Source of the DNA: Halarcobacter sp. | GTDB taxonomy: Bacteria; Campylobacterota; Campylobacteria; Campylobacterales; Arcobacteraceae | Assembly: GCA_048571215.1 (NCBI GenBank) | Contig: CP182352.1 | Location: 32,001-96,000 of the forward strand | Length of the DNA stretch: 64,000 nt | Direction: 5' to 3' | In this document: positions 1 to 64,000 of the stretch, one piece after another | Position numbering within the stretch: position 1 is the stretch's first letter | How the letters are laid out: the number at the start of each line of letters is the position of its first letter | Made by a program: the position numbers and the translations under genes | Notes under the pieces: generated by a model | What the model was told of the DNA's origin: nothing | The model's database searches: none | What the model saw: only the letters and a program-made list of their open reading frames with translations

Positions 1-60
1 GTAGATATTGAAAATGAAGATTTAATAAAAGTATGTAAACTAATTAAGGAATTAAAATGA
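1..60 (+). CDS. 3' end of an upstream gene (partial, product unknown)
   Basis: Frame 1 is open (VDIENEDLIKVCKLIKELK) to TGA at 58-60, overlapping the ATG of the next ORF (ATGA coupling). Confidence 0.5.
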   Translation, partial: VDIENEDLIKVCKLIKELK

Positions 61-299
61 GATTTATCTTAATACTAATTGTATTTACACTTTTCAGTTT
101 TGCAAATGATAAGTTTTTAAATATGAAAACTTGCGAAACCTTCAAGTTATCAAATTTTAATACACTGTTATCTTGTCATAGTATTGATTACTTAATTGAA
201 TATAGAAAAGTTGATGATGAAGAGAAAGATCCCATAAAAAAGATTACAGCAATAACAGTAAATGATCAAAGAGTTATAAAAGATATAGGTAAAAAATAA
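57..299 (+). CDS. Small exported hypothetical protein
   Basis: 80 aa, N-terminal signal peptide, AAGGA RBS, coupled to the next gene. Confidence 0.7.
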   Translation: MRFILILIVFTLFSFANDKFLNMKTCETFKLSNFNTLLSCHSIDYLIEYRKVDDEEKDPIKKITAITVNDQRVIKDIGKK

Positions 300-946
300 T
301 GATTTTAAAAGAGTTGATAAAAGGTAATGAGCGTTTTAGGAATACTGATTTTAGATATTTAGAGCCAGAGATAAAAGACCTTGTAAAAAATGGACAAAGG
401 CCTGAGGTGCTTTTTATAGGGTGTTCTGACAGTAGGGTAACCCCTGATTTGATGTTAAATACAAGACCTGGGGATATGTTTATTCTAAGAAATGTAGGTA
501 ATTTTGTACCACCCTATAAACATGATGAAGATTTCCATGGAAGTGCTGCTGCTATTGAGTATGCTATATCGGTTTTAAAAGTGAAACATATTATAATTTG
601 TGGACATTCACATTGTGGAGCCTGTAAAAGTTTGTATGAAGATATTCCTGATGCAAAAACTCTTGTACATGTGAAAGTTTGGCTACAACTAGGTCAAAAA
701 GCAAAAGAAAGAACCTTAAAAAATAACAATTTTACAACGCGAGAGGAGATGTATAGAGCTACTGAAAGAAACTCTATAAGGCATCAACTAGACAATCTTT
801 TAACTTATCCTGAAGTTATAAAACTCATTGATTTGGGACAACTTAAAGTGCATGGATGGTACTATGATATCGAAACTGGTAAAATAGACTATTATGATAA
901 AGAAAAAGATACATTTAAACCATTGGAAGTAAATACATATGAATAA
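299..946 (+). CDS. Beta-class carbonic anhydrase
   Basis: GCSDSRV, RNVGN and CGHSHCGA zinc-binding motifs. Confidence 0.95.
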   Translation: MILKELIKGNERFRNTDFRYLEPEIKDLVKNGQRPEVLFIGCSDSRVTPDLMLNTRPGDMFILRNVGNFVPPYKHDEDFHGSAAAIEYAISVLKVKHIIICGHSHCGACKSLYEDIPDAKTLVHVKVWLQLGQKAKERTLKNNNFTTREEMYRATERNSIRHQLDNLLTYPEVIKLIDLGQLKVHGWYYDIETGKIDYYDKEKDTFKPLEVNTYE

Positions 947-1277
947 AAAAGATGAGATACAAATAAGAAGATTACCTAAGAAAACCATTATTATAATTGC
1001 TATTATAACAATATTGACAATTATTGGTTTTGGTTTTGTTGTTTTTACAAAGAATATGAAGATTACAGAAGTTCTAAATAATCTTGGTCACAAAAATATA
1101 AGTGATTTAAAAGTAGTAAATAAAATGGTAGTTGAAGATAAAGTAACAAAAATAAATAGTACAGTTTATAAGGTTGACTTTTTTGATAATATCCTAAATA
1201 AAGAGTGTTATGGGTTTATTATTAGAAGTAATGATGGAAAATATAGTAAAGATATAGACTGTAAGAAGGTTAATTGA
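939..1277 (+). CDS. Hypothetical single-pass membrane protein
   Basis: One hydrophobic helix near the N-terminus; overlaps both neighbours in an operon. Confidence 0.7.
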   Translation: MNKKDEIQIRRLPKKTIIIIAIITILTIIGFGFVVFTKNMKITEVLNNLGHKNISDLKVVNKMVVEDKVTKINSTVYKVDFFDNILNKECYGFIIRSNDGKYSKDIDCKKVN

Positions 1278-1279
1278 AA

Positions 1280-2341
1280 ATGAGCATTTTAGAAAAATTA
1301 GAAACAAATAAGAGATTATCATATGAAGAGGCCTTAGGGCTTTATGATTTAGATCTATTTGTATTGGCACAATATGCTAATAAAATTAGAGAAGATAAAC
1401 ATGGTAAAAAAACTTATTTTAATATAAATAGACATATAAATCCAACAAATATTTGTAAAGATGTTTGTCAATTTTGTGCTTACAGTGCAAGTAGAAAAAA
1501 TCCAAATCCATATACAATGACACATGAAGAGATTTTAGATATTGTTGAAAATTCTACAAAAAAAGATATCAAAGAGGTGCATATAGTATCAGCACACAAT
1601 CCAGATACAGGATTAGAATGGTATTTAGATGTATTTAGAAAAATAAAAGAGAAATTTCCAAGTATTCATATCAAGGCATTAACAGCAGCAGAGATTCATT
1701 TTTTAGCAGAAGAGTATAATTTAAGTTATGAACAAATTATTGAAAAGATGGTCGAAAGTGGAGTTGACTCTATGCCAGGTGGTGGTGCTGAAATTTTTGA
1801 TGAGGGTGTACGAAAAAGAATTTGTGGTGGAAAAGTTACTTCACAACAATGGCTTGATATACATAAATTATGGCATAAGAGTGGTCATCAAAGTAATGCA
1901 ACAATGCTTTTTGGACATGTTGAAAGTAGAGAGCATAGAATAGACCATATGATAAGATTAAGAGATTTACAAGATGAAACTGGTGGCTTCAATGCCTTTA
2001 TCCCTCTTGTATATCAAAAAGAGAATAACTTTTTAAAAATAAAAGATTTTTTAACTGGTCAAGAGATTTTAAAAACAATGGCAATATCAAGAATTTTATT
2101 AGATAATATTCCACATATTAAAGCTTATTGGGTTACATCAACTATAAAACTTGCCCTTTTAGCTCAAGAGTTTGGTGCAAATGATTTAGATGGGACTATT
2201 GAAAAAGAATCAATTCAAAGTGCTGCAGGTGCTGCTAGTGCAAATGGTATGGCTTTTCAAAATTTTGTGGATTTGATAAAAAATTCTGGATTTTTACCTG
2301 TTGAAAGAGATTCTGTATATAATGAGATTAAAACGTGGTAA
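1280..2341 (+). CDS. mqnE: Aminofutalosine synthase (radical SAM, menaquinone futalosine pathway)
   Basis: CKDVCQFC motif, MPGGGAEIF, HIKAYW, FGANDLDGT; start is ATG 1280 or TTG 1274. Confidence 0.88.
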   Translation: MSILEKLETNKRLSYEEALGLYDLDLFVLAQYANKIREDKHGKKTYFNINRHINPTNICKDVCQFCAYSASRKNPNPYTMTHEEILDIVENSTKKDIKEVHIVSAHNPDTGLEWYLDVFRKIKEKFPSIHIKALTAAEIHFLAEEYNLSYEQIIEKMVESGVDSMPGGGAEIFDEGVRKRICGGKVTSQQWLDIHKLWHKSGHQSNATMLFGHVESREHRIDHMIRLRDLQDETGGFNAFIPLVYQKENNFLKIKDFLTGQEILKTMAISRILLDNIPHIKAYWVTSTIKLALLAQEFGANDLDGTIEKESIQSAAGAASANGMAFQNFVDLIKNSGFLPVERDSVYNEIKTW

Positions 2342-2365
2342 AAGCTTTTTGCTTTTACCTATTGT

Positions 2366-3931
2366 TTATTTAGGTTGATGGAACTGTAAGATAAACTCTA
2401 TTTCTATTCCAGCTTCGGTTTTTACAAAACTAATTGGATAGGTGATATTTACAGAATATAATTCATTATTTAGACCATCAATTATTTCAAAAAATTTAAT
2501 TGGATTTTTAACTACTACATTTATTAGATAGTTAAAAGTTATAACTTCTGATTTAAAGTTTGATTTAAATGTAACAATTGCATCCTTAGGGAAAAGCATT
2601 TTAATCTGCTCTGTTACTGTAATAATTGGCATAAACTCATTTGCCTCATATACATCACTATATTCTTTAAAAGTAGTTTGTTTTTTGTTTTTTAAACCTT
2701 CTGCTTCAATAACAGCATCAATAACTGCTTTCTCTTTATTTTCCTCTTTTATCTCAAAATTTGTAAGTTTATAATCATTTAATAATTTAGGTTCTAATAC
2801 CTTTATAAAGGTATCCTTATTTAACATATCTACACTCATTTTAAGTGAGTTTGATTCGATATATAACTCTTTTAAGACAACATCATATGGGATTAGTTCT
2901 AAAGATTTAAGTACTCTATTCTCAATTATGTTATTTTTTTCTTGATGATTTGGCAGTTTTACTACTCTTTTTACTTGTGTTTGTTTAACAGGTTCTTTTT
3001 TATTGAAAAGTTCATCAATTGGTATAAATAGATATCCAACTGCAATTATTGCAAAAATGGCAAGAAGTGGTGCTAACCATCTAAAAATACTTGGTTTTGG
3101 TTTTACTCTTGGTTTAAGAAAACTTTTTTTACTATGTTTATCTTTTGATAATTCAAAAAGTTCTTCATCTACAGAGATTGGATGATAAGTTACATCTATC
3201 ATAAAATCTTCACTCATAGATTGGATTTGATCTTCTGGTATTTGTTTTACATTATAAAGTAAAGATATTTTTTCAATAAAAGTATCTTTTGAGATAGTGT
3301 AAAACTCTTCTATCGTATTTTTTACAGCCTCATAAACCTCTAATGAGTAAACTTCATCAAAAAGTTTTTGACCTAAAACCTCATTTTCATAAAATTTACT
3401 ACTTTGAATATCTTCAAAAGGTGTAAGCTCTAATCTCTTATGGAAAACTATTTCACTTTTACTATCAACAACCATACAAAATGCCTGATTGTTAAAAAGA
3501 AGTATAACAAGGGAGTTATTACAAGGGTTTTGTTCTATATGTAAATTTAAAATATGAAAAGCTGAAAAAACATAATCAACTCCACATTTCTCAAAATAGT
3601 TTTTAGTTTCAAAAAGTAAACTTTTTGAAATAGCAATATAATAATCACTGTTAAGTAAGGTTACTGTGTTCTCTTTTATATTTATTTTTTCATTTTTTCT
3701 ATAGAGTTTTGTATCATCTTGAAGAAGTAGGGTTGAGATATATGTATCATTTATCTCTTCTGAGTGAGCTACTAGTTTTGAAGCTACATCTCTAGCTAGG
3801 ATTTCATCTTTTGCAATAAAAACAGAGTTATTAGCCTCTACAATATCTTCATTTTGTAATTTTTTATAACTTATTTTAAGTTGGGTTTTGTATTTGATAG
3901 CATTGATATATAAAGACTCTTTTGAGAACAT
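2366..3931 (-). CDS. Hypothetical bitopic membrane protein
   Basis: 521 aa ORF with one central TM helix; no motif recognised. Confidence 0.7.
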   Translation of the reverse strand: MFSKESLYINAIKYKTQLKISYKKLQNEDIVEANNSVFIAKDEILARDVASKLVAHSEEINDTYISTLLLQDDTKLYRKNEKINIKENTVTLLNSDYYIAISKSLLFETKNYFEKCGVDYVFSAFHILNLHIEQNPCNNSLVILLFNNQAFCMVVDSKSEIVFHKRLELTPFEDIQSSKFYENEVLGQKLFDEVYSLEVYEAVKNTIEEFYTISKDTFIEKISLLYNVKQIPEDQIQSMSEDFMIDVTYHPISVDEELFELSKDKHSKKSFLKPRVKPKPSIFRWLAPLLAIFAIIAVGYLFIPIDELFNKKEPVKQTQVKRVVKLPNHQEKNNIIENRVLKSLELIPYDVVLKELYIESNSLKMSVDMLNKDTFIKVLEPKLLNDYKLTNFEIKEENKEKAVIDAVIEAEGLKNKKQTTFKEYSDVYEANEFMPIITVTEQIKMLFPKDAIVTFKSNFKSEVITFNYLINVVVKNPIKFFEIIDGLNNELYSVNITYPISFVKTEAGIEIEFILQFHQPK

Positions 3932-3943
3932 TCAACTACTTCC

Positions 3944-4558
3944 TTATTTCATAGCGTTGATCAACATTTTTTCTTTTATTAGCTCTTTTGCCTCATTTAT
4001 TTCTAAGTTTTCTAAACAAAGAGGCTCTTGAATAAAAAACTCTATTGTTCCAAAAGGTTTTGGTACTATAAATTTATCCCAAGAGTTAAACTGCCAATAA
4101 TTTTTTGGTTTACAATTAAATATTAAAATTTTAGCATTAGTCTTCTTTGATATTGCTACAATACCATCAGCAACTGAATGTCTAGGTCCTCTTGGTCCAT
4201 CTGGTGTTATTGCAATATCATTTCCATTTTTTATCTCTTTGATTGCTGCAATTAATGCTTTTGCTCCACCTTTAGAGCTTGAACCTCTAATTGAGTCAAT
4301 TCCCAAATACTCTACAGTTTTTGTAATCGCTTCCCCATCTTTGTGTTCACTTATCATAGCACTTACTTTAGCATAAGGTCTAAGTTTTTGGTAGTTAAAT
4401 GGTTGCATAAGTAATTCTCCATGCCAAAAAGCTACAATAAATGACTCTTTATCATCAATTTTTGGGTGATGAAAAACTTTTTTATTTGTAAAATAAATAA
4501 TTTTTACAAAAAACTGCAAAATAAAGGGTGCAACTTTTGTTATAAAAAAATTTCTCAT
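3944..4558 (-). CDS. Lysophospholipid acyltransferase family protein (DUF374-like)
   Basis: FWHGE, IRGSSSKGG and ITPDGPRGP motifs. Confidence 0.85.
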   Translation of the reverse strand: MRNFFITKVAPFILQFFVKIIYFTNKKVFHHPKIDDKESFIVAFWHGELLMQPFNYQKLRPYAKVSAMISEHKDGEAITKTVEYLGIDSIRGSSSKGGAKALIAAIKEIKNGNDIAITPDGPRGPRHSVADGIVAISKKTNAKILIFNCKPKNYWQFNSWDKFIVPKPFGTIEFFIQEPLCLENLEINEAKELIKEKMLINAMK

Positions 4559-5887
4559 CTACTTTATCACATCACCTTTTAGTGAAGTTCTTGTGGTATC
4601 TGTAATTTTTACATCAACAAATTTACCTAGTAGCTCGTCACTACCCTTTACAAAAACTTGCATAAAATTGTCTGTATAGCCTGAAACTTCACCATTTGCT
4701 CTTAAACTATCAAATAAAACAGTAACTATTTTATCTTTATTTATTTGCATTAATTCACTTTGGTGTTCTTTATGTAATTCAATAACTTGAGTTAATCTTT
4801 GGCTACCAATTGAATCCTCTATCTCTTCATCTTTTAATTCTAAAGCTGCGGTATTTGGTCTAGGAGAGTATTTGAAGTTGAAAATTTGATCAAACTTAAC
4901 TTGATTGATTACATCTATAGTATCTTCAAAATCCTCTTGTGTTTCCCCTGGAAAAGCTACAATTATATCTGTAGTGATTCTTACATTTGGAACCAAACTT
5001 CTTATTTTTTTGGCTCTATTTAAAAACCACTCTTTAGTGTAGCCTCTTTTCATAGCTTTTAAAATCTTTGTTGAACCGCTTTGTAAAGGCATATGGATAC
5101 ATTTTGAGATTTTTGGATTTTTTGCAAACTCCTCAATAAACTCATCATCCATATGTAAAGGGTGGGGAGAGGTAAATCGGATTCTTTCCAATCCATCTAT
5201 TTTAGAAACCTCTTGTAAAAGTTTTGTAAAAGTTGTTTTTTCCCTTTTGTCACTAAATCTTCTACCATATGAGTTTACATTTTGTCCTAATAAAGTTACT
5301 TCTTTAGCACCTCTTAGTACATCTTTTTTTATTTGATCTATAATCATTTCAGGTGGGATAGAGATCTCCTCTCCTCTAGTAGCTGGAACTATACAATAAG
5401 TACACTCCTTATCACAACCAACTGAAATATTTACAGAAGTTTTATAAAGTGATGTTGAGGTTGAAGCAAATTGATAGGTTGAATCATCATAATCTATATC
5501 AATCTCAACAGCACCTTTTTTATCAATAACATCTTTTATTTTTGAAATATTTCTAGCCCCAAGTACAAAATCTACATATGGTGCTCTTTTCATAATATCA
5601 TCACCAAGATGGGAAGCAGTACAACCACACACCCCGATTTTAGCTTTATCTTTTTTCTTTTTATTAAACTGACCAATCTCTGAAAATAGTTTTGAAACAG
5701 GTTTCTCTCTTACTGAACATGTATTTATAATAATTAAGTCTGCATCTTCTATGTTTTCTGTAGGGGTATAATTTTTATGCTCTTTTAATTCAGCAATTAT
5801 GTGTTGGCTGTCAGTATCATTCATCTGACAGCCAAGTGTTTGTATAAATAGTTTTTTTTCTATTTTTTCATCCATTTGTTTATTCAC
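4559..5887 (-). CDS. miaB: tRNA-2-methylthio-N6-dimethylallyladenosine synthase
   Basis: [26 protein letters not shown] and a C-terminal TRAM domain. Confidence 0.95.
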
Positions 5888-5895
5888 TTTATTTC

Positions 5896-6138
5896 CTATA
5901 AAGCATGAACCTCATACATATATTCTTCATCTGCTAGTCCATATTTTACTTCTCTAAAGTAAACATTGAATCCTTCATCTTCTAAAGTATCCACTAAAGC
6001 CATCATATCTTTGTGAGAATTGTCTCTATCAAAATAAAAGATTTTTTCACCATCTTTTTTTAAATCCTCTTTTATTTTATCAAGTAAAACTTTTTTTGGT
6101 TTTTCTGATAGCTCATTTCTTGCATATAATAATTCCAT
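5896..6138 (-). CDS. HP0268-family small nuclease
   Basis: 80 aa with [12 protein letters not shown] and YMYEVH; located between miaB and nusA. Confidence 0.75.
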
Positions 6139-6285
6139 ATAACAAACCTTTTTGTATTTAATTAGCTAGATAGTCTATCTTAAAGTTGCTTTAATTTCTA
6201 TAAAAGTTGTTTATGGTATAATATCTGTCTACTCTACATTGAAAATCAAAAACATACATTTCAATGTCAATACAAAAGGTTATTA

Positions 6286-7458
6286 ATGGATAAAATTATA
6301 GATATTTTAGATTCTATTGCTTATGAAAAGGGCATAAAAATAGATGATGTTGAGAATGCGTTAAAAGAGGCATTGATTAAAACTGCGGAAAAAATGGTAG
6401 ATGCTACCTTGAAATTTGATGCAGAAATTGATAGAAAAAATAAAAAACTAGAACTATTTCAAAAAATAGAAGTGGTTGAAAATGATGATAAAAGATTAGT
6501 TGAAGATAACTATGATGAATATGAGAATCTTATAAATAAAGATAACTTCATCTCTATAGATGAGGCAAAAAATATAGACCCTGGTGTAGAAATAGGGGAT
6601 TTTGTAAACTATGATTTAGAATTTGAAAATATGGGTAGAAATGCTGCAACAATTTTGCACCATAATTTTGAATATAGAATACAAAGATTTTTAGAAGAAT
6701 CACTTTTAAATAAGTATAAAAATAAAATTGGAAAAACCATTAATGGAAATGTTACAAGGGTTGATAGACAAGAGAATACCTTTGTAGAGATTGGTGAAGT
6801 TAGAGGGATGCTTCCAAGAAAAAGTAGAATCAAAGGGGAAAGCTTTAGAATTGGAGATACCCTAAAAGCTGTTGTAAAAAGTGTAAATATAGACAAAACA
6901 AATGGTCTAATAATTGAACTTTCTAGAACTTCTCCAAAATTCTTAGAATCTCTTTTAGCTCTTGAAGTTCCTGAGTTAAAAGATGAAGTTATTATAATTG
7001 AAGCTAGTGCAAGAATTCCTGGTAGTAGAGCTAAGATTGCCCTTGTATCTACTGACCCACAAGTTGACCCTATTGGTTCAATTGTTGGGGTAAAAGGTGT
7101 TAGAATTACAGCTGTTTCAAGACAATTAAATGGGGAAAATATAGATTGTGTTGAATACTCAACTATACCTGAAATGTTTATATCACGTGCCTTATCACCT
7201 GCTATTATTACAAGTGTAAAAATAGAAAAACCAGCAGAGGGCAATGAAAAAGGTAAAGCAATAGTTACTATTCCTAGTGATCAAAAATCAAAAGCTATTG
7301 GTAAAGCTGGATTAAATATTAGATTAGCTTCAATGCTTACAAAATATGAAATAGAGTTAGTTGAGGTTGGGGGAGATCTATTGAGTTCTGCTGTAACTAG
7401 CGAATCAAAAACTGAAAAAGTAACAGATACTGCAAGTTTAGAGGCACTATTTAAATAA
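6286..7458 (+). CDS. nusA: Transcription termination/antitermination factor NusA
   Basis: S1 and KH domains; ARIPGSRAKIA, KAIGKAGLNIRLAS. Confidence 0.96.
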   Translation: MDKIIDILDSIAYEKGIKIDDVENALKEALIKTAEKMVDATLKFDAEIDRKNKKLELFQKIEVVENDDKRLVEDNYDEYENLINKDNFISIDEAKNIDPGVEIGDFVNYDLEFENMGRNAATILHHNFEYRIQRFLEESLLNKYKNKIGKTINGNVTRVDRQENTFVEIGEVRGMLPRKSRIKGESFRIGDTLKAVVKSVNIDKTNGLIIELSRTSPKFLESLLALEVPELKDEVIIIEASARIPGSRAKIALVSTDPQVDPIGSIVGVKGVRITAVSRQLNGENIDCVEYSTIPEMFISRALSPAIITSVKIEKPAEGNEKGKAIVTIPSDQKSKAIGKAGLNIRLASMLTKYEIELVEVGGDLLSSAVTSESKTEKVTDTASLEALFK

Positions 7459-8861
7459 TGAATAAACTATTTATATATGATTCTGTAAAAAAACAAAAAG
7501 TTCCTTTTGAAGCAATAAAAGACAAACAAGTAAAAGTTTATGTTTGTGGACCAACTGTTTATGATGATTCACATTTAGGTCATGCAAGAAGTGCCATTGC
7601 ATTTGATTTACTTCATAGGGTTTTAAAAGCAAATAATTATGATGTAATCATGACAAAAAACTTTACTGATATTGATGATAAAATTATCAAAAAGATGTAT
7701 GAAACAAAAAGAACTTTAGAAGATATTACAAGTGAATATATAAATGCATATAAAAATGATATGGAGATTCTAAATATTTTACCAAATAGTTTAGAACCAA
7801 AAGCTACACAAAATTTACAAATCATGATAGATATGATTGAAGATTTGATGGCTAAAGATATAGCTTATAAAATCTCAGATGGTATCTATTTTGATGTTTC
7901 AAAAGATTCAAACTATGGAGAACTTTCAAAAAGAGCAAGTGATGAAAATTCACAAGCAAGGGTTGAAACAAATAGTGAAAAAAGAACTCCAAGTGATTTT
8001 GCCCTATGGAAGTTTGAAAAAGAAAATGATGTAGCCTATGAGGCACCTTTTGGAAAAGGACGACCTGGTTGGCATATAGAGTGTAGTGCTATGATAAATA
8101 AACATTTAGCCTATAAAGATGAACCCTTTCAAATAGATATTCATGGGGGAGGAGCTGATTTGCTTTTTCCACACCATGAAAACGAAGCGGCACAAACTAG
8201 ATGTTCTACAAAAACCAATTTAGCAAAATACTGGATGCATAATGGATTTGTAACAATTGATGGGGAGAAGATGAGTAAGTCTTTAGGTAACTCATTTTTC
8301 TTAAAAGATATTTTAAAATCATATAGTGGAGAGGTTGTTAGATTTTATCTTTTAACAGCACAATATAGAACTAATTTTAATTTCAATGAAGAGGATTTAG
8401 TATCTTCTAAAAAAAGACTTGATAAATTTTACAGACTTAAAAAAAGAGTTTATGGACTTGGTTCAAGTGATGTAAATAAAGATGTAAAAGAGCAACTATT
8501 AAATGCCCTAAATGATGATTTAAACTCAGCAAAAGCTATTTCAGTAGTAGATGAGTATGTTTCAATGGCAAATGAAACATTAAATAAAGAGCCAAAAAAT
8601 AAAAACTTTAAAAAAGAGTTAGTATCAACTTTGAACTTTATAGGAGATATTTTAGGAATAGGGGAAGATGATGCCTATAAATATTTTCAATTTGGTATAG
8701 ATCAAGAAACTATTTTAAAAATAGAAGAGCTTATAGAAAAAAGAACTCAAGCAAAAAAAGAAAAAGATTTTGAGTCTGCTGATAAAATTAGAGATGAATT
8801 AACATCAATGGATATTTCTGTTATGGATACACCAAATGGTGTAGTTTGGGAAAAGGTATAA
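7458..8861 (+). CDS. cysS: Cysteine--tRNA ligase
   Basis: CGPTVYDDSHLGH, GRPGWHIECSAM, KMSKS. Confidence 0.97.
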   Translation: MNKLFIYDSVKKQKVPFEAIKDKQVKVYVCGPTVYDDSHLGHARSAIAFDLLHRVLKANNYDVIMTKNFTDIDDKIIKKMYETKRTLEDITSEYINAYKNDMEILNILPNSLEPKATQNLQIMIDMIEDLMAKDIAYKISDGIYFDVSKDSNYGELSKRASDENSQARVETNSEKRTPSDFALWKFEKENDVAYEAPFGKGRPGWHIECSAMINKHLAYKDEPFQIDIHGGGADLLFPHHENEAAQTRCSTKTNLAKYWMHNGFVTIDGEKMSKSLGNSFFLKDILKSYSGEVVRFYLLTAQYRTNFNFNEEDLVSSKKRLDKFYRLKKRVYGLGSSDVNKDVKEQLLNALNDDLNSAKAISVVDEYVSMANETLNKEPKNKNFKKELVSTLNFIGDILGIGEDDAYKYFQFGIDQETILKIEELIEKRTQAKKEKDFESADKIRDELTSMDISVMDTPNGVVWEKV

Positions 8862-9034
8862 AACTTTTACGAAACAATAAATAAACACTAGGCTTCTTAA
8901 CTATGGGAAGCTAACTTTTCAAGACAATTGCATACAATTAAAACTATCAAAAAAATAAACTAAAAAATAACCTTTTTTTTAATCAAAAATCCAAATTTTT
9001 TAGTATAATCCAAAAAAAATATTAGGATATAAAA

Positions 9035-9829
9035 ATGGTAAGCATCAAATCACTAGTAGAATCAAAACTATTTCAAAATTTTATTATCTCACTTATTATA
9101 CTAAACGGTATAACAATGGGTTTAGAAACTTCAAAAAATATAGTTGAAACTTATGGAAACTTTTTAAATGTATTTGATAAATTTGTTATCTCTATTTTTA
9201 CTATTGAGATAATTCTTAGAGTTTATACATATAGAATATCTTTTTTCAAAGACCCTTGGTCTTTATTTGATTTTTTTATTGTTGCAGTATCTTTGATGCC
9301 TACAAATGGAGGTTTTTCAATCCTAAGAATTTTAAGGGTATTAAGACTTTTTAGACTTATTACTGTAGTACCTCAAATGAGAAAAATTGTAGCTGCTCTT
9401 ATAAGTGTAATACCTGGTATGTTATCTATTGTTGCCTTGATGACACTTATTTTTTATATATTTGCCATAATGGCAACAAATCTATATGCTAATAGTTTTC
9501 CCCAGTGGTTTGGAACATTAGGGGAATCATTTTATAGTTTATTTCAAATTATGACTTTAGAATCCTGGTCTATGGGAATAGTTAGACCTATTATGGAATC
9601 ACATCCCTATGCTTGGGTGTTTTTTATCCCTTTTATTTTTATTGCAACCTTTGTGATGGTTAATCTTGTAGTTGCAATTATAGTTGACGCAATGGCAATA
9701 TTAAAAGAGGAAGAGAAAACTATGATAAAAGAGGTGCAAGATTCAGAAGGGGAATTAAAAGATGAGATTAAAACTTTACAAAATGAGATAAGAGAATTAA
9801 AACAAATAGTTTTAAAATCTAAGGATTAA
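9035..9829 (+). CDS. Bacterial voltage-gated sodium channel (NavAb/NaChBac family)
   Basis: Six TM segments, S4 [12 protein letters not shown], selectivity filter TLESWSM, C-terminal coiled coil. Confidence 0.93.
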
Positions 9830-10181
9830 AAGTTAAAACAACTTTTCCCACAATATGAACATCTTTTTTCCCATATACCAAATGGGAAAATAAAGAGTTT
9901 ATAGAAAAAAATACCTCTTTTTTTTCATTATATTTTTTTACCCACATTTTATTTTCATAATATACTAAATAGATACCACCATCTATTAAAACTTTATTTG
10001 ATATATCAGATACAATTACTGCTTTATCAGATATAAGTGGTTCCATAGATTTACCATCTATGATATTTACAAAAAGTGAACTTTCTTTGAAAGGCTCTTT
10101 TATCTCACCTTTTGAAAATCTTATCTCTTTTGTTTTATTTTCATCAAAAATATCAATATACTCTAAAGTTATCTCTTCCAT
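9819..10181 (-). CDS. Peptidase S24 (LexA/UmuD C-terminal-like) protein without HTH
   Basis: GKSMEP (catalytic Ser) and VKK (Lys) motifs. Confidence 0.7.
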
Positions 10182-11183
10182 TTAAATAAACTCTTTTACT
10201 ATTTTTATATGATTTATATTTATATCCAAGAAACAATTAGTTTTATCTTCAATAGAATCTAAACATGATGTTTTTATTAGCAGTTGTTTTTTTTCAAAAT
10301 CATCTAGACTAACTTGAAGTTCATAATAATCACCACAAAAAGAGATATCTATAATTGTTGCTTTAATTTTACTATTATCATTTGTAACTTTTATATTATC
10401 TATTGAGATTATTCCAACATTCTCTTTATTTTTTTCTATACCTAAATCTTCTAGTAACTTATTTGGTAATAGATTTATTTTATTTAAAAAGTTTGCCACA
10501 TAGAGTGATTTTGGATTATTAAATAGTTCTTGGGGAGTGCCAAATTGCTCTATTTTTTTATTGTTTATTATTGCTATTTTATCTGACATACTTAAAGCTT
10601 CTTTTTGGTCATGGGTTACAAGTATAGCACTAAGACCTAAATCTTTGATTATCTTTTTTAACCAAACTTTTGTTTTATTTCTCAAATGGGTATCTAAGTT
10701 TGCAAAAGGCTCATCTAGTAGCAAAACCTTTGGTTCATAGGCTAAGACTCTAGCTATTGAAACCCTTTGTTGTTGACCACCACTTAACTCATGTATTTGT
10801 TTATGTCTATGTTCTGTTAAATCAAACTGTTTTAGAAGTTTATCAACCCTTTTTTGTCTTTCTAATTTATTTAATTTATACAAGGCAAACTCTATATTCT
10901 CTTTTACATTTAGATGGGGAAAAAGTGCATAATCTTGAAAGATATAGCCTATATCTTTATTGCATTCACCTTTACTGTTTACTAAACATTGTTCATTTAG
11001 ATAAATATCACCTTCATATTGTTCTTGAAGTGAGGCAATGCTTCTTAAAATCGTACTTTTCCCACATCCACTAGGACCTAAAATAGTTACAATCTCACCT
11101 GCTTGAACCTCAAAAGAGATATCTTCTAAAATTTGTGTATCACCAAATGCTATTGAAAAGTTTTTTATATTTATACCTACCAT
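10182..11183 (-). CDS. Fe3+ ABC transporter ATP-binding protein (FbpC-like)
   Basis: GPSGCGKS, LSGGQQQRV, LLLDEPF; in operon with permease and binding protein. Confidence 0.9.
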   Translation of the reverse strand: MVGINIKNFSIAFGDTQILEDISFEVQAGEIVTILGPSGCGKSTILRSIASLQEQYEGDIYLNEQCLVNSKGECNKDIGYIFQDYALFPHLNVKENIEFALYKLNKLERQKRVDKLLKQFDLTEHRHKQIHELSGGQQQRVSIARVLAYEPKVLLLDEPFANLDTHLRNKTKVWLKKIIKDLGLSAILVTHDQKEALSMSDKIAIINNKKIEQFGTPQELFNNPKSLYVANFLNKINLLPNKLLEDLGIEKNKENVGIISIDNIKVTNDNSKIKATIIDISFCGDYYELQVSLDDFEKKQLLIKTSCLDSIEDKTNCFLDININHIKIVKEFI

Positions 11184-11184
11184 A

Positions 11185-12765
11185 CTAATCCTTTACCATC
11201 TTTCTTGCCAATATTAAAACAGATACGATACCAAATAAAACAATAAACATAGCAGGAACTGCTGATTCTATGATTTGTGCTTGTCCCACAAGCTCATGGG
11301 ATAATACAGGCAAGGTATCAAAATTAAAAGGTCTTAAAATCATTGTTAGTGGTAACTCTTTCATTGTTTCAATAAACACTACAATAAAACTTACCATAAC
11401 AGAACCCTTTATCAAAGGGAAAATCACCTTATAAAAGGTATAAAAAGAGTCTATTTGCATAGTTTTACAGGCATCATCGTAAGATAGGGGTATTTTACTA
11501 AAACCTGACTCATAATTGTTTATTGAGATTGCTATAAACCTTACAACATATCCAAAAATAATCCCAACAATAGTACCACTTATTAAAATATCAAAACTTT
11601 TATCTATGATTGAAAAGAAACTTAATATTCCAACAGCAACAACAGCCCCTGGAATTGAGTATCCTAATTTTGATATTTGTACTAGATTATCTGCAATTTT
11701 ACTTTTATGAACTCTTACATTATAAACAATAACAAAAGCTAAAATTGTAATCAAAATCGAACTAAATACTCCTAAGCCGACAGTTTGATATAAAATTGTT
11801 AAAAAGTCTTCATCTATAATCTCTTCATATGAAAGGTAAAACCAATAACTCATTTGGGTAAAAGGCAATAAAAATCCAAAGAAAAAGGGGATAAAACATG
11901 CAATAAAAGCAAATATATTTTTACTTCCATTTAGTTTTTGTTTTATAATGGGTTTAAAATCTTTCCCTTCACTTTTATATCTTTTGTTTTTTCTTTGGAA
12001 TCGTTCACAAAAAATCAATAAAAAAATAAAAAGCATTAGCATAGAGGCTAGTTTTGAAGCATCTTCAACACTTCCCATTCCAAGCCAAGTTCTAAAGATA
12101 CCAGTTACAAAAGTAGATACTCCATAATAATCCATAACACCAAAATCAGCAACAGCTTCCATAACAGCTAAAATAACACCTGCAACAATTGCTGGTCTTG
12201 ATATGGGTATTATAACCTTATAAAAGATTTGAAAGTTTGATAAGCCCATGGTTCTAGCTGCATCTATTACAGAAGATGATTCAGCTTTTAAATATGTTTT
12301 TGAGATTAGATAAACATAAGGGTAAAGTACTAAAGACATAACAATAATCGCACCCTCAATTGACATAATATCAAAAAAATAAACCTCACTTAGATTTTTA
12401 CCTAATAAGTTTAAAATAAAAGTTGTTACAGTCCCTGTTATATCAAACATTCCTCCATAAATATAGGACATAATATAAGTTGGTATTGCAAAGGGTAAAA
12501 TCAAAGCATAATGAAAAAATCTAGACCCTGTAAATTTAAAAAAAGTTGTAATATATGCTGTTGTAAATCCTAATAAAGAGGTTAAAAGCGCAACACCTAC
12601 CATGATATATAGTGAGTTATAAATATAATCAAAAAGTACAGTATCAACAAGATGTTGCCAATTCTTGCTATCTGCAAATATATTTGAGATAAGTATAAGT
12701 GCTGGTATAGAGATAAGTAGTGTTAGAAAAACACTACTTATTGTTAGTTTGTTAAATATTTTCAA
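11185..12765 (-). CDS. Fe3+ ABC transporter permease (FbpB-like)
   Basis: Duplicated permease domains; ADFGV and MKELPLTMILRPFNFDTL. Confidence 0.9.
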   Translation of the reverse strand: MKIFNKLTISSVFLTLLISIPALILISNIFADSKNWQHLVDTVLFDYIYNSLYIMVGVALLTSLLGFTTAYITTFFKFTGSRFFHYALILPFAIPTYIMSYIYGGMFDITGTVTTFILNLLGKNLSEVYFFDIMSIEGAIIVMSLVLYPYVYLISKTYLKAESSSVIDAARTMGLSNFQIFYKVIIPISRPAIVAGVILAVMEAVADFGVMDYYGVSTFVTGIFRTWLGMGSVEDASKLASMLMLFIFLLIFCERFQRKNKRYKSEGKDFKPIIKQKLNGSKNIFAFIACFIPFFFGFLLPFTQMSYWFYLSYEEIIDEDFLTILYQTVGLGVFSSILITILAFVIVYNVRVHKSKIADNLVQISKLGYSIPGAVVAVGILSFFSIIDKSFDILISGTIVGIIFGYVVRFIAISINNYESGFSKIPLSYDDACKTMQIDSFYTFYKVIFPLIKGSVMVSFIVVFIETMKELPLTMILRPFNFDTLPVLSHELVGQAQIIESAVPAMFIVLFGIVSVLILARKMVKD

Positions 12766-12774
12766 ACGGACTTC

Positions 12775-13776
12775 TTATCTCCACCCTGCCAAATCAAAGA
12801 TTCTCACAGCTTGTGCATTATATTTTCCAAGTGTATTTATAGAGATATTATCATCTTTAAACTCTCCCCAAGAAGAAACAACACTATTAAGTTTCATCCC
12901 TTTTACCACAGGATATTCAAAGTTTCCATTTGCAAATAACTCTTGGGCTTGTGGGCTAGCTAAAAACTCTATAAATTTGATTGCATTTTCTTTATTTGGA
13001 GCATACTTAGCTACACCTGCACCTGATACATTTATATGAGTTCCCCCATTTTCAAAAGTTGGGAATATGATTTTTACTTTTTTTACCGCTTCAGATTCAG
13101 AGTAATCTTTATTTCCAATCATTTTACCCACATAATATGTATTTGCAATGGCAATTTTACCAATCCCATTTGCTACAGCTTTAACTTGATATCTATCATT
13201 ACCTTTAGGTTTTCTAGCCATATTTGCTACAACACCTTTAGCCCATTTTAAAGCATATTCTTCTCCATGATGGGCAATAACAGCAGCTAGTAATGATTGA
13301 TTGTAAACATGACTTGATGATCTTACCATAATCATATTTTTATATTTATCTTTAATCAAATCCTCATAGGTATCTATTTTCACATCGCTATCTTTTGGCA
13401 CAATAAAAGCTCTAACTCTTTTTGTAAGGGCAAACCACTTATTATCCTCATCCCTTAAAGCAGCTGGAATATTTTTGATTAAATATTCAGAGTCAATTGC
13501 CTGTAATAAATCCTTTGATTTTGCTTGGTAAAGTCTTCCCGCGTCTACTGTGATTAATACATCTGCAGGTGAGTTTTTACCTTCACTTTCTAATCTTTTT
13601 ATTAGTGCATTTGCATCTGCTTTTACTACATTTACTTTTATACCTGTTTTTTCTTCAAACATTTTAAATAATTGTTTATCTGTATCATAGTGTCTGTGTG
13701 AATAAATATTTACTTCATTTGATGCATAAATTGTACAGCTTAAGGCAAGTATTGCCAAAACTAATTTTTTTATCAT
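12775..13776 (-). CDS. Fe3+ ABC transporter periplasmic binding protein (FbpA/FutA-like)
   Basis: Signal peptide, YSHRHY, ANTYY iron-ligand motif, HINVSGAGV. Confidence 0.92.
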   Translation of the reverse strand: MIKKLVLAILALSCTIYASNEVNIYSHRHYDTDKQLFKMFEEKTGIKVNVVKADANALIKRLESEGKNSPADVLITVDAGRLYQAKSKDLLQAIDSEYLIKNIPAALRDEDNKWFALTKRVRAFIVPKDSDVKIDTYEDLIKDKYKNMIMVRSSSHVYNQSLLAAVIAHHGEEYALKWAKGVVANMARKPKGNDRYQVKAVANGIGKIAIANTYYVGKMIGNKDYSESEAVKKVKIIFPTFENGGTHINVSGAGVAKYAPNKENAIKFIEFLASPQAQELFANGNFEYPVVKGMKLNSVVSSWGEFKDDNISINTLGKYNAQAVRIFDLAGWR

Positions 13777-13799
13777 ATTTTTATCCTTTAATATATCTT

Positions 13800-13865
13800 T
13801 GATAATAGTTATTGAAATTATAATTAAAACAACTTAATAACAACTTATATTAAGAACCATTATCA
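13800..13865. promoter_or_regulatory. Two Fur-box-like sites upstream of the Fe3+ ABC operon
   Basis: TGATAATAGTTATTG (13800-13814) and TAAGAACCATTATCA (13851-13865) resemble TGATAATnATTATCA. Confidence 0.55.
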
Positions 13866-13881
13866 TAATAATTTTAAAGAT

Positions 13882-13917
13882 AAAAAAAGGGAAGCAGCAA
13901 AAGCCACTTCCCTTTAG
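13882..13917 (-). terminator. Intrinsic terminator after rpsR
   Basis: AAAGGGAAG...CTTCCCTTT hairpin followed by a T-run on the minus strand. Confidence 0.75.
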
Positions 13918-13936
13918 ATATACATAAAGATAATAA

Positions 13937-14194
13937 TTATCTTGCGTATGCTGCGTCAGTTACATCTTGTGTATTAACAATATATGGAACTAATGCCATG
14001 TGTCTTGCTCTTTTAATAGCTTTTTCAACCATTTCTTGAGCATTTTTAGAGTTTCCTGTAAGTCTTCTAGGCATAATTTTACCTCTTTCACTCATAGAAA
14101 TCTTTAATAGTTCAGTATTTTTATAATCTATATACTCAATTTTCATTTCTGTATATTTACAGAATTTTTTTCCGTATTTTCTTTTTTCTGCCAT
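13937..14194 (-). CDS. rpsR: 30S ribosomal protein S18
   Basis: [31 protein letters not shown]. Confidence 0.97.
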
Positions 14195-14210
14195 TTTTTA
14201 TCCTTGTATT

Positions 14211-14714
14211 CTAAAAAGGTATTTCATCATCAATATCGATTTCAGGTATTTTTTGTTCTCTTTGTTGAGAAGAGTTCATACCACCATAATTGTTTGGTTG
14301 ACCTTGTTGAGGATTGTATTGATTGTTTTGTTGTGGTTGATTATAACCTGACTGATTGTTGTCAGCTTGGTTATTGTTTTGTGAATCTGCTTTTGAATCT
14401 AGCATTTTCATTGTATCAACTCTCAAAGCATGTCTACTTCTATTAGTACCATCTTGAGCTGTCCACTGTTCAAAAACCAATCTTCCCTCTAATAAAACTT
14501 TAGAACCTTTTCTTAGGTATTGGTTAGCAACTTCGGCACTTCTACCAAAAATATTAAAATCAAGAAAACAAACTTCTTCTTTTTGTTCACCTGTTTGAGA
14601 CTTGTATCTATGGCTTGTTGCGATTGCACTTTTTGCTAGTGCTGCACCATTTGGCATATATCTAAGTTCAATATCTCTTGTTAAGTTTCCTACCATTACT
14701 ACTTTGTTATACAT
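14211..14714 (-). CDS. ssb: Single-stranded DNA-binding protein
   Basis: NKVVMVGNLTRD and acidic DDEIPF tail. Confidence 0.97.
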   Translation of the reverse strand: MYNKVVMVGNLTRDIELRYMPNGAALAKSAIATSHRYKSQTGEQKEEVCFLDFNIFGRSAEVANQYLRKGSKVLLEGRLVFEQWTAQDGTNRSRHALRVDTMKMLDSKADSQNNNQADNNQSGYNQPQQNNQYNPQQGQPNNYGGMNSSQQREQKIPEIDIDDEIPF

Positions 14715-14735
14715 AAGACGATCCTATTGTTCTTG

Positions 14736-15092
14736 TTATTGGTTTGCTTTTTTAGCAGCCTCATCACTCATTTTTGTCCATGCAGCAATCTCTTTTTTGC
14801 TTTCATACTTGATAAAAATAAATCTCATGATATTTTCATTGATTCTGTATTGTCTTTCAACTTCTAAGATTCCACTTGGTTGACCTTTGAAATATACTAC
14901 AAAGTAGTAACCTCTTTTGTTTTTTTCAATCTCGTATGCAAGTTGTCTAGAACCCATATCGTCGCAAGCTGCGATCTCTCCACCATTTTTCTCAATGTGT
15001 GATTTAACTAAATCAATTTGAGCTTTAGTTTCCTCTTCAGTAAGAGTTGGTTTTAAAATAAACATTGTTTCATAATGTTTTAATTTTGACAT
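14736..15092 (-). CDS. rpsF: 30S ribosomal protein S6
   Basis: [19 protein letters not shown]; rpsF-ssb-rpsR order. Confidence 0.97.
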
Positions 15093-15098
15093 CTAATT

Positions 15099-15145
15099 TC
15101 TCCTTATAGTTTGTGCCGGTATCTTTACATAGTATCAGCAAGGAT
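15099..15145 (-). promoter_or_regulatory. Probable S6:S18 ribosomal leader (autoregulatory RNA)
   Basis: Minus strand reads UCCUUGCUGAUAC...UACCGGCACAAACUAUAAGGAG: UCCUU can pair with the SD around an inner hairpin, directly 5' of rpsF. Confidence 0.55.
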
Positions 15146-15163
15146 TTTGTAAAGTCTGTGATT

Positions 15164-16144
15164 TTATCTAATTAAAACTGATATTTTTCTGAGACAAGCT
15201 TGTAAATAAAGATTTGAGTCTGGAATTTTTGAAGATTTTAACTCTAATTCAATTTTTAAGAGATAATCTAAGATCTCTAAAAAATGTTCAGGTTTTATGT
15301 TTATAGCTAGTCTACTCTTTTTTTCCCAGATATTTTTAGGAGGAATAAAACCTAAAATATCTTTTGCATTTGCACTACCATAAACTCTTGCGTAGGAGCT
15401 TATCATAAATAGTTGTTGCACAAAAGAGCTTATTTGATTTAGAAGATAAATCTCATTCATTCCCTCTTCTAATAACATTTGCAAATCTTCACTAATATCT
15501 TGAGCTGCCATTAGATTGTGTAAAAAATCTTCAAAATTTACAGCACCTATACCAAAGCAGTGTTTATTTATACTATCACTACTTATTTTTTCATCCAAAA
15601 TTGCAAGTTTTTTCAAATCATTCATACAAAGAGACAAATCTTGTCTATGCATAAAATATAGGTGATTTAATGCTGATATATCAAAAAGAATCCCCAGTTT
15701 TTTAGCCTCATTTTCAAGTAGTCTTATTGCTTCATTTTGAAATGGAGCAAACATTCGCACACTAACTGCATTTAGCTTTTGGGTAAAATATCCACCCATA
15801 GTTTTAAAATCTGTATCTCCCATACAAGCAAAAATAACTTTAGAATCGGGATTTGTAGTGCAAGCTTGTATTAAAGTTGTTACTTCATCCTTTGGAAGTT
15901 TTTTTTCTAGTTTTATCAAAAGTATATTGTTTGAAGTAAAAAGTGATGATTGCAATAGTTTATCTTTAGCGTATTTGAAATTATAATCATCAAAATATAG
16001 TTTTTCTATCTCATCAGGTGAGCCTAACATATTTGCTATTTTATTAGAATAGAAATCTATTAGAAAGTTTGATTGCCCATAAAACATATAGGCATTAAAA
16101 AGTTTATTGGAAGCTATTGCATTATCAAATTCATTTTTATACAT
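15164..16144 (-). CDS. holA: DNA polymerase III delta subunit
   Basis: AYMFYG, LLQSSLF; size and position upstream of rpsF typical of Campylobacterota. Confidence 0.82.
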   Translation of the reverse strand: MYKNEFDNAIASNKLFNAYMFYGQSNFLIDFYSNKIANMLGSPDEIEKLYFDDYNFKYAKDKLLQSSLFTSNNILLIKLEKKLPKDEVTTLIQACTTNPDSKVIFACMGDTDFKTMGGYFTQKLNAVSVRMFAPFQNEAIRLLENEAKKLGILFDISALNHLYFMHRQDLSLCMNDLKKLAILDEKISSDSINKHCFGIGAVNFEDFLHNLMAAQDISEDLQMLLEEGMNEIYLLNQISSFVQQLFMISSYARVYGSANAKDILGFIPPKNIWEKKSRLAINIKPEHFLEILDYLLKIELELKSSKIPDSNLYLQACLRKISVLIR

Positions 16145-16182
16145 GGTGTAATATTAGCTAATAATTGCTTTTTTTGTACTTT

Positions 16183-16515
16183 TTATATAGTTATATTTTC
16201 TAAAAATTCTATTTCATTATCAATTACTATAATTGCATCAATACAAAAACTAACATGTAGTTTTTTGCTTTGTAAGTAGTAATCAACACTTCTTTTTAGT
16301 TTTGATAGTTTTGAAGGGGTGATATTGTTTACAGCTATTTCATAAGTCTCTGCTGATTTAACCTCTATGAAATGGTAAGTTTCATCTTTTTTACAAATGA
16401 TATCTATCTCACCTAATTTTTTGGCGTAAAAGTTTTGTTCAAGTATTTTAAAACTTTGTGAGTTTAAAAACTCACAAGCTTTGTTTTCTGCTATATTACC
16501 TTTAGATCGGCTCAA
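16183..16515 (-). CDS. YraN (UPF0102) family protein
   Basis: GNIAE, GEIDII, FIEVK motifs. Confidence 0.88.
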   Translation of the reverse strand: MSRSKGNIAENKACEFLNSQSFKILEQNFYAKKLGEIDIICKKDETYHFIEVKSAETYEIAVNNITPSKLSKLKRSVDYYLQSKKLHVSFCIDAIIVIDNEIEFLENITI

Positions 16516-18583
16516 TTTCCACTCTAAGAGATTTAAATCTTGCAGTCATAATAAGTTCATCTGCTTCATCCCCAAAGATAAAGTTAACCTTTGAACTAGC
16601 ATGATGGAAGGTTGTAAAAAGTGTACCTGTTTTTATGGTTTTTACATATTTGACTGGCATAATAGCAGTTTCTCCATATTGGGTTCTCATAATAATATGA
16701 TCACTTCCAATTCTTTTTTTGTCATCTATTGAAGCTAAGACTACATCTTTGTCATATCTTGAATTTAAAGCTTCACTTTGAACTGTTTGGGCTGCATTGT
16801 TATAATGAACTATTGTTCTTCCTGTTGTTAGATAAAACTCATTTTTAGCAAACTCTTCATTGTTTACTAATTTTTTTACCTGCTCTCTTAGTTGGTATTG
16901 ATGATAGATAAATTTGCCTTTTCCATCTTCTGTTCTAAATTGATCTATATGTAAAATAGGGGTATCATCTTTTTTAATAGGCCATTGCATACCTCTATTT
17001 CTATTTTTTGATAGTTTATGGTAGGTTGCACCTGAATATCTAGAACCAACAGCTTCTTTTGCTTCGTTCCAAACATCTTCACTGTTTTCATATACAAATT
17101 CACCATTTATTTTATTTTCAATATCTTTTAAAACTTCCCAATCATCTGGTAAATCTGTTTCAACCAAAGGTTGAGATAGGTGAAGTCTTCTCATGGCATT
17201 TACATAAACACCAGTTTTTTCATAAGCTGATTTAACACCAAAAATTATATCTGCCATTTTTGAGATTTCATTCATAAATAGTTCATTTGAGATGATTAAC
17301 TCTAAGTTAGCTAAACCTTTATGAACTTTATTTTGATTTGGATGGATATGGGCGATATCTTCTCCCATCACATACATAGCTTTAACTTTTCCTTCAATCA
17401 TCTCATCAATTAGCTGGGGAGTCATAAGTCCTATCTCTTTTGGTACTTGATAATCTGGGTCAAAATATGGTAAACATCCTGTATCACAGGCACCTTGAAC
17501 ATTGTTTTGACCCCTTAGAGGCATAAGACCAGCTCCTGTTTTTCCGATATTCCCTGTTAGCATTGCAAGATGTGTTATAGCCATAACAGCACAACTTCCA
17601 TCAAGGTGTTCAGTTATTCCAAGTCCCCAAAAAAACATAGATTTTTTTGTAGCATAAAGTCTTGCTACTTTTGGTATTTGTTCTGCAAGTTCCTCATAAC
17701 CTTTTATTTTTTTCATATATTCAGGGTTTGCAAACTCATCATTTAGAATCGAGTCTTTGTACTCTTCAAAACCTGTACATCTTGTATCTATAAACTGGTT
17801 ATCATATAGTTTTTCATTTAAGATTACATATGCCATCATATTTAAAACTAGTAAGTTTGCTTCATATGGGATGATTAACTGTTCTCCAAATTTTGAAAGT
17901 TGGATTTTTCTTACATCTATAACTGTCAAACTTGCAGTTTTTGCCCTTGCAGCCTTAATAATCCTATTTGCCACAATAGGATGAGCTTCAGTTGTATTTG
18001 AACCCATTACTATAATATTTTCAGCCTCAAAAATATCATCATAAGGATTAGTTGCAGCACCTTCCCCTATAGTTGTTTTCATCCCTTTAAGTGAAGGTGA
18101 GTGACAAACCCTAGCACAGTTATCAACATGGGGAGAATCCATAGCAATTCTTACAAATTTTTGAAACATATAAGAGCTCTCACAAGAGGTTCGTGCCCCT
18201 CCCATCCCACAAAAAGAGTGTCTTCCATATTTCTCTTTTATCTCCATTAGTTTCCATGCTGCAAGGGAAGTTGTGAACTCATATGGAGCTTCAAAATAGT
18301 TTTCATCAAAATCTTTTAGGGTTTTAGCTCTAGCTTTAAGCTCCCTTGGTAACTCTTCGAGATTTTTTTCTATAAAGCTTTTTTTGACTCTAGCATTTCT
18401 AATTCTTTGTTCAGAGTGAACAAAATGGTAGCCTTGGGCCCCTTTGATACAAAGTTTTCCTTGGGATACATATCCATCGTTTTGGGCATAGATTTTTACA
18501 ATCTTATTATCTTCAACTTGAGCTGTTATATCACATCCTACACCACAATAAGTACAAACTGAGTTTATATCAGAAGAGTGCAT
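16502..18583 (-). CDS. Cytoplasmic molybdopterin oxidoreductase, formate dehydrogenase alpha (FdhF-like)
   Basis: CTYCGVGC...C 4Fe-4S motif, DNCARVCH (Cys ligand, not Sec), LRGQNNVQG; no Tat signal; likely start ATG 18583. Confidence 0.85.
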   Translation of the reverse strand: MHSSDINSVCTYCGVGCDITAQVEDNKIVKIYAQNDGYVSQGKLCIKGAQGYHFVHSEQRIRNARVKKSFIEKNLEELPRELKARAKTLKDFDENYFEAPYEFTTSLAAWKLMEIKEKYGRHSFCGMGGARTSCESSYMFQKFVRIAMDSPHVDNCARVCHSPSLKGMKTTIGEGAATNPYDDIFEAENIIVMGSNTTEAHPIVANRIIKAARAKTASLTVIDVRKIQLSKFGEQLIIPYEANLLVLNMMAYVILNEKLYDNQFIDTRCTGFEEYKDSILNDEFANPEYMKKIKGYEELAEQIPKVARLYATKKSMFFWGLGITEHLDGSCAVMAITHLAMLTGNIGKTGAGLMPLRGQNNVQGACDTGCLPYFDPDYQVPKEIGLMTPQLIDEMIEGKVKAMYVMGEDIAHIHPNQNKVHKGLANLELIISNELFMNEISKMADIIFGVKSAYEKTGVYVNAMRRLHLSQPLVETDLPDDWEVLKDIENKINGEFVYENSEDVWNEAKEAVGSRYSGATYHKLSKNRNRGMQWPIKKDDTPILHIDQFRTEDGKGKFIYHQYQLREQVKKLVNNEEFAKNEFYLTTGRTIVHYNNAAQTVQSEALNSRYDKDVVLASIDDKKRIGSDHIIMRTQYGETAIMPVKYVKTIKTGTLFTTFHHASSKVNFIFGDEADELIMTARFKSLRVEIEPI

Positions 18584-18584
18584 C

Positions 18585-18785
18585 TTAACCACCACCAACA
18601 AATTGTAGAAGTTCTAGTTTGTCGTCATTTACAGGTCTGTACTCTTTCCAGTTCTCTTTTTTTACTATATCCATGTTAACAGCAGCTGCCATAACTTTAT
18701 CTTCAATTTTTAGTGAAGTGATAACTTCTTGTAGAGTTATACCCTCTTGAAAATCTTTAGATTCACCATTTATAATTAGAGTCAT
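18585..18785 (-). CDS. thiS: Sulfur carrier protein ThiS
   Basis: 66 aa, INGE, AVN, C-terminal FVGGG. Confidence 0.85.
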   Translation of the reverse strand: MTLIINGESKDFQEGITLQEVITSLKIEDKVMAAAVNMDIVKKENWKEYRPVNDDKLELLQFVGGG

Positions 18786-18905
18786 CTTTACCCTCTTATT
18801 GTATTTTAAATAAAGATTTTATCAAAAATATCTTTATATTAAATCAAAGTGAAAAATTAAGTTTTAACTTGATTATCTTTGATAAAATATTTCAAAAGGA
18901 TAAAA

Positions 18906-20342
18906 ATGAAAATAGAGTTAGTTGAAGATTGTAAATATGATATTGAGCTTATTGTTTTAAAAAATTTTAAAAGTTTTCAAAAGAGTGAAAAGAAAATTCT
19001 CAAAAAAAGTGGTTTTGAAGCAAAAGAGAATCAAATAGAGCTAATAGGCAGTAGATTATTTGTAGGCATTGAGAAATTTAAAAATGAGGATATCAAAATA
19101 GCTTTTGCAAATGCAATTAAATTTTTAAAGAAAAGTAAATTTGAAAAGATAAAAATAGACCTAGCTAGGGAAAATCAAGAGTATAAGTTAGAAGATATTG
19201 TCCAAGGTTTACTTTTGGGTTCTTATGAATTTGATAAATATAAAAGCAAAAAAAGTGAAAATAAAAAAAGAATATTTATAGATATAAGTAAAAGTGCAAA
19301 ATCAAAAGAAAATTTACAAGTAGCATTAGAAAAGAGTTTAAATATTTGTTCTAGTGTAAATATGGTAAGGGATATTGTAAATACTGCACCAGAAGATTTT
19401 TATCCAAAAACTATGGCATCAAAAGCTAAAGAGATTGCAAAAAATAACAATTTGGAATGTAAAATTTATGGGGAAGAGTACTTAAAAATAAATAATTATA
19501 ATGCAATGTACGCAGTGGGTCGTGCCTCAAGACACGAATCTCAATTAATCCATCTTAATTATAAACCATCTAATCCCGCAGGTACGAGGAGAAAAAACCC
19601 AAAAGGAAAAATTGTACTTGTGGGAAAAGGATTGACATATGATTGTGGTGGATTGAGTTTGAAATCTGGTGAGGGAATGGTTTCTATGAAGTGTGATAAA
19701 AGTGGAGCAAGTGCTCTTTTAGGGATTATGAACTCTTTAAATGCAATTAATTGTGAGTATGAAGTTGATGCAATTTTAGGTGCAGTTGAGAATATGATAG
19801 GTGGTGATGCTTATAAACCTGATGATATTTTAAAAGCTAAAAATGGGGTAACAATAGAGGTTAGAAATACAGATGCCGAGGGTAGGTTAGTTTTAGCAGA
19901 TTGTTTATGTTATGCCCAAGAAAATATAAAAGATATAGATACAATCTTTGATTTTGCTACTTTAACTGGAGCTTGTATTATAGGGCTTGGAGAGTATACA
20001 AGTGCAGTTTTAGGACATAATGAAAAACTAAAAAAACAGATTAAACAAGCTTCAAAAAAATCTGGAGAGTTAGTGGGATTTTTACCCTTTAATAGATATT
20101 TACCAAATATGATAAAAAGTGAAATTGCAGATATTGTTAATTCAACTTCATCAAAAGCTGGTTCAACTATAACAGCAGCACTATTTTTAGATAAATTTAT
20201 AAAAAAAGAAAACAAGAAAAAATGGCTTCATTTTGATATAGCAGGACCTGCATATAGAGAAAAGTCATGGGGATATAATCCATATGGAGCAACAGGTGCA
20301 GCTGTTAGACTTATTTTAGAGTTTTTACAAAGGGAAAAATAG
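18906..20342 (+). CDS. pepA: Leucyl aminopeptidase (M17)
   Basis: VGKGLTYDCGG, NTDAEGRL, DFATLTGA, HFDIAG; ATG 18906 follows an AAGGA RBS. Confidence 0.93.
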   Translation: MKIELVEDCKYDIELIVLKNFKSFQKSEKKILKKSGFEAKENQIELIGSRLFVGIEKFKNEDIKIAFANAIKFLKKSKFEKIKIDLARENQEYKLEDIVQGLLLGSYEFDKYKSKKSENKKRIFIDISKSAKSKENLQVALEKSLNICSSVNMVRDIVNTAPEDFYPKTMASKAKEIAKNNNLECKIYGEEYLKINNYNAMYAVGRASRHESQLIHLNYKPSNPAGTRRKNPKGKIVLVGKGLTYDCGGLSLKSGEGMVSMKCDKSGASALLGIMNSLNAINCEYEVDAILGAVENMIGGDAYKPDDILKAKNGVTIEVRNTDAEGRLVLADCLCYAQENIKDIDTIFDFATLTGACIIGLGEYTSAVLGHNEKLKKQIKQASKKSGELVGFLPFNRYLPNMIKSEIADIVNSTSSKAGSTITAALFLDKFIKKENKKKWLHFDIAGPAYREKSWGYNPYGATGAAVRLILEFLQREK

Positions 20343-20373
20343 CAAATATAGCTATTTTTCTTTTTTTGGAAAC

Positions 20374-21294
20374 TTAGTATAGTTTTTTATTTACTATATT
20401 TTCTTTTTTATTGTAAAGATTTATAATACTTCTTTCATACTCTTGTTCAAATATTGAAAAACCTCTAATATCTTTAGGTACTTTTAAGTCTAAAACTTCA
20501 AATACATCTAAACCATTTTTTAATCCATAGTTTATATTTTTTCTAATTGTTTTTAGATATTTTATATTTTCTTCTATAGCTTTTTTATTTTCAAAAACCA
20601 AACCATGCCCAGGGAAACAAAGTTTAAAATCTATATTTTTTAATTTATTTAAGCTTTCAATCCATTTATCCAAATTTGCATGGGGCGTTGCTAAAGCTCT
20701 ATGGTTAAATACTAAATCAGAAGCATATAAGATTTTTGTATTTTCATCATAGATTACTAAATCATCTTCAGTATGACCACTTAGATAAATAAAGTGAAGT
20801 TTATATCCATCAAAGTCCATAACTTTTTTATTAAGTATCTTATCAACTTTTTTTACTGAGGTATCAGTCATTGCCGAACCCACTAAATTTACAAGGTTTT
20901 CAATATATAAATTTCCATTTGTTTCAATCTCATCTGCTGTAAATTGTGTAGCAAAGATAGTGCTATCTTTAAAGGCATTATTTCCTAAAAAATGATCTGG
21001 ATGATGATGGGTATTTATCACATATTTTATAGGTTTGTTTGTAACTTTTGCAATAGCTTTTTTTAATTGTTTTCCATAATTAAAAGAGCTTCCTGTATCT
21101 ATTAAAATGACACTTTTATCAGTTTCAATAAAAGCAGTATTTGAAATATTTCCTCCATTTTTATTAGAAAAATACTCCTCCTTTCCATAGAAATAGTAGC
21201 TATTATTAGAAAGTTTTATGGGTTTTAATTTATAGTTAAACTCTTTTGATAATAAAGGTATAAAACAAATTAACAGGCTTATTAAGAGTCTCAT
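20374..21294 (-). CDS. Quinoprotein-associated periplasmic metallo-beta-lactamase-fold hydrolase
   Basis: Signal peptide, NGGNISN, THHHPDH, GHT, PGHG; adjacent to a SoxYZ-like carrier. Confidence 0.85.
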   Translation of the reverse strand: MRLLISLLICFIPLLSKEFNYKLKPIKLSNNSYYFYGKEEYFSNKNGGNISNTAFIETDKSVILIDTGSSFNYGKQLKKAIAKVTNKPIKYVINTHHHPDHFLGNNAFKDSTIFATQFTADEIETNGNLYIENLVNLVGSAMTDTSVKKVDKILNKKVMDFDGYKLHFIYLSGHTEDDLVIYDENTKILYASDLVFNHRALATPHANLDKWIESLNKLKNIDFKLCFPGHGLVFENKKAIEENIKYLKTIRKNINYGLKNGLDVFEVLDLKVPKDIRGFSIFEQEYERSIINLYNKKENIVNKKLY

Positions 21295-22031
21295 TTTGTA
21301 TCCAATAAAAACTCATTTGCATCAATATCATAGAATTTTAGTTCATACTCTTTTGAAGCAGTTTTTGTTTCAAATATAAATCTAGGATTTTCACTAATTG
21401 GTGAATAAGTTTTGATTGTTGCTAAAGTCTTATCTTTAGTTTTTAGAACAATTTTATTGATATAAAAGGCACTATTACCAAATACTAAACCTGTTTCCAT
21501 AGGGTGAAAAATAGAACTTTTTATTCTATATGCATCATCTTTTTTAAAATATGTGATTTTACCCTTTCCTAAAAGTTTGTCAAAATCAGTATTACTTGAA
21601 GCTACACTTGCAACTGCACATCCTCCTCCAAAACTTTTGATATTGTTACTACCAATATGCCAAACCCCTTTTTCATCTAATACTAAAGCTCGAAGGGGTG
21701 TCTCTTGAGCTACTCTTATATTTAAAGAGATAAAAGGCAAAAGGTTTGTTAAATCCATATCTATAATTTTTGGAATAGGATTTAAATCAGCAAATAAAAT
21801 CATTCTTTTTGCATCTTTTATTTTTTTGGCATTGACTAAAATAGGAACCTGTACAGGGTTATCTGCAAAGCTTGGTACCTTTACGATAACATTTTTATCA
21901 TCAAAGATATACTCTTGATCCTTTATTATCTGTTTTATAATATCCTCAAATGTTGGAGATATGATGGGATTTTTAGCATATAAATTATGCGAAAATAAAA
22001 AAGATACTAGTAACAAGAGTATATGTTTCAT
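21291..22031 (-). CDS. Quinoprotein dehydrogenase-associated SoxYZ-like carrier
   Basis: SoxY-like half ending GGGC fused to a SoxZ-like half (HPMETGL, ISENP). Confidence 0.88.
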   Translation of the reverse strand: MKHILLLLVSFLFSHNLYAKNPIISPTFEDIIKQIIKDQEYIFDDKNVIVKVPSFADNPVQVPILVNAKKIKDAKRMILFADLNPIPKIIDMDLTNLLPFISLNIRVAQETPLRALVLDEKGVWHIGSNNIKSFGGGCAVASVASSNTDFDKLLGKGKITYFKKDDAYRIKSSIFHPMETGLVFGNSAFYINKIVLKTKDKTLATIKTYSPISENPRFIFETKTASKEYELKFYDIDANEFLLDTK

Positions 22032-22041
22032 GATAATTCCT

Positions 22042-22911
22042 TTATTGTGTTCTTGAAATTGGTGGTAGATAATCTACCCCATATTTTTCAAATATTTTTT
22101 TAATATTGCCTTTTTCATATTGTTGAGAGATAACTCCATCAATATAATAACTAAGTGGTTTATAACTAATTTCTACAGCTGTTGCCAAATCCCAGTGATT
22201 TCTTGCCACTTGTGGAATCGAATCACTTATGTAAATTTTGTCTTTGTTGTGTTTATAATCTAGATAAAATTCTAATTGAGATTTTAATCCTGCAATTGCA
22301 TCAAGTTTCCCATTTTTGAAATCTTTTATTGCATCTTCAAAATGGAAGTAGTGTTTAACATTTTTATTAATAAGTCCTCTGGCAAAAGCTGATAAGTGGG
22401 CATCTGGAAGCGTATCAAGTTCAACACCAACAGTTTGATATGCAAATATACCTAGTGTTGTGATTTTAGGGATTATTTTTTTATGAGTTGCAATCACCCA
22501 TTTTTCACTATGGTATGGTCCTTTTATTGAGACCATTTCAGTTTCAAGTTCACCTGTTTGTTTATCTGTAAGTCTCATATAATCATAATCATATGGGATT
22601 CTAAACATCATATCAGCTTTATTTTTATGAACTAAATTACCTTTCCAAATTACATTTCTTAAATCATCAGACAATGTTTCATCTGATCCTGTTAAATACC
22701 ATTTTGCTTTTACCCCTAGTGATTTAGCAATGATTTTTCCAAGATCAACATCTATCCCTTTTAGTTTCCCTTTTTCTTCAAATGAATAGGGTGGAAAGTC
22801 TTTATATACAGCAATCATAATATAACCACTGTCTTTAATCTCCTCAATACTTCGTGCATTTGCAAAGACTACTAAAAGAATAAATATTGTAGATAATTTA
22901 AGAAGTTTCAT
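22042..22911 (-). CDS. Periplasmic binding-protein-like partner of the quinoprotein system (PedG/MxaJ-like position)
   Basis: Signal peptide, VYKDFPPYSF, GIDVDLG; directly downstream of the cytochrome gene. Confidence 0.75.
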   Translation of the reverse strand: MKLLKLSTIFILLVVFANARSIEEIKDSGYIMIAVYKDFPPYSFEEKGKLKGIDVDLGKIIAKSLGVKAKWYLTGSDETLSDDLRNVIWKGNLVHKNKADMMFRIPYDYDYMRLTDKQTGELETEMVSIKGPYHSEKWVIATHKKIIPKITTLGIFAYQTVGVELDTLPDAHLSAFARGLINKNVKHYFHFEDAIKDFKNGKLDAIAGLKSQLEFYLDYKHNKDKIYISDSIPQVARNHWDLATAVEISYKPLSYYIDGVISQQYEKGNIKKIFEKYGVDYLPPISRTQ

Positions 22912-22912
22912 C

Positions 22913-23332
22913 TTATTCTAAACCAGCTTCTATTCTTTGAGATACTATATATGTTCTAATAGCCCAAATAGCTTCTTGACTTAATACTTCTGCAAATGAT
23001 GGCATATAAACATTACCATTTCTAGTTACACCACTTAAAACTTTACTAATAAAATAAGCATCTTCATCAGTTGGTAATTCTCTTAAATCAGGAGCAATAC
23101 CACCTGAAATAACATCTAAACCATGACATCTTGCACAGTTTTCACTATAACCTATTTTACCTACTTCTTGAGCTCTAGCATTTTCTTGTTTATATGGATT
23201 TTCGTCAAACCATTGATCTCCAAATTGTTTTAATCCTGTTGTGTCAACTTTTTGAGGTGTTACACTTCCATGTCCAAAAGCAAACACTGTTGCAAATAAA
23301 GTTGCAAAACCTAATTTTTGAATTTTATTCAT
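22913..23332 (-). CDS. pedF: Cytochrome c550, electron acceptor of PQQ-ADH
   Basis: Signal peptide, HGSVTPQKVDT, single CARCH heme motif, SGGIAPDLR, YMP. Confidence 0.9.
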   Translation of the reverse strand: MNKIQKLGFATLFATVFAFGHGSVTPQKVDTTGLKQFGDQWFDENPYKQENARAQEVGKIGYSENCARCHGLDVISGGIAPDLRELPTDEDAYFISKVLSGVTRNGNVYMPSFAEVLSQEAIWAIRTYIVSQRIEAGLE

Positions 23333-23367
23333 ATTCTTTTCCTTTGAGATTTTTTTTAGATTTTGGA

Positions 23368-23399
23368 ATTATATATGCTTTATATAGCCTGATTATAGC
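23368..23399 (-). promoter_or_regulatory. Regulon promoter for the pedF operon
   Basis: GCTATAATCAGGCTATA (23399-23383), 9 nt, TATAAT (23373-23368). Confidence 0.8.
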
Positions 23400-23420
23400 G
23401 AGTAAAAAGTTTTGAATATT

Positions 23421-23452
23421 GCTAAATTGAGGCTATAAATCTGTTATACAAT
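23421..23452 (+). promoter_or_regulatory. Regulon promoter for the NitT/TauT-type ABC operon
   Basis: GCTAAATTGAGGCTATA (23421-23437), 9 nt, TACAAT (23447-23452). Confidence 0.8.
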
Positions 23453-23472
23453 TTGAGAATAATTTTTAAGGA

Positions 23473-24453
23473 TTGAAAATGAAAAAACATATTATTCTAT
23501 TTTTTATATGTAGTTTAGTTTTAGTTTTTGCTAATGATAAATTAAAAATTGGAGTCTTATCTTATGGAACAGTTAATTGGGAATTAGATGTTTTAAAACA
23601 TCATAATTTAGATAAAAAGTATGGCTTTGATTTAGAGTTAGTAAATATAGCTTCAAAAAATGCTCAATCAATAGCTTTATTGGCAAATGAAGTAGATATG
23701 ATAGTTCATGATTGGGTTTGGATAAATTTACAGAAAAGTAAAAATAGAGATTATATGTTTTATCCCTATTCAAAAGCTACAGGTACATTAGTTGTAAATC
23801 AAAATATAAAAGATTTTGCAGATTTAAAAGAAAAAGAACTAGGAATAGCTGGGGGAAAGTACTCTAAAACTTGGCTTTTATTTAAGGCTTTTTATGAAAA
23901 AAAATATCAAAAAGATTTTCAAGATGAGGTTTCTGTCTTATATGCATCCCCTTCAATTTTATATTTGAAGATGTTAAACAACTCTTTAGATGCAGCAATT
24001 AATTTTTGGCATTTTAATTCAAAGTTGGAACCAAAAGGGATTAGACCACTTATCTCTATAAAAGAGGTTTTAAATGAAATAGGAATTAAATCGGATATAC
24101 CTTTTATAGGTTGGACGTTTTCAAAGAAGTTTGCTATGAAGAATAAAAAACTTATAAACTCTTTTATAAGTGCAAGTCATGAAGCAAAAGAGATTTTAAA
24201 AAATAGCGATGAAGAGTGGAATAGAATAAAAAGAATAATGAAAGTAAAAGATATAAAAACTTTCAATGCATTAAAAAACGGATATAAAAAAGGGATAATA
24301 AATCATCTTGATAAAACAACAATTGAAGATATGAAAAAAGTTTATACCATATTGGCAAAACAAAGTGGTTTTAAATATGTGGATAAAAACAGCACTTTAG
24401 ATGAAAGTATTTTTTGGAATTTTAATAAAGTAAAGTTAAAAGCAAATGAATAA
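23473..24453 (+). CDS. ABC transporter substrate-binding protein, NitT/TauT type
   Basis: Signal peptide, GVLSYGTVNWELD, NFWHF; followed by permease and ATPase. Confidence 0.82.
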   Translation: MKMKKHIILFFICSLVLVFANDKLKIGVLSYGTVNWELDVLKHHNLDKKYGFDLELVNIASKNAQSIALLANEVDMIVHDWVWINLQKSKNRDYMFYPYSKATGTLVVNQNIKDFADLKEKELGIAGGKYSKTWLLFKAFYEKKYQKDFQDEVSVLYASPSILYLKMLNNSLDAAINFWHFNSKLEPKGIRPLISIKEVLNEIGIKSDIPFIGWTFSKKFAMKNKKLINSFISASHEAKEILKNSDEEWNRIKRIMKVKDIKTFNALKNGYKKGIINHLDKTTIEDMKKVYTILAKQSGFKYVDKNSTLDESIFWNFNKVKLKANE

Positions 24454-25183
24454 TACCCAATCTAAAATATGTGCTATTTTAATATTTGTAATAATCTGGC
24501 AAGGAGGATCTTTAATGGTAGATTCAAGCCTTTTCCCAAGTGCGATGGATGTGCTTAGGAATCTTTATTATAATATCTTTGAAGATGATTTATTACATCA
24601 CCTTTTTATTACTTTGTATAGGGTATTTATCTGTTTTTTTATAACTTTGTTTATAGGGATGATAATGGGTTTATTAATGGGTTTTTATGAGGAGTTAAAT
24701 GAGGTTTTAGATTTTGTATTGATTTTGGCTTTAAATATCCCAGCACTAGTAACAATAATTATTTGTTATATTTGGTTTGGGCTTACAGATTTTGCAGCTA
24801 TTTTAGCTGTAGTTATAAATAAAGTTCCCATAGTAATAGTAAATATTAGAGAGGGAACTAGGGCTATGGATAAGAAATATAGCGATTTTGCAAAGGTTTA
24901 TAAATTATCACAAAAAGAGGTTTATAAAAATGTGTATCTACCCCAATTATTCCCTTATATAATGGCTACAGTTAGACTTTGTTTATCCTTGATTTGGAAA
25001 ATTGTTTTAGTGGTTGAACTATTAGGAAGAAGTGATGGTATTGGTTTCCAAATCTCGCAGTTTTTTCAGTTTTTTGATATCACATCAATCTTATCATATA
25101 CAATATCTTTTGTTACTGTGGTGGTTTTAATAGAAAGTTATATATTAAAACCTTTAGAATTAAAAACTAAAAGATGGAAATAA
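24446..25183 (+). CDS. ABC transporter permease, NitT/TauT type
   Basis: Hydrophobic; WKIVLVVELLGRSDGIG. Confidence 0.87.
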   Translation: MNNTQSKICAILIFVIIWQGGSLMVDSSLFPSAMDVLRNLYYNIFEDDLLHHLFITLYRVFICFFITLFIGMIMGLLMGFYEELNEVLDFVLILALNIPALVTIIICYIWFGLTDFAAILAVVINKVPIVIVNIREGTRAMDKKYSDFAKVYKLSQKEVYKNVYLPQLFPYIMATVRLCLSLIWKIVLVVELLGRSDGIGFQISQFFQFFDITSILSYTISFVTVVVLIESYILKPLELKTKRWK

Positions 25184-25184
25184 G

Positions 25185-25883
25185 ATGATAAGTATAAATA
25201 TTAATGAGAAGCGTTTTAATGAAACTGTCATTTTAAAAGATCTAGATTTTTCTTTAAACAAAAGTGAATTTATATCTATAATTGGACCATCAGGTTGTGG
25301 TAAATCAACCCTACTTAATATAATCTCTTTTTTAGATAATGATTATGTAGGGAAGATTAAAGGGGAGTTTTCAAATATATCTTTTATGTTTCAAGATCAT
25401 AGACTTCTTCCTTGGCTTAGCGTAAAAGATAATCTATTGTTGGTTTCAAAAACAAAAGATGAAAAAGAGATTATTGATTTATTAGAACTTATAGGTTTAG
25501 AAAATATATTGCATGAATATCCTAATAATCTATCAGGGGGGATGTTAAGACGTGTTTCTTTAGTTAGAGCTTTTATCAACAAACCCGATTTGATACTTTT
25601 AGATGAACCTTTTATCTCTTTAGATTATCCAACTTCACAAGCTTTAAAAAAAGAGCTTTTAGCTTTTTATAATAGGTTTAAAGCAACTATAATTTTAGTT
25701 ACACACGATATAAGTGAGGCTATATTATTATCAAATAGGATTTTGTTTTTTAGTAAAAATCCAGCAAAAGTTTTATTAGATTTCAAAAATCATGATAATC
25801 AAGTTTTTAATCAAAAAAGAAATGATGAGATAAAAAACAAAATTTTAGAAAAATATCCAAAAATATTAGAAGGAAAATTATGA
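25185..25883 (+). CDS. ABC transporter ATP-binding protein, NitT/TauT type
   Basis: GPSGCGKST, FQDHRLLPW, LSGGM, LDEPF. Confidence 0.9.
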   Translation: MISININEKRFNETVILKDLDFSLNKSEFISIIGPSGCGKSTLLNIISFLDNDYVGKIKGEFSNISFMFQDHRLLPWLSVKDNLLLVSKTKDEKEIIDLLELIGLENILHEYPNNLSGGMLRRVSLVRAFINKPDLILLDEPFISLDYPTSQALKKELLAFYNRFKATIILVTHDISEAILLSNRILFFSKNPAKVLLDFKNHDNQVFNQKRNDEIKNKILEKYPKILEGKL

Positions 25884-26290
25884 TTACATACAAAAAAAGC
25901 ATAGCTATAGCGCTATTATTAACAGCCTTAAACCTAGATGCTCAAAAAATACAGGTTTTTAAACCAATTGCAAGTACTTGTCCACAAAATTGGTTGGAAG
26001 ATATGAAAGAGTTAACTAATGAAGTTGAAATTGTAAATTTAAAAGATGTAAAAAGATTAAAACATGAGATGAAAATTCCCTATGAATTACGCTCTTGCAA
26101 TACCTCTATTATGGATGATTATATATTTGAAGGAAATGTACCTAAAGAAGCTATGAAAGAGTTTTTAAAAAACCCTGTTAAAGATGCTTTAGGACTTAGC
26201 TTACCAGCCTCAGAAAATCTTAAAAAAGAGAAAACTGTATATATACTTTTTAAAAACAATACTTATAAAGTTTTTGGAAAATACAAGTAG
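25880..26290 (+). CDS. Divergent DUF411/CopG-like periplasmic protein
   Basis: Signal peptide; SCNTS and YIFEGNVP align with DUF411 SCHTA and EGHVP. Confidence 0.65.
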   Translation: MITYKKSIAIALLLTALNLDAQKIQVFKPIASTCPQNWLEDMKELTNEVEIVNLKDVKRLKHEMKIPYELRSCNTSIMDDYIFEGNVPKEAMKEFLKNPVKDALGLSLPASENLKKEKTVYILFKNNTYKVFGKYK

Positions 26291-26310
26291 CTTTAAGCTA
26301 TTTGTATTTT
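26278..26310 (+). terminator. Probable intrinsic terminator
   Basis: AAAATACAAGTAGCT-TTA-AGCTATTTGTATTTT hairpin at the end of the operon. Confidence 0.6.
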
Positions 26311-26373
26311 ATTAAAAATAAACAATAAAATATTAGATAAATAAGTTATTAAATTTTTTATTTTACCCATATA

Positions 26374-26405
26374 GCTATAATCTAGCTATATCAAAAAGTT
26401 ATAAT
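26374..26405 (+). promoter_or_regulatory. Regulon promoter for the porin gene
   Basis: GCTATAATCTAGCTATA (26374-26390), 9 nt, TATAAT (26400-26405). Confidence 0.75.
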
Positions 26406-26452
26406 TTTAATCAAGCTTTTATTAGTTTGACAAAATTATATAGGGGAAAGAA

Positions 26453-27655
26453 ATGAAAAAAAGGCTAGGGTTAATTAGTTTAGTTGCATCAATTGCAGTT
26501 ACATCTATGCAAGCGGGAGAGTTAGATTTAATCTCAGATTTAAAGATTAGTGGAGATGCAAGAGTTAGAGGAGTTTCAGTAAAGGGTGATACTGCAACTT
26601 CAGGTTCAACAGCTGCTACAAGACAAGATAAACAAAAATTTGAGTCAAGACTTAGATTAAATCTTGATTTTAAAGTAGATGATAGTGTAAGTATACATAC
26701 TAGAATTGTTGCAGATAATAATGCATGGGGAAACAATAATAATGATACTTTTACTTGGGATGAAGCTTATGTTGTTGTCCCATTCAATCAAGATAAGTTT
26801 TTATTAGCTGGTAGAATAGAAGATAGTTATGGTACTAAATTTTATGGTAGTAATGGTGATCCTATTGATTTAGCTTTAGTGGGATATAACCCAAAACCAA
26901 ATATTTTATTATATGCTTTTGATTATAAAGCAGTTGAGGGGTCTGTTGTAGATCAAGGTTCAAGTCTAGGTTTAAGTAATACTGGAAATGGGGACTTTGA
27001 CGCATACTCTATTGGTGGGCAAATCACTATTGATGAGATGTTAATGGGTGGTAGATATGTTTATTTACAAAATAATACTGCAATTGGTGGTGGCGCTTAC
27101 GCAGATGCAAATAGCCATATGTATAATGCTTTTGCCCTTGGGAAATATGCAGGACTTGATATTCAAGCACAAGTTGAAAAAAGAACAGGGGATAAATACT
27201 CTGGTGGTATTGTTGATGAAAAGATGTTTGGTGCATATCTAAATATAGCAAAAGATTTTGGAGATTTCAAAGCAGGACTTTCTGCTGTTAAAACTGAAAA
27301 GGGTTATGTTTCTGGCTCTGAATTACCTGTGTCATATTTAACTAATGATGATTTAGGTATGGCTGCACTTGGTAGAGTTGGAGCTTATGGAGATACTTCA
27401 CTTTATGCAGCAAATTTTTCTTATTCTCCTAGTGCAGATTTAACTTTTGAAGCAAATCTTGCTCATCATTCTATTGATAATGCAAGTTTTAATAGTATAA
27501 ATAAAGATTTAGAAATAATGGAATATGATGTAGGTTTATCTTATAATCTTACAAAAAACACTCAATTATCTTTAAGATATGCACAGGGTAATTTTGATGA
27601 GGGGAATTTAGAGGATCTATCAGTAGTAGTTGGTGCAGTAGAAATTAGTTTTTAA
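26453..27655 (+). CDS. Outer-membrane beta-barrel porin
   Basis: Signal peptide, ISGDARVR first strand, alternating amphipathic strands, C-terminal Phe; no plug domain. Confidence 0.8.
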   Translation: MKKRLGLISLVASIAVTSMQAGELDLISDLKISGDARVRGVSVKGDTATSGSTAATRQDKQKFESRLRLNLDFKVDDSVSIHTRIVADNNAWGNNNNDTFTWDEAYVVVPFNQDKFLLAGRIEDSYGTKFYGSNGDPIDLALVGYNPKPNILLYAFDYKAVEGSVVDQGSSLGLSNTGNGDFDAYSIGGQITIDEMLMGGRYVYLQNNTAIGGGAYADANSHMYNAFALGKYAGLDIQAQVEKRTGDKYSGGIVDEKMFGAYLNIAKDFGDFKAGLSAVKTEKGYVSGSELPVSYLTNDDLGMAALGRVGAYGDTSLYAANFSYSPSADLTFEANLAHHSIDNASFNSINKDLEIMEYDVGLSYNLTKNTQLSLRYAQGNFDEGNLEDLSVVVGAVEISF

Positions 27656-27665
27656 TCTTAAAACA

Positions 27666-27698
27666 TAGTAAAAAGATTCATGATGAATCTTTTTACTA
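27666..27698. terminator. Bidirectional terminator between convergent genes
   Basis: Perfect 15-bp inverted repeat TAGTAAAAAGATTCA-TGA-TGAATCTTTTTACTA. Confidence 0.8.
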
Positions 27699-27701
27699 AA
27701 T

Positions 27702-28166
27702 TTAAAAAATAACCTCTTCAATAATCTTTTTTATATTTTCATTTATCTCTTTTGCCATTTTTTCATCTTTTTTCAAAGGTTTAAATTTCATATATGAAAT
27801 GTAAAAGAAGTTTTGATTTTTTGTTTTATAAACAGCAAGTGAAAATGGACAAAAAAGAATATTATCTGGATTTTCAGCTAAAAGTCTAAAGGTAACAGAA
27901 CTTTTGCAAAAGGCAAGTTTTTTACTAAATTCTAAGTTAGATTTTTTATCTATAAGTTTTCCAATATTTTTAGTAAGCTTTGCAAAATCACCTTCATAGA
28001 CTATTTTATATCCATTTGCAAGTAGTTCATTTTTTAAAAGTAAGTATGTAGTTTGAATACTCTCTTGGCTTAGTTTATATTTTACAAAATAATCAGTCTC
28101 ATAAACTTCAATTTTAGCAAACAGCGTAGAAAAAAGTAAAATTATAAGTATAAGATATTTTATCAT
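27702..28166 (-). CDS. DUF302-like periplasmic protein
   Basis: Signal peptide; FC...ENPDNILFCPFSLAVY pattern. Confidence 0.65.
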   Translation of the reverse strand: MIKYLILIILLFSTLFAKIEVYETDYFVKYKLSQESIQTTYLLLKNELLANGYKIVYEGDFAKLTKNIGKLIDKKSNLEFSKKLAFCKSSVTFRLLAENPDNILFCPFSLAVYKTKNQNFFYISYMKFKPLKKDEKMAKEINENIKKIIEEVIF

Positions 28167-29311
28167 TGTTCACATCTCATCTCAAACTTTGCAACACCTA
28201 AGGTATCTAAATCTGTTAGGGGATGTAAGAATCCAACTTGTGGGGAAGTTGATATTAGTGCTCTTGGTTGAACTAAGGCTATTGGGGTTCTTAATTGACC
28301 ATTAAAGTCTCTAAAAGAGAGCTTTCTTCCCATATATGCACCAATTTCAAACTCTTTTGAACGTATAAATTTTATATTTTTTTCCAATGAAGCTGTTTGG
28401 GTTTTTGCAATTGAACTAATAATTGTTCTAATAGCAACCCAGTTTGAAAAATCTTTTTGTTCCATCCATCTTTTAGCAAATTTTTCAAATCTGCTTTGCA
28501 TTTGTGCAGCTCCCCAGGCTTCTATTACTTTATGCCATTGTAAAGGTTTAAGTCCTTGAGTTCCAGCTATTGGTCTAGGAAGCCAGGTATTAAAAGATAA
28601 AAACTCACCAAAATCTCCATAAAAATCTGCCACCATTACAAGATCATAATCGCTAGCTTGTGTAAATGCTGGAAATTCAGCTGTTGCTTTTCTTCTAATA
28701 TCACTATTGTTTTCCCAAACTTTTTCTTTAACAATAGAAGCACCAAATTTTTTGATTGACTTTTTCATATCCTTTTTTATCTCAATATCTTTTGGATTTG
28801 TTCCACTAATCAAAAAAATCTTTTTAAAATTTCGTTTTACTAAAAACTGAACTAGTCCATCATAAAGCATACTATTACTAGGAATTGTATGTATAAAGTT
28901 TTGTTTACAATAGTCTTTTCTAAGATTTGTATTAAGACTGCTTGCATTTATAAGTAAGGCTTTTGAAGATAATTTAGAATTGATTAGTTTTTTTAGTAAT
29001 TTAGTTTCAACATTTAGTATAATATATGAGTTCCCTTCATTTATAAACTTATTAAAAGCTTCAATAAGTTCATTTTCATCATAAGATATTTTTTCAATTA
29101 GATTAAAATGTTGGTTTAGAAATCTTGCACTTTTATTACTATCTTTTACTGCAAGTCTTGCACCTTGTATTCCTAAATCTTTTGGTTCTTCAATTACATT
29201 TGAAAGTACGGGTGGTTTTTTAATTTTTTGTTCTAGGTATAAAATATTTACATCCAAAGTTTGTGCACTTAAAAAACTTGTTAATAAAAATAAATAGATA
29301 ACTAATCTCAT
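28163..29311 (-). CDS. ABC substrate-binding protein of the PQQ-ADH system (PedA1-like)
   Basis: DGLVQFL, DFYGDFG, TWLPRPIAGTQGL, SPQVGFLHP...LDTLG; true start likely ATG 29311 (signal peptide, RBS, promoter lies within the longer ORF call). Confidence 0.85.
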   Translation of the reverse strand: MRLVIYLFLLTSFLSAQTLDVNILYLEQKIKKPPVLSNVIEEPKDLGIQGARLAVKDSNKSARFLNQHFNLIEKISYDENELIEAFNKFINEGNSYIILNVETKLLKKLINSKLSSKALLINASSLNTNLRKDYCKQNFIHTIPSNSMLYDGLVQFLVKRNFKKIFLISGTNPKDIEIKKDMKKSIKKFGASIVKEKVWENNSDIRRKATAEFPAFTQASDYDLVMVADFYGDFGEFLSFNTWLPRPIAGTQGLKPLQWHKVIEAWGAAQMQSRFEKFAKRWMEQKDFSNWVAIRTIISSIAKTQTASLEKNIKFIRSKEFEIGAYMGRKLSFRDFNGQLRTPIALVQPRALISTSPQVGFLHPLTDLDTLGVAKFEMRCEQ

Positions 29312-29337
29312 AGTATCCCTTTTAATTGATTTTAATA

Positions 29338-29369
29338 AGTATATTAAAGTTTTATAGCCTGAATTTAGC
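29338..29369 (-). promoter_or_regulatory. Regulon promoter for the pedA1-like gene
   Basis: GCTAAATTCAGGCTATA (29369-29353), 9 nt, TATACT (29343-29338). Confidence 0.8.
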
Positions 29370-29381
29370 AAGAATTACCTT

Positions 29382-29413
29382 GCTAAACTGAGGCTATAAA
29401 GATGGTATAGAAT
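29382..29413 (+). promoter_or_regulatory. Regulon promoter for the pedA2BC-like operon
   Basis: GCTAAACTGAGGCTATA (29382-29398), 9 nt, TAGAAT (29408-29413). Confidence 0.8.
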
Positions 29414-29440
29414 GGCATAAATAAAAAATTGGAGTGGGAA

Positions 29441-30400
29441 ATGAAAAAATTGATTTTATCTGGAGTTCTAATTTCAAGTGCACTTTTTGCCGATACAATT
29501 TATGTATCAAATGAAAAGGACAATACAGTAAGTGTAATTGACTCTAAAACAAATAGTGTTGTAAATACTATAGAGGTTGGTCAAAGACCAAGGGGTATAT
29601 TATTATCAAATGATTATTCAAAACTTTATATTTGTGCAAGTGATGATGACACTGTCCAAGTTATGGATACAAAAACAAATAAAATTTTATATAATCTACC
29701 ATCAGGAGAAGATCCAGAACAATTTGCATTAACTCCAGATAATAAAGAGCTTTATATCTCAAATGAGGATGATGCAATTGTAACAGTTGTTGATACTGAA
29801 AAGAGAACTGTTTTAGCACAAATTGATGTTGGAGTTGAGCCTGAAGGGATGGCAGTAAGTCCAGATGGTAGTGTTGCAATAAATACAACTGAAACTTCAA
29901 ACTTTTTACACTGGATAGATACAAAAACAAAAAAAATCATCCACAATACTTTAGTAGATCAAAGACCAAGACATATTGAGTTTTCCAAAAATGGGGATAT
30001 GGTTTGGGCATCAAGTGAGATTGGTGGAACAGTTATGGTTGTAGATGCAAAAACTAAAAAATCTGTTGCTAAGATAGGTTTTAAAATACCTGGTATATTT
30101 AAAGATTTGATTCAGCCAGTTGGAATAAAACTAACAAGTGATGGAAAATATGCTTTTATAGCACTTGGACCTGCTAATCATGTTGCGGTTGTTGATGCCA
30201 AAACATATAAAGTAATCAAATATTTACTTGTAGGAAAAAGAGTTTGGCAATTAGCTTTTGTAAATGGGGAGGATAAACTTTACACAACAAATGGAGTTAG
30301 TGGGGATGTATCTATTATAGATGTGCCTTCATTAAAAGTTGAAAAAAGTGTAAAAGTTGGAAGATACCCTTGGGGACTTGCTGTAATACCAAGTAAATAG
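29441..30400 (+). CDS. PQQ-catabolism-associated YVTN beta-propeller protein (PedA2-like)
   Basis: YVSNEKDNTVSVID, VGQRPRGI, VGVEPEGMAVSPDG, VGRYPWG repeats; start ATG 29441. Confidence 0.9.
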   Translation: MKKLILSGVLISSALFADTIYVSNEKDNTVSVIDSKTNSVVNTIEVGQRPRGILLSNDYSKLYICASDDDTVQVMDTKTNKILYNLPSGEDPEQFALTPDNKELYISNEDDAIVTVVDTEKRTVLAQIDVGVEPEGMAVSPDGSVAINTTETSNFLHWIDTKTKKIIHNTLVDQRPRHIEFSKNGDMVWASSEIGGTVMVVDAKTKKSVAKIGFKIPGIFKDLIQPVGIKLTSDGKYAFIALGPANHVAVVDAKTYKVIKYLLVGKRVWQLAFVNGEDKLYTTNGVSGDVSIIDVPSLKVEKSVKVGRYPWGLAVIPSK

Positions 30401-30402
30401 TT

Positions 30403-31125
30403 ATGAAAGAAAATATCTTAGAGTTTAAAAATGTAAATTTTTCATATGGTAAAAAAGAGGTTTTGAAAAATGTATCTTTTAATATTAAAGAGGGTAGCTT
30501 TTTTGTTCTTCTTGGATTGAATGGTGCTGGTAAATCAACGATTTTTTCCCTTATTACAAGACTTCTAAAATTGGAAGAGGGAGAGATTAATATCAATTCA
30601 AATCCGATAAAAAACTACTCAAAAGCTTTAAAAGATATTGGAATAGTTTTTCAAGAGCCAACCTTGGATTTGGATTTAAGTGTTAAGCAAAATCTTTATT
30701 ATTATGGGGCATTAAAAGGGCTTAGTTTTAAAAAAACTATGGAAAGTGTAAAAGATGAAATAGAAAAACTTGAACTTCAAAACCATTTAGATATCCCTGC
30801 AAGAAAGTTAAATGGTGGTCATAGAAGAAGGGTTGAAATTTTAAGAGCTTTGATAGATAAACCTAAATTACTACTTCTTGATGAAGCAACAGTTGGTTTA
30901 GATTTAAAAAGTAGATTTGATATATTGAAATATGTAAAAAGTTTGGTTAAAACTCAAAATATATCAGTGTTATGGATTACTCATCTTTTTGATGAGGTTG
31001 ATGAAGAGGATTTTGTAGCTTTGATAAAAACGGGAGAGATAATTGAACAAACTACAGTAAGTGAACTTTTATCAAAACATAAACAAGAGAATTTAGTTGA
31101 TACTTTCAACTATCTAACAAGGTAG
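30403..31125 (+). CDS. ABC ATP-binding protein of the PQQ-ADH system (PedB-like)
   Basis: GLNGAGKST, FQEPTLDLDLSV, LNGGHRRRVEI. Confidence 0.88.
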   Translation: MKENILEFKNVNFSYGKKEVLKNVSFNIKEGSFFVLLGLNGAGKSTIFSLITRLLKLEEGEININSNPIKNYSKALKDIGIVFQEPTLDLDLSVKQNLYYYGALKGLSFKKTMESVKDEIEKLELQNHLDIPARKLNGGHRRRVEILRALIDKPKLLLLDEATVGLDLKSRFDILKYVKSLVKTQNISVLWITHLFDEVDEEDFVALIKTGEIIEQTTVSELLSKHKQENLVDTFNYLTR

Positions 31126-31128
31126 ATT

Positions 31129-31911
31129 ATGAATATATATTTAAATTGTCTAAAAGGGATAATATACAAAGAATTAATAAGATTTTTAAAACAAAAAAGT
31201 AGATTCTTTTCAGCACTTGTAAGACCTTTGCTTTGGTTATTTATTTTTTCAGTAGGATTTAAAACTGCTTTAGGTTTAGCAATAATTCCTCCATATGAAA
31301 CCTATATCACTTATGAAACATATATAGTTCCAGGTCTTGTGGGGATGGTTTTGCTTTTTAATGGGATGCAAAGTTCTTTAACTATGATATTTGATAGAGA
31401 GATGGGAAGTATGAAAATACTTTTAGCATCTTATATAAATAGAAATTATCTTTTATTTTGTAAAATGTTTGCAACCTCTCTTGTCTCAACTATGCAGGCA
31501 CTAACTTTTTTAGTGATTGCAAAACTTTATGGAATTGATATCTCCATTATTGCTATTATTGCTACTATTCCAGTGATAATAATCTCTTCAATTGTTTTAA
31601 ATGCTTTTGCACTTTTTATCTCTTCTGTTATAAGACAGTTAGAAAACTTTGCAACAGTTATGAATTTTGTAATTTTTCCTATGTTTTTCTTAAGTTCAGC
31701 ACTTTATCCCCTTTGGAAAATAAAAGATTCTTCACTTATTTTATTTAACATCTCATCATCTAATCCTTTTACTTATATTGTAGAAGCTATTAGGTTCAGT
31801 TTGTATTTAAAAGTAGATGAAAAAAGCTTTATAATAGTTGGTATTTCCTTGGTTATAACCCTAGTTATGGCATTTTTAGGATTTAAATCTAAAAAAGTTA
31901 ATAATGGCTAA
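31129..31911 (+). CDS. ABC-2 permease of the PQQ-ADH system (PedC-like)
   Basis: SALVRPLLWL, IIPPYETYITYE, QLENFATVMNFVIFPMFFLSSALYPLW. Confidence 0.88.
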   Translation: MNIYLNCLKGIIYKELIRFLKQKSRFFSALVRPLLWLFIFSVGFKTALGLAIIPPYETYITYETYIVPGLVGMVLLFNGMQSSLTMIFDREMGSMKILLASYINRNYLLFCKMFATSLVSTMQALTFLVIAKLYGIDISIIAIIATIPVIIISSIVLNAFALFISSVIRQLENFATVMNFVIFPMFFLSSALYPLWKIKDSSLILFNISSSNPFTYIVEAIRFSLYLKVDEKSFIIVGISLVITLVMAFLGFKSKKVNNG

Positions 31912-31938
31912 ACTGAGGCTATAAACCTCATGTATACT
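31907..31938 (+). promoter_or_regulatory. Regulon promoter for the PQQ-ADH/pqq operon
   Basis: GCTAAACTGAGGCTATA (31907-31923), 9 nt, TATACT (31933-31938). Confidence 0.82.
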
Positions 31939-31988
31939 TTCGCTAAGACAAATTTTTAGTTTGTTATGAAATTAATTAAGGAGAAAAA

Positions 31989-33767
31989 ATGCTAAGCAAA
32001 AAACTACTAACTAGCGCAGTTGCCGTTACACTATCTGCACTAATTAGCGGGTGTGTTTCTACGAACAGCACAATGAATAGTAACATAAGTGAGGTTACAA
32101 AGCCCTCATATGCACCTGTTACATATGATGAAATCTTAAATGATGAGAAGTCTACAGAAGATGTTCTTACATATGGACATGGTCAAAAAGGACAAAGGTT
32201 CTCACCACTTACTCAAATTAATAAAGAGACAGTAAAAGATTTAGTTCCTGTATGGAATTTCTCTTTTGGTGGTGAAAAACAAAGAGGTCAAGAGTCTCAA
32301 CCACTTGTAAAAGATGGAGTTATGTATGTAACAGCTTCTTATTCAAGAATTTTTGCAATTGATATTGCAACTGGTGAAGAGCTTTGGCAATATGATTCAA
32401 GACTTCCAGCTGGAATCTTACCTTGTTGTGATGTAATCAACAGAGGTGCTGCACTTTATGATAATCTAGTGATTTTTGGAACACTAGATGCTAAGTTAGT
32501 AGCACTTGACAGAAAAACTGGAAAAGTTGTTTGGAAAAAGAAAGTAGCTGATTATAAAGAGGGATATTCAATTACAAATGCACCACTAATAGTAAAAGAC
32601 ATGGTTGTAACTGGTGTTGCTGGTGGTGAGTTTGGTATTGTTGGAAAAGTTGAAGCAAGAGATGCTAAAACTGGTGAAGTTGTTTGGACTAGACCAACAG
32701 TTGAAGGACATATGGGATACTTAAATGGTAAACCAAATGGTATTACAGGTGGACAAGTTGGTAAAACATGGCCAGGAGATATGTGGAAAAATGGTGGAGC
32801 TGCAACATGGCTTGGTGGAACATATGATCCTGAAACTGATTTGATTTTCTATGGAGCAGGAAACCCAGCACCTTGGAATTCACATACAAGACCAGGTGAT
32901 AACTTATACTCTTCTTCTAGACTTGCTATTAATCCAGATACGGGAAAAATTGTTTGGCATTTCCAAACAACTCCACACGATGGTTGGGATTTTGATGGTG
33001 TAAATGAGTTAGTTTCATTTAACAAAGATGGTAAAAAATTAGCAGGTACTGCTGATAGAAATGGTTTCTTCTATGTATTAAATAGAGAAAATGGTAAATT
33101 TATTACTGCTAATCCATTTGTTTCAAATATTACTTGGGCAAAAGGTATTGATAAAAATGGTAGACCAATCTATAATGATGCAAATAGACCAGGAAATCCA
33201 GATGGTGCTTCAAAAGGTAAATCAGTATTTGCTGTTCCTTCATTCTTAGGTGGTAAAAACTGGATGCCAATCTCATACTCTAAAAAGACACAGATGTTCT
33301 ATGTTCCTTCAAATGAGTGGGGAATGGATATTTGGAATCAACCAATTCATTATAAAAAAGGTGCAGCATATTTAGGTGCAGGATTTACAATCAAACCAAT
33401 TTTCGAAGATCATATTGGTTCACTTAAAGCAATTGATCCATTAACAGGTAAGATTAAATGGGAATATAAAAACCCAGCTCCATTATGGGCAGGGGTATTA
33501 ACTACTGCTGGTGGACTTGTATTTACAGGAACTCCTGAAGGTAAATTCTTAGCATTTGATGATGAAACTGGAAAAATCCTTTACAAATTTAATGCTGGTT
33601 CAGGAATCGTTTCTTCTCCAATTACTTGGGAGCAAAATGGTGAACAATATATCGCAATCGTATCTGGTTGGGGTGGAGCTGTTCCTTTATGGGGTGGAAA
33701 AGTTGCAAAACTTATTAAAAACATCAACCAAGGTGGAACTGTACACGTATTTAAACTACATAAATAA
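31989..33767 (+). CDS. pedH: Type I PQQ-dependent alcohol dehydrogenase, lanthanide-type (PedH/ExaF-like)
   Basis: [39 protein letters not shown] (D-x-D), [12 protein letters not shown]; no heme domain. Confidence 0.9.
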
Positions 33768-33790
33768 ATCTTGAAAAGGAGGAAAATAAT

Positions 33791-33865
33791 ATGAAATGGG
33801 AAACACCTGCATTTATAGATAATAGATTTGGTTTTGAAGTTACAATGTACATTTGTCATGTATAA
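33791..33865 (+). CDS. pqqA: PQQ precursor peptide PqqA (not in the ORF track)
   Basis: MKWETPAFIDNRFGFEVTMYICHV*, E-x-x-x-Y motif, AGGAGG RBS, upstream of pqqB. Confidence 0.95.
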   Translation: MKWETPAFIDNRFGFEVTMYICHV

Positions 33866-33901
33866 GTGATACTTCATATTATAGTTTTAAATTTAAATAT
33901 T

Positions 33902-33969
33902 AAAAGTAAGTCAGATTTTTCTGACTTGCTTTTTATAAAAAGTTTAAAGGGAACTTTTTATAAAAAGCA
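33902..33969 (+). terminator. Two overlapping hairpins between pqqA and pqqB
   Basis: AAAAGTAAGTCAGA/TCTGACTTGCTTTT stem, and a perfect 18-bp inverted repeat at 33927-33944/33952-33969. Confidence 0.7.
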
Positions 33970-33982
33970 GATGGAGTAAAAG

Positions 33983-34900
33983 ATGAGAATACAAGTATTG
34001 GGTTCAAGTGCTGGTGGAGGACTTCCACAATTTAATTGTAATTGTGATAATTGCAAAGGTTATAGAGAAGGAAAAACAAGTATTAAAAAAAGAACTCAAA
34101 GTTCAATCACTATAAGTGAAGATGGAGAAAATTGGGTTTTATTTAATACTTCCCCAGATATTTTAGAACAAATTCATAACTCACCGTTTTTACAACCAAA
34201 AGATGCAAGACGCGAAACTAAAATAAAAGCTATAGTTTTTATAGATGCACAGATTGATCATACAACAGGGCTTTTGATGTTAAGGGAAGGTTGTCCCCAT
34301 GAAGTTTATTGTACAAAAGAGGTTCATGAGGAACTAAATACTTCATTTCCTTTATTTAAGATGCTTACTCACTGGGATGGTGGAGGAGTTAAATATAATG
34401 AGATTTCATTTAATAAACAACCATTTGAGATACCAGTTATGCCAAACTATGAGTTTTATGCAATGCCCTTAATCTCAAATGCACCACCATATTCAAAATA
34501 TAGAGATAAACCAAGAGTAGGGGATAATATTGGAGTTGTAGTTAAAAATAAAACTACAGGAAAAAAACTTTTTTATCTTCCAGGACTTGGAGTTGCGGAA
34601 CCTAGAATTATTCAAGAGATGAGTGAAGCAGATATTTTACTTGTTGATGGAACTTTATGGACAAATGATGAGATGATAAGAAATGGTTTTTCAACAAAAC
34701 TTGGTACTGATATGGGACATATCCCATTAAGTGGAGAGGATGGTCTTATAAAAATACTTGATGGTATGAGTAAACCAAGAAAAATACTAATACATATAAA
34801 TAATACAAATCCAATTTTGGATGAAACAAGTAAAGAATATGCCCAACTTATATCACATGGGATAGAAGTGTCTTACGATGGTATGAGTATAGAGATTTAA
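33983..34900 (+). CDS. pqqB: PQQ biosynthesis protein PqqB
   Basis: LGSSAGGGLPQFNCNCDNC, RTQSSI, QIDHTTGLLMLREG, LIHINNTNPIL. Confidence 0.96.
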   Translation: MRIQVLGSSAGGGLPQFNCNCDNCKGYREGKTSIKKRTQSSITISEDGENWVLFNTSPDILEQIHNSPFLQPKDARRETKIKAIVFIDAQIDHTTGLLMLREGCPHEVYCTKEVHEELNTSFPLFKMLTHWDGGGVKYNEISFNKQPFEIPVMPNYEFYAMPLISNAPPYSKYRDKPRVGDNIGVVVKNKTTGKKLFYLPGLGVAEPRIIQEMSEADILLVDGTLWTNDEMIRNGFSTKLGTDMGHIPLSGEDGLIKILDGMSKPRKILIHINNTNPILDETSKEYAQLISHGIEVSYDGMSIEI

Positions 34901-34925
34901 TAAAGAAGATAAAAAAGGAAATATC

Positions 34926-35222
34926 ATGAAAAATATAGTGATTGTAGCTAACGTTAAAGTAAAAGATGGATTTAAAGATGAAGTTTATTCTGAACTTTTA
35001 AAATTACATGAAGCAACTCACAAATATGATGAGGGGTGTATTCAATACGATTTGCACAAAAACTTAGATGATGAAAATAGTTTTACTTTTGTAGAAACTT
35101 GGCAAAATGCAAATCTTTTAGAAGAGCATATGAAAAAAGAACATTTTTTACAATTTGCTCAATCTGTAGATGGTAAATTAGAAAATTTGGATATACAAAA
35201 ATTAGAAAAAGTTAATTTATAA
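34926..35222 (+). CDS. ABM-family (putative quinol) monooxygenase
   Basis: DEGCIQYDLH, FTFVETW, LEEHMKKEHF. Confidence 0.85.
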   Translation: MKNIVIVANVKVKDGFKDEVYSELLKLHEATHKYDEGCIQYDLHKNLDDENSFTFVETWQNANLLEEHMKKEHFLQFAQSVDGKLENLDIQKLEKVNL

Positions 35223-35234
35223 AAGGAGAAGAAA

Positions 35235-35990
35235 ATGACAAAAAGAATGGATAGATTATTATCAAAAGAAGAGTTTGAAGCAAAACTAAGAGGTATGGGT
35301 GAGATGTACCATATTCATCATCCTTTCCATATAAGAATGTATGAAGGTACTTGTACTAAAGAGGAGATTAAAGGTTGGGTTGCAAATAGATTTTATTATC
35401 AAACAGCAATTCCAATTAAAGATGCAGCAATTATGTCAAATAACCCACCACTAGAAGATAGAAGAAAGTGGATTGATAGAATTATAGACCATGATAGTGT
35501 AGGTGGTGGAATAGAGGCTTGGTTAGAACTTGGTGAAGCTGTAGGACTAGATAAAGAGGATTTGATTTCTCACAAATATGTATTACCAGCGGTTAAGTTT
35601 GCAGTTGATGCTTATGTAAATTTTGCAAAACAATCTCCATGGAAAGAATCTGCAATGTCTTCATTAACTGAGATGTTTGCACCACAAATTCACCAACAAA
35701 GACTTGATACTTGGCCTAAAAACTACCCTTGGATAGAACAAAAAGGTTTAAGATATTTTCAAAAAAGATTAACAGAAGCAAGAAGAGATGTACAACATGG
35801 TTTGGCTTTAACTTTAGAAGAGTTTAATACTGTTGAACTACAAAATAGAGCTTGCGAAATTTTACAGTTTAAACTTGATATATTATGGGTTATGGTTGAT
35901 GCTTTATATTTAGCTTATGAGCTTAAAAGACCACCATATTTTAATATAAAGGGTTGTAATGCAACTAGAAAAATCACTTGTAGTGAATAA
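35235..35990 (+). CDS. pqqC: Pyrroloquinoline-quinone synthase PqqC
   Basis: [44 protein letters not shown]. Confidence 0.96.
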
Positions 35991-36228
35991 TCACTTCCAA
36001 TTACAATATGAAGATGCCCAAGAGTGTTTTGTTTTACTCTATCCAGAAGGGATGGTTCAACTAAATCAAAGTGCAGGTGAAATAATGAATCTATGTGATG
36101 GGAAAAACTCTTGTTTAGATATTGCTAAAATATTGGAAGAAAAGTTTAATATGAGTGATTTAAAAAAAGATGTGGAGGCTTTTTTAATTGAGGCCTTAGA
36201 GCGTAAGTGGGTGATGTATGAAAACTGA
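35959..36228 (+). CDS. pqqD: PqqA-binding chaperone PqqD
   Basis: [19 protein letters not shown]. Confidence 0.94.
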
Positions 36229-37330
36229 TATTAAACCACCTCTTTGGATGCTTTTAGAGTTGACTCATAAGTGTCCTTTGGAGTGTTCATATTGCTACAA
36301 CCAACTAGATTTTGCTAATACAAAAGATAGTATGAGTAAAGAAGATTGGTTTAGGGTTTTAGAAGAAGCACGGGCTATGGGTGCAGTTCAATTAGGACTC
36401 TCTGGAGGTGAGCCTCTTTTAAATAAAGACATTTTAGAGATTGTAAAAAAAGCTAGTGATTTAAAGTTTTATACAAATCTTATAACCTCAGGAGTTGGGG
36501 CTGATTTATCAATAGTTCCAAAACTAAAAGAGGCAGGATTAAAAACTGTGCAACTTGGGATTCAATCCCACGATGCAAATACAACTGCCCTTATTACAAA
36601 TAATAAAAATGCCCAAGCAGATAAAATAGCTTTTGCAAAAGCTTGTAAAGATAATGGTTTACAACTTATTGTAAACTCATGTATCACTAGACAAAATATT
36701 CATCAAATTGGTGAGATAATTGAGTTTGCTGATTCAATTGGTGCAAACTATTTAGAAGTGGCAAATATACAATATTATGGTTGGGCATTAGAAAATATAA
36801 ATGCCCTTTTACCAACACAAGAGCAACTAACAAAAGCAAAAGAGATTGTGGATTATTACAGGGAAAAAAGAAAAGATATGAAAGTGTTTTTTGTAGTTCC
36901 AGATTATTTTGCAACTAGACCAAAGGCATGTATGAATGGTTGGGGAACTACCTTTTTAACTATCAATCCAGATGGTTTAGCACTTCCATGTAATACAGCA
37001 AATACTTTGCCTTTAGAGTTTCCAAATGTAAAAGAGTATAGTGTAGCCCAAATATGGAATGATTCTGAAGCCTTTAACTTCTTTAGAGGTGATAAGTGGA
37101 TGAAAGAACCTTGTAGAACTTGTCCTGAAAAAGAGGCAGATTTTGGTGGATGTAGATGTCAAGCATATGCTTTAACAAAAGATATGAATGAAGCTGATCC
37201 TGTTTGTGATAAATCAAGTTATCATAATGTGGTTTTAGATAAAGTTGAAACGGCTTTAAAATCTACAAACAAACCAATTTATAGAAATAAACAAAATTCA
37301 TTAATATTTTCTAACAAAACAAGAGTATAA
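36218..37330 (+). CDS. pqqE: PqqA peptide cyclase PqqE (radical SAM-SPASM)
   Basis: ELTHKCPLECSYC, PKACMNGWG, DFGGCRCQA. Confidence 0.96.
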   Translation: MKTDIKPPLWMLLELTHKCPLECSYCYNQLDFANTKDSMSKEDWFRVLEEARAMGAVQLGLSGGEPLLNKDILEIVKKASDLKFYTNLITSGVGADLSIVPKLKEAGLKTVQLGIQSHDANTTALITNNKNAQADKIAFAKACKDNGLQLIVNSCITRQNIHQIGEIIEFADSIGANYLEVANIQYYGWALENINALLPTQEQLTKAKEIVDYYREKRKDMKVFFVVPDYFATRPKACMNGWGTTFLTINPDGLALPCNTANTLPLEFPNVKEYSVAQIWNDSEAFNFFRGDKWMKEPCRTCPEKEADFGGCRCQAYALTKDMNEADPVCDKSSYHNVVLDKVETALKSTNKPIYRNKQNSLIFSNKTRV

Positions 37331-37411
37331 ATTTTCTAATTTATACAAAAATATAGGAAAAAAAGGGTATATATTATATTAAAAATTTAGAAATTGTAAA
37401 ATGAGATATTA

Positions 37412-39037
37412 ATGAAAAATAATATATTCGCAGGTTTAACAGTAGGAATAATTGCCTTGCCTTTATCCATGGCATTGGCAATAGCCATTGGTGTCCCTCC
37501 ACAAAATGGGCTTTATACAGCTATAATAGCAGGAATTATTGCCTCAATATTTGGTAGTAGCAAGATAAATATTTCAGGACCAACAGCTGCCTTTGTTGTT
37601 ATTTTAATTCCAATAGTTCAAGAGTTTGGACTTTCAGGACTTTTACTTTGTGGTCTTATGTCAGGATTTATTCTTTTATTGATGGGGATTTTTAAACTTG
37701 GAAATTTAATAGAATTAATTCCTTATCCTGTTACTGTTGGATTTACAACTGGTATAGCTGTAGTTATTGCAACTTTTCAAATAAAAGATTTTTTTGGCTT
37801 AAATATAGAACACTTTACAGGACATTTTCATCAAAAAGTTTATACTTTAATCTCTTCATTCCCAAGCTTTAAATTAAGTGAATTAACTGTTGGTCTGGCA
37901 ACTTTGTTTATTTTAATTCTTTGGCCAAAAACGAAAAGTAAAATACCAGCAGCATTAATTGCCTTATCTATTGTTACAATTTGTGTTTATTATTATAATA
38001 ATAATTTAGATCCAAATTTACAAATATCGACAATATATTCTAGTTTTGAGTATCAAGTAGGAGAGATGACCGGTAAGGGTATTCCTCCAATTCCTTTACA
38101 ATTTACTCTTCCTTGGAGTGGATATTCAATTGATGATATAAATCTTGATATGTTTTATAAACTTCTTCCCCATAGTGTAGCCATTGCAATTTTAGGTGCC
38201 TTGGAATCACTATTATGTGCTGTTATTTCTGATGGTATGACAGGGAATAGAACAAATCCAAATAAAGAACTAATAGGTCAAGGTTTAGCAAATGTTTTTG
38301 TTCCTTTTTTTGGAGGAATACCAGCAACCGCTGCTATTGCAAGAACAGTTGTAAATATCAAAGGTGGAGCAAATTCAAAGATTTCATCAGTAGTTCATTC
38401 TATTTTTATTTTATTATCTATTGTATTTTTAGCTCCTTTTTTATCATATTTGCCCATGGCATCACTTTCAGCATTGCTATTAATTGTTGCGTGGAATATG
38501 TCTGAGGTTAAACACTTTGTAAATATTTTAAAAGTTGCCCCAAAACATGATGTTTATGTTTTACTTACATGTTTTATTTTAACTGTATTACTTGATATGC
38601 AAATTGCAGTTGGTGTTGGTATGGGATTGGCTTCAATATTATTTATTAAAAGAACTATTGATTTATATTCAATAAATTTAGTGAATAATAAACACTCTTT
38701 AAGACACCCAAATTTACCTGAACATATTGCAATATATGATATTAATGGTCCCATGTTTTTTGGAGCAGCACAAAATGCACTTAGAGTTTTGGTGGATACA
38801 AAAGATAATATAAAAATAGTAATATTAAATTTAGAGCATGTAACGATGATGGATATGACAGCACTTGTTGCCTTTAAATCGATAATTAATAATTTTGAAA
38901 GAAATAATAAAAATTTGGTAATAACAGGTGTCAATAATAGAATTACTAAAAAATTTAAAAAGTTTGGAATAAAGTTTGATGATGATAAATTAAAAATTAG
39001 AAGTGATATAAATTTAGCGTTGGATGAATTAGAATAA
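37412..39037 (+). CDS. SulP/SLC26 anion transporter with STAS domain (DauA-like)
   Basis: ALPLSMALAIA, SGPTAAF, LESLLCAVISD, PATAAIART, GPMFFGAA. Confidence 0.88.
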   Translation: MKNNIFAGLTVGIIALPLSMALAIAIGVPPQNGLYTAIIAGIIASIFGSSKINISGPTAAFVVILIPIVQEFGLSGLLLCGLMSGFILLLMGIFKLGNLIELIPYPVTVGFTTGIAVVIATFQIKDFFGLNIEHFTGHFHQKVYTLISSFPSFKLSELTVGLATLFILILWPKTKSKIPAALIALSIVTICVYYYNNNLDPNLQISTIYSSFEYQVGEMTGKGIPPIPLQFTLPWSGYSIDDINLDMFYKLLPHSVAIAILGALESLLCAVISDGMTGNRTNPNKELIGQGLANVFVPFFGGIPATAAIARTVVNIKGGANSKISSVVHSIFILLSIVFLAPFLSYLPMASLSALLLIVAWNMSEVKHFVNILKVAPKHDVYVLLTCFILTVLLDMQIAVGVGMGLASILFIKRTIDLYSINLVNNKHSLRHPNLPEHIAIYDINGPMFFGAAQNALRVLVDTKDNIKIVILNLEHVTMMDMTALVAFKSIINNFERNNKNLVITGVNNRITKKFKKFGIKFDDDKLKIRSDINLALDELE

Positions 39038-39053
39038 ATTTAATTTAAATTTA

Positions 39054-40382
39054 GGGAGTGTTAGAAAATCTGTGTCAGTCTGATATAATAAATATTATAA
39101 GGATTGATATAGATGGAAAAGAAAAAACAATTTGATTTTAATGAAGCTGTACAAGATTTACTTGCAGGTAAAAATATCAATGGTAAAGATGGAGTACTTG
39201 CTCCATTAGTAAAACAATTAGTTGAAGCTGCTTTAGAAGCAGAATTAGATTCTCATATAACTCAAGATGTATTTGCAGGAAATAAAAATAGAAAGAATGG
39301 TAAAAGCTCTAAAACAATAAAATCAACAAGTGGTTCCTTTGAATTGAATACTCCAAGAGATAGAACAGGTTCTTTTGAACCACAACTTGTAAAGAAAAAC
39401 CAAACAACAATGTCTAATGAAATAGAAGAAAAGATATTATCTATGTATGGCTTAGGATTAAGCTATAGAGATATTATAAAACATATTGAAGAGATATATC
39501 AAATACAATTATCAAGTGCAACAATAAGCACTATTACAGATAAAATTATAGATAAGGTAAAAGCTTGGCAAAGTAGACCTTTAGAAGCTATTTATCCATT
39601 TGTATGGCTTGATGCGATACATTATAAAATAAAAGATGGTGGGAAGTATGTGAGTAAAGCAGTTTACACAGTTTTAGGGATGGGAATTGATGGTAAAAAA
39701 GATATATTAGGATTATATTTATCCCAAAGTGAAGGAGCAAACTTCTGGCTTAGTGTTCTTACTGATTTAAATAATAGAGGATTAGAAGATATACTAATTG
39801 CATCAGTAGATGGTCTTAAAGGCTTTCCTGAAGCTATTAAAACAATATATCCAAATACCGAAGTACAACTTTGTGTTGTACATCAAATTCGTAATTCATT
39901 GAAGTATGTAGCTTCTAAAGACCAAAAAGAGTTTATGAGAGATTTAAAACTTGTTTATCAAGCAACAACAAAAGAACTTGCAGAAGATGAGCTTTTAAAA
40001 CTAGATGAAAAATGGGGAAAAGATATCCCATAGTACTTCAATCTTGGCAAAATAAATGGGAGAATTTATCTTATTATTTTAAATATCCAAAAGAGATAAG
40101 AAAGATTATGTACACTACAAATATTATTGAATCTGTACATAGGCAATTTAGAAAATTAACCAAAACAAAAGGAGCTTTCCCTAATGAGAATTCACTTTTA
40201 AAATTGTTGTATATGGGAATATTAAATGCAAAAGTAAAATGGACTCAGCCAGTGCATAATTGGAGTTTAACAATCTCCCAACTTGCTATATTTTTCGAAG
40301 GGAGATTGGATAATTATTTAGAGTTGTAACAAGTATGGATTTGTTACTTTAGGTGACTTGACACAGATTTTTGAACGGTCTC
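39054..40382 (+). mobile_element. IS256-family insertion sequence, 1329 bp
   Basis: Imperfect 24-bp terminal inverted repeats (39054-39077 and 40359-40382, 19/24 match); 8-bp duplication TAAATTTA at 39046-39053 and 40383-40390. Confidence 0.93.
39113..40329 (+). pseudogene. IS256 transposase split by a one-base frameshift
   Basis: PRDR, WLDA, DGLKG, QLCVVHQIRNS in ORF1; YTTNIIES in ORF2; frames switch at GGGGAAAA 40014-40021. Confidence 0.88.
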
Positions 40383-40392
40383 TAAATTTATT

Positions 40393-41052
40393 CTAATGAG
40401 GTCTTTCAACCATATACCCAATACCTCTAATGTTTATAATAAAATCCTCTTTTAGAACTTTTTTTACTCTATTTACTTCTGCTCTTATTGTTGCATTATC
40501 TATATAGTCATCGTTCCATACATAATCCCTAAACATATCATAATTACAAACCAAACTTCTATTTGCTGCAAGCAAGTCTATTATTTGTATTTGTCTTTTA
40601 GGTAAAATTTGAGGCTCATTATTAAACAATAAAATCATATTTTTTGAATCATAACTATAAGATTTTGATAATCTTTTATGTTCTTGTGGAACAATATTTG
40701 TTTTTAGAATTTTATTTATTCTAAGGGTTAGTTCTTTTAAATGAAAAGGTTTTTTTAGATAATCGTGACAACCTATATCAAAAGCTCTTGTAATATCTTC
40801 AATATCTATTAGTGCAGATATAAAAATAGTAGGTACCATCCTTTTTTGTTTATGTAAATCTTCTAAAATAGATATTCCATCTTGATCTGGAACATTTATA
40901 TCAAATACTAAGAGGTCAAATTTATCTTCTGCTAAAGCTTCTTTACATGAATTCCCATCAGTTACTGAAATAACTTTATGTCCAGTTGAATTAAGATATT
41001 GAGTTATTGCTTTATTTAACATAATATCATCTTCTAATAGTAATATTTTCAT
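40393..41052 (-). CDS. OmpR/PhoB-family response regulator
   Basis: LLEDD, FDINVPD, DYLKKPF receiver motifs; winged helix ending NIRGIGY. Confidence 0.92.
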   Translation of the reverse strand: MKILLLEDDIMLNKAITQYLNSTGHKVISVTDGNSCKEALAEDKFDLLVFDINVPDQDGISILEDLHKQKRMVPTIFISALIDIEDITRAFDIGCHDYLKKPFHLKELTLRINKILKTNIVPQEHKRLSKSYSYDSKNMILLFNNEPQILPKRQIQIIDLLAANRSLVCNYDMFRDYVWNDDYIDNATIRAEVNRVKKVLKEDFIINIRGIGYMVERPH

Positions 41053-42944
41053 TTAGATCCTTTAAATAAATAAGTAAAACTTGTTTGTTCTGAATTTGAT
41101 TTTACATCTATGGATACATTCTCTTCCTCACAAATTCTTTTAACTAAATTTAATCCTAGCCCAAAACCATCTTTTGAATGCTCTTCTCTATAATATTCAT
41201 CAAATATTTTTTCCGGTTCTTGAATTCTTTTTGAATGACTAGCAACTGAAAATATAATGTTTTGTTTATCTTTCATAAGATCAACTTCTATACTCTCTCC
41301 TTCATAAGTATATTTAATAGCATTTGTTAAGGAGTTATCAATTATCCTTTGCAGTTTAGTCTCACTAAATTCTATTATAATTTTTGTAGCATTTGTTCTA
41401 AAAATAAATTCAGAATTTGTCATATTTGTAGCAACATTTTTAAAAAATTCTATTCTACTTCTAAGGTAATCTATAAAATCTATTGAATAAACTTTATATT
41501 CAATTTGATCTTTTTTCACTAAATAACTCAAGTCATCATATATGGAGAAGATGTTTTTAACTGCAACTTCAATATTTTCTAAATAGATACTTTTCCCATG
41601 TTCCATCTCATGTAGATCAATATTACTTACAATAACAGACAAAGGGGTATTTGTTTCATGAACAGAATGTTTTAAAAATATTTTTTGATTTTTTAAAAGT
41701 TGTTCAGAATATGCTATTTGTTTTTCTAAAGCTTTAGATTGCTCATTTTGGTCTCTTGCACTTTGTTGAATAAGGTTTGTCAATGCTTGAATAGTTCTTG
41801 CATATGAAAGATCTTGAGGGTTAACCATATTATTGGAAGGGGCAATTTTTTTATTTAGGTGGGGATTTTCCGATAAACCAACTAAAGTAATAGTTTGGTT
41901 CATAAGTTTGTTTTGTTTATTTGTATGGAAAAACTCAGCATAAGTAAAAAATCCAGAAGTTGTAGATATAGAAGCAAAGGGATCAATCTCTATTTTTGTT
42001 AAGTTTTGCATATATCTACGTCTTGCCATGCACGAGTATACAAAAAAAGTTTCAGAGGGTTGTGATTCTATATTTTTTAGATAATCAAAAGGTGTATTGA
42101 TAATTCTTTCAGCATCTGCAAATCCAAGTCTTACTTTATCTCCTTCATATAAACCACCTGCACAACCTAAGCTTCCATCGGGATATTTTGTAACAGTTGC
42201 CCTTGCTATAAAAATACCATCTCTTTGGACGATTAGAGGAAACTCAGTAAAAGTAGCTAGATTTCCACCACCTAAATATTTTTCATAAAAATCTATGGCT
42301 TTCATTCCTGAAATCTCATAAATTCTATTACCCTCTATTTTATCAATAGTATGTTCTATCCCTATTGGAGACCAACCATGTTTAATGTCATTTGCAACTT
42401 GAAGTACATCAGAGTTTAAAGATACGGCAACTGCACCTTGGCTAATAACTGTTGTACCTAAGCTAATATAAGTTTTTTGAAATTTTCCATTATCACCAGC
42501 CATTCCACCACAAACCATAGTTGAGTCACTATAAGAGTTTATCCCATTTAGATATTTTTCACCATCTGTTGAAGTACTATCTGTAAACGATATAATTAGT
42601 TTTGAATTTGGTGTAACTATATCTTGTGCTATCTCATAACCATTTTTAAAAGAGTCATCATTATTTTTATATGAACCTTTTATTGTAGTATTTTCAAAAA
42701 CGCAGATTGCTATTATAGTTTTTAGTGTTGAAACTTCTCCATCTCTTATCTCCCCATCTGTTGTGCTACCTATACAAATAGCTTGGGGAATATTTTCTTG
42801 TAGTAATTTTGTTAAATATTGAAGTGTACTTACATTTTGACCACAAAATATTTGAACTAAGATATTTTTTTCATTTTCAAATAGCTTGTAATCTATTTTA
42901 TTTTCAAATTGATTGTTTTCATAAGTATAATTGTATGTTTTCAT
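41049..42944 (-). CDS. Soluble FIST-domain sensor histidine kinase
   Basis: FIST motifs GSTTDGEI, GGMAGD, YSCMARR, GFFTYAEF; H-box HETNTPL, NAIKY, GFGLGL; no TM helix seen. Confidence 0.88.
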   Translation of the reverse strand: MKTYNYTYENNQFENKIDYKLFENEKNILVQIFCGQNVSTLQYLTKLLQENIPQAICIGSTTDGEIRDGEVSTLKTIIAICVFENTTIKGSYKNNDDSFKNGYEIAQDIVTPNSKLIISFTDSTSTDGEKYLNGINSYSDSTMVCGGMAGDNGKFQKTYISLGTTVISQGAVAVSLNSDVLQVANDIKHGWSPIGIEHTIDKIEGNRIYEISGMKAIDFYEKYLGGGNLATFTEFPLIVQRDGIFIARATVTKYPDGSLGCAGGLYEGDKVRLGFADAERIINTPFDYLKNIESQPSETFFVYSCMARRRYMQNLTKIEIDPFASISTTSGFFTYAEFFHTNKQNKLMNQTITLVGLSENPHLNKKIAPSNNMVNPQDLSYARTIQALTNLIQQSARDQNEQSKALEKQIAYSEQLLKNQKIFLKHSVHETNTPLSVIVSNIDLHEMEHGKSIYLENIEVAVKNIFSIYDDLSYLVKKDQIEYKVYSIDFIDYLRSRIEFFKNVATNMTNSEFIFRTNATKIIIEFSETKLQRIIDNSLTNAIKYTYEGESIEVDLMKDKQNIIFSVASHSKRIQEPEKIFDEYYREEHSKDGFGLGLNLVKRICEEENVSIDVKSNSEQTSFTYLFKGSK

Positions 42945-43058
42945 ATTGTAATTGTAACATAAAAATTGAATAATTTTTATAAAAATATCAATAAAATTAA
43001 AATGCTATTTTATTGCTACTAATGCCATAATATAGGGATTTGTTGACTAAAATACTTC

Positions 43059-43125
43059 GCTATATTCACGCTATATTAAAGATTATTTTTTTGGCTATAT
43101 TGAGGCTATAATTATAGAGTAAACT
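43059..43125 (+). promoter_or_regulatory. Tandem regulon boxes and promoter of the aldehyde dehydrogenase gene
   Basis: GCTATATTCACGCTATA (43059-43075); GCTATATTGAGGCTATA (43094-43110), 9 nt, TAAACT (43120-43125). Confidence 0.8.
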
Positions 43126-43191
43126 TTCATTACAGAAAAAGTTTGCTTGACAAAATTTTTCATGTTATTAATATTTATAAAAGGAAAAAAA

Positions 43192-44688
43192 ATGGTATAT
43201 AGTAAACCAACATACAAACCTCAATATGAAAACTTTATTGGGGGAGAATGGGTAGCTCCAAAAAGTGGTGAATATTTTGATAATATTTCTCCTGTTGATG
43301 GGGATGTTTTAACAAGAATTCCAAGATCAAATGAAGAGGATGTTGAGTTAGCAGTGCAAGCAGCTAAAACTGCATTTGAATCTTATAAACACTCTTCAGT
43401 TATTGAAAGAAGTACCTTATTAAATAAGATTGCAGATGCAATTGAAGCTAACTTAGAAGCTCTTGCTATTGCCGAAACATTAGATAATGGTAAAACTATT
43501 AGAGAAACATTAAATGCAGATGTTCCTTTAGTTGTAGATCATTTTAGATATTTTGCATCTGTTATTAGAGCAGAGTCTGGTACAGTTTCAGATTTAGATG
43601 AAAATACTATTTCTCAAGAGATTTATGAGCCATATGGTGTTGTTGCACAAATTATTCCATGGAATTTCCCATTATTAATGGCAGCTTGGAAAATTGCACC
43701 TGCATTGGCAGCTGGAAATACAATTGTTATGAAACCTGCATCTGCTACTCCAAAATCTATTATCCTTTTAATGGAAACAATTCAAGATGTTCTTCCAAAA
43801 GGTTTAGTAAATATTATTAATGGTTCAGGTGGAAAAATTGGTAAATACCTTTCAACTCACCCAGATATTAAAAAAGTTGGATTTACAGGGGAAACTACAA
43901 CAGGTCAGTTAATTATGCAATATGCGACTGAAAATATTATTCCATCTACCTTAGAACTTGGTGGAAAATCTCCAAATATCTTCTTTGAATCAATTATGGA
44001 TGCTGATGATGAGTTCTTTGATAAAGCAATTGAAGGTCTTGTATTATTTGCATTTAACTCAGGTGAAGTTTGTACTTGTCCTTCAAGAGCATTAATCCAA
44101 GAGTCTATTTATGAGCCATTTATGAAAAGAGTATTAGAAAGAATTGAAGCTATTAAATTAGGAGATCCTTTAGATACTGAAAATATGATGGGTGCTCAAT
44201 GTTCTTTAAATCAAAAAGAGAAAATTTTAGAGTATATTAAAATAGGTAAAGAAGAGGGTGCTGAGTGTTTAATTGGTGGTGATGTTTATGAGTCTGCAAA
44301 ACATCCAAATGGATTTTATATTAAACCAACAGTATTTAAAGGTCATAACAAAATGAGAATCTTCCAAGAAGAGATTTTTGGACCAGTTCTTGCTGTTACT
44401 ACTTTTAAAGATGAAGAAGAAGCAATTGAGATTGCAAATGATACAATCTATGGATTAGGATCAGGTGTATGGTCAAGGGATGCACACCAATTACATAAAA
44501 TGTCTAGAGCTATTGAAGCTGGACGTGTATGGGTTAATTGTTATCACTTATACCCATCTCATGCATCATTTGGTGGATATAAAAAATCTGGTATTGGTAG
44601 AGAAACTCATATGATGATGTTAAACTCTTATAGACATACTAAAAATATCTTAACTTCATATAGTAAAGATGCTTTAGGATTCTTTTAA
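43192..44688 (+). CDS. NAD-dependent aldehyde dehydrogenase (AldB/ExaC/PedI-like)
   Basis: IIPWNFP, FTGETTTG, LELGGKSP, GEVCTCPSR, EEIFGPV; start ATG 43192 after AAGGA. Confidence 0.93.
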   Translation: MVYSKPTYKPQYENFIGGEWVAPKSGEYFDNISPVDGDVLTRIPRSNEEDVELAVQAAKTAFESYKHSSVIERSTLLNKIADAIEANLEALAIAETLDNGKTIRETLNADVPLVVDHFRYFASVIRAESGTVSDLDENTISQEIYEPYGVVAQIIPWNFPLLMAAWKIAPALAAGNTIVMKPASATPKSIILLMETIQDVLPKGLVNIINGSGGKIGKYLSTHPDIKKVGFTGETTTGQLIMQYATENIIPSTLELGGKSPNIFFESIMDADDEFFDKAIEGLVLFAFNSGEVCTCPSRALIQESIYEPFMKRVLERIEAIKLGDPLDTENMMGAQCSLNQKEKILEYIKIGKEEGAECLIGGDVYESAKHPNGFYIKPTVFKGHNKMRIFQEEIFGPVLAVTTFKDEEEAIEIANDTIYGLGSGVWSRDAHQLHKMSRAIEAGRVWVNCYHLYPSHASFGGYKKSGIGRETHMMMLNSYRHTKNILTSYSKDALGFF

Positions 44689-44696
44689 TAGATAAA

Positions 44697-44719
44697 TTTG
44701 TAGGGGTCTCCCCTACAAA
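44697..44719 (+). terminator. GC-rich hairpin after the aldehyde dehydrogenase gene (terminator or stabiliser)
   Basis: TTTGTAGGGG-TCT-CCCCTACAAA perfect 10-bp stem. Confidence 0.6.
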
Positions 44720-44743
44720 AAATATAATGATTGGAGCAAAATT

Positions 44744-45124
44744 ATGGATACTCAAAGATTAAAAGTTACCAAAGAAGCGGAAGAAGTAGTTGAAATGTTA
44801 AAAAAAGAGCATGGAGAACTAGTCTTTAATCAAAGTGGTGGATGTTGTGATGGTACTGCTCCAATGTGTTATGAAAAAAGCGATTTTTATGTACCAAGTA
44901 GAAATATAAAATTGGGTGAAATCTGTGGTTGCGAATTTTTCATAGATAAAGATCAATTTGAGTATTTTAGACATTCTCAAATCATTATTGACGTAAAAGA
45001 GGAAAAATCTGCCTTTGGTAACTCTTTTTCATTGGAGATTGATATGGGATATCAATTTATCACTAGATCAAGAATATTCACAGATGAAGAGTATAATGAA
45101 TTAAAATCTAAAGAAGAGATTTGA
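44744..45124 (+). CDS. DUF779 family protein
   Basis: QSGGCCDGTAPMC, FSLE; usual partner of AldB-type genes. Confidence 0.88.
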   Translation: MDTQRLKVTKEAEEVVEMLKKEHGELVFNQSGGCCDGTAPMCYEKSDFYVPSRNIKLGEICGCEFFIDKDQFEYFRHSQIIIDVKEEKSAFGNSFSLEIDMGYQFITRSRIFTDEEYNELKSKEEI

Positions 45125-45142
45125 TTTAGAAAATTTAAAATG

Positions 45143-46159
45143 CTACTTTTTGATTTGTAGCATTTTAAATCTATCTCCCATTCCTGTTGGTTCAAGTAGA
45201 GTTTTAACCTTTTGAGACTCTCTTAAATAGGTATTATCATCTACATTTTGTTTTAAAATTTCCAGTAAATCAACTATTCCAAACTCTATCAAAGCTTGCA
45301 TTTGGGTACCATAAACGATATCTTTTACTTTATTATCTTTAAATAAATCAATCAAGTGATTAAAAAAAACATCATAGGTTATATCAGAAGTTTTATAGTA
45401 TTTTTCTAAATCTAAATTATCCTCAAATATTGGGAAAACTTCATGTCTTGAGTAGATTCTGCTTGAAAAATCATTTCTTGGGTATTGATCTCCATAATCA
45501 AAGGTTATAAATTCAAAGTTTTTAATATTTTTGCATAAAGTGTTTATAAACTCCTCATAACCAAGAGCAATCTCACCTTTTGAAATAGAATATTTTTTAC
45601 AATGATTTATGATATTTTCATCATCACATTTTTCAAAAAAGATTTTATGGTTTTCTACATATGCCATTTGTAAAATATCATCTTTTGTGTAAACTAGTTC
45701 AGAAGGGAAAGCATCAAATATCTCGTTTGCTACAATAAAAGCTGAGTTTAGTTTTACCTCTTTAATATCATCATAATGAATTAAATTGATTTTGTCCTCA
45801 AAAGAGTCTTTAAAATATTGCTTTTGGTGTTTTTGCAAGTGGGAAAACCTCTCTACAATTGCAAAATTAAGGGTATCTAGTAATTTGGGATTTAAGGTAT
45901 AAATAAATTGAATAATATCTGCTAGTAAATACCCATGATGAGCACCAATTTCTAAGATAGTACAGTTATTTGCTAACTCATTATTTGCTATGGCATCAAC
46001 TATTCTTTTTCCTATAGTTCCCCCAAAAAAAGGTGAGATAGATACTGCTGTATAAAAATCACCCCCTTTACCGATTTGTTTATATTTACTATAATATCCA
46101 TCATCCGCATAAAGCCAAGTATTAATATATTTGCTAAATTTTATTTTTTGATTATCCAT
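45143..46159 (-). CDS. SAM-dependent methyltransferase (MidA/NDUFAF7 family)
   Basis: GYYS, IGKGGDFYTAVS, EIGAHHG, ANEIFDAFP, MGDRFK. Confidence 0.85.
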   Translation of the reverse strand: MDNQKIKFSKYINTWLYADDGYYSKYKQIGKGGDFYTAVSISPFFGGTIGKRIVDAIANNELANNCTILEIGAHHGYLLADIIQFIYTLNPKLLDTLNFAIVERFSHLQKHQKQYFKDSFEDKINLIHYDDIKEVKLNSAFIVANEIFDAFPSELVYTKDDILQMAYVENHKIFFEKCDDENIINHCKKYSISKGEIALGYEEFINTLCKNIKNFEFITFDYGDQYPRNDFSSRIYSRHEVFPIFEDNLDLEKYYKTSDITYDVFFNHLIDLFKDNKVKDIVYGTQMQALIEFGIVDLLEILKQNVDDNTYLRESQKVKTLLEPTGMGDRFKMLQIKK

Positions 46160-46188
46160 AATAGTAGTTTAGCAAACTTTTTTTTAAT

Positions 46189-46926
46189 TTAGTTTACGCA
46201 AGCATCAACTATTGAATTTTGATCTGCAAATAAATATATTTCAACTCTTCTATTAAGTGCCATATTTTGTATATTTACATTTGGAACTAGAGGTTTATTA
46301 AATGAACACCCTTTTGAAAAGATTTGGTTTGGTATACCACTGTTATATAAAGTGTTTCCTACATTTGAAGCTCTTTGTTCTGAAAGTTTTTGATTATATT
46401 CATAAGAACCTCTACTATCTGTAAACCCTACAACTTGCACAATTGTATTTGGGTATTTTTTTAATACATTAGATATTTTTTCTATTTTTTTTGAAGCCTC
46501 TTGTGTTGGGGTTGAAGAGTTTGTTTTAAATACCATGCTATCCCTTAGCATTATTTTCACATATTTATCAGTATTTGAAACTATTAAATCATTATCAGGA
46601 TTGCTAGCTGCATTTGGATTATTGTTTACATCTGTTTCAAGTTCATTTGCCATCTCTTTTGCTTGTTGATCCATAGTATAACCAACACCACCACCAATCG
46701 CTGCACCAATCGCACCACCTAAAATAACCCTTTTAGCTTTATTGTTACCCTTTGTAGTACCACCAATAAGTGCTCCTAAAAATCCACCTATTAAAGCTCC
46801 TGTTTGTGTTTTATTCATAGAAGTTGAATTATTTTGGGGTTCATTTGGTTGGTTTGTACAACCAGTTAAAAGTGCAAGTGCCAAAGAACTTGCTGCAAGT
46901 TTTTTTAAAATATTTGAATTAATCAT
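46189..46926 (-). CDS. OmpA-family lipoprotein with glycine zipper (YiaD-like)
   Basis: Lipobox LTGC, GAxIG repeats, GFTDSRG, NQKLSEQRA, NRRVEI. Confidence 0.88.
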   Translation of the reverse strand: MINSNILKKLAASSLALALLTGCTNQPNEPQNNSTSMNKTQTGALIGGFLGALIGGTTKGNNKAKRVILGGAIGAAIGGGVGYTMDQQAKEMANELETDVNNNPNAASNPDNDLIVSNTDKYVKIMLRDSMVFKTNSSTPTQEASKKIEKISNVLKKYPNTIVQVVGFTDSRGSYEYNQKLSEQRASNVGNTLYNSGIPNQIFSKGCSFNKPLVPNVNIQNMALNRRVEIYLFADQNSIVDACVN

Positions 46927-47055
46927 AATAAATCCTTTTAGTTAATAAGTGATTATATCATTTATAGGTGAAATTATTGTGAAATTATTATACTAACTTG
47001 TTACTCCATTGTAAACGAATTAAGGTATAATCTAATTTATATTTTATATAAGGAG

Positions 47056-48513
47056 ATGCCCATGGATAAAAGAACAAAAATATTAGCAACTTTAGGGCCA
47101 GCAAGTGATAGTATTGAAGTAATTGAAGGTTTAATAAAAGCTGGAGCAAATCTATTTAGATTGAATTTCTCTCATGGAAGCCATGAATACCATTTAAATA
47201 CATTAAAAAACATTAGAAAAGCAATGGAAAATCTTGATACAACAGTAGCAGTACTACAAGATATTTCAGGTCCAAAAGTTAGAATTGGAGAGTTAAAAGA
47301 GCCTTTTGAGTTAAAAAAAGGTGATGTAATAACTTTTTTAAAACATGAAATTATAGGTTACCAAGAAAAAAGTGATAAGTATGTAGTTTCTATAAATTAT
47401 CCTGAATTACTTAATAAGGTAAAAGAGGGTGAATATATCTATTTATATGATGGAACTATTAGAGCAAAAGTTATTGAAACTGGGGATGAGATAAAAGCAC
47501 AAATTGAAAATCGTGGAAAACTTAGTTCTAAAAAGGGTGTAAACTTTCCAAATACAGTTATTGATATTGATGTTATTACAAAAAAAGATAAAAAAGATAT
47601 CGCTTGGGGTATTGCAAATAAAGTTGATTATTTTGCTATCTCTTTTGTACAAAATAGAAGTGATATGGAACATGCAAGGGAACTTTTAGGAGATTACAAA
47701 GGTAAATTAATTGCAAAGATTGAGAAGTTTGATGCAGTTGCAAATATTGACGAGATTGTAGAAGTTAGTGATGGATTGATGGTTGCTAGGGGTGATTTGG
47801 GAATAGAAGTACCATATTATGAAGTTCCAACTATTCAAAAAAGACTTATCAAAAAAGCAAATGCTGCTTCTATTCCAGTAATAACAGCAACACAAATGCT
47901 TTTATCAATGACTGAAAATGAAAGGGCAACAAGAGCAGAAATCTCAGATGTAGCAAATGCAGTTTTAGATGGAACTGATGTTGTTATGTTAAGTGAAGAG
48001 AGTGCTGTTGGTGTTGATCCAATTAATGTTGTTGAGACTATGAGCAATATTATTATTAAAACAGAAGAGATTTATAAATTTGATAAATACAATGATTTAG
48101 AGTATAAAGATGAGTTTGATGTAATCTATGCAACAGTTACAAAATTAGCAGATGATTTAAAGGCAAAGGGGATTTTAGTTTTAACAAGTACAGGAACATC
48201 TCCTATTAAAATCTCAAGATTTAGACCAAAAACAAAAATCTATGCTTTCTCACACAAAAGAAAAGTTGTTAATTCACTTTGTGGAATTTGGGGTGTTTAT
48301 CCTGTATCTGTAATCAAAGAGGCACAAGCTTCTAAGATGATTCAAAAGATGTTAAAAGAGTTGGATGAAAAAGATTTATTGGATAAAAATGGTCCATATA
48401 TCTGTACAATTGGATATCCTGTTGGAGTACCTGGAAGTACAAATACAATTAAAATTTTAACAGCATCTGAAATAGAATTTTATTTAAATTTTTCAAATAG
48501 TAAGAAGAAGTAA
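47056..48513 (+). CDS. pyk: Pyruvate kinase
   Basis: TKILATLGPAS, RLNFSHG, MVARGDLG, TATQML. Confidence 0.97.
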   Translation: MPMDKRTKILATLGPASDSIEVIEGLIKAGANLFRLNFSHGSHEYHLNTLKNIRKAMENLDTTVAVLQDISGPKVRIGELKEPFELKKGDVITFLKHEIIGYQEKSDKYVVSINYPELLNKVKEGEYIYLYDGTIRAKVIETGDEIKAQIENRGKLSSKKGVNFPNTVIDIDVITKKDKKDIAWGIANKVDYFAISFVQNRSDMEHARELLGDYKGKLIAKIEKFDAVANIDEIVEVSDGLMVARGDLGIEVPYYEVPTIQKRLIKKANAASIPVITATQMLLSMTENERATRAEISDVANAVLDGTDVVMLSEESAVGVDPINVVETMSNIIIKTEEIYKFDKYNDLEYKDEFDVIYATVTKLADDLKAKGILVLTSTGTSPIKISRFRPKTKIYAFSHKRKVVNSLCGIWGVYPVSVIKEAQASKMIQKMLKELDEKDLLDKNGPYICTIGYPVGVPGSTNTIKILTASEIEFYLNFSNSKKK

Positions 48514-48522
48514 ATCTTCTTT

Positions 48523-49581
48523 TTAAAGAGTATTTAGTTCAATTTGAGATTTTACTCTTTTTATCTCTTTTTTTAGTGATTGTTTTAGGGGGATATCTTT
48601 TTCCCCTGCATATTGCCAATTTCCATAATAAGTAGCATCATTGTCTTTATAGTTTTCAAATACAGTCATTGAATCATCTATTTTATTATTGGGAAGATTT
48701 TGTATTTTGGTTAACATTTTTTTATAAATCTCTAACATTTGTTTATCCCAAACTTTCATATCAGCTTCTGATGGAATATATGTATCTTCTCTTGCAAAAA
48801 GCTCTATCTCTTGTATAAGATCTTCATATTTAATTGGTGCAAAATCCAAGAGATTCATTTTATAAAGAAGTCTTGTTCTATTTTTACTATTAAGTTTAAA
48901 TTGAGAATCAAAGTTTTTTATATGTGTTGCAACTTTTTCAAGAACTTTTTCCTTTTCTACAGGCATTGCAGAGTTGATATTTTCCTCTTTTTTATCTACA
49001 TCATTTTTTGGTTTTTCATTTGTTTTTTCTTTTTCTTGGATATTTTTTTCATCTTTTTTAACGGCATTGTTTTTTTCAATTGCAGGTTTTTTAGTATTTT
49101 TTAAATGTTGAATACTTTTTTCTAGATTATCTATTTTATTTATAAGCTCTTTATAGGCTTGAGAATTATTTTCTTTTACATTAAGAGAATTACTTTTTGA
49201 AGAATATAAAAAAAATAAGACTACAGAAGTAATAACTGCTATAGAGATTATAGTACTTATTATTGCTGTAAAGAGAAATTTTTTAGTAGATTTTTTTAGT
49301 TCATTCTGCATATTTTCTCTTGGTTTTCTTATTAATTCATCTATAATTGTTGAGAAGTTTATTTGTTGAAGTTTTTTCAAATCAGCTAAGTTATCTTCAG
49401 CTTCATGCCTTTTTGCTTCTTCATTTTCTGCTATTATTGTAAGTTCTGTTATTTGTTTTTTTAGTATTCCTAATTCTTCATCATAATTAGAGGTGAGGTG
49501 TGATAATTCTTTATAAACCTCTTCCATAGAGTTTGCACCCTCTTTGAATTTATCAAGTATTGAAGAGAAATTAGTATCCAT
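48523..49581 (-). CDS. Hypothetical coiled-coil single-pass membrane protein
   Basis: 352 aa; coiled coil, one TM helix, K/E/N-rich linker. Confidence 0.7.
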   Translation of the reverse strand: MDTNFSSILDKFKEGANSMEEVYKELSHLTSNYDEELGILKKQITELTIIAENEEAKRHEAEDNLADLKKLQQINFSTIIDELIRKPRENMQNELKKSTKKFLFTAIISTIISIAVITSVVLFFLYSSKSNSLNVKENNSQAYKELINKIDNLEKSIQHLKNTKKPAIEKNNAVKKDEKNIQEKEKTNEKPKNDVDKKEENINSAMPVEKEKVLEKVATHIKNFDSQFKLNSKNRTRLLYKMNLLDFAPIKYEDLIQEIELFAREDTYIPSEADMKVWDKQMLEIYKKMLTKIQNLPNNKIDDSMTVFENYKDNDATYYGNWQYAGEKDIPLKQSLKKEIKRVKSQIELNTL

Positions 49582-49789
49582 AGTTATTCCCTATTCTTTT
49601 TTGTAGCTTATATTATGACATAATTTAATTAAAATAAGTTAAATAGATTAATTATTTTTTTTATTTGATGGTAATGTTATTTTGAATTGAGCTCCTATAC
49701 AAACATAGTTTTTTGTTTTTTATAATTATTATTTTATCATCAATATCAATATATTTTAATACATCTTTTGAATTATCTATTAAATTTAA

Positions 49790-50980
49790 TTATCCTATTT
49801 TTGAATAGATATCAAATAGTTCTATTTGTTCTTGTAGTTTATATATCTTCAGTTCAATAGCTTTGATTTTTTGAGAATTATATAGAGTGTCAACATCACT
49901 TTGTGTTTTTAGTTCAGCCTCTTTCTCCTCATTGATAATTTTTAACAAAGAATCATAAAGTTTATAATCATCTTTTGCTATTTGTTTTTTTTCATTTATC
50001 ATATTTATTTTTGCTAATTTTGTTTTATAATAGTTTTGTTCCTCTAAAATAGTATTTTTTAAAGATAATTTTGCTTTTAAATACTCAATCTTTTGTGTTT
50101 GGATATCATTGAAGGTTCTTACATCAATTGGCATAGATACAGATAAACCATAAGTTTGTGTTGTGTCATCTGTTATTGCTGGGTTGTTAGTATCATGATA
50201 TTTAGTATAATCCATTGTTGCGTTTAGTGTTGGAAGATATTTTGCTACGGTCATATTTACATAATAATCTTTTTGGTTTAAATCTTTATTTGCTTTTTTT
50301 AATTCTAAATTGTTATCTATAAAAGATTTTTCATCATTTAATTTTAGTTTTGGTAAGTCAAAACTTTTATAATCATTACTAGCAATAGATTTAAAATTGT
50401 AGTTTAATTCCTGTTTTTGGTATTTTAAATCTACAAGTGTATTTTTCACTTTATTGGCTTCTAAAATTGCATTATCTAAATAAGAAGTATCTAAAAAGCC
50501 ATTTAAAACTTGTTCTTTTTTTCTAATAATATCAATTTTTGCGTTTTTTAGTTGAATCTCACTTTTTTTAATATTTAAATCCAAAATATGAAGATTAAAA
50601 AGTATGGTAACTGCATTTTTTATAAGCTCTTTTTTTTGGATTTGGATATCTACGTTGTTATAATCATATGTTGCATTTGCATATTTTATAGCATTATAGA
50701 TACCTCCACTTTTAAAGATAGGTTGATTTATAGATACTAAACTTTTAGTAGTATCATAGTTTTCACCATAAGTTTTAGAGTATCTTAATGTTATTGGGTT
50801 TATCCAATCTTTTTTTAGCTTAGAACTACTTTGCTCATTTTGTTCTTGACTATATTTAAATAAATCTAATCTATCTTTTGAAAGAATATTCTCTTCTTTT
50901 ATATTCTCTTGTGCATTTAAAAAAAAGGGAAAAGATAAAATAGTTATTAAACTAAGTTTAGTCAATTTTTGCAAGTGCAT
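49790..50980 (-). CDS. TolC-family outer membrane protein
   Basis: Signal peptide, INQPIFKSGG, YLPTLN, GLSVSMPID. Confidence 0.8.
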   Translation of the reverse strand: MHLQKLTKLSLITILSFPFFLNAQENIKEENILSKDRLDLFKYSQEQNEQSSSKLKKDWINPITLRYSKTYGENYDTTKSLVSINQPIFKSGGIYNAIKYANATYDYNNVDIQIQKKELIKNAVTILFNLHILDLNIKKSEIQLKNAKIDIIRKKEQVLNGFLDTSYLDNAILEANKVKNTLVDLKYQKQELNYNFKSIASNDYKSFDLPKLKLNDEKSFIDNNLELKKANKDLNQKDYYVNMTVAKYLPTLNATMDYTKYHDTNNPAITDDTTQTYGLSVSMPIDVRTFNDIQTQKIEYLKAKLSLKNTILEEQNYYKTKLAKINMINEKKQIAKDDYKLYDSLLKIINEEKEAELKTQSDVDTLYNSQKIKAIELKIYKLQEQIELFDIYSKIG

Positions 50981-52142
50981 TATCTAACCTTTTAAAACCT
51001 TCATTTATCTCATCTTTTGATATTGTCAATGGTGGTAAAAATCTTAAAGTATTTCTTCCAGCTTTTAGTACTAAAACACCCTCGTTGAAACTATTTTTTA
51101 TAATAGTTGCTAAGGTATCAGCATCTTTCACTCTAAGCCCTTTCATAAGTCCAACTCCAACTTTTTGAACAAAAATATTAGTATATTTTTCAAGTATTTC
51201 AGTTAATTTAGTATCAAAGTTAATAATAGTTTCATCTAATTTTCCTGAATCTTTATACTCTTCTAAAATATCCAATACCTTATTTGCACTAGCACAACAT
51301 AAGTAGTTCCCACCAAAAGTTGAACCATGATCCCCTGGTTCAAATATATCTTTGTGAGTTGTAAGAATAGCCCCAATAGGAACACCACCACCTAAACCTT
51401 TTGCCATAGTTATTACATCAGGTTGTATCTCATAAAGATTACTTGCTAGGAACTCTCCTGTTCTATACGCTCCTGTTTGCACCTCATCAATGATAAGTAG
51501 AATATCTCTTTGTTTTAAAAATTTTGCTAACTCTTGAACTGCTTCTTTTTCAAAGTGTTGAACTCCACCTTCCCCTTGAACAAGCTCAATCATTACAGCT
51601 ACTGTTTCATCATCAATTGCATTGTAGATATCATCAATTGCACTATTAAATGAAAATCCCTCTGGATATGGAGCAAAGTTTGGACTATGAAAAGAGCTTT
51701 GACCTGTAGCTTTTACTGTTGTAATTGTTCTTCCATGAAAAGAGTGCTCTAAGGTTATAACTTTATATCTTTTTCCTTCATATTTTATTTTTCCATATTT
51801 TCTTGCAATTTTTATTGCACCTTCATTGGCTTCAGCCCCACTATTTGAAAAAAATGTTCTTACATCCATTTGTGAGTATTTTGCTATTTTTTCAGCAAGT
51901 TTTGCTTGGGGTTCTATAGCATATAGATTTGAAATATGCATAATAGAACTTGCTTGGTTGCAAATTACTTGTGCAACTTCTTGGTTCCCATGACCTACAG
52001 AAATCACTCCAATCCCTGATGTGAAGTCTATATAGTCATTGTCTTTATCATCAAAAAGCGTTGCATTTATACCTTTTTTAAAGTTGACATAATTTCTTGC
52101 ATAAGTATGAAGTACATACTTTTTGTCTAATTCTTCTAACAT
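50958..52142 (-). CDS. argD: Acetylornithine aminotransferase
   Basis: NSGAEANEGAIK, SFHGRT, DEVQTG, AKGLGGG, HGSTFGGN. Confidence 0.9.
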   Translation of the reverse strand: MLEELDKKYVLHTYARNYVNFKKGINATLFDDKDNDYIDFTSGIGVISVGHGNQEVAQVICNQASSIMHISNLYAIEPQAKLAEKIAKYSQMDVRTFFSNSGAEANEGAIKIARKYGKIKYEGKRYKVITLEHSFHGRTITTVKATGQSSFHSPNFAPYPEGFSFNSAIDDIYNAIDDETVAVMIELVQGEGGVQHFEKEAVQELAKFLKQRDILLIIDEVQTGAYRTGEFLASNLYEIQPDVITMAKGLGGGVPIGAILTTHKDIFEPGDHGSTFGGNYLCCASANKVLDILEEYKDSGKLDETIINFDTKLTEILEKYTNIFVQKVGVGLMKGLRVKDADTLATIIKNSFNEGVLVLKAGRNTLRFLPPLTISKDEINEGFKRLDNALAKID

Positions 52143-52327
52143 ATATTATTCCTAAGTTTAAGTGTCAAATTATATCCAGTTTTTTTAAACAAAATATTAA
52201 CTAATTGATTTTAATAGTTATAAAAAACTAGATTTATTTTTAATAAGAAAATCAAAATGTTATTTTTAATAAATTTTAATAAACTTTTGATATAGTGATA
52301 ATAACTAGATGTTAGGATGGAAAAATT

Positions 52328-53119
52328 ATGACTCGAATTCTATTTATTTTTGTATGTGGGATAATTTTATCAAGTATTTATTTATATGCACAAGAGAGTA
52401 GATTAGATAAAATAGAGAAAAACAATGAAATAAAAGTTTGTATTTGGCCTCAATATTATGGGATATCATATATAGATTCTAGAACACAAAAGCTTGCTGG
52501 AATTGATAGTGATTTAGCTAAAGAATTGGCAAAAGATTTAGGTGTAAAGTTGAAGTTAGTTAAGAGTTCTTTCCCCACTTTGATAAATGATATTACTACT
52601 GATAAATGTGATATTGCCATGTTTGCCATAGGAGATACAAAAAAAAGAAGAGAGAAAATGAGGTTTACAACACCCCATTTAAAAAGTGATATTTATGCAA
52701 TTACAACAAAAACAAATAGAAAAATTAAATCATGGGATGATATAGATAAAAAAGGTGTGATAGTTGCCGTTGCAAAAGGTACTTATCATGAACCTGTAAT
52801 GAAAAAAAGATTAAAAAATGCTCAACTCTTAGTGGTTAAAGGTTTTAAGCAAAGGGAAGAAGAGGTTCAATCAGGACGCGCGGATGTATTTATGACAGAT
52901 TATCCTTATGGTAAAAAAATGTTAGCAAAAACTAATTGGGCAAAGTTGATAGTTCCTAAAAAAATATACCAGCTAACTTATTATGCTTGGACTATGGCTT
53001 ATGGTGATGAAAAATTTTATAATAGAGTTGAAAAATTTGTTAAAGATATAAAAAGTGATGGAAGATTATTAAACATAGCAAAAAACAATGATTTAGAAGC
53101 TATTGTTAATATTGATTAA
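52328..53119 (+). CDS. Family-3 periplasmic substrate-binding protein
   Basis: Signal peptide, GIDSDLAKELA, GRADVFMTD. Confidence 0.85.
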   Translation: MTRILFIFVCGIILSSIYLYAQESRLDKIEKNNEIKVCIWPQYYGISYIDSRTQKLAGIDSDLAKELAKDLGVKLKLVKSSFPTLINDITTDKCDIAMFAIGDTKKRREKMRFTTPHLKSDIYAITTKTNRKIKSWDDIDKKGVIVAVAKGTYHEPVMKKRLKNAQLLVVKGFKQREEEVQSGRADVFMTDYPYGKKMLAKTNWAKLIVPKKIYQLTYYAWTMAYGDEKFYNRVEKFVKDIKSDGRLLNIAKNNDLEAIVNID

Positions 53120-53133
53120 TTAGGTTTAATAGT

Positions 53134-55569
53134 ATGAAAAAACTTATATTTGGAACAATAATTGCTTTTATAATAATCATCTCTAGTATTATGGCTGCTT
53201 TAAGTATTTTAGAAGATGAAGCAGTTAACAATTATTTAACCATTTCAAAACTAAATGCAAAATCATTTTCAAAAGAGTTAAATCAAGATTTACACAATAT
53301 AGAAAACACTATAAAACATATCTCATCTATTATAGATTTGTATAATAACGATAAAAATATTAATCAAGAACTAAAAGATATATTAAAAAGCTATCCACAA
53401 ATCCGTTCTATAAATGTATTAAAAGATAAAAAAATTGTTTATAGTTCAAATAAATACAATCTTGAAATTATTATAAATGAAAATGAGTTTTTCCCAAAAA
53501 CAATTTTTAATGAATATATACTAAAAGTTTCAATACCTTGGATTGGTAGAGATTTTGTAAGTGGGAGTAGTGCTTATACTCAAGAAGAGGATGCAGAGAA
53601 AGAACAACTTTCTTTTATCCCTATTTCTAAAATTATAGATTCCAAAAAGGGTAAGTTTAATGTTATTGTAAATCTAAATAGTGATTACTTTATCAATAGA
53701 TTTATAAATAATATGAACTCAGAAAATATAGTTTTTGAACTGATTCGATTGGATGGTGTCTTATTATTAACAACAGAAAATTTAAATACTGTTGGAACGA
53801 TGATAGCAAATCAGAACTTATTAGATAAAACTATTGAAAAAAGTGAATATTCTGGAATAGAGACAATTGATGGAACAAAATATATTTTTACTTATATTTT
53901 AACTGATGATTATCCTATAAATCTATCTGTAAAACTTGATTATGAAAAAAATCTATTAAGTTGGAACAAAAAACAGTATCATTTTTTTATTGTTACAACT
54001 ATTATAGTGGTCTTGAGTATTTTAGCCGCTTTAGTTTTTTTTATTTTATATAATAGAAAAACAGAAAAAGAGATATTGTTAAATAAACTTCAAATACAAG
54101 AACAAGAAAAATTTAAAATATTATTTCAAGATTCACATTTTATGGCAGCTGTTATTAATAGTGATGGAACTATAGTTGAGATTAATAATAAGGGTCTGGA
54201 GTTTTTAGGTAAAACAAATAAGGACTTAATAGATAAGCCATTATGGGATTTAGATTGTTGGAAAGAAAAATCAAAAAAAGATATTATAGATTTAGTAACT
54301 AGTTATTCAAATAAAAAAATAGAAATAGAATTAGATGCAGTAGATAAAAATAACAATAAAAGAGTACTTGAGTTTACTTTATCCTCAATAGATGTAGAAC
54401 AAAAAAGACTTTTAGTTTCAGTAGCTATAGATATTACAGAAAAAAAATTAAAAGAAGAGAAATTAAAACAGGCTTATACTGTATTTAGTAATACTAGGGA
54501 TGGTATTATGATTACTGATAAAAATACTAATATAATTGATGTAAATAAAGCCTTTGAAAATATAACAGGATATAAAAAAGTTGAGATTTTAAATAAGAAA
54601 GTAAATTTATTGAAGTCAAATGTTCATGATAAAAAATTTTATGATGAGATGTGGGAAAAATTAAATAATAATGCTTATTGGGAAGGTGAAATTGTAAATA
54701 TAAATAAAGATGGAAATGAGTTTATTGAATGGTTAACAATAAATAGTATTTATGATAAAAATGGTGAAGTGATAAATTATATTGGAGTATTTAGTGATAT
54801 TTCAGAACAAAAGTTTAGGGAAAAACTATTAAAAGATAAAGATTATGTACTTTATCAACAATCGAAAATGGCAGCAATGGGCGAAATGATAGGAAATATT
54901 GCCCATCAATGGAGACAACCTTTATCGGTAATTTCAACTGCTGCAACAGGAATTATAGTTCAAAAACAAATGGATATAATAGATGAGAAAGCTGAACTAA
55001 AGGCATTAACTGCAATAAATAATTCTTCTCAATACTTATCTCAAACAATAGAAAATTTTAGAAATTTTTTAAAGATTGACAAAGAATTGAAATTGTTTAA
55101 TTTAGGTGATGCTATTGGTGAAGCTATTAGTTTATCAAGTATAAAAATTAAAAGTGAAGAGATAAACTTATCCCTTAATTTAATAGAATTAAAAGTATAT
55201 GGGATAAAAAGTGAATTTATTCAAGTTATGATTAATCTATTAAACAATGCTAAAGATGCTTTCTATATAAACAAAGTAGAATCAAAATATATTTTTATAG
55301 ATATGTACGAGGAAAAGGAAAACATTTATATAAAGGTAAGAGATAATGCAGGAGGGATAGCTAAAGATATAATTGATAGGATTTTTGAACCATATTTTAC
55401 TACAAAGCATCAATCTCAAGGGACAGGAATAGGTTTGTATATGAGTTTAGAAATTATAAATAATCATTTAGATGGAACATTAAGTGTTGAAAATGAGAAA
55501 TTTACCTTAAATAATAAAGAGTATATAGGTGCTTGCTTTACTATTAAATTACCAGTTAAAACCTTTTAA
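53134..55569 (+). CDS. Membrane sensor histidine kinase with two PAS domains
   Basis: Two TM helices, periplasmic domain, PAS (VNKAFENITGY), IAHQWRQPL, DNAGGI, GTGIGL. Confidence 0.92.
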   Translation: MKKLIFGTIIAFIIIISSIMAALSILEDEAVNNYLTISKLNAKSFSKELNQDLHNIENTIKHISSIIDLYNNDKNINQELKDILKSYPQIRSINVLKDKKIVYSSNKYNLEIIINENEFFPKTIFNEYILKVSIPWIGRDFVSGSSAYTQEEDAEKEQLSFIPISKIIDSKKGKFNVIVNLNSDYFINRFINNMNSENIVFELIRLDGVLLLTTENLNTVGTMIANQNLLDKTIEKSEYSGIETIDGTKYIFTYILTDDYPINLSVKLDYEKNLLSWNKKQYHFFIVTTIIVVLSILAALVFFILYNRKTEKEILLNKLQIQEQEKFKILFQDSHFMAAVINSDGTIVEINNKGLEFLGKTNKDLIDKPLWDLDCWKEKSKKDIIDLVTSYSNKKIEIELDAVDKNNNKRVLEFTLSSIDVEQKRLLVSVAIDITEKKLKEEKLKQAYTVFSNTRDGIMITDKNTNIIDVNKAFENITGYKKVEILNKKVNLLKSNVHDKKFYDEMWEKLNNNAYWEGEIVNINKDGNEFIEWLTINSIYDKNGEVINYIGVFSDISEQKFREKLLKDKDYVLYQQSKMAAMGEMIGNIAHQWRQPLSVISTAATGIIVQKQMDIIDEKAELKALTAINNSSQYLSQTIENFRNFLKIDKELKLFNLGDAIGEAISLSSIKIKSEEINLSLNLIELKVYGIKSEFIQVMINLLNNAKDAFYINKVESKYIFIDMYEEKENIYIKVRDNAGGIAKDIIDRIFEPYFTTKHQSQGTGIGLYMSLEIINNHLDGTLSVENEKFTLNNKEYIGACFTIKLPVKTF

Positions 55570-55673
55570 TACTCCTATCCTCTAGATCAAAAAAAATTTG
55601 TTAAAAGAGTATAAAAAATATTAATTATTAATTTCCTTTTAGCTAAAATACAAACTAAAATTAAAGGAAAAAA

Positions 55674-56555
55674 ATGCAGCATTTGATCAATACTGGTGAC
55701 TTTACAAAAGAAGAGATTCTAGAACTTTTTGATGACGCTAGAGTATTTTTAGATATGGAATCTAGGGAGATTTTAAAAGGTAAAATAATTGTTGTTTTGT
55801 TTTTTGAAAATTCAACAAGAACACGAAGTGCTTTTGAAACTGCCGCAAAAAGATTGGGTGCAGAGATAATCGCACTTGATTTAGCTACTTCTTCTATAAA
55901 TAAAGGTGAAACTACTTTTGATACAGTTATGAATATTAACGCAACAAAGCCTGATGCAATTATTATTAGACACTCTGAGAGTGGATTGCCTGCAAGCTTA
56001 GCTGATCATGTGGATTGTCCAATTATAAATGCTGGAGATGGAAACAATGCACATCCTACTCAAGCCTTACTTGATCTTTTTACAATAATGGAACACTTTA
56101 ACGGGGAAACTGAAGGGAAAAAAATAGCAATTGTTGGTGATGTAAAAAGCTCTAGAGTAGCTGGATCTAATAAAAGACTTCTTCCTCGATTTGGTATGGA
56201 AGTATGTTTTGTTGCTCCTGATTGTTTTAAGACTGATGATGAAGAGTATAAACAATATGATAATATATCTGAAATTATTGATGATGTTGATGTTATTATG
56301 AGTTTACGAACACAACTTGAAAGACACAATGAGATTTTTTTCCAATCTTTAAATGAGTATGCAAAAGATTATTGTATTACAAAAGATACTTTTGCAGATA
56401 GAGATATTTTACTTTTACACCCAGGTCCTGTTAATAGAAATGTTGATATAAGTGATGAGATGTTAGCTGATCCTAGAAATAAAATTTTACAGCAAGTTAC
56501 AAATGGTGTTGCTGTAAGAATGGCAATATTAAAAAAACTGCTTACACAAAAATAG
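55674..56555 (+). CDS. pyrB: Aspartate carbamoyltransferase catalytic subunit
   Basis: FFENSTRT, HPTQALLD, HPGPVNR. Confidence 0.96.
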   Translation: MQHLINTGDFTKEEILELFDDARVFLDMESREILKGKIIVVLFFENSTRTRSAFETAAKRLGAEIIALDLATSSINKGETTFDTVMNINATKPDAIIIRHSESGLPASLADHVDCPIINAGDGNNAHPTQALLDLFTIMEHFNGETEGKKIAIVGDVKSSRVAGSNKRLLPRFGMEVCFVAPDCFKTDDEEYKQYDNISEIIDDVDVIMSLRTQLERHNEIFFQSLNEYAKDYCITKDTFADRDILLLHPGPVNRNVDISDEMLADPRNKILQQVTNGVAVRMAILKKLLTQK

Positions 56556-56556
56556 A

Positions 56557-57510
56557 TTGAACGAACAATTAAAAAATATATTAAATAAATATGGCTCTTT
56601 AAAGGAGCCATTTTTATTTGTAATCTCTTATGACTTAAAAGAGTTTTATGTAAAACCTTTAAAAGATTTACCCTCCGATATAAAATATGAGATAAAAGAT
56701 AAAAGCTTTTCAAAAATCATAAATAAAACCCAATTAAAAAAATATCCCATAAGTTTTCATGAGTATAAAAAGAGTTTTGATTTTATACAAGAGCAAATAA
56801 AAGCTGGAAATAGTTATCTTTTGAATTTAACCTTTCAAACAAAAATAGATATAAATCTAAGTTTAGATGAGATTTATGAAAAAGCAAATGCAAGATACAA
56901 ATTGAAGTTTTTTGATAACTTTGTTTGCTTTTCCCCTGAAAAGTTTATAGAGATAAAAAAAAATAAAATCTATACCTATCCTATGAAAGGAACAATTAAC
57001 GCAAACTTGCCAAATGCCCAAGCTAAAGTCTTAGCAGATACAAAAGAGATGGCTGAACATACTATGGTTGTGGATTTATTAAGAAATGATTTAGCAATAG
57101 TATCAAAAAAAGTTAGAGTTGATAAGTTTAGATATATAGATAAAATAAATGCAGGCAATAAAAAACTTCTACAAGTAAGCTCAAAAATATCTGGAGAATT
57201 AGAAAAAAATTGGCATGAAAAAATTGGAGATATAATAAGTTCGATTTTACCAGCTGGTTCAATAACGGGAACCCCAAAAAGAAAAACTCTTGAGATATTA
57301 AAAGAGATAGAAGACTATGACAGAGGGTATTATACAGGAGTGTTTGGAGTATTTGATGGGGAGTCTTTAAATAGTGCTGTTATGATAAGGTTTATTGAAA
57401 AAAATCAAAAAAATGAACTCTTTTATAAAAGTGGTGGGGGAATCACAAGTGATTCTAATGTATCTTTGGAGTATCAAGAACTTATAGATAAAATCTATCT
57501 TCCTTTTTAG
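56557..57510 (+). CDS. pabB: Aminodeoxychorismate synthase component I
   Basis: PMKGTI, KEMAEHTMVVDLLRNDL, PAGSITGTPK, SGGGIT. Confidence 0.9.
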   Translation: MNEQLKNILNKYGSLKEPFLFVISYDLKEFYVKPLKDLPSDIKYEIKDKSFSKIINKTQLKKYPISFHEYKKSFDFIQEQIKAGNSYLLNLTFQTKIDINLSLDEIYEKANARYKLKFFDNFVCFSPEKFIEIKKNKIYTYPMKGTINANLPNAQAKVLADTKEMAEHTMVVDLLRNDLAIVSKKVRVDKFRYIDKINAGNKKLLQVSSKISGELEKNWHEKIGDIISSILPAGSITGTPKRKTLEILKEIEDYDRGYYTGVFGVFDGESLNSAVMIRFIEKNQKNELFYKSGGGITSDSNVSLEYQELIDKIYLPF

Positions 57511-57596
57511 TTACAAAACCATTACAAAAAATTATTTGTAACCAAATAGTATTTTTAAGTATATTAAAATCCTTCAAATTTGTTTGAAGGAAAAAG

Positions 57597-58628
57597 ATGA
57601 AAAATACAATTTTTATAATTGAATACGCAAAGGGAAGCGATAAGGGATTTGATGGGTTTAGACCAGATACAAAACCTATTTTAAATGCTATTGAAGAAAC
57701 CACAGATTATAAAACAGAAATAGTTTTTTATAAACCAAATAGAAAATACGATTTATTAGATTATTTAAGACAAAATGCCCATGCAGTTATCTCAAGAATC
57801 AACCCAGGAAATCTAAAAGAGGTTGATGAATATTTCCAATTTTTAAAAGCCTTAGGCAATGCCGGAGTTGAAATCCATACCCATCCCGATGTAATGATTA
57901 ACTTAGACTTTAAAGATATTTTAGCAAAATTAAAAGGGACAAAATTGGGAGATGATGAAACATATTTTTATCATACCTTTGTAGACTTTGCAAGAAAATT
58001 TCCAGCTGACTTGGATAAACATGGTATTAGAGTTTTAAAAACAAACTATGGTTCAACAGGTGAGGGTGTATATTTAGTATCAAAAAAGGAAGATGGTTCT
58101 ATATTTTCAGTTGAAGCTGTAAATAATGAAAAATTTTATTATGATAATATAAATGAGTTTTTAGAAAAATTTGAATCTAAATTTGAGGAAGAATCAGAAA
58201 ATGCAGCTTATTTTAAAGGAAAAACTGGATTTGTAGGGTGTAGATACCTAGAAAGAATCTCAGAGGGTGAAATAAGAGTTTTACTTGTAAATGATAAAGC
58301 TATTTCCGTTGTACACAAAAAACCTCAAGAGGGAGAATTTTCAGCAACTTTATTTTCTGGGGCTAAATATAAATACGATTCCCCAGAAGAACCAAAATGG
58401 AAAGATGTAGTTAAACTTACTATGAAAGGTTTAAAAGATTTAAAACCTTTTTTAAATAAACAAAACTATCCACTTTTATGGACTATGGATTATATTATGG
58501 ATTATAATGAAGATGGAAGTGACAGTTATGTTCTTTCGGAGATAAATTGTTCTTGCGTAGGTATTACAACTGAGTTACAATATGCAAAAGATGTGGCAAA
58601 GGTTTTTGAAAAGAAAAGTAAAAAGTAA
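57597..58628 (+). CDS. Cj0069-family ATP-grasp-like protein
   Basis: GSDKGFDGFRPDT, ISRINPG, GSTGEG, SEINCSCVG. Confidence 0.8.
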   Translation: MKNTIFIIEYAKGSDKGFDGFRPDTKPILNAIEETTDYKTEIVFYKPNRKYDLLDYLRQNAHAVISRINPGNLKEVDEYFQFLKALGNAGVEIHTHPDVMINLDFKDILAKLKGTKLGDDETYFYHTFVDFARKFPADLDKHGIRVLKTNYGSTGEGVYLVSKKEDGSIFSVEAVNNEKFYYDNINEFLEKFESKFEEESENAAYFKGKTGFVGCRYLERISEGEIRVLLVNDKAISVVHKKPQEGEFSATLFSGAKYKYDSPEEPKWKDVVKLTMKGLKDLKPFLNKQNYPLLWTMDYIMDYNEDGSDSYVLSEINCSCVGITTELQYAKDVAKVFEKKSKK

Positions 58629-58630
58629 GT

Positions 58631-59407
58631 TTACTTTTCTTTAAAGGCCCAATACTTTAAAAAGTTAACAATATCATCTTTTACATAGATATTTTTTGTT
58701 ATATCATGTTTAGTTTGAGGTAGTAGCACCACCTTTGCATTTTTGTTTTTTTTCAAAGCCTTAGTACAGTTTCCCGTAACTTCATATTTTTCATTTGGTT
58801 TTGAATTATTACTAAAGTATTCATCATGGGTTCCAATAATATTTAAAAAAGGATCATGCTTTTTGCAACCAAGTTTAAAATCTTTTGAGTAGTAGCCATT
58901 TTCACATGAATAAGCAGTTACAATTCTACCTTTAAACTCTTTGCCTTTGTATGCAGCAGCAGCCAATGCACCTTCTGAGTTTCCCATTAAAAAAAGATTA
59001 TCAAAATCAACAAAGTCAAAACCTTGCAATTTTTTTAAGTTATAAACTATCTCTGCTTGTCTTAGTTTATGAACCACTTCATATTTTTTGATTGGGCTTG
59101 GAGTTGTATATGTAGGTCTATTATTTATTTTAAAAGAGTTTGGAGCAAAAAAGATACAATTTGCATCTTGCACTATCCATTTTCTATATAATAAACCTTT
59201 TTTAAAGCCAGCAGAACCATGCATATAAAAAAGTGTTGGCAATTTTGTTGATACTTTAAACTTGGGGTAGAGTTTTAAAAATTTGTATAATTGACCAAAA
59301 AAAGGTTTTTTAAGTCCTCCAAACCCTTTAGGTAAACCTATATAGGAGTATTTAAAAGTATCCTCAAAATTTTCATATTTATTAAGTGTTTTTTTTATTT
59401 TCCTCAA
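58631..59407 (-). CDS. Dienelactone-hydrolase-like alpha/beta hydrolase
   Basis: MHGSAG, nucleophile elbow GNSEG, C-terminal His (TKHD). Confidence 0.78.
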   Translation of the reverse strand: MRKIKKTLNKYENFEDTFKYSYIGLPKGFGGLKKPFFGQLYKFLKLYPKFKVSTKLPTLFYMHGSAGFKKGLLYRKWIVQDANCIFFAPNSFKINNRPTYTTPSPIKKYEVVHKLRQAEIVYNLKKLQGFDFVDFDNLFLMGNSEGALAAAAYKGKEFKGRIVTAYSCENGYYSKDFKLGCKKHDPFLNIIGTHDEYFSNNSKPNEKYEVTGNCTKALKKNKNAKVVLLPQTKHDITKNIYVKDDIVNFLKYWAFKEK

Positions 59408-59468
59408 AACTATTAATTCCTAAATGGTTTTTGGATATTATAACAAAAATAAAAATCAGTACGGTAAC

Positions 59469-60032
59469 ATGGAATATTTTGAAACAATAAAATGCTTTGA
59501 CAATGAAATTTTTAATTTACAATATCATAATAAAAGAGTTGCAAATACTATAGGTTTGAATCTTAACTTACAAGAGTATATATATCCTCCTAGTGAAAAG
59601 CTTTATAGATGTAAATTAATCTACAATGAGTATGAGGTCTTAGATGTGCAATACTTTGAATATAAAAAAAGGGAAATAAAAAGTTTTAAACTTATATTTG
59701 ATGATAATATTGAGTATTCAAAAAAATATCTAAATAGAGAAGATATAGATAAGGCTTTTGGAAAAAAACAGAATGCTGATGAGATTATAATAGTAAAAAA
59801 CGGTTTACTAACAGATACAAGTATTGCAAATATTGCCATATATGATGGAACAAATTGGCTTACTCCTACTATACCATTACTTTTTGGAACCACAAGAGAA
59901 AGATTTATTGAAGAAAAAAAAATGATTGAAAAACCTATTACCGTTCAGATGTTAAAGAGTGCAAAAAAAATTGCTCTTTTAAATGCAATGATAGATTTTG
60001 ATATTTTAGATGAGTATACAATTGAAGTATAA
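59469..60032 (+). CDS. pabC: Aminotransferase class IV, probable 4-amino-4-deoxychorismate lyase
   Basis: YFETIK, LTDTSIANI, PLLFGTTR; near pabB; start ATG 59469. Confidence 0.8.
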   Translation: MEYFETIKCFDNEIFNLQYHNKRVANTIGLNLNLQEYIYPPSEKLYRCKLIYNEYEVLDVQYFEYKKREIKSFKLIFDDNIEYSKKYLNREDIDKAFGKKQNADEIIIVKNGLLTDTSIANIAIYDGTNWLTPTIPLLFGTTRERFIEEKKMIEKPITVQMLKSAKKIALLNAMIDFDILDEYTIEV

Positions 60033-60711
60033 TAGAGAATTAAAAACAGCTTTTAAAATCTCTATACCTGTTATGATGGGTTATGGTGTTCTGGGCTTTG
60101 CCTTTGGCTTACTTTTAGTCTCTTTTGATTATCCTTGGTACCTAGCCCCTATTATGTCACTATTTATTTATGCTGGGGCATTACAGTTTGTGGCAATTAA
60201 CTTTTTTAATCTAAAAGCTGGACTTATAGATATAGCTATTGCATCTTGGTTTTTAAACTTACGACAATCTTTTTATGGTTTGTCTTTACTTAAAAGATTT
60301 AAAAAAACAGGAAAATTAAAACCCTATTTGATTTTTGGTCTAACCGATGAAACCTATGCCTTACTAACAACTATAGAAGATGATGAACAACTAAAGAAAA
60401 AGTGGTATTACTTTTTTTTATGTGCATTAAATCAAAGTTATTGGTTTGTTGGTTCAACCTTGGGTTCAATAGTTGGGTCAAGTATTGATTTTAATACAGC
60501 AGGTTTAGAATTTTCCTTAACAGCACTTTTTGTAGTACTTTGTATCGAACAATATAAAAGTTTAAAAAATAAAATTCCTTTTTTGATTGGAGCCTTTTGT
60601 TCAATAGTTGCAATTATCTTTGTACCTGCTGATAAGATGCTTATCTCAGCTATATTTTTATCTATAGTTTTATTGTTTATTTTTAGAAACAAGGTTGATA
60701 CAAATGGATAA
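60010..60711 (+). CDS. azlC: AzlC-family branched-chain amino acid exporter
   Basis: YAGALQF, NLRQSFYG, LTDETYA. Confidence 0.88.
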   Translation: MSIQLKYNRELKTAFKISIPVMMGYGVLGFAFGLLLVSFDYPWYLAPIMSLFIYAGALQFVAINFFNLKAGLIDIAIASWFLNLRQSFYGLSLLKRFKKTGKLKPYLIFGLTDETYALLTTIEDDEQLKKKWYYFFLCALNQSYWFVGSTLGSIVGSSIDFNTAGLEFSLTALFVVLCIEQYKSLKNKIPFLIGAFCSIVAIIFVPADKMLISAIFLSIVLLFIFRNKVDTNG

Positions 60712-61024
60712 TTTTGATATATTTTTAGCAATCTTGGTTATGAGTTTAGTAAACTATTTTACAAGAGCTTTCCCCTTTTTGTTTTTTACAAAAAAAGAGT
60801 TGCCAAGTTCTTTAGTATTTATTGAGAAATTTTTTCCCGCAACTATAATGATGATTTTAATTTTTTATTCAATAAAAGAGGTTCAGTTTTTAACTTATCC
60901 CTATGGGACAAAAGAGCTTTTAGCTATATTAGTTACTATAGTTTTACACCTAAGTTTAAAAAACTATCTAATCTCAATCTTTTTTGGAACAATATCTTAT
61001 ATGGTACTAGTACAATATCTTTAA
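60704..61024 (+). CDS. azlD: AzlD-family small subunit
   Basis: TRAFPF, hydrophobic, follows azlC; start ATG 60704. Confidence 0.85.
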   Translation: MDNFDIFLAILVMSLVNYFTRAFPFLFFTKKELPSSLVFIEKFFPATIMMILIFYSIKEVQFLTYPYGTKELLAILVTIVLHLSLKNYLISIFFGTISYMVLVQYL

Positions 61025-61094
61025 TTTATAAATAATAATACTTTTTAAATACCATTTTCTGATAAAATTTTTAAAAGTAGATAGGAGATATAAG

Positions 61095-61410
61095 ATGAGT
61101 TCAACATTTTTTGTATTTATTTTTATAAAAGTTTTAATAGATATTATTTTTACTGGTTCCCTTGTTTATTTTTCATATAGACAAAGTGCCTAGTGCTTAT
61201 TATAAACTTTTTTTAATAAGTCTTGCTACTTATTATCTTTTTTTTAGTTTATTTTAGCTTTTTTATTAATCTTTTTATTTTTTAATTCATTATATTTTTT
61301 TAATCATATTCTCACTGTATTTGGGCTATATAGATTTTTTATCTTTTATATAACATTATTTATTTAAAGTAATATACCTAGAGTGAAGATAAAAGCAAGG
61401 GTAAATAAGT
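61095..61410 (+). pseudogene. Short hydrophobic ORF (61095-61193), possibly the remnant of a membrane protein gene
   Basis: AGGAG RBS then MSSTFFVFIFIKVLIDIIFTGSLVYFSYRQSA*; hydrophobic coding-like sequence with stops continues downstream. Confidence 0.35.
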
Positions 61411-61466
61411 GAAAATAATTGTTTCATAAGTTATAATACTTTAGATAATTTAATTTAGGATAAAAG

Positions 61467-61904
61467 ATGATAAATGAGATAATAGAAAATGAAGAATATA
61501 AACAACTGGTTAGTAAGCAGGTAAAAGAGACTATAGAATATTTAATTAATAATGATCAAGAGTTTGCAGTTACTGCAAATATAGAAGCAATAAGTTTTAA
61601 TCCAGAGTTACCACAAAATACCCAAGAGCAGTTGTCTAAGTTTTCACTTTTTGTATTGTCAAACTATACGTATACTACTATAAAACTTGATGAAAATCAT
61701 ATCTTTTTTGAAGCAGGTTTTGGAAGTGAAAACTTTGGTTCAACAGTAAAAATCCCTTTTTATGCAATTTTTCAAATAGTTGTTCAAGAGTCTATACTTT
61801 TTGTAAATTCTGTAGCAACTGTAGATAAATTTAATAAAAATTTAAAAGATAAATCACTTAATATATTCAAAAATAATCCAAACAATAAAAATTTATTAAA
61901 ATAG
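61467..61904 (+). CDS. Hypothetical protein
   Basis: 145 aa ORF with AGGA RBS; FEAGFGSENFGS segment. Confidence 0.75.
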   Translation: MINEIIENEEYKQLVSKQVKETIEYLINNDQEFAVTANIEAISFNPELPQNTQEQLSKFSLFVLSNYTYTTIKLDENHIFFEAGFGSENFGSTVKIPFYAIFQIVVQESILFVNSVATVDKFNKNLKDKSLNIFKNNPNNKNLLK

Positions 61905-61911
61905 GTAGCCT

Positions 61912-62502
61912 ATGAGACTACTTGTTTTTGATAAAGATCATAACCAAATCGATGGAGATTCTATCTCTATTTTAAGTAAAAGTTTAAAAGATTATTCTAT
62001 AACTTTAACAACAGATATAGCTGATGCAAAAAAACTATATGAGAGTAATAAATTTGATATTTTAATTATCGACTTTACTACAGATAGTGGGAAAGAGTTC
62101 CTAGATTTTGTTATGGAAGTAAATAAACACCAAAGGGTTATTACAATAGGATATGAACTAACCCATAGTGAAAAACAAGGTTGTGAATATTGTGAAGAAA
62201 ACTATTTAAGAAAAAGGTTAGTAAAACCTATAAGTATTGTTAATTTGTATAAAACTATTATAAATTTTGACAATATTAGATGTGAATATAGGGATAAATT
62301 TAGTGACCCAGTAGTAATAGTAGAACAATTATTAAATAAATACAATTACTTTAAATTTGATGAATCAAAATCAATACTTTATACTTACGCTGATGGAACA
62401 AGAGTATTAAGACAATATCTAGATTTGATAAATGATTTACAAGCTTATGGTATAAAGTATAAAATAGTTGATGATAAAACCATTAAGGTTTTATCAAAGT
62501 AA
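61912..62502 (+). CDS. Atypical receiver-domain protein
   Basis: MRLLVFD, FDILIID, LVKP; CEYC motif and a short C-terminal domain. Confidence 0.65.
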   Translation: MRLLVFDKDHNQIDGDSISILSKSLKDYSITLTTDIADAKKLYESNKFDILIIDFTTDSGKEFLDFVMEVNKHQRVITIGYELTHSEKQGCEYCEENYLRKRLVKPISIVNLYKTIINFDNIRCEYRDKFSDPVVIVEQLLNKYNYFKFDESKSILYTYADGTRVLRQYLDLINDLQAYGIKYKIVDDKTIKVLSK

Positions 62503-63501
62503 TTATTTTAGAGGAGAAAATGGGAAAAGTGCACTACCCCAAGTAAGACCACCACCAAAAGCATCAAATAAAATAGTATCACCAGCTTTTATTTTACCTT
62601 GCTCATAAGCGTAGTTCATTGCCATAGGTATTGAAGCAGCAGAAGTATTTCCATACTTATCTACAGTTACAATTGTTTGTTCTTCACTTAAACCTAAAGC
62701 ATCACCAACAGCTTTTATAATTCTATAATTTGCTTGATGCGGTATAAAGTGAGTGATATCTTTATTTGAGATATTATGTTTTTCCATCATATCTTTTACA
62801 TCAGAGGTTAAAGTTCTAACTGCAAGTTTGAAAGTCTCATTCCCTTTCATTTTGATACAAGCCATTTTTTGGTCTAATACCTCTTGTGAACAAGGGTGTT
62901 TACTTCCTCCACCTGGAGTTTTAATAAGGTCATCATAGTTTCCATCACTTGAACAGTTAATATCAACTATCGCTTCCTCTTTTTTGTCAGTTGCAGAGAC
63001 AATAGCAGCACCTGCACCATCTCCAAAAATAAAACATGTACCTCTATCTGTATAATCTAAGATTGAAGAATAAGTTTCTGCACCTACTATAAGCACATTT
63101 TTTTTCATTCCTGATTCAATAAATGCTTTAGCAATAGATAAAGCATAAACAAAACCTGTACACGCTGCACTTACATCAAAAGCTTGTACAGGTGGTAAAT
63201 CAATTTTTGATGCTATTAAACAAGCAGTAGAGGGCATACATAAATAATCAGGTGTTACTGTAGCACAAATAACTAAATCTATATCCTCTTTTGCTAATCC
63301 AGATCTTTCAATCGCTTGTTGTGCAGCTCGCGCACCCAAATCTGATGAAGCTTCATTTTCTTCTGATAGTCTTCTTTCTTTGATACCAGTTCTTTTTGTA
63401 ATCCATTCATCAGTTGTGTCAATGATTTTCTCAAAATCTGAGTTAGTCATTATTCTAGGAGGAATGTATGCTCCTATTGATCTAAATGCCGCATATGCCA
63501 T
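62503..63501 (-). CDS. fabH: Beta-ketoacyl-ACP synthase III
   Basis: AACTGF, PHQAN, GNTSAAS, FGGGLTWG. Confidence 0.97.
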   Translation of the reverse strand: MAYAAFRSIGAYIPPRIMTNSDFEKIIDTTDEWITKRTGIKERRLSEENEASSDLGARAAQQAIERSGLAKEDIDLVICATVTPDYLCMPSTACLIASKIDLPPVQAFDVSAACTGFVYALSIAKAFIESGMKKNVLIVGAETYSSILDYTDRGTCFIFGDGAGAAIVSATDKKEEAIVDINCSSDGNYDDLIKTPGGGSKHPCSQEVLDQKMACIKMKGNETFKLAVRTLTSDVKDMMEKHNISNKDITHFIPHQANYRIIKAVGDALGLSEEQTIVTVDKYGNTSAASIPMAMNYAYEQGKIKAGDTILFDAFGGGLTWGSALFPFSPLK

Positions 63502-63526
63502 TAAAATTCCTTAAATAAAAGAGATA

Positions 63527-64000
63527 CTATTGTATTTTGTTAGTATAACGTTTTAATTTTTCTTCAATATCAATATCTAAATTAGAACTTGCTGCTGTTA
63601 TTGCTTGTAAAATTGCATTTTGTATTGCTTTTGGGTTAGATTTACCATGTGCAATAATAACAGGTGCTTTTACACCAAGTAGTGGTGCTCCACCATACTC
63701 TGCATAGTCAACTCTAACTTTTAAGTTCTTAAATACTTTTCTCATTAAAACTGCACCTGCAATTGAAATAAGAGATCTTTTAAGATTTTTTTTGATGATT
63801 TTTCCAATTGTATCAGCAACACCTTCTGCTGTTTTTAGCAGAATATTTCCGATAAAACCATCACAAACTACAACATCTACAGTTCCCTTAAAGATATCAC
63901 TACCTTCAACGTTTCCAGCAAAGTTAGGAACTTTTGATATTAATTCAAAAGCTTCTTTTGTAACTTCGTTACCTTTACTTTCTTCTTCACCATTACTTAA
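63527..64000 (-). CDS. plsX: Phosphate acyltransferase PlsX (3' part, runs off the window)
   Basis: [39 protein letters not shown]; upstream of fabH. Confidence 0.93.

Follow-up and report, generated by a model that had tools for sequence, protein, structure and literature searches.

What is the function of the short direct repeat that recurs upstream of genes in this Halarcobacter DNA, which protein reads it, and to which signal does that protein respond? The repeat, GCTAWA-N5-GCTATA, is a 17-mer with an 11-bp period, which we call the box. It has eight matches in the window (the whole 64,000-nucleotide stretch that was analysed), all at the coordinates and on the strands given by an earlier, sequence-only reading. 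That reading also listed seven −10 hexamers, and each of these indeed occurs exactly 9 nt past the repeat.

The box at 23383..23399 (−; −10 TATAAT at 23373-23368) precedes an operon (20374..23332, −) encoding pedF (cytochrome c550), an SBP_bac_3 substrate-binding protein, a SoxYZ-like carrier (TIGR04557) and a relay metallohydrolase (TIGR04558). The box at 23421..23437 (+; TACAAT, 23447-23452) precedes an ABC transporter operon (23479-26290), and that at 26374..26390 (+; TATAAT, 26400-26405) precedes a gene for a 400-aa putative outer-membrane protein, which has no Pfam or NCBIfam match and for which we infer a porin role. Among the pedA1/pedA2BC-like transporter genes (28163..31911), one box (29353..29369, −; TATACT) lies before a pedA1-like substrate-binding protein (TIGR03863) and another (29382..29398, +; TAGAAT) before pedA2-pedB-pedC (TIGR03866, TIGR03864, TIGR03861). 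A further box (31907..31923, +; TATACT) precedes a PQQ alcohol dehydrogenase (31989..33767, +), the sole copy found in the genome, and pqqABCDE (33791..37330, +), in which an ABM-domain gene lies between pqqB and pqqC. Finally, aldB (43162..44688, +), which encodes an aldB/exaC-type NAD-dependent aldehyde dehydrogenase (NF050026, 834 bits, cut-off 900) and is followed by a gene for a DUF779 protein (44744..45124, +), has a proximal box at 43094..43110 (+; TAAACT, 43120-43125). The eighth copy (43059..43075, +), correctly described as having no −10 of its own, is the upstream tandem box of the aldB promoter. It is 35 nt upstream in the window and mostly 22-23 nt upstream in relatives, whose aldB promoters carry arrays of 3-5 half-sites. 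The box thus marks the transcription units of the PQQ alcohol dehydrogenase cluster together with aldB.

Chance or an AT-rich artefact is ruled out by shuffling, by the fixed offset of the −10 and by the co-occurrence across 184 genomes described below. The eight matches compare with a shuffle mean of 0.04, and none of 100 shuffles reached eight; genome hexamer counts predict about 0.01 hexamer pair per 20 kb. In the genome, hexamer pairs match 10 times at spacing 5, versus 0-8 times at the other spacings within 0-15. We collected 147 distinct exact 17-mers from out-of-sample loci fetched by protein position, not by box pattern. TANNNT occurs at offset 9 in 114 of them, and the next-best offsets are 11 (34), then 7 and 18 (23 each). 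Among the 33 without TANNNT at offset 9, 30 have another half-site downstream and are upstream tandem copies, like that at 43059. The N5 spacer is also non-random: 108 of the 114 sites have T at position 8, and 98 have A at position 10.

A direct repeat of 11-bp period, at a fixed distance from the −10 and covering the −35 position, has the form of an OmpR/PhoB-type site in a class II sigma70 promoter. In PhoB-type class II activation, the pho box is located just upstream of the −10, and its 11-bp direct repeat replaces the −35 element. The PhosR and DccR boxes of C. jejuni are of the same kind. All of these differ from the box in half-site sequence, signal and targets.

The PQQ enzyme is predicted to be lanthanide-type and PedH-like. 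Its best match is 6ZCW/6ZCV (889 bits), to which its active-site segment is identical, whereas it has Asp where ExaA (1FLG) has Ser; according to PMC5487730, the Ser of PedE/ExaA corresponds to an extra active-site Asp in lanthanide-dependent PedH/ExaF. Given that the enzyme is PedH-type and that pedA1A2BC-like genes carry the box, the box might be imagined as a switch by which lanthanides select between PedH- and PedE-type enzymes. However, where a genome encodes both enzyme types, each is preceded by the box (loci L111, L113, L115/116 and L117/118), which rules out such an operator, and the box persists where neither type was found. An alternative-sigma element is suggested by two window copies that read GG-N10-GC, as sigma54 promoters do. 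Yet G precedes the first hexamer in only 30 of the 114 sites, the GG is unconserved and a sigma70-type −10 follows, so a sigma54 promoter is ruled out. We regard this pair of explanations, lanthanide switch or alternative sigma, as scarcely credible.

The earlier reading treated the cluster as an island and saw no copy of the box outside it. The absence of outside copies holds within the window only, since a genome-wide scan found two further promoter copies and one in a coding sequence. An exact box with TACTAT precedes a gene for a 399-aa type-II-NADH-dehydrogenase-like protein (position 3430510 of the source genome, −), and a one-mismatch box with TATAAT precedes a FIST chemoreceptor gene (2911731, −). 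The third copy (294247) is exact and lacks a −10. No box points at eutB in the source genome. The island itself was not borne out: the regulon extends beyond the block, and a recent foreign origin is ruled out by a genome-like GC content (0.26-0.38 versus 0.285 for the genome) and by the block's position between pepA and aldB in most of 10 relatives viewed. No integrase was detected among the ORFs scanned by profile search. The PQQ alcohol dehydrogenase is patchily distributed (57 of 184 genomes of the family), and 377 sampled genomes from other Campylobacterota families yielded none.

An IS256 element with a frameshifted transposase and an 8-bp target duplication (39054..40380, +) is inserted between sulP and the regulator's stop codon. 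It lies beyond both stop codons, so it is neither the source of the repeats nor a disruption of the regulator, and it is not part of the regulon.

The candidate reader of the box is encoded beside aldB. An OmpR-family response regulator (40393..41052, −; REC and Trans_reg_C, PF00072 and PF00486), with Asp51 and Lys101 invariant, adjoins a soluble histidine kinase (41049..42944, −) with FIST (29-213), FIST_C (216-340), HisKA and HATPase domains. Across the 184 family genomes, box presence tracks this pair. Regulator orthologues were defined by a best E ≤ 1e-90, and sites were counted as exact boxes with a −10. All 56 genomes with both regulator and PQQ enzyme have at least 2 sites (median 6), while 33 of the 42 with the regulator but no PQQ enzyme have at least 1 (median 1). 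Where neither is present, a single site occurs in 9 of 85 genomes and two sites occur in none. In total, 99 of the 184 genomes have the box, and a reversed-pattern control gave no matches in any of them.

The box also stays with the regulator where gene arrangements change. It persists where PQQ genes are absent, recurs before reshuffled units such as pqq genes split from the dehydrogenase (L119, L123, L124), and precedes eutBC in 4 loci. Its most constant target is aldB; targets other than aldehyde enzymes include a NosR-like/ApbE pair and an Fe-S/HyfA-like operon.

We scored aldB promoters with a matrix built from the window's sites only. Wherever the kinase and/or the regulator is adjacent, the score is 16.0-20.8 (40 of 40 loci). 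By contrast, 17 regulator-less loci in one genus score 0.3-10.4. These 17 form a single clade in an aldB tree of 56 of the 60 loci (4 were dropped by a length or stop-codon filter), so they represent one loss and were rejected as independent replicates. Several retain an 11-bp repeat of the acetate type discussed below. At aldB of G117, a genome without the regulator, a box-like site scores 17.2.

These promoters also bear on the direction of control. The box overlaps the −35 position and might be a repressor operator that blocks this region until a signal releases it. Consistent with that, TATAAT near aldB is somewhat commoner, though not decisively, after loss of the regulator (9 of 17 versus 10 of 40 loci). 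However, a repressor would not need the invariant 9-nt register (114 of 147), and PceP of Sulfurospirillum, which has the same half-site over −35, was argued from transcriptome data to be an activator (PMC7755780). We therefore consider repression very improbable. The fixed distance to the −10 and the studied PceP case indicate that the regulator very likely acts as an activator.

The promoter design is of a known kind. According to PMC7755780, PceP of the PceP/PceS (RR2/TCS2) system was shown by EMSA to bind its sites, and its authors inferred activation. Like the box regulator, it is an OmpR-family protein of Campylobacterota, with CTATA half-sites separated by 6-nt gaps (11-bp period) over −35, and its −10 is TANNAT. 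However, the PceP consensus is CTATW-N17-CTATW, i.e. the first and third repeats, rather than two adjacent hexamers, and PceS is a seven-helix membrane kinase for tetrachloroethene rather than a soluble FIST kinase. Of the PceP regulon's features, which include reductive dehalogenase targets, only the half-site and the period are shared; the targets here oxidise alcohols and aldehydes.

A paralogous regulator complicates the assignment. It is encoded at 2391910 in the source genome, is 56% identical and has an sCache_2 kinase as its partner; its recognition helix hardly differs. A sister box of the same 9-nt geometry, GCTATM-NNNWT-GCTATM, precedes the VC_2705-family symporter operon, pta, acs and gltA. 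This acetate regulator might read the sites mainly or jointly, with the adjacent regulator only refining control, and the acetate-type repeats persisting at aldB in regulator-less genomes would fit. Against this, most regulator-less genomes keep a weaker-scoring paralogue (G003, G117, G130 and G181 were examined), yet alcohol-type boxes occur in only 9 of 85, and most of these single matches are acetate-type sites before acetate genes. The spacers also differ, with A at position 10 in the box versus WT before the second hexamer in the sister box. We find this alternative quite improbable, although the similar helices and boxes make cross-talk possible and exclusive control by one protein uncertain.

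We also fetched 17 loci around kinase orthologues outside the family. In a related family, Sulfurospirillum judging by homologue names, the box occurs with 0-1 mismatch and a −10 after 9 nt. It precedes a divergent molybdopterin aldehyde oxidoreductase in 12 loci (NF045668, 1588 bits versus a cut-off of 1100; a set of 86-100% identity) and an AFOR-family enzyme in one. At two loci (L225, L236) the kinase pair is present without box or target. When the search was relaxed, two of five whole genomes from outside the family each showed a single site. The earlier proposal of a single OmpR-type regulator at about −38 to −22, with 40393-41052 as best candidate, is supported by the tracking across 184 genomes, by persistence without PQQ genes and by this co-movement to unrelated targets. 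From these comparisons, the regulator very probably binds the box.

The targets point to an aldehyde as the signal of the kinase, because three unrelated aldehyde-oxidising enzymes (NAD-dependent aldehyde dehydrogenase, molybdopterin aldehyde oxidoreductase and the AFOR family) appear under one regulator. In S. multivorans, the molybdopterin enzyme was reported as 142-fold more abundant in pyruvate fermentation (PMC6242987). The same regulator and box could instead serve a kinase that senses haem/NO or redox state, as NosP does, or the alcohol itself. Those bacterial FIST proteins that have been characterised are described as sensing haem/NO, and NosP proteins, which bind haem, regulate kinases in response to NO (PMC12570481). 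The NosR-like and NADH dehydrogenase-like targets would fit, as would H198 and H340, which are at least 90% conserved in the kinase orthologue set; a P. putida ped cluster reporter responds to added alcohols (PMC12551699). However, the NosP model NF041558 gives the kinase just 43 bits (cut-off 450), its FIST region is fused to the kinase, and no His is more than 50% conserved in the wider subfamily. Moreover, the targets that recur are three non-homologous enzymes of aldehyde oxidation, and in 42 family genomes the regulator is retained although no PQQ alcohol dehydrogenase was found there. A non-aldehyde signal is thus unlikely.

The kinase has no transmembrane segment (hydropathy maximum 1.19), and Cys305, Arg308, Glu337 and His429 are invariant. 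Its modelled FIST region (pLDDT 90.8) superposes on human FBXO22 with Z 21.3 (rmsd 3.1, 249 aligned; fold matches Z 20-21). An Atlas search gave FIST clusters only. In a weak profile match (E 0.06), Cys305 and Glu337 align with C326 and E362 of FBXO22. Only this short FIST_C profile (A5) reached FBXO22 among solved structures; no FIST structure was matched when the query was the whole kinase, its FIST part, a Ruegeria FIST protein or either of profiles A2 and A3. With synthetic ligands, aldehydes are described as adding reversibly to C326 as a hemithioacetal, and the E362A substitution as abolishing activity (10.1101/2025.08.29.673087, PMC11208438). The kinase is predicted to detect aldehydes through Cys305, the counterpart of the Cys326 with which FBXO22 binds aldehyde drugs. 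FBXO22 (PDB 8S7D, 8UA3) shares the fold and the Cys/Glu pair, but it is an E3-ligase adaptor of 13-14% identity whose described aldehyde binding concerns synthetic degraders only (10.1101/2025.08.29.673087, PMC11208438, 10.1101/2023.11.01.564830). The pair alone does not single out aldehydes, since it is common to FIST domains (Cys in 158 of 162 and in 12 of 12 diverse ones, Glu in 160 of 161); it also occurs in other FIST proteins of the source genome with no aldehyde genes nearby.

We consider it reasonably likely that the box is a conserved promoter site, probably bound by the adjacent regulator, which would activate alcohol- and aldehyde-oxidation genes when the FIST kinase senses aldehyde as a reversible Cys305 adduct. 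A small aldehyde, probably acetaldehyde from periplasmic PedH, ethanolamine lyase or fermentation, would reach the cytoplasm. There, by analogy with Cys326/Glu362 of FBXO22, it has perhaps an even chance of forming a hemithioacetal with Cys305, assisted by Glu337. Judging by the gene pairing, phosphorylation of Asp51 of the regulator by way of His429 is highly probable. A head-to-tail regulator dimer would then occupy the two hexamers one helical turn apart. This stretch, from about −38 to −22, spans −35, and the bound dimer would aid sigma70 RNA polymerase at the −10. The outputs would be aldehyde oxidation and NADH turnover (aldB and the type II NADH dehydrogenase-like enzyme), positive feedback through the PQQ enzyme and the genes for its cofactor, cytochrome and metal uptake, and the FIST chemoreceptor.

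Related arrangements are known. In the Pseudomonas ped/exa cluster, NosP-NahK (PA1975-PA1976, corresponding to PP_2663-PedS1) likewise places a FIST sensor and a kinase in a PQQ alcohol-dehydrogenase cluster that also has porin, pedABC, pedF, SoxH-like and aldB genes (PMC12997753). There, NosP is a separate FIST protein, read as an NO sensor, with output via the LuxR-type AgmR and PedR2 (PMC12997753), whereas here FIST and kinase form one protein and the output would act at an OmpR-type direct-repeat box. The Rhodobacter systems AfdRS/RfdRS and the Paracoccus system FlhRS are two-component activators of aldehyde-oxidation genes whose sensing mechanism PMC4776306 calls unknown. An extra gene (afdT/rfdT/orf2) lies between their regulator and kinase, and an rfdT mutant had unchanged adhI expression (PMC4776306); their regulator context differs from that of the box regulator. 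A Ruegeria plasmid has the order regulator, FIST, PAS protein beside xoxF5 and formaldehyde dehydrogenase genes, with no copy of the box in the 40-kb region.

Literature searches, largely confined to openly available papers, found no published description of the box or regulon, nor of the family's lanthanide-type PQQ dehydrogenase (57 of 184 genomes). Box, regulator, sensor and targets make up a complete, testable regulon through which Arcobacteraceae and Sulfurospirillum would govern their use of alcohols and aldehydes, and turn the question of the FIST ligand into a simple experiment on a soluble kinase. If only the box and regulator hold, this is a useful but ordinary new OmpR regulon. Aldehyde sensing, if true, would have consequences for NosP, for how Rhodobacter and Paracoccus perceive formaldehyde, for the unexplained 142-fold rise of the Sulfurospirillum aldehyde oxidoreductase and for the natural ligand of human FBXO22.

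A broader reading, to which we give somewhat less than an even chance, is that FIST domains are at root covalent aldehyde sensors that act through the Cys-Glu pair, from bacteria to human FBXO22, with the present two-component system as a clean natural example. It would account for NosP lying in the Pseudomonas ped cluster and would give AfdRS/FlhRS a way to sense formaldehyde. In that reading, the wiring comprises three unrelated aldehyde-oxidising enzymes, the acetaldehyde-producing eutBC and PedH, and a FIST chemoreceptor.

The eight GCTAWA-N5-GCTATA boxes of the window and the seven −10 hexamers have exactly the positions and sequences that the sequence-only reading gave; 0.04 box matches are expected. 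The host genome, which the names of homologues assign to the Arcobacteraceae, is a single contig of 3.61 Mb with 28.5% GC and contains ten exact copies, of which eight are in the window. The ninth has a −10 hexamer and lies upstream of a type-II-NADH-dehydrogenase-like gene, and the tenth sits within a coding sequence. In addition, a soluble FIST chemoreceptor gene is preceded by a one-mismatch box and TATAAT. A genome-wide matrix scan that included the −10 hexamer yielded nine promoter sites scoring 24.9-36.0, while the next match scores 17.3. Given the promoter copies at the NADH-dehydrogenase-like and chemoreceptor genes, the earlier claim that no copy exists outside the island does not extend to the whole genome.

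Loci retrieved by the position of their proteins contain 147 distinct exact repeats, of which 114 are followed by TANNNT at offset 9. Almost all of the remaining repeats (30/33) are upstream members of tandem arrays. The copy at 43059 indeed lacks a −10 hexamer; by this comparison, it is the conserved second site of the promoter of the aldehyde dehydrogenase gene aldB (43162-44688, + strand). Assuming that transcripts begin about 7 nt downstream of the −10 hexamer, the box spans −38 to −22. We regard its functionality as practically certain. The promoter design is of an already known kind, since PceP of Sulfurospirillum binds CTATA repeats with an 11-bp period over the −35 region and is argued to activate (PMC7755780), although the box described here is distinct from the PceP element. 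Another example of direct repeats within the phylum is provided by SulR (PMC12936845).

Its gene content identifies the block as a cluster for PQQ-type alcohol oxidation. It comprises genes for a relay metallohydrolase, a SoxYZ-like carrier, a binding protein, cytochrome c550 PedF, an ABC transporter and a putative porin, together with pedA1/A2/B/C-like genes, the dehydrogenase gene, pqqABCDE, genes for a SulP-family transporter, an OmpR-type regulator and a FIST kinase, an IS256 element, aldB and a DUF779 gene. The dehydrogenase (31989-33767) best matches P. putida-type PedH structures (889 bits vs 677 for ExaA) and, compared with structures, has the lanthanide-type Asp (PMC5487730). This enzyme was found in 57 of 184 genomes of the family; the 377 genomes sampled from other families of the phylum yielded none. 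The GC content of the cluster is ordinary for the genome, and in most of the viewed relatives the cluster likewise lies between pepA and aldB. On this comparison, it is a patchy module of the family and not a recent island.

Among the family members that possess a PQQ dehydrogenase, most have the lanthanide-type enzyme alone. The calcium type occurs alone in at least four genomes (G043, G048, G090 and G107) and probably in G017; pedA1/A2 are absent from the viewed regions of these calcium-type-only genomes. Both types occur in G155, G156, G168 and G170, with the box ahead of each. Two conserved cluster genes, encoding a probable outer-membrane protein of 400 aa (26453-27655) and an exported protein of 154 aa (27702-28166), have no Pfam or NCBIfam match. 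The IS256 element (39054-40380) is flanked by an 8-bp target duplication; its frameshifted transposase recurs identically in at least five further copies, and two or more copies are intact.

The proposal that one regulator controls the box is supported by their co-occurrence across family genomes. At least two exact sites (median 6) are present in all 56 genomes that have both regulator and dehydrogenase, at least one in 33 of 42 with the regulator but not the dehydrogenase, and one in 9 of 85 with neither. In the single genome with a dehydrogenase and no scored regulator, a broken regulator gene occupies the expected position. The constant core consists of the regulator (40393-41052, − strand) and kinase (41049-42944, − strand) divergent from aldB, and all 40 such loci have the box. 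By contrast, 17 regulator-less aldB loci of one genus have low box scores; they form a single clade in the aldB tree, and thus represent one regulator loss. In reshuffled clusters, boxes stand ahead of the new transcription units. Judging from these patterns, the adjacent regulator very probably reads the box. It is equally probable that it activates. The model of the sequence-only reading is supported, but the predicted regulon is not limited to the island and crosses families.

In relatives, boxes beyond the cluster lie ahead of eutBC (in 4 loci), of the genes for the NADH-dehydrogenase-like protein and the FIST chemoreceptor, of a NosR-like/ApbE pair and of an extended pqq operon. The NosR-like 4Fe-4S membrane protein is encoded behind a box in three genomes of one genus, g2 (loci L097, L098 and L037), with apbE next in L097 and L098. 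The extended operon (locus L194, G019:C75:1-9370) adds to pqqBCDE three U32-family proteins, two of which have sub-cut-off similarity to UbiU, as well as a second pqqE, a branched-chain aminotransferase-like gene and a hemerythrin/PAS protein. Speculatively, the operon might serve an oxygen-independent version of PQQ synthesis, or of the synthesis of a related peptide cofactor. Genera g5 and g21 have a second regulator copy (61-66% identical; L237, L238 and L239). These copies have no box nearby, and some of them are accompanied by a second FIST kinase.

A paralogue of the regulator in the host (56% identical) is paired with a membrane sCache_2 kinase (2390346-2397434, locus L191, and 2405020 of the host contig), and their genes lie ahead of a VC_2705-family symporter operon. 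The box of this system, related in sequence and identical in geometry, stands before this operon and before pta; in relatives, it also occurs upstream of pta, acs and gltA. These targets make it probable that the sister system is an acetate regulon of Arcobacteraceae. The recognition helices of the two regulators are almost identical, which explains the shared hexamer, and cross-talk is conceivable on this basis. Several of the regulator-less aldB promoters (L131-L147) retain 11-bp repeats of the acetate type, suggesting that aldB may have been rewired to the sister regulator once its own was lost.

Orthologues of the kinase over its full length (52-57% identical) were found in 15 sampled genomes of a second family, which homologue names indicate to be Sulfurospirillum, and in one of a third. 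We fetched 17 loci around kinase orthologues outside Arcobacteraceae. The box is ahead of a divergent molybdopterin aldehyde oxidoreductase in 12 and ahead of an AFOR-family enzyme in one; in another it lies at a contig end. One locus lies after accessory genes of the oxidoreductase, and there a two-mismatch box precedes the enzyme. The remaining two have no box, and their genomes also lack the molybdopterin aldehyde oxidoreductase. This target swap places three mutually unrelated, predicted aldehyde-oxidizing enzymes (NAD-dependent, molybdenum and AFOR-family) in one regulatory slot. When S. multivorans ferments pyruvate, the abundance of its molybdenum enzyme is 142-fold higher, and an aldehyde intermediate was suspected by the authors (PMC6242987); we infer that the gene of this enzyme is the one beside this kinase. 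The kinase has no membrane segment, so a small permeant ligand would fit. An aldehyde is probably the signal.

The predicted FIST model is confident (pLDDT 90.8). Its top structural matches are to human FBXO22 (Z 20-21, rmsd ~3.1, ~250 residues), followed by chorismatase and Toblerone-fold hydrolases (Z 11-13). FBXO22 also ranked first among solved chains for the FIST_C profile, albeit weakly (E 0.06), in an alignment that pairs kinase Cys305 and Glu337 with C326 and E362. In FBXO22, aldehyde degraders are bound by C326 as a reversible hemithioacetal, and activity is lost with E362A (10.1101/2025.08.29.673087, PMC11208438, 10.1101/2023.11.01.564830). Cys305, Arg308 and Glu337 are invariant among 20 orthologues and paralogues. 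By analogy, the aldehyde might be sensed as an adduct on Cys305, to which we give an even chance. The Cys/Glu pair is family-wide in FIST domains, which counts against over-reading it as an aldehyde mark. Indeed, the host has it in three other FIST proteins in unrelated contexts (142546, 749482 and 934731; L244, L196 and L195), with no aldehyde genes in the viewed stretches. One of these stands alone before a kinase, and two are fused to kinases. Alternatively, the signal could be haem or NO, as bacterial FIST proteins have been described as haem/NO sensors (PMC12570481), although the present kinase is not a NosP member.

Parallels to the aldehyde reading exist elsewhere. In Pseudomonas, NosP/PP_2663 lies within the ped cluster (PMC12997753). 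A Ruegeria plasmid (L252; NZ_CP031947.1, 11684-24807) has a regulator, a NosP-like FIST gene and a PAS protein in a row beside formaldehyde dehydrogenase, fghA and xoxF5, which is the afdR-afdT-afdS layout of AfdRS/FlhRS. A review terms the sensing mechanism of the latter unknown and reports no effect of an rfdT mutant (PMC4776306). Aldehyde recognition was proposed for the P. putida YiaY-YiaZ pair, a different sensor (PMC12551699). Passages of the A. butzleri genome paper mention two aldehyde dehydrogenases, and no PQQ, FIST or ethanol (PMC2147049). We found no published account of the regulon in the literature searched. The value of these results rests more on the testable claim of aldehyde sensing than on the motif.

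In the second family, a box also precedes an Fe-S gene in two loci (L240 of G249, from 1614 onward, and L254 of G388, from 640 downward), and a membrane subunit gene is next in L240. We take the Fe-S gene to be HyfA/CooF-like, possibly in a hydrogenase-4-like operon.

Follow-up and report, generated by a model that had tools for sequence, protein, structure and literature searches.

The window, which is the whole stretch of 64,000 nucleotides that was analysed, was found to contain a PedH-type PQQ alcohol dehydrogenase surrounded by a near-complete ped/pqq cluster of 25 kb (20374 to 45124), and the enzyme is predicted from its sequence to be lanthanide-dependent, with a probability of roughly 0.9. 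The lanthanide type proposed in the first-pass annotation was supported by the motif, the tree, the fold and the helper genes, and the enzyme was placed specifically as an orthologue of PedH, which acts on multi-carbon alcohols, and not of XoxF. It is an ordinary PQQ-ADH of type 2b whose chemistry is already known, and rare-earth use in the phylum is apparently unreported; new here is the repeated co-loss of pedA1, pedA2, pedG and a PqqT-like gene together with the lanthanide enzyme.

Dehydrogenase sequence, fold and phylogeny

The open reading frame proposed for the dehydrogenase was borne out, with 592 aa and no internal stops, and was found to contain the following features:

31989..33767, plus strand: PedH-type PQQ alcohol dehydrogenase, 592 aa, with lipobox ISG-C22, C146-C147 and a metal/PQQ site of E214, N292, D334, D336 and R357
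32988..32996, plus strand: D334-F335-D336, the catalytic Asp and the extra lanthanide-type Asp, invariant in 50/50 aligned homologues

D334 and D336 were both encoded by GAT, at 32988 and 32994, respectively, and C146-C147, E214 and N292 were all found where the first reading had placed them, followed by the active-site residue R357. The 11-residue motif at residues 330-340 was found to be identical to that of PedH of Pseudomonas putida KT2440 (PP_2679; 6ZCW, 6ZCV; type 2b), with which the protein shared 68% identity, a TM-score of 0.89 and the vicinal Cys pair. F419 and W568 were the same residues in 6ZCW, a fused haem domain was absent and PedH could be aligned over the whole length of the protein (592 aa). 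The D-x-D was contained in all 121 top proteins of the protein search, among the matches listed. The comparison drawn earlier at the D336 column was correct, ExaA (1FLG) containing Ser and two MxaF-type proteins from Methylobacterium/Methylorubrum genomes containing Ala.

The family model TIGR03075 was matched over its full length at 796.5 bits against a curated cut-off of 480, so the match is not a chance one. The best PDB matches by sequence were PedH 6ZCW (889 bits) and 6ZCV (885 bits), followed by the Ca-dependent ExaA 1FLG (677 bits) and then by type II enzymes and XoxF/MxaF (at most 383 bits). An AlphaFold2 model, built from a 50-sequence alignment and without metal or PQQ (pLDDT 81.6, pTM 0.86), was predicted to form the eight-bladed beta-propeller of a type I PQQ alcohol dehydrogenase, with PedH and ExaA as the best folds. 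Its top match was 6ZCW (TM 0.89, rmsd 2.0, 68% identity); the TM-score of ExaA was also 0.89 and by itself cannot tell PedH from ExaA.

The phylogeny that had been suggested as a check was calculated with FastTree on 154 rows and with IQ-TREE (LG+G4) on 56 of those rows, and both placed the dehydrogenase in the Asp-type clade, outside the Ser-type PedE/ExaA and the XoxF/MxaF clades. The IQ-TREE supports were 97/97 for the Asp-type clade, 100/100 for the Ser-type clade and 100/100 for XoxF/MxaF, the reference clades being genome orthologues typed by motif and not the characterised proteins themselves. Matches of fewer than 450 aligned residues, duplicate loci, glucose-dehydrogenase-like matches and one further protein set except P0120 were excluded. 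The identity to XoxF/MxaF was 39-43%, on a separate branch (100/100), and a Ser at the extra-ligand position, as in the calcium-type PedE/ExaA, was absent. The Asp-type proteins of Arcobacteraceae and one named Sulfuricurvum sp. formed one clade (100/99), the sister of which was formed by gammaproteobacterial PedH-type proteins including those of Pseudomonas (100/99), and the Ser-type proteins of Arcobacteraceae formed a single clade of their own (100/99). The outside rows were the best 80 of at least 600 matches, so that their sampling is biased, and long branches were flagged at the root; the topology would fit an old acquisition from Pseudomonadota, no donor being claimed. A diverged subclade occupied 21/49 family tree rows, most of them with altered residues beside the motif (e.g., NDGWDYDGISE).

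The closest homologues, 83-90% identical among the matches listed, were found on Arcobacter, Aliarcobacter or Arcobacteraceae records; the 90% cluster of the dehydrogenase contained an Arcobacter arenosus protein, and the cluster look-up for PqqE likewise gave Arcobacter species. Type 2b proteins of a Halieaceae cluster were 76% identical. Contigs from four metatranscriptomes aligned to the gene, mostly at less than 90% and thus from relatives, and as contigs they are no proof of transcription. The N-terminal lipoprotein-type signal ISG-C22, which like the surrounding cluster went unmentioned in the first-pass annotation, predicts periplasmic lipid anchoring. A lipobox was found in 28/49 family proteins with an intact start and was missing in 21/49, and anchoring is therefore predicted to be a variable trait within the Arcobacteraceae enzymes.

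The Ca-dependent PedE/ExaA enzymes (1FLG) were found to share the fold, 54-56% identity, the Cys pair and the catalytic Asp, but they contain Ser at the D336 position, form a separate clade and are in Arcobacteraceae always accompanied by the pentapeptide gene pedD (9/9). The enzyme resembled ExaF of Methylorubrum extorquens AM1 in belonging to the same Asp-type clade, at about 70% identity to Methylobacterium/Methylorubrum orthologues (AM1 ExaF itself lay outside the set), whereas ExaF works alongside XoxF and MxaF in a methylotroph and the present enzyme is the sole PQQ dehydrogenase. P. putida PedH was reported to show none of its activity under the Ca conditions of PedE, to be active with La to Tb, to work best on C2-C6 alcohols and to oxidise aldehydes too, methanol being a poor substrate (0.8 versus 11 U/mg with ethanol) (PMC5487730, in part). 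In ExaF, the D319S change abolished La-dependent growth, so that the extra Asp is needed (10.1101/2020.02.25.964783, in part).

The ped/pqq cluster and its upstream box

The cluster was found to contain the following further features:

20374..21294, minus strand: quinoprotein relay zinc metallohydrolase, SoxH-like (cf. PP_2678); TIGR04558 350 bits, over cut-off
21291..22031, minus strand: quinoprotein-associated SoxYZ-like carrier (cf. PP_2677); TIGR04557 152.7 bits, over cut-off
22042..22911, minus strand: PedG/XoxJ-like periplasmic binding protein, name based on PF00497 and on the adjacent pedF
22913..23332, minus strand: cytochrome c550 PedF, predicted electron acceptor; TIGR04494 177 bits, over cut-off; CxxCH motif
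23473..24453, plus strand: PqqT-like putative periplasmic PQQ-binding protein, likely start 23479; K132 aligns with PqqT K142
24446..25883, plus strand: ABC permease (24446-25183) and ATPase (25185-25883) after the PqqT-like gene
25880..26290, plus strand: DUF411 protein
26453..27655, plus strand: probable outer-membrane porin, weak matches only
27702..28166, minus strand: DUF302-like protein, below cut-off
28163..29371, minus strand: PedA1-type substrate-binding protein, likely start 29311; TIGR03863 415.7 bits, over cut-off
29429..30400, plus strand: PedA2-type YVTN beta-propeller, likely start 29441; TIGR03866 501.7 bits
30403..31125, plus strand: PedB ATPase; TIGR03864 283 bits, under the cut-off of 302
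31129..31911, plus strand: PedC ABC-2 permease; TIGR03861 341 bits, over cut-off
31907..31922, plus strand: direct-repeat box GCTA-N7-GCTA with an 11-bp period, candidate regulator site upstream of the dehydrogenase
33791..33865, plus strand: pqqA precursor peptide, 24 aa; TIGR02107 43.5 bits, over cut-off
33983..37330, plus strand: pqqB (33983-34900), ABM-family gene (34926-35222), pqqC (35235-35990), pqqD (35959-36228) and pqqE (36218-37330)
40393..42944, minus strand: OmpR-type response regulator (40393-41052) and FIST-domain histidine kinase (41049-42944), candidate cluster regulators
43147..44688, plus strand: ExaC/PedI-like aldehyde dehydrogenase, likely start 43192; NF050026 834 bits, under the cut-off of 900
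44744..45124, plus strand: DUF779 protein

The genome was thus found to contain a PedA1A2BC-type transporter (PedB under cut-off), cytochrome c550 and PQQ supply. The neighbouring pedF, pedG, SoxYZ-like, SoxH-like, pedA1A2BC and aldehyde dehydrogenase genes are those of the PedH locus, and the roles of the Pseudomonas ped counterparts are described in PMC12997753 and PMC6839425 (both in part), the latter reporting that PedA1A2BC is required for PedH growth at low La. Unlike the P. putida locus, the cluster contained pqqABCDE directly downstream of the dehydrogenase and a PqqT-like ABC system, and unlike P. putida PedH, the enzyme was found in a Campylobacterota host, with the lipobox C22 and in a genome without PedE and PedD. 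The regulators were a fused FIST kinase and an OmpR-type protein, whereas Pseudomonas contains the LuxR-type PedR2/AgmR set (PMC12997753, in part); in relatives, the regulator and FIST kinase genes were found to adjoin both enzyme types.

The PqqT-like protein matched PqqT of M. extorquens AM1 (PDB 9B1U; PMC11331073, in part) over nearly the full length at E 9.6e-44 and is a putative PQQ binder. The equivalents of PqqT L37, T41, G112, K142 and I222 were found to be conserved, the Lys at K142 in 25/25 rows, whereas Y188 was replaced by Phe, N143 by Thr, E111 by Thr and D141 by Ser in the window copy.

The interval from pqqE to the regulator contained dauA (37412-39037) and an IS256-family transposase (39113-40329; two ORFs of 306 and 105 aa), an insertion not seen at that place in the loci of relatives. 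The ABM-family gene (PF03992) between pqqB and pqqC was found at the same place in only 2 long loci of relatives. Some relatives contained an exported protein of 139 aa between pedA1 and pedA2 (L135:5558-5977), which was absent from the window cluster; it gave no Pfam or NCBIfam match, and its Atlas neighbours were hypothetical or cupredoxin-like. An FdhF-type molybdopterin oxidoreductase (16502-18601; formate dehydrogenase alpha-like, below cut-off) was found two genes from the cluster edge. A leucyl aminopeptidase (18879-20342) flanked the cluster, as it does in several relatives of both enzyme types, which suggests a shared ancestral cluster site, and a second copy, 52% identical, was found elsewhere in the genome. 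Lanmodulin is marked by Pro at position 2 of the EF-hand loop. A motif scan for lanmodulin-like proteins gave three EF-hand-like ORFs, none with this Pro; a 211-aa protein about 69 kb from the dehydrogenase (L196:2215-2850) contained four EF-hand-like loops, likewise with Pro at position 2 in none. The motif scan gave no candidate for an outer-membrane lanthanide receptor either.

The GCTA-N7-GCTA box was found upstream of pedF, the PqqT-like gene, pedA1, pedA2, the dehydrogenase and exaC, and the strict pattern gave 7 matches in the genome, all of them inside the cluster. A looser pattern was found upstream of 52/55 Asp-type ORF rows and 9/9 Ser-type rows against 15/3483 upstream windows genome-wide, figures that are overstated in that both patterns were written after the sequences had been viewed; the 3 Asp-type rows without a box were cut contigs or a split gene, and some genomes were counted twice. 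The N6 spacing (10-bp period) gave 0 matches in the cluster and was rejected in favour of N7. As the box lies upstream of both enzyme types, it is likely an induction mark for the whole cluster and not a metal switch, and the adjacent regulator probably acts on it. Looser boxes also occurred outside the window (L192, L193, L194), before genes for the small subunit of a NiFe hydrogenase, for cytochrome b of a fumarate reductase and for a flavoprotein reductase.

Distribution in the family and co-loss of helper genes

A search of 184 Arcobacteraceae genomes gave 59 with a match, one of them a weak match of 49 residues, and 58 were counted. The PedH (Asp) type was found in 53/58 genomes, 4 of which also contained a Ser-type copy, and the Ser type alone in 5/58; paired Ca- and Ln-type enzymes were thus present in only 4/58 family genomes with a PQQ-ADH. 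The D-x-D was read directly in 51/53 Asp-type genomes, the other two containing contig-end fragments that stop before the motif. Among the genomes at least 90% complete (n=152), 48 contained the Asp type (44 Asp-only and 4 with both) and 5 were Ser-only, so that the gene is no rarity of this genome. Orthologues at 69-99% were found in 10/22 genera with the gene order kept. Named D-x-D proteins were found from Arcobacter nitrofigilis DSM 7299, A. arenosus, A. roscoffensis, Malaciobacter pacificus and Poseidonibacter lekithochrous. The PedH-type gene of one genome (G167; L139:9567-11376) lay in two frames, split near residue 350, and is a pseudogene or an assembly error.

In other Campylobacterota families, 0 full-length matches were found in 377 genomes and in an overlapping sample of 361 genomes; one fragment (G687) from the other-family sample was set aside, as it sits at a contig end with 45% GC. 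Named Sulfuricurvum, Sulfurovum and Campylobacteraceae MAG proteins do exist, and either the enzyme also occurs outside the family or the names of these records are imprecise.

The helper genes were found to follow the enzyme type. The pedA2 gene was present in 51/53 Asp-type genomes, pedG in 52/53 and the PqqT-like gene in 51/53, and each of them in 0/5 Ca-only and 0/126 other family genomes. The Asp-type genomes missing helper genes were G021 (76% complete), G142 (78% complete) and G065 (280 contigs). For pedA1, ten genomes were covered, with 0/5 in the Ca-only genomes, 3/3 in complete controls and 0/2 in incomplete ones. The pentapeptide gene pedD was found in exactly the 9/9 genomes with a Ser-type enzyme and in 0/175 others. 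On the PqqB+C+E tree, which covered the 40 of 58 genomes with all three genes available, the 5 Ca-only genomes need 5 separate changes, as forced by the starred branches. With five independent contrasts, the sign test yields p 0.0625 at best, 0.05 being out of reach; the trait was entered against itself, since the presence of pedG and of the PqqT-like gene matches it without exception in the rows concerned. The co-loss is support for lanthanide use that does not depend on the motif (sign test, p 0.06).

The retention of other genes in the Ca-only genomes speaks against a simple co-loss reading. The SoxH- and SoxYZ-like genes, suggested to matter under lanthanide conditions (PMC12997753, in part), were retained in the 4 Ca-only genomes whose loci extend that far, and pedC was retained in 3/5, so that the PedBC half of the transporter would not be lanthanide-specific; the Pfam signature of PedC is ABC-2, exporter-like. 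The pedB and pedC genes were present without pedA1 and pedA2 in these three genomes (L130, L133, L137), which together with the signature hints at a lanthanide-independent job of PedB/PedC. In 3/4 two-enzyme genomes (L132, L134, L135), pedE-pedD interrupted the run of lanthanide genes, being placed between pedA2 and pedB, and a PedS2/PedR2-like pair was not seen in these three loci. The Pseudomonas-type REE switch (PedE/PedH with PedS2/PedR2) differs from the present genome, which contains a single enzyme.

These patterns led to a tentative proposal, more apt to fail in some part than to hold throughout. About one third of Arcobacteraceae species would be obligate lanthanide users in periplasmic alcohol respiration, with neither a Ca back-up nor a rare-earth switch, and the five Ca-enzyme swaps would expose a lanthanide-only kit (PedA1, PedA2, PedG and the PqqT-type PQQ-binding ABC system) that is lost with PedH although the synthesis and use of PQQ continue. 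In that case PqqT would work specifically for the lanthanide enzyme, to shield, recover or deliver PQQ, and PedBC, which three Ca-only genomes retain, would have a function that needs no lanthanide.

Alcohol oxidation, rival readings and meaning

The absence of a Ca-type paralogue, claimed earlier for the window, was found to hold across the whole 3.61-Mb genome, as tblastn, phmmer and PF01011 each matched this gene only and gave no second PQQ alcohol dehydrogenase; PedD was missing from the genome like PedE. The further suggestion that alcohol oxidation may depend strictly on lanthanides is well founded for the periplasmic PQQ route alone, as a YqhD-like Fe-ADH elsewhere in the genome may act on alcohols too. 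This Fe-ADH, the only one in the genome, has 377 aa, with PRK15138/YqhD as best match (396 bits, under the cut-off of 645). Isocitrate lyase was not found in the genome, only a partial match in a 297-aa frame being present, and growth with ethanol as the only carbon source is therefore not assured.

In the proposed mechanism, a light lanthanide (La, Ce, Pr or Nd) would likely be held by E214, N292, D334, D336 and PQQ, and the exported, lipid-anchored enzyme would oxidise ethanol and other primary alcohols in the periplasm, a substrate range taken from P. putida PedH. By orthology, PQQ would come from pqqABCDE, the lanthanide would be supplied via PedA1A2BC, PedG would aid maturation, electrons would reach a cbb3 oxidase by way of the C146-C147 disulfide and then cytochrome c550 PedF, and the aldehyde product would be oxidised by the ExaC-like enzyme. 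PedH and PedF are a textbook pair, and ccoN was present in the genome. Two steps come from this analysis alone, namely that the PqqT-like ABC system may hold or recover PQQ for the lanthanide enzyme, and that the FIST kinase and the OmpR-type regulator may turn the cluster on through the GCTA-N7-GCTA boxes. Without lanthanides the PQQ route would be off, because the Ca-type enzyme is absent and there is nothing to switch to.

Dependence of whole-cell alcohol oxidation on the lanthanide enzyme is fairly likely. A cytoplasmic NAD(P) enzyme that also oxidises alcohols, making whole-cell use lanthanide-free, is somewhat unlikely; it is compatible with a lanthanide-dependent PedH orthologue and limits only the last step of that explanation. 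The YqhD-like Fe-ADH and two medium-chain reductases could provide such a route, but the best matches of the latter are families of acrylyl-CoA reductases and quinone reductases, the Fe-ADH has unrelated neighbours and is about 90 kb away from the cluster, YqhD-type enzymes mainly reduce aldehydes, and neither an AdhE-length protein nor a GMC oxidoreductase was found in the genome. A main job in detoxifying or scavenging aldehydes or unusual alcohols, or in methanol oxidation, in place of ethanol-type respiration, appears quite improbable. The missing isocitrate lyase and the aldehyde oxidation by PedH (PMC5487730, in part) would agree with it, but the enzyme is far from XoxF/MxaF in identity and clade, methanol is the weak substrate of PedH in the same source, and the ExaC-like dehydrogenase has the same upstream box.

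It is highly improbable that lanthanides are preferred while useful Ca activity is kept, leaving the cell without strict dependence. Being the only PQQ dehydrogenase in 44/53 good genomes having any could select for such flexibility, and the diverged subclade has its changed motif-side residues. Some XoxF enzymes have been reported to contain Ca or to work with it. For XoxF1, Ca binding was accompanied by little or no activity (10.1101/2020.02.25.964783, in part). The motif is, however, identical to that of PedH in 6ZCW, an enzyme inactive with Ca (PMC5487730, in part), and the Ca-using lineages acquired a separate Ser-type gene and are without the helper genes. The chance of contamination or of a recent non-functional import is close to nil. 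The absence of the gene from the 377 sampled genomes of other families and the IS256 element within the cluster might suggest it, but the genome forms a single contig (3.61 Mb, 28.5% GC, 100% complete), the gene has a GC3 of 0.164 where the genome median is 0.159, the catalytic residues are all intact, and synteny across the family, with orthologues in 10 genera, largely excludes it.

The earlier statement that no characterised example is known in the phylum agreed with the literature listings that were searched, in which no report on lanthanides or rare earths and an alcohol dehydrogenase of Arcobacter or Arcobacteraceae, or of Campylobacterota, was found; the surveys of Huang 2019 (ISME J) and Keltjens 2014 could list Arcobacter. 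The orthologue of A. nitrofigilis DSM 7299 has a public record and may therefore already appear in such surveys. Campylobacterota and Arcobacter terms were absent from the available main text of PMC11996626, where its 14 phyla are unnamed, and from the available parts of PMC11845868, PMC12124388, PMC5487730 and 10.64898/2026.07.10.737718.

If the lanthanide reading is true, Campylobacterota would join the phyla with lanthanide-using enzymes through a family often found in samples of sediment, wastewater and roots, and there would be cultured strains whose single enzyme is of the lanthanide type. Lanthanide-free standard media would mask the alcohol use of such strains. The co-loss pattern would offer a direct test of which ped helpers serve the metal and of the purpose of PqqT.
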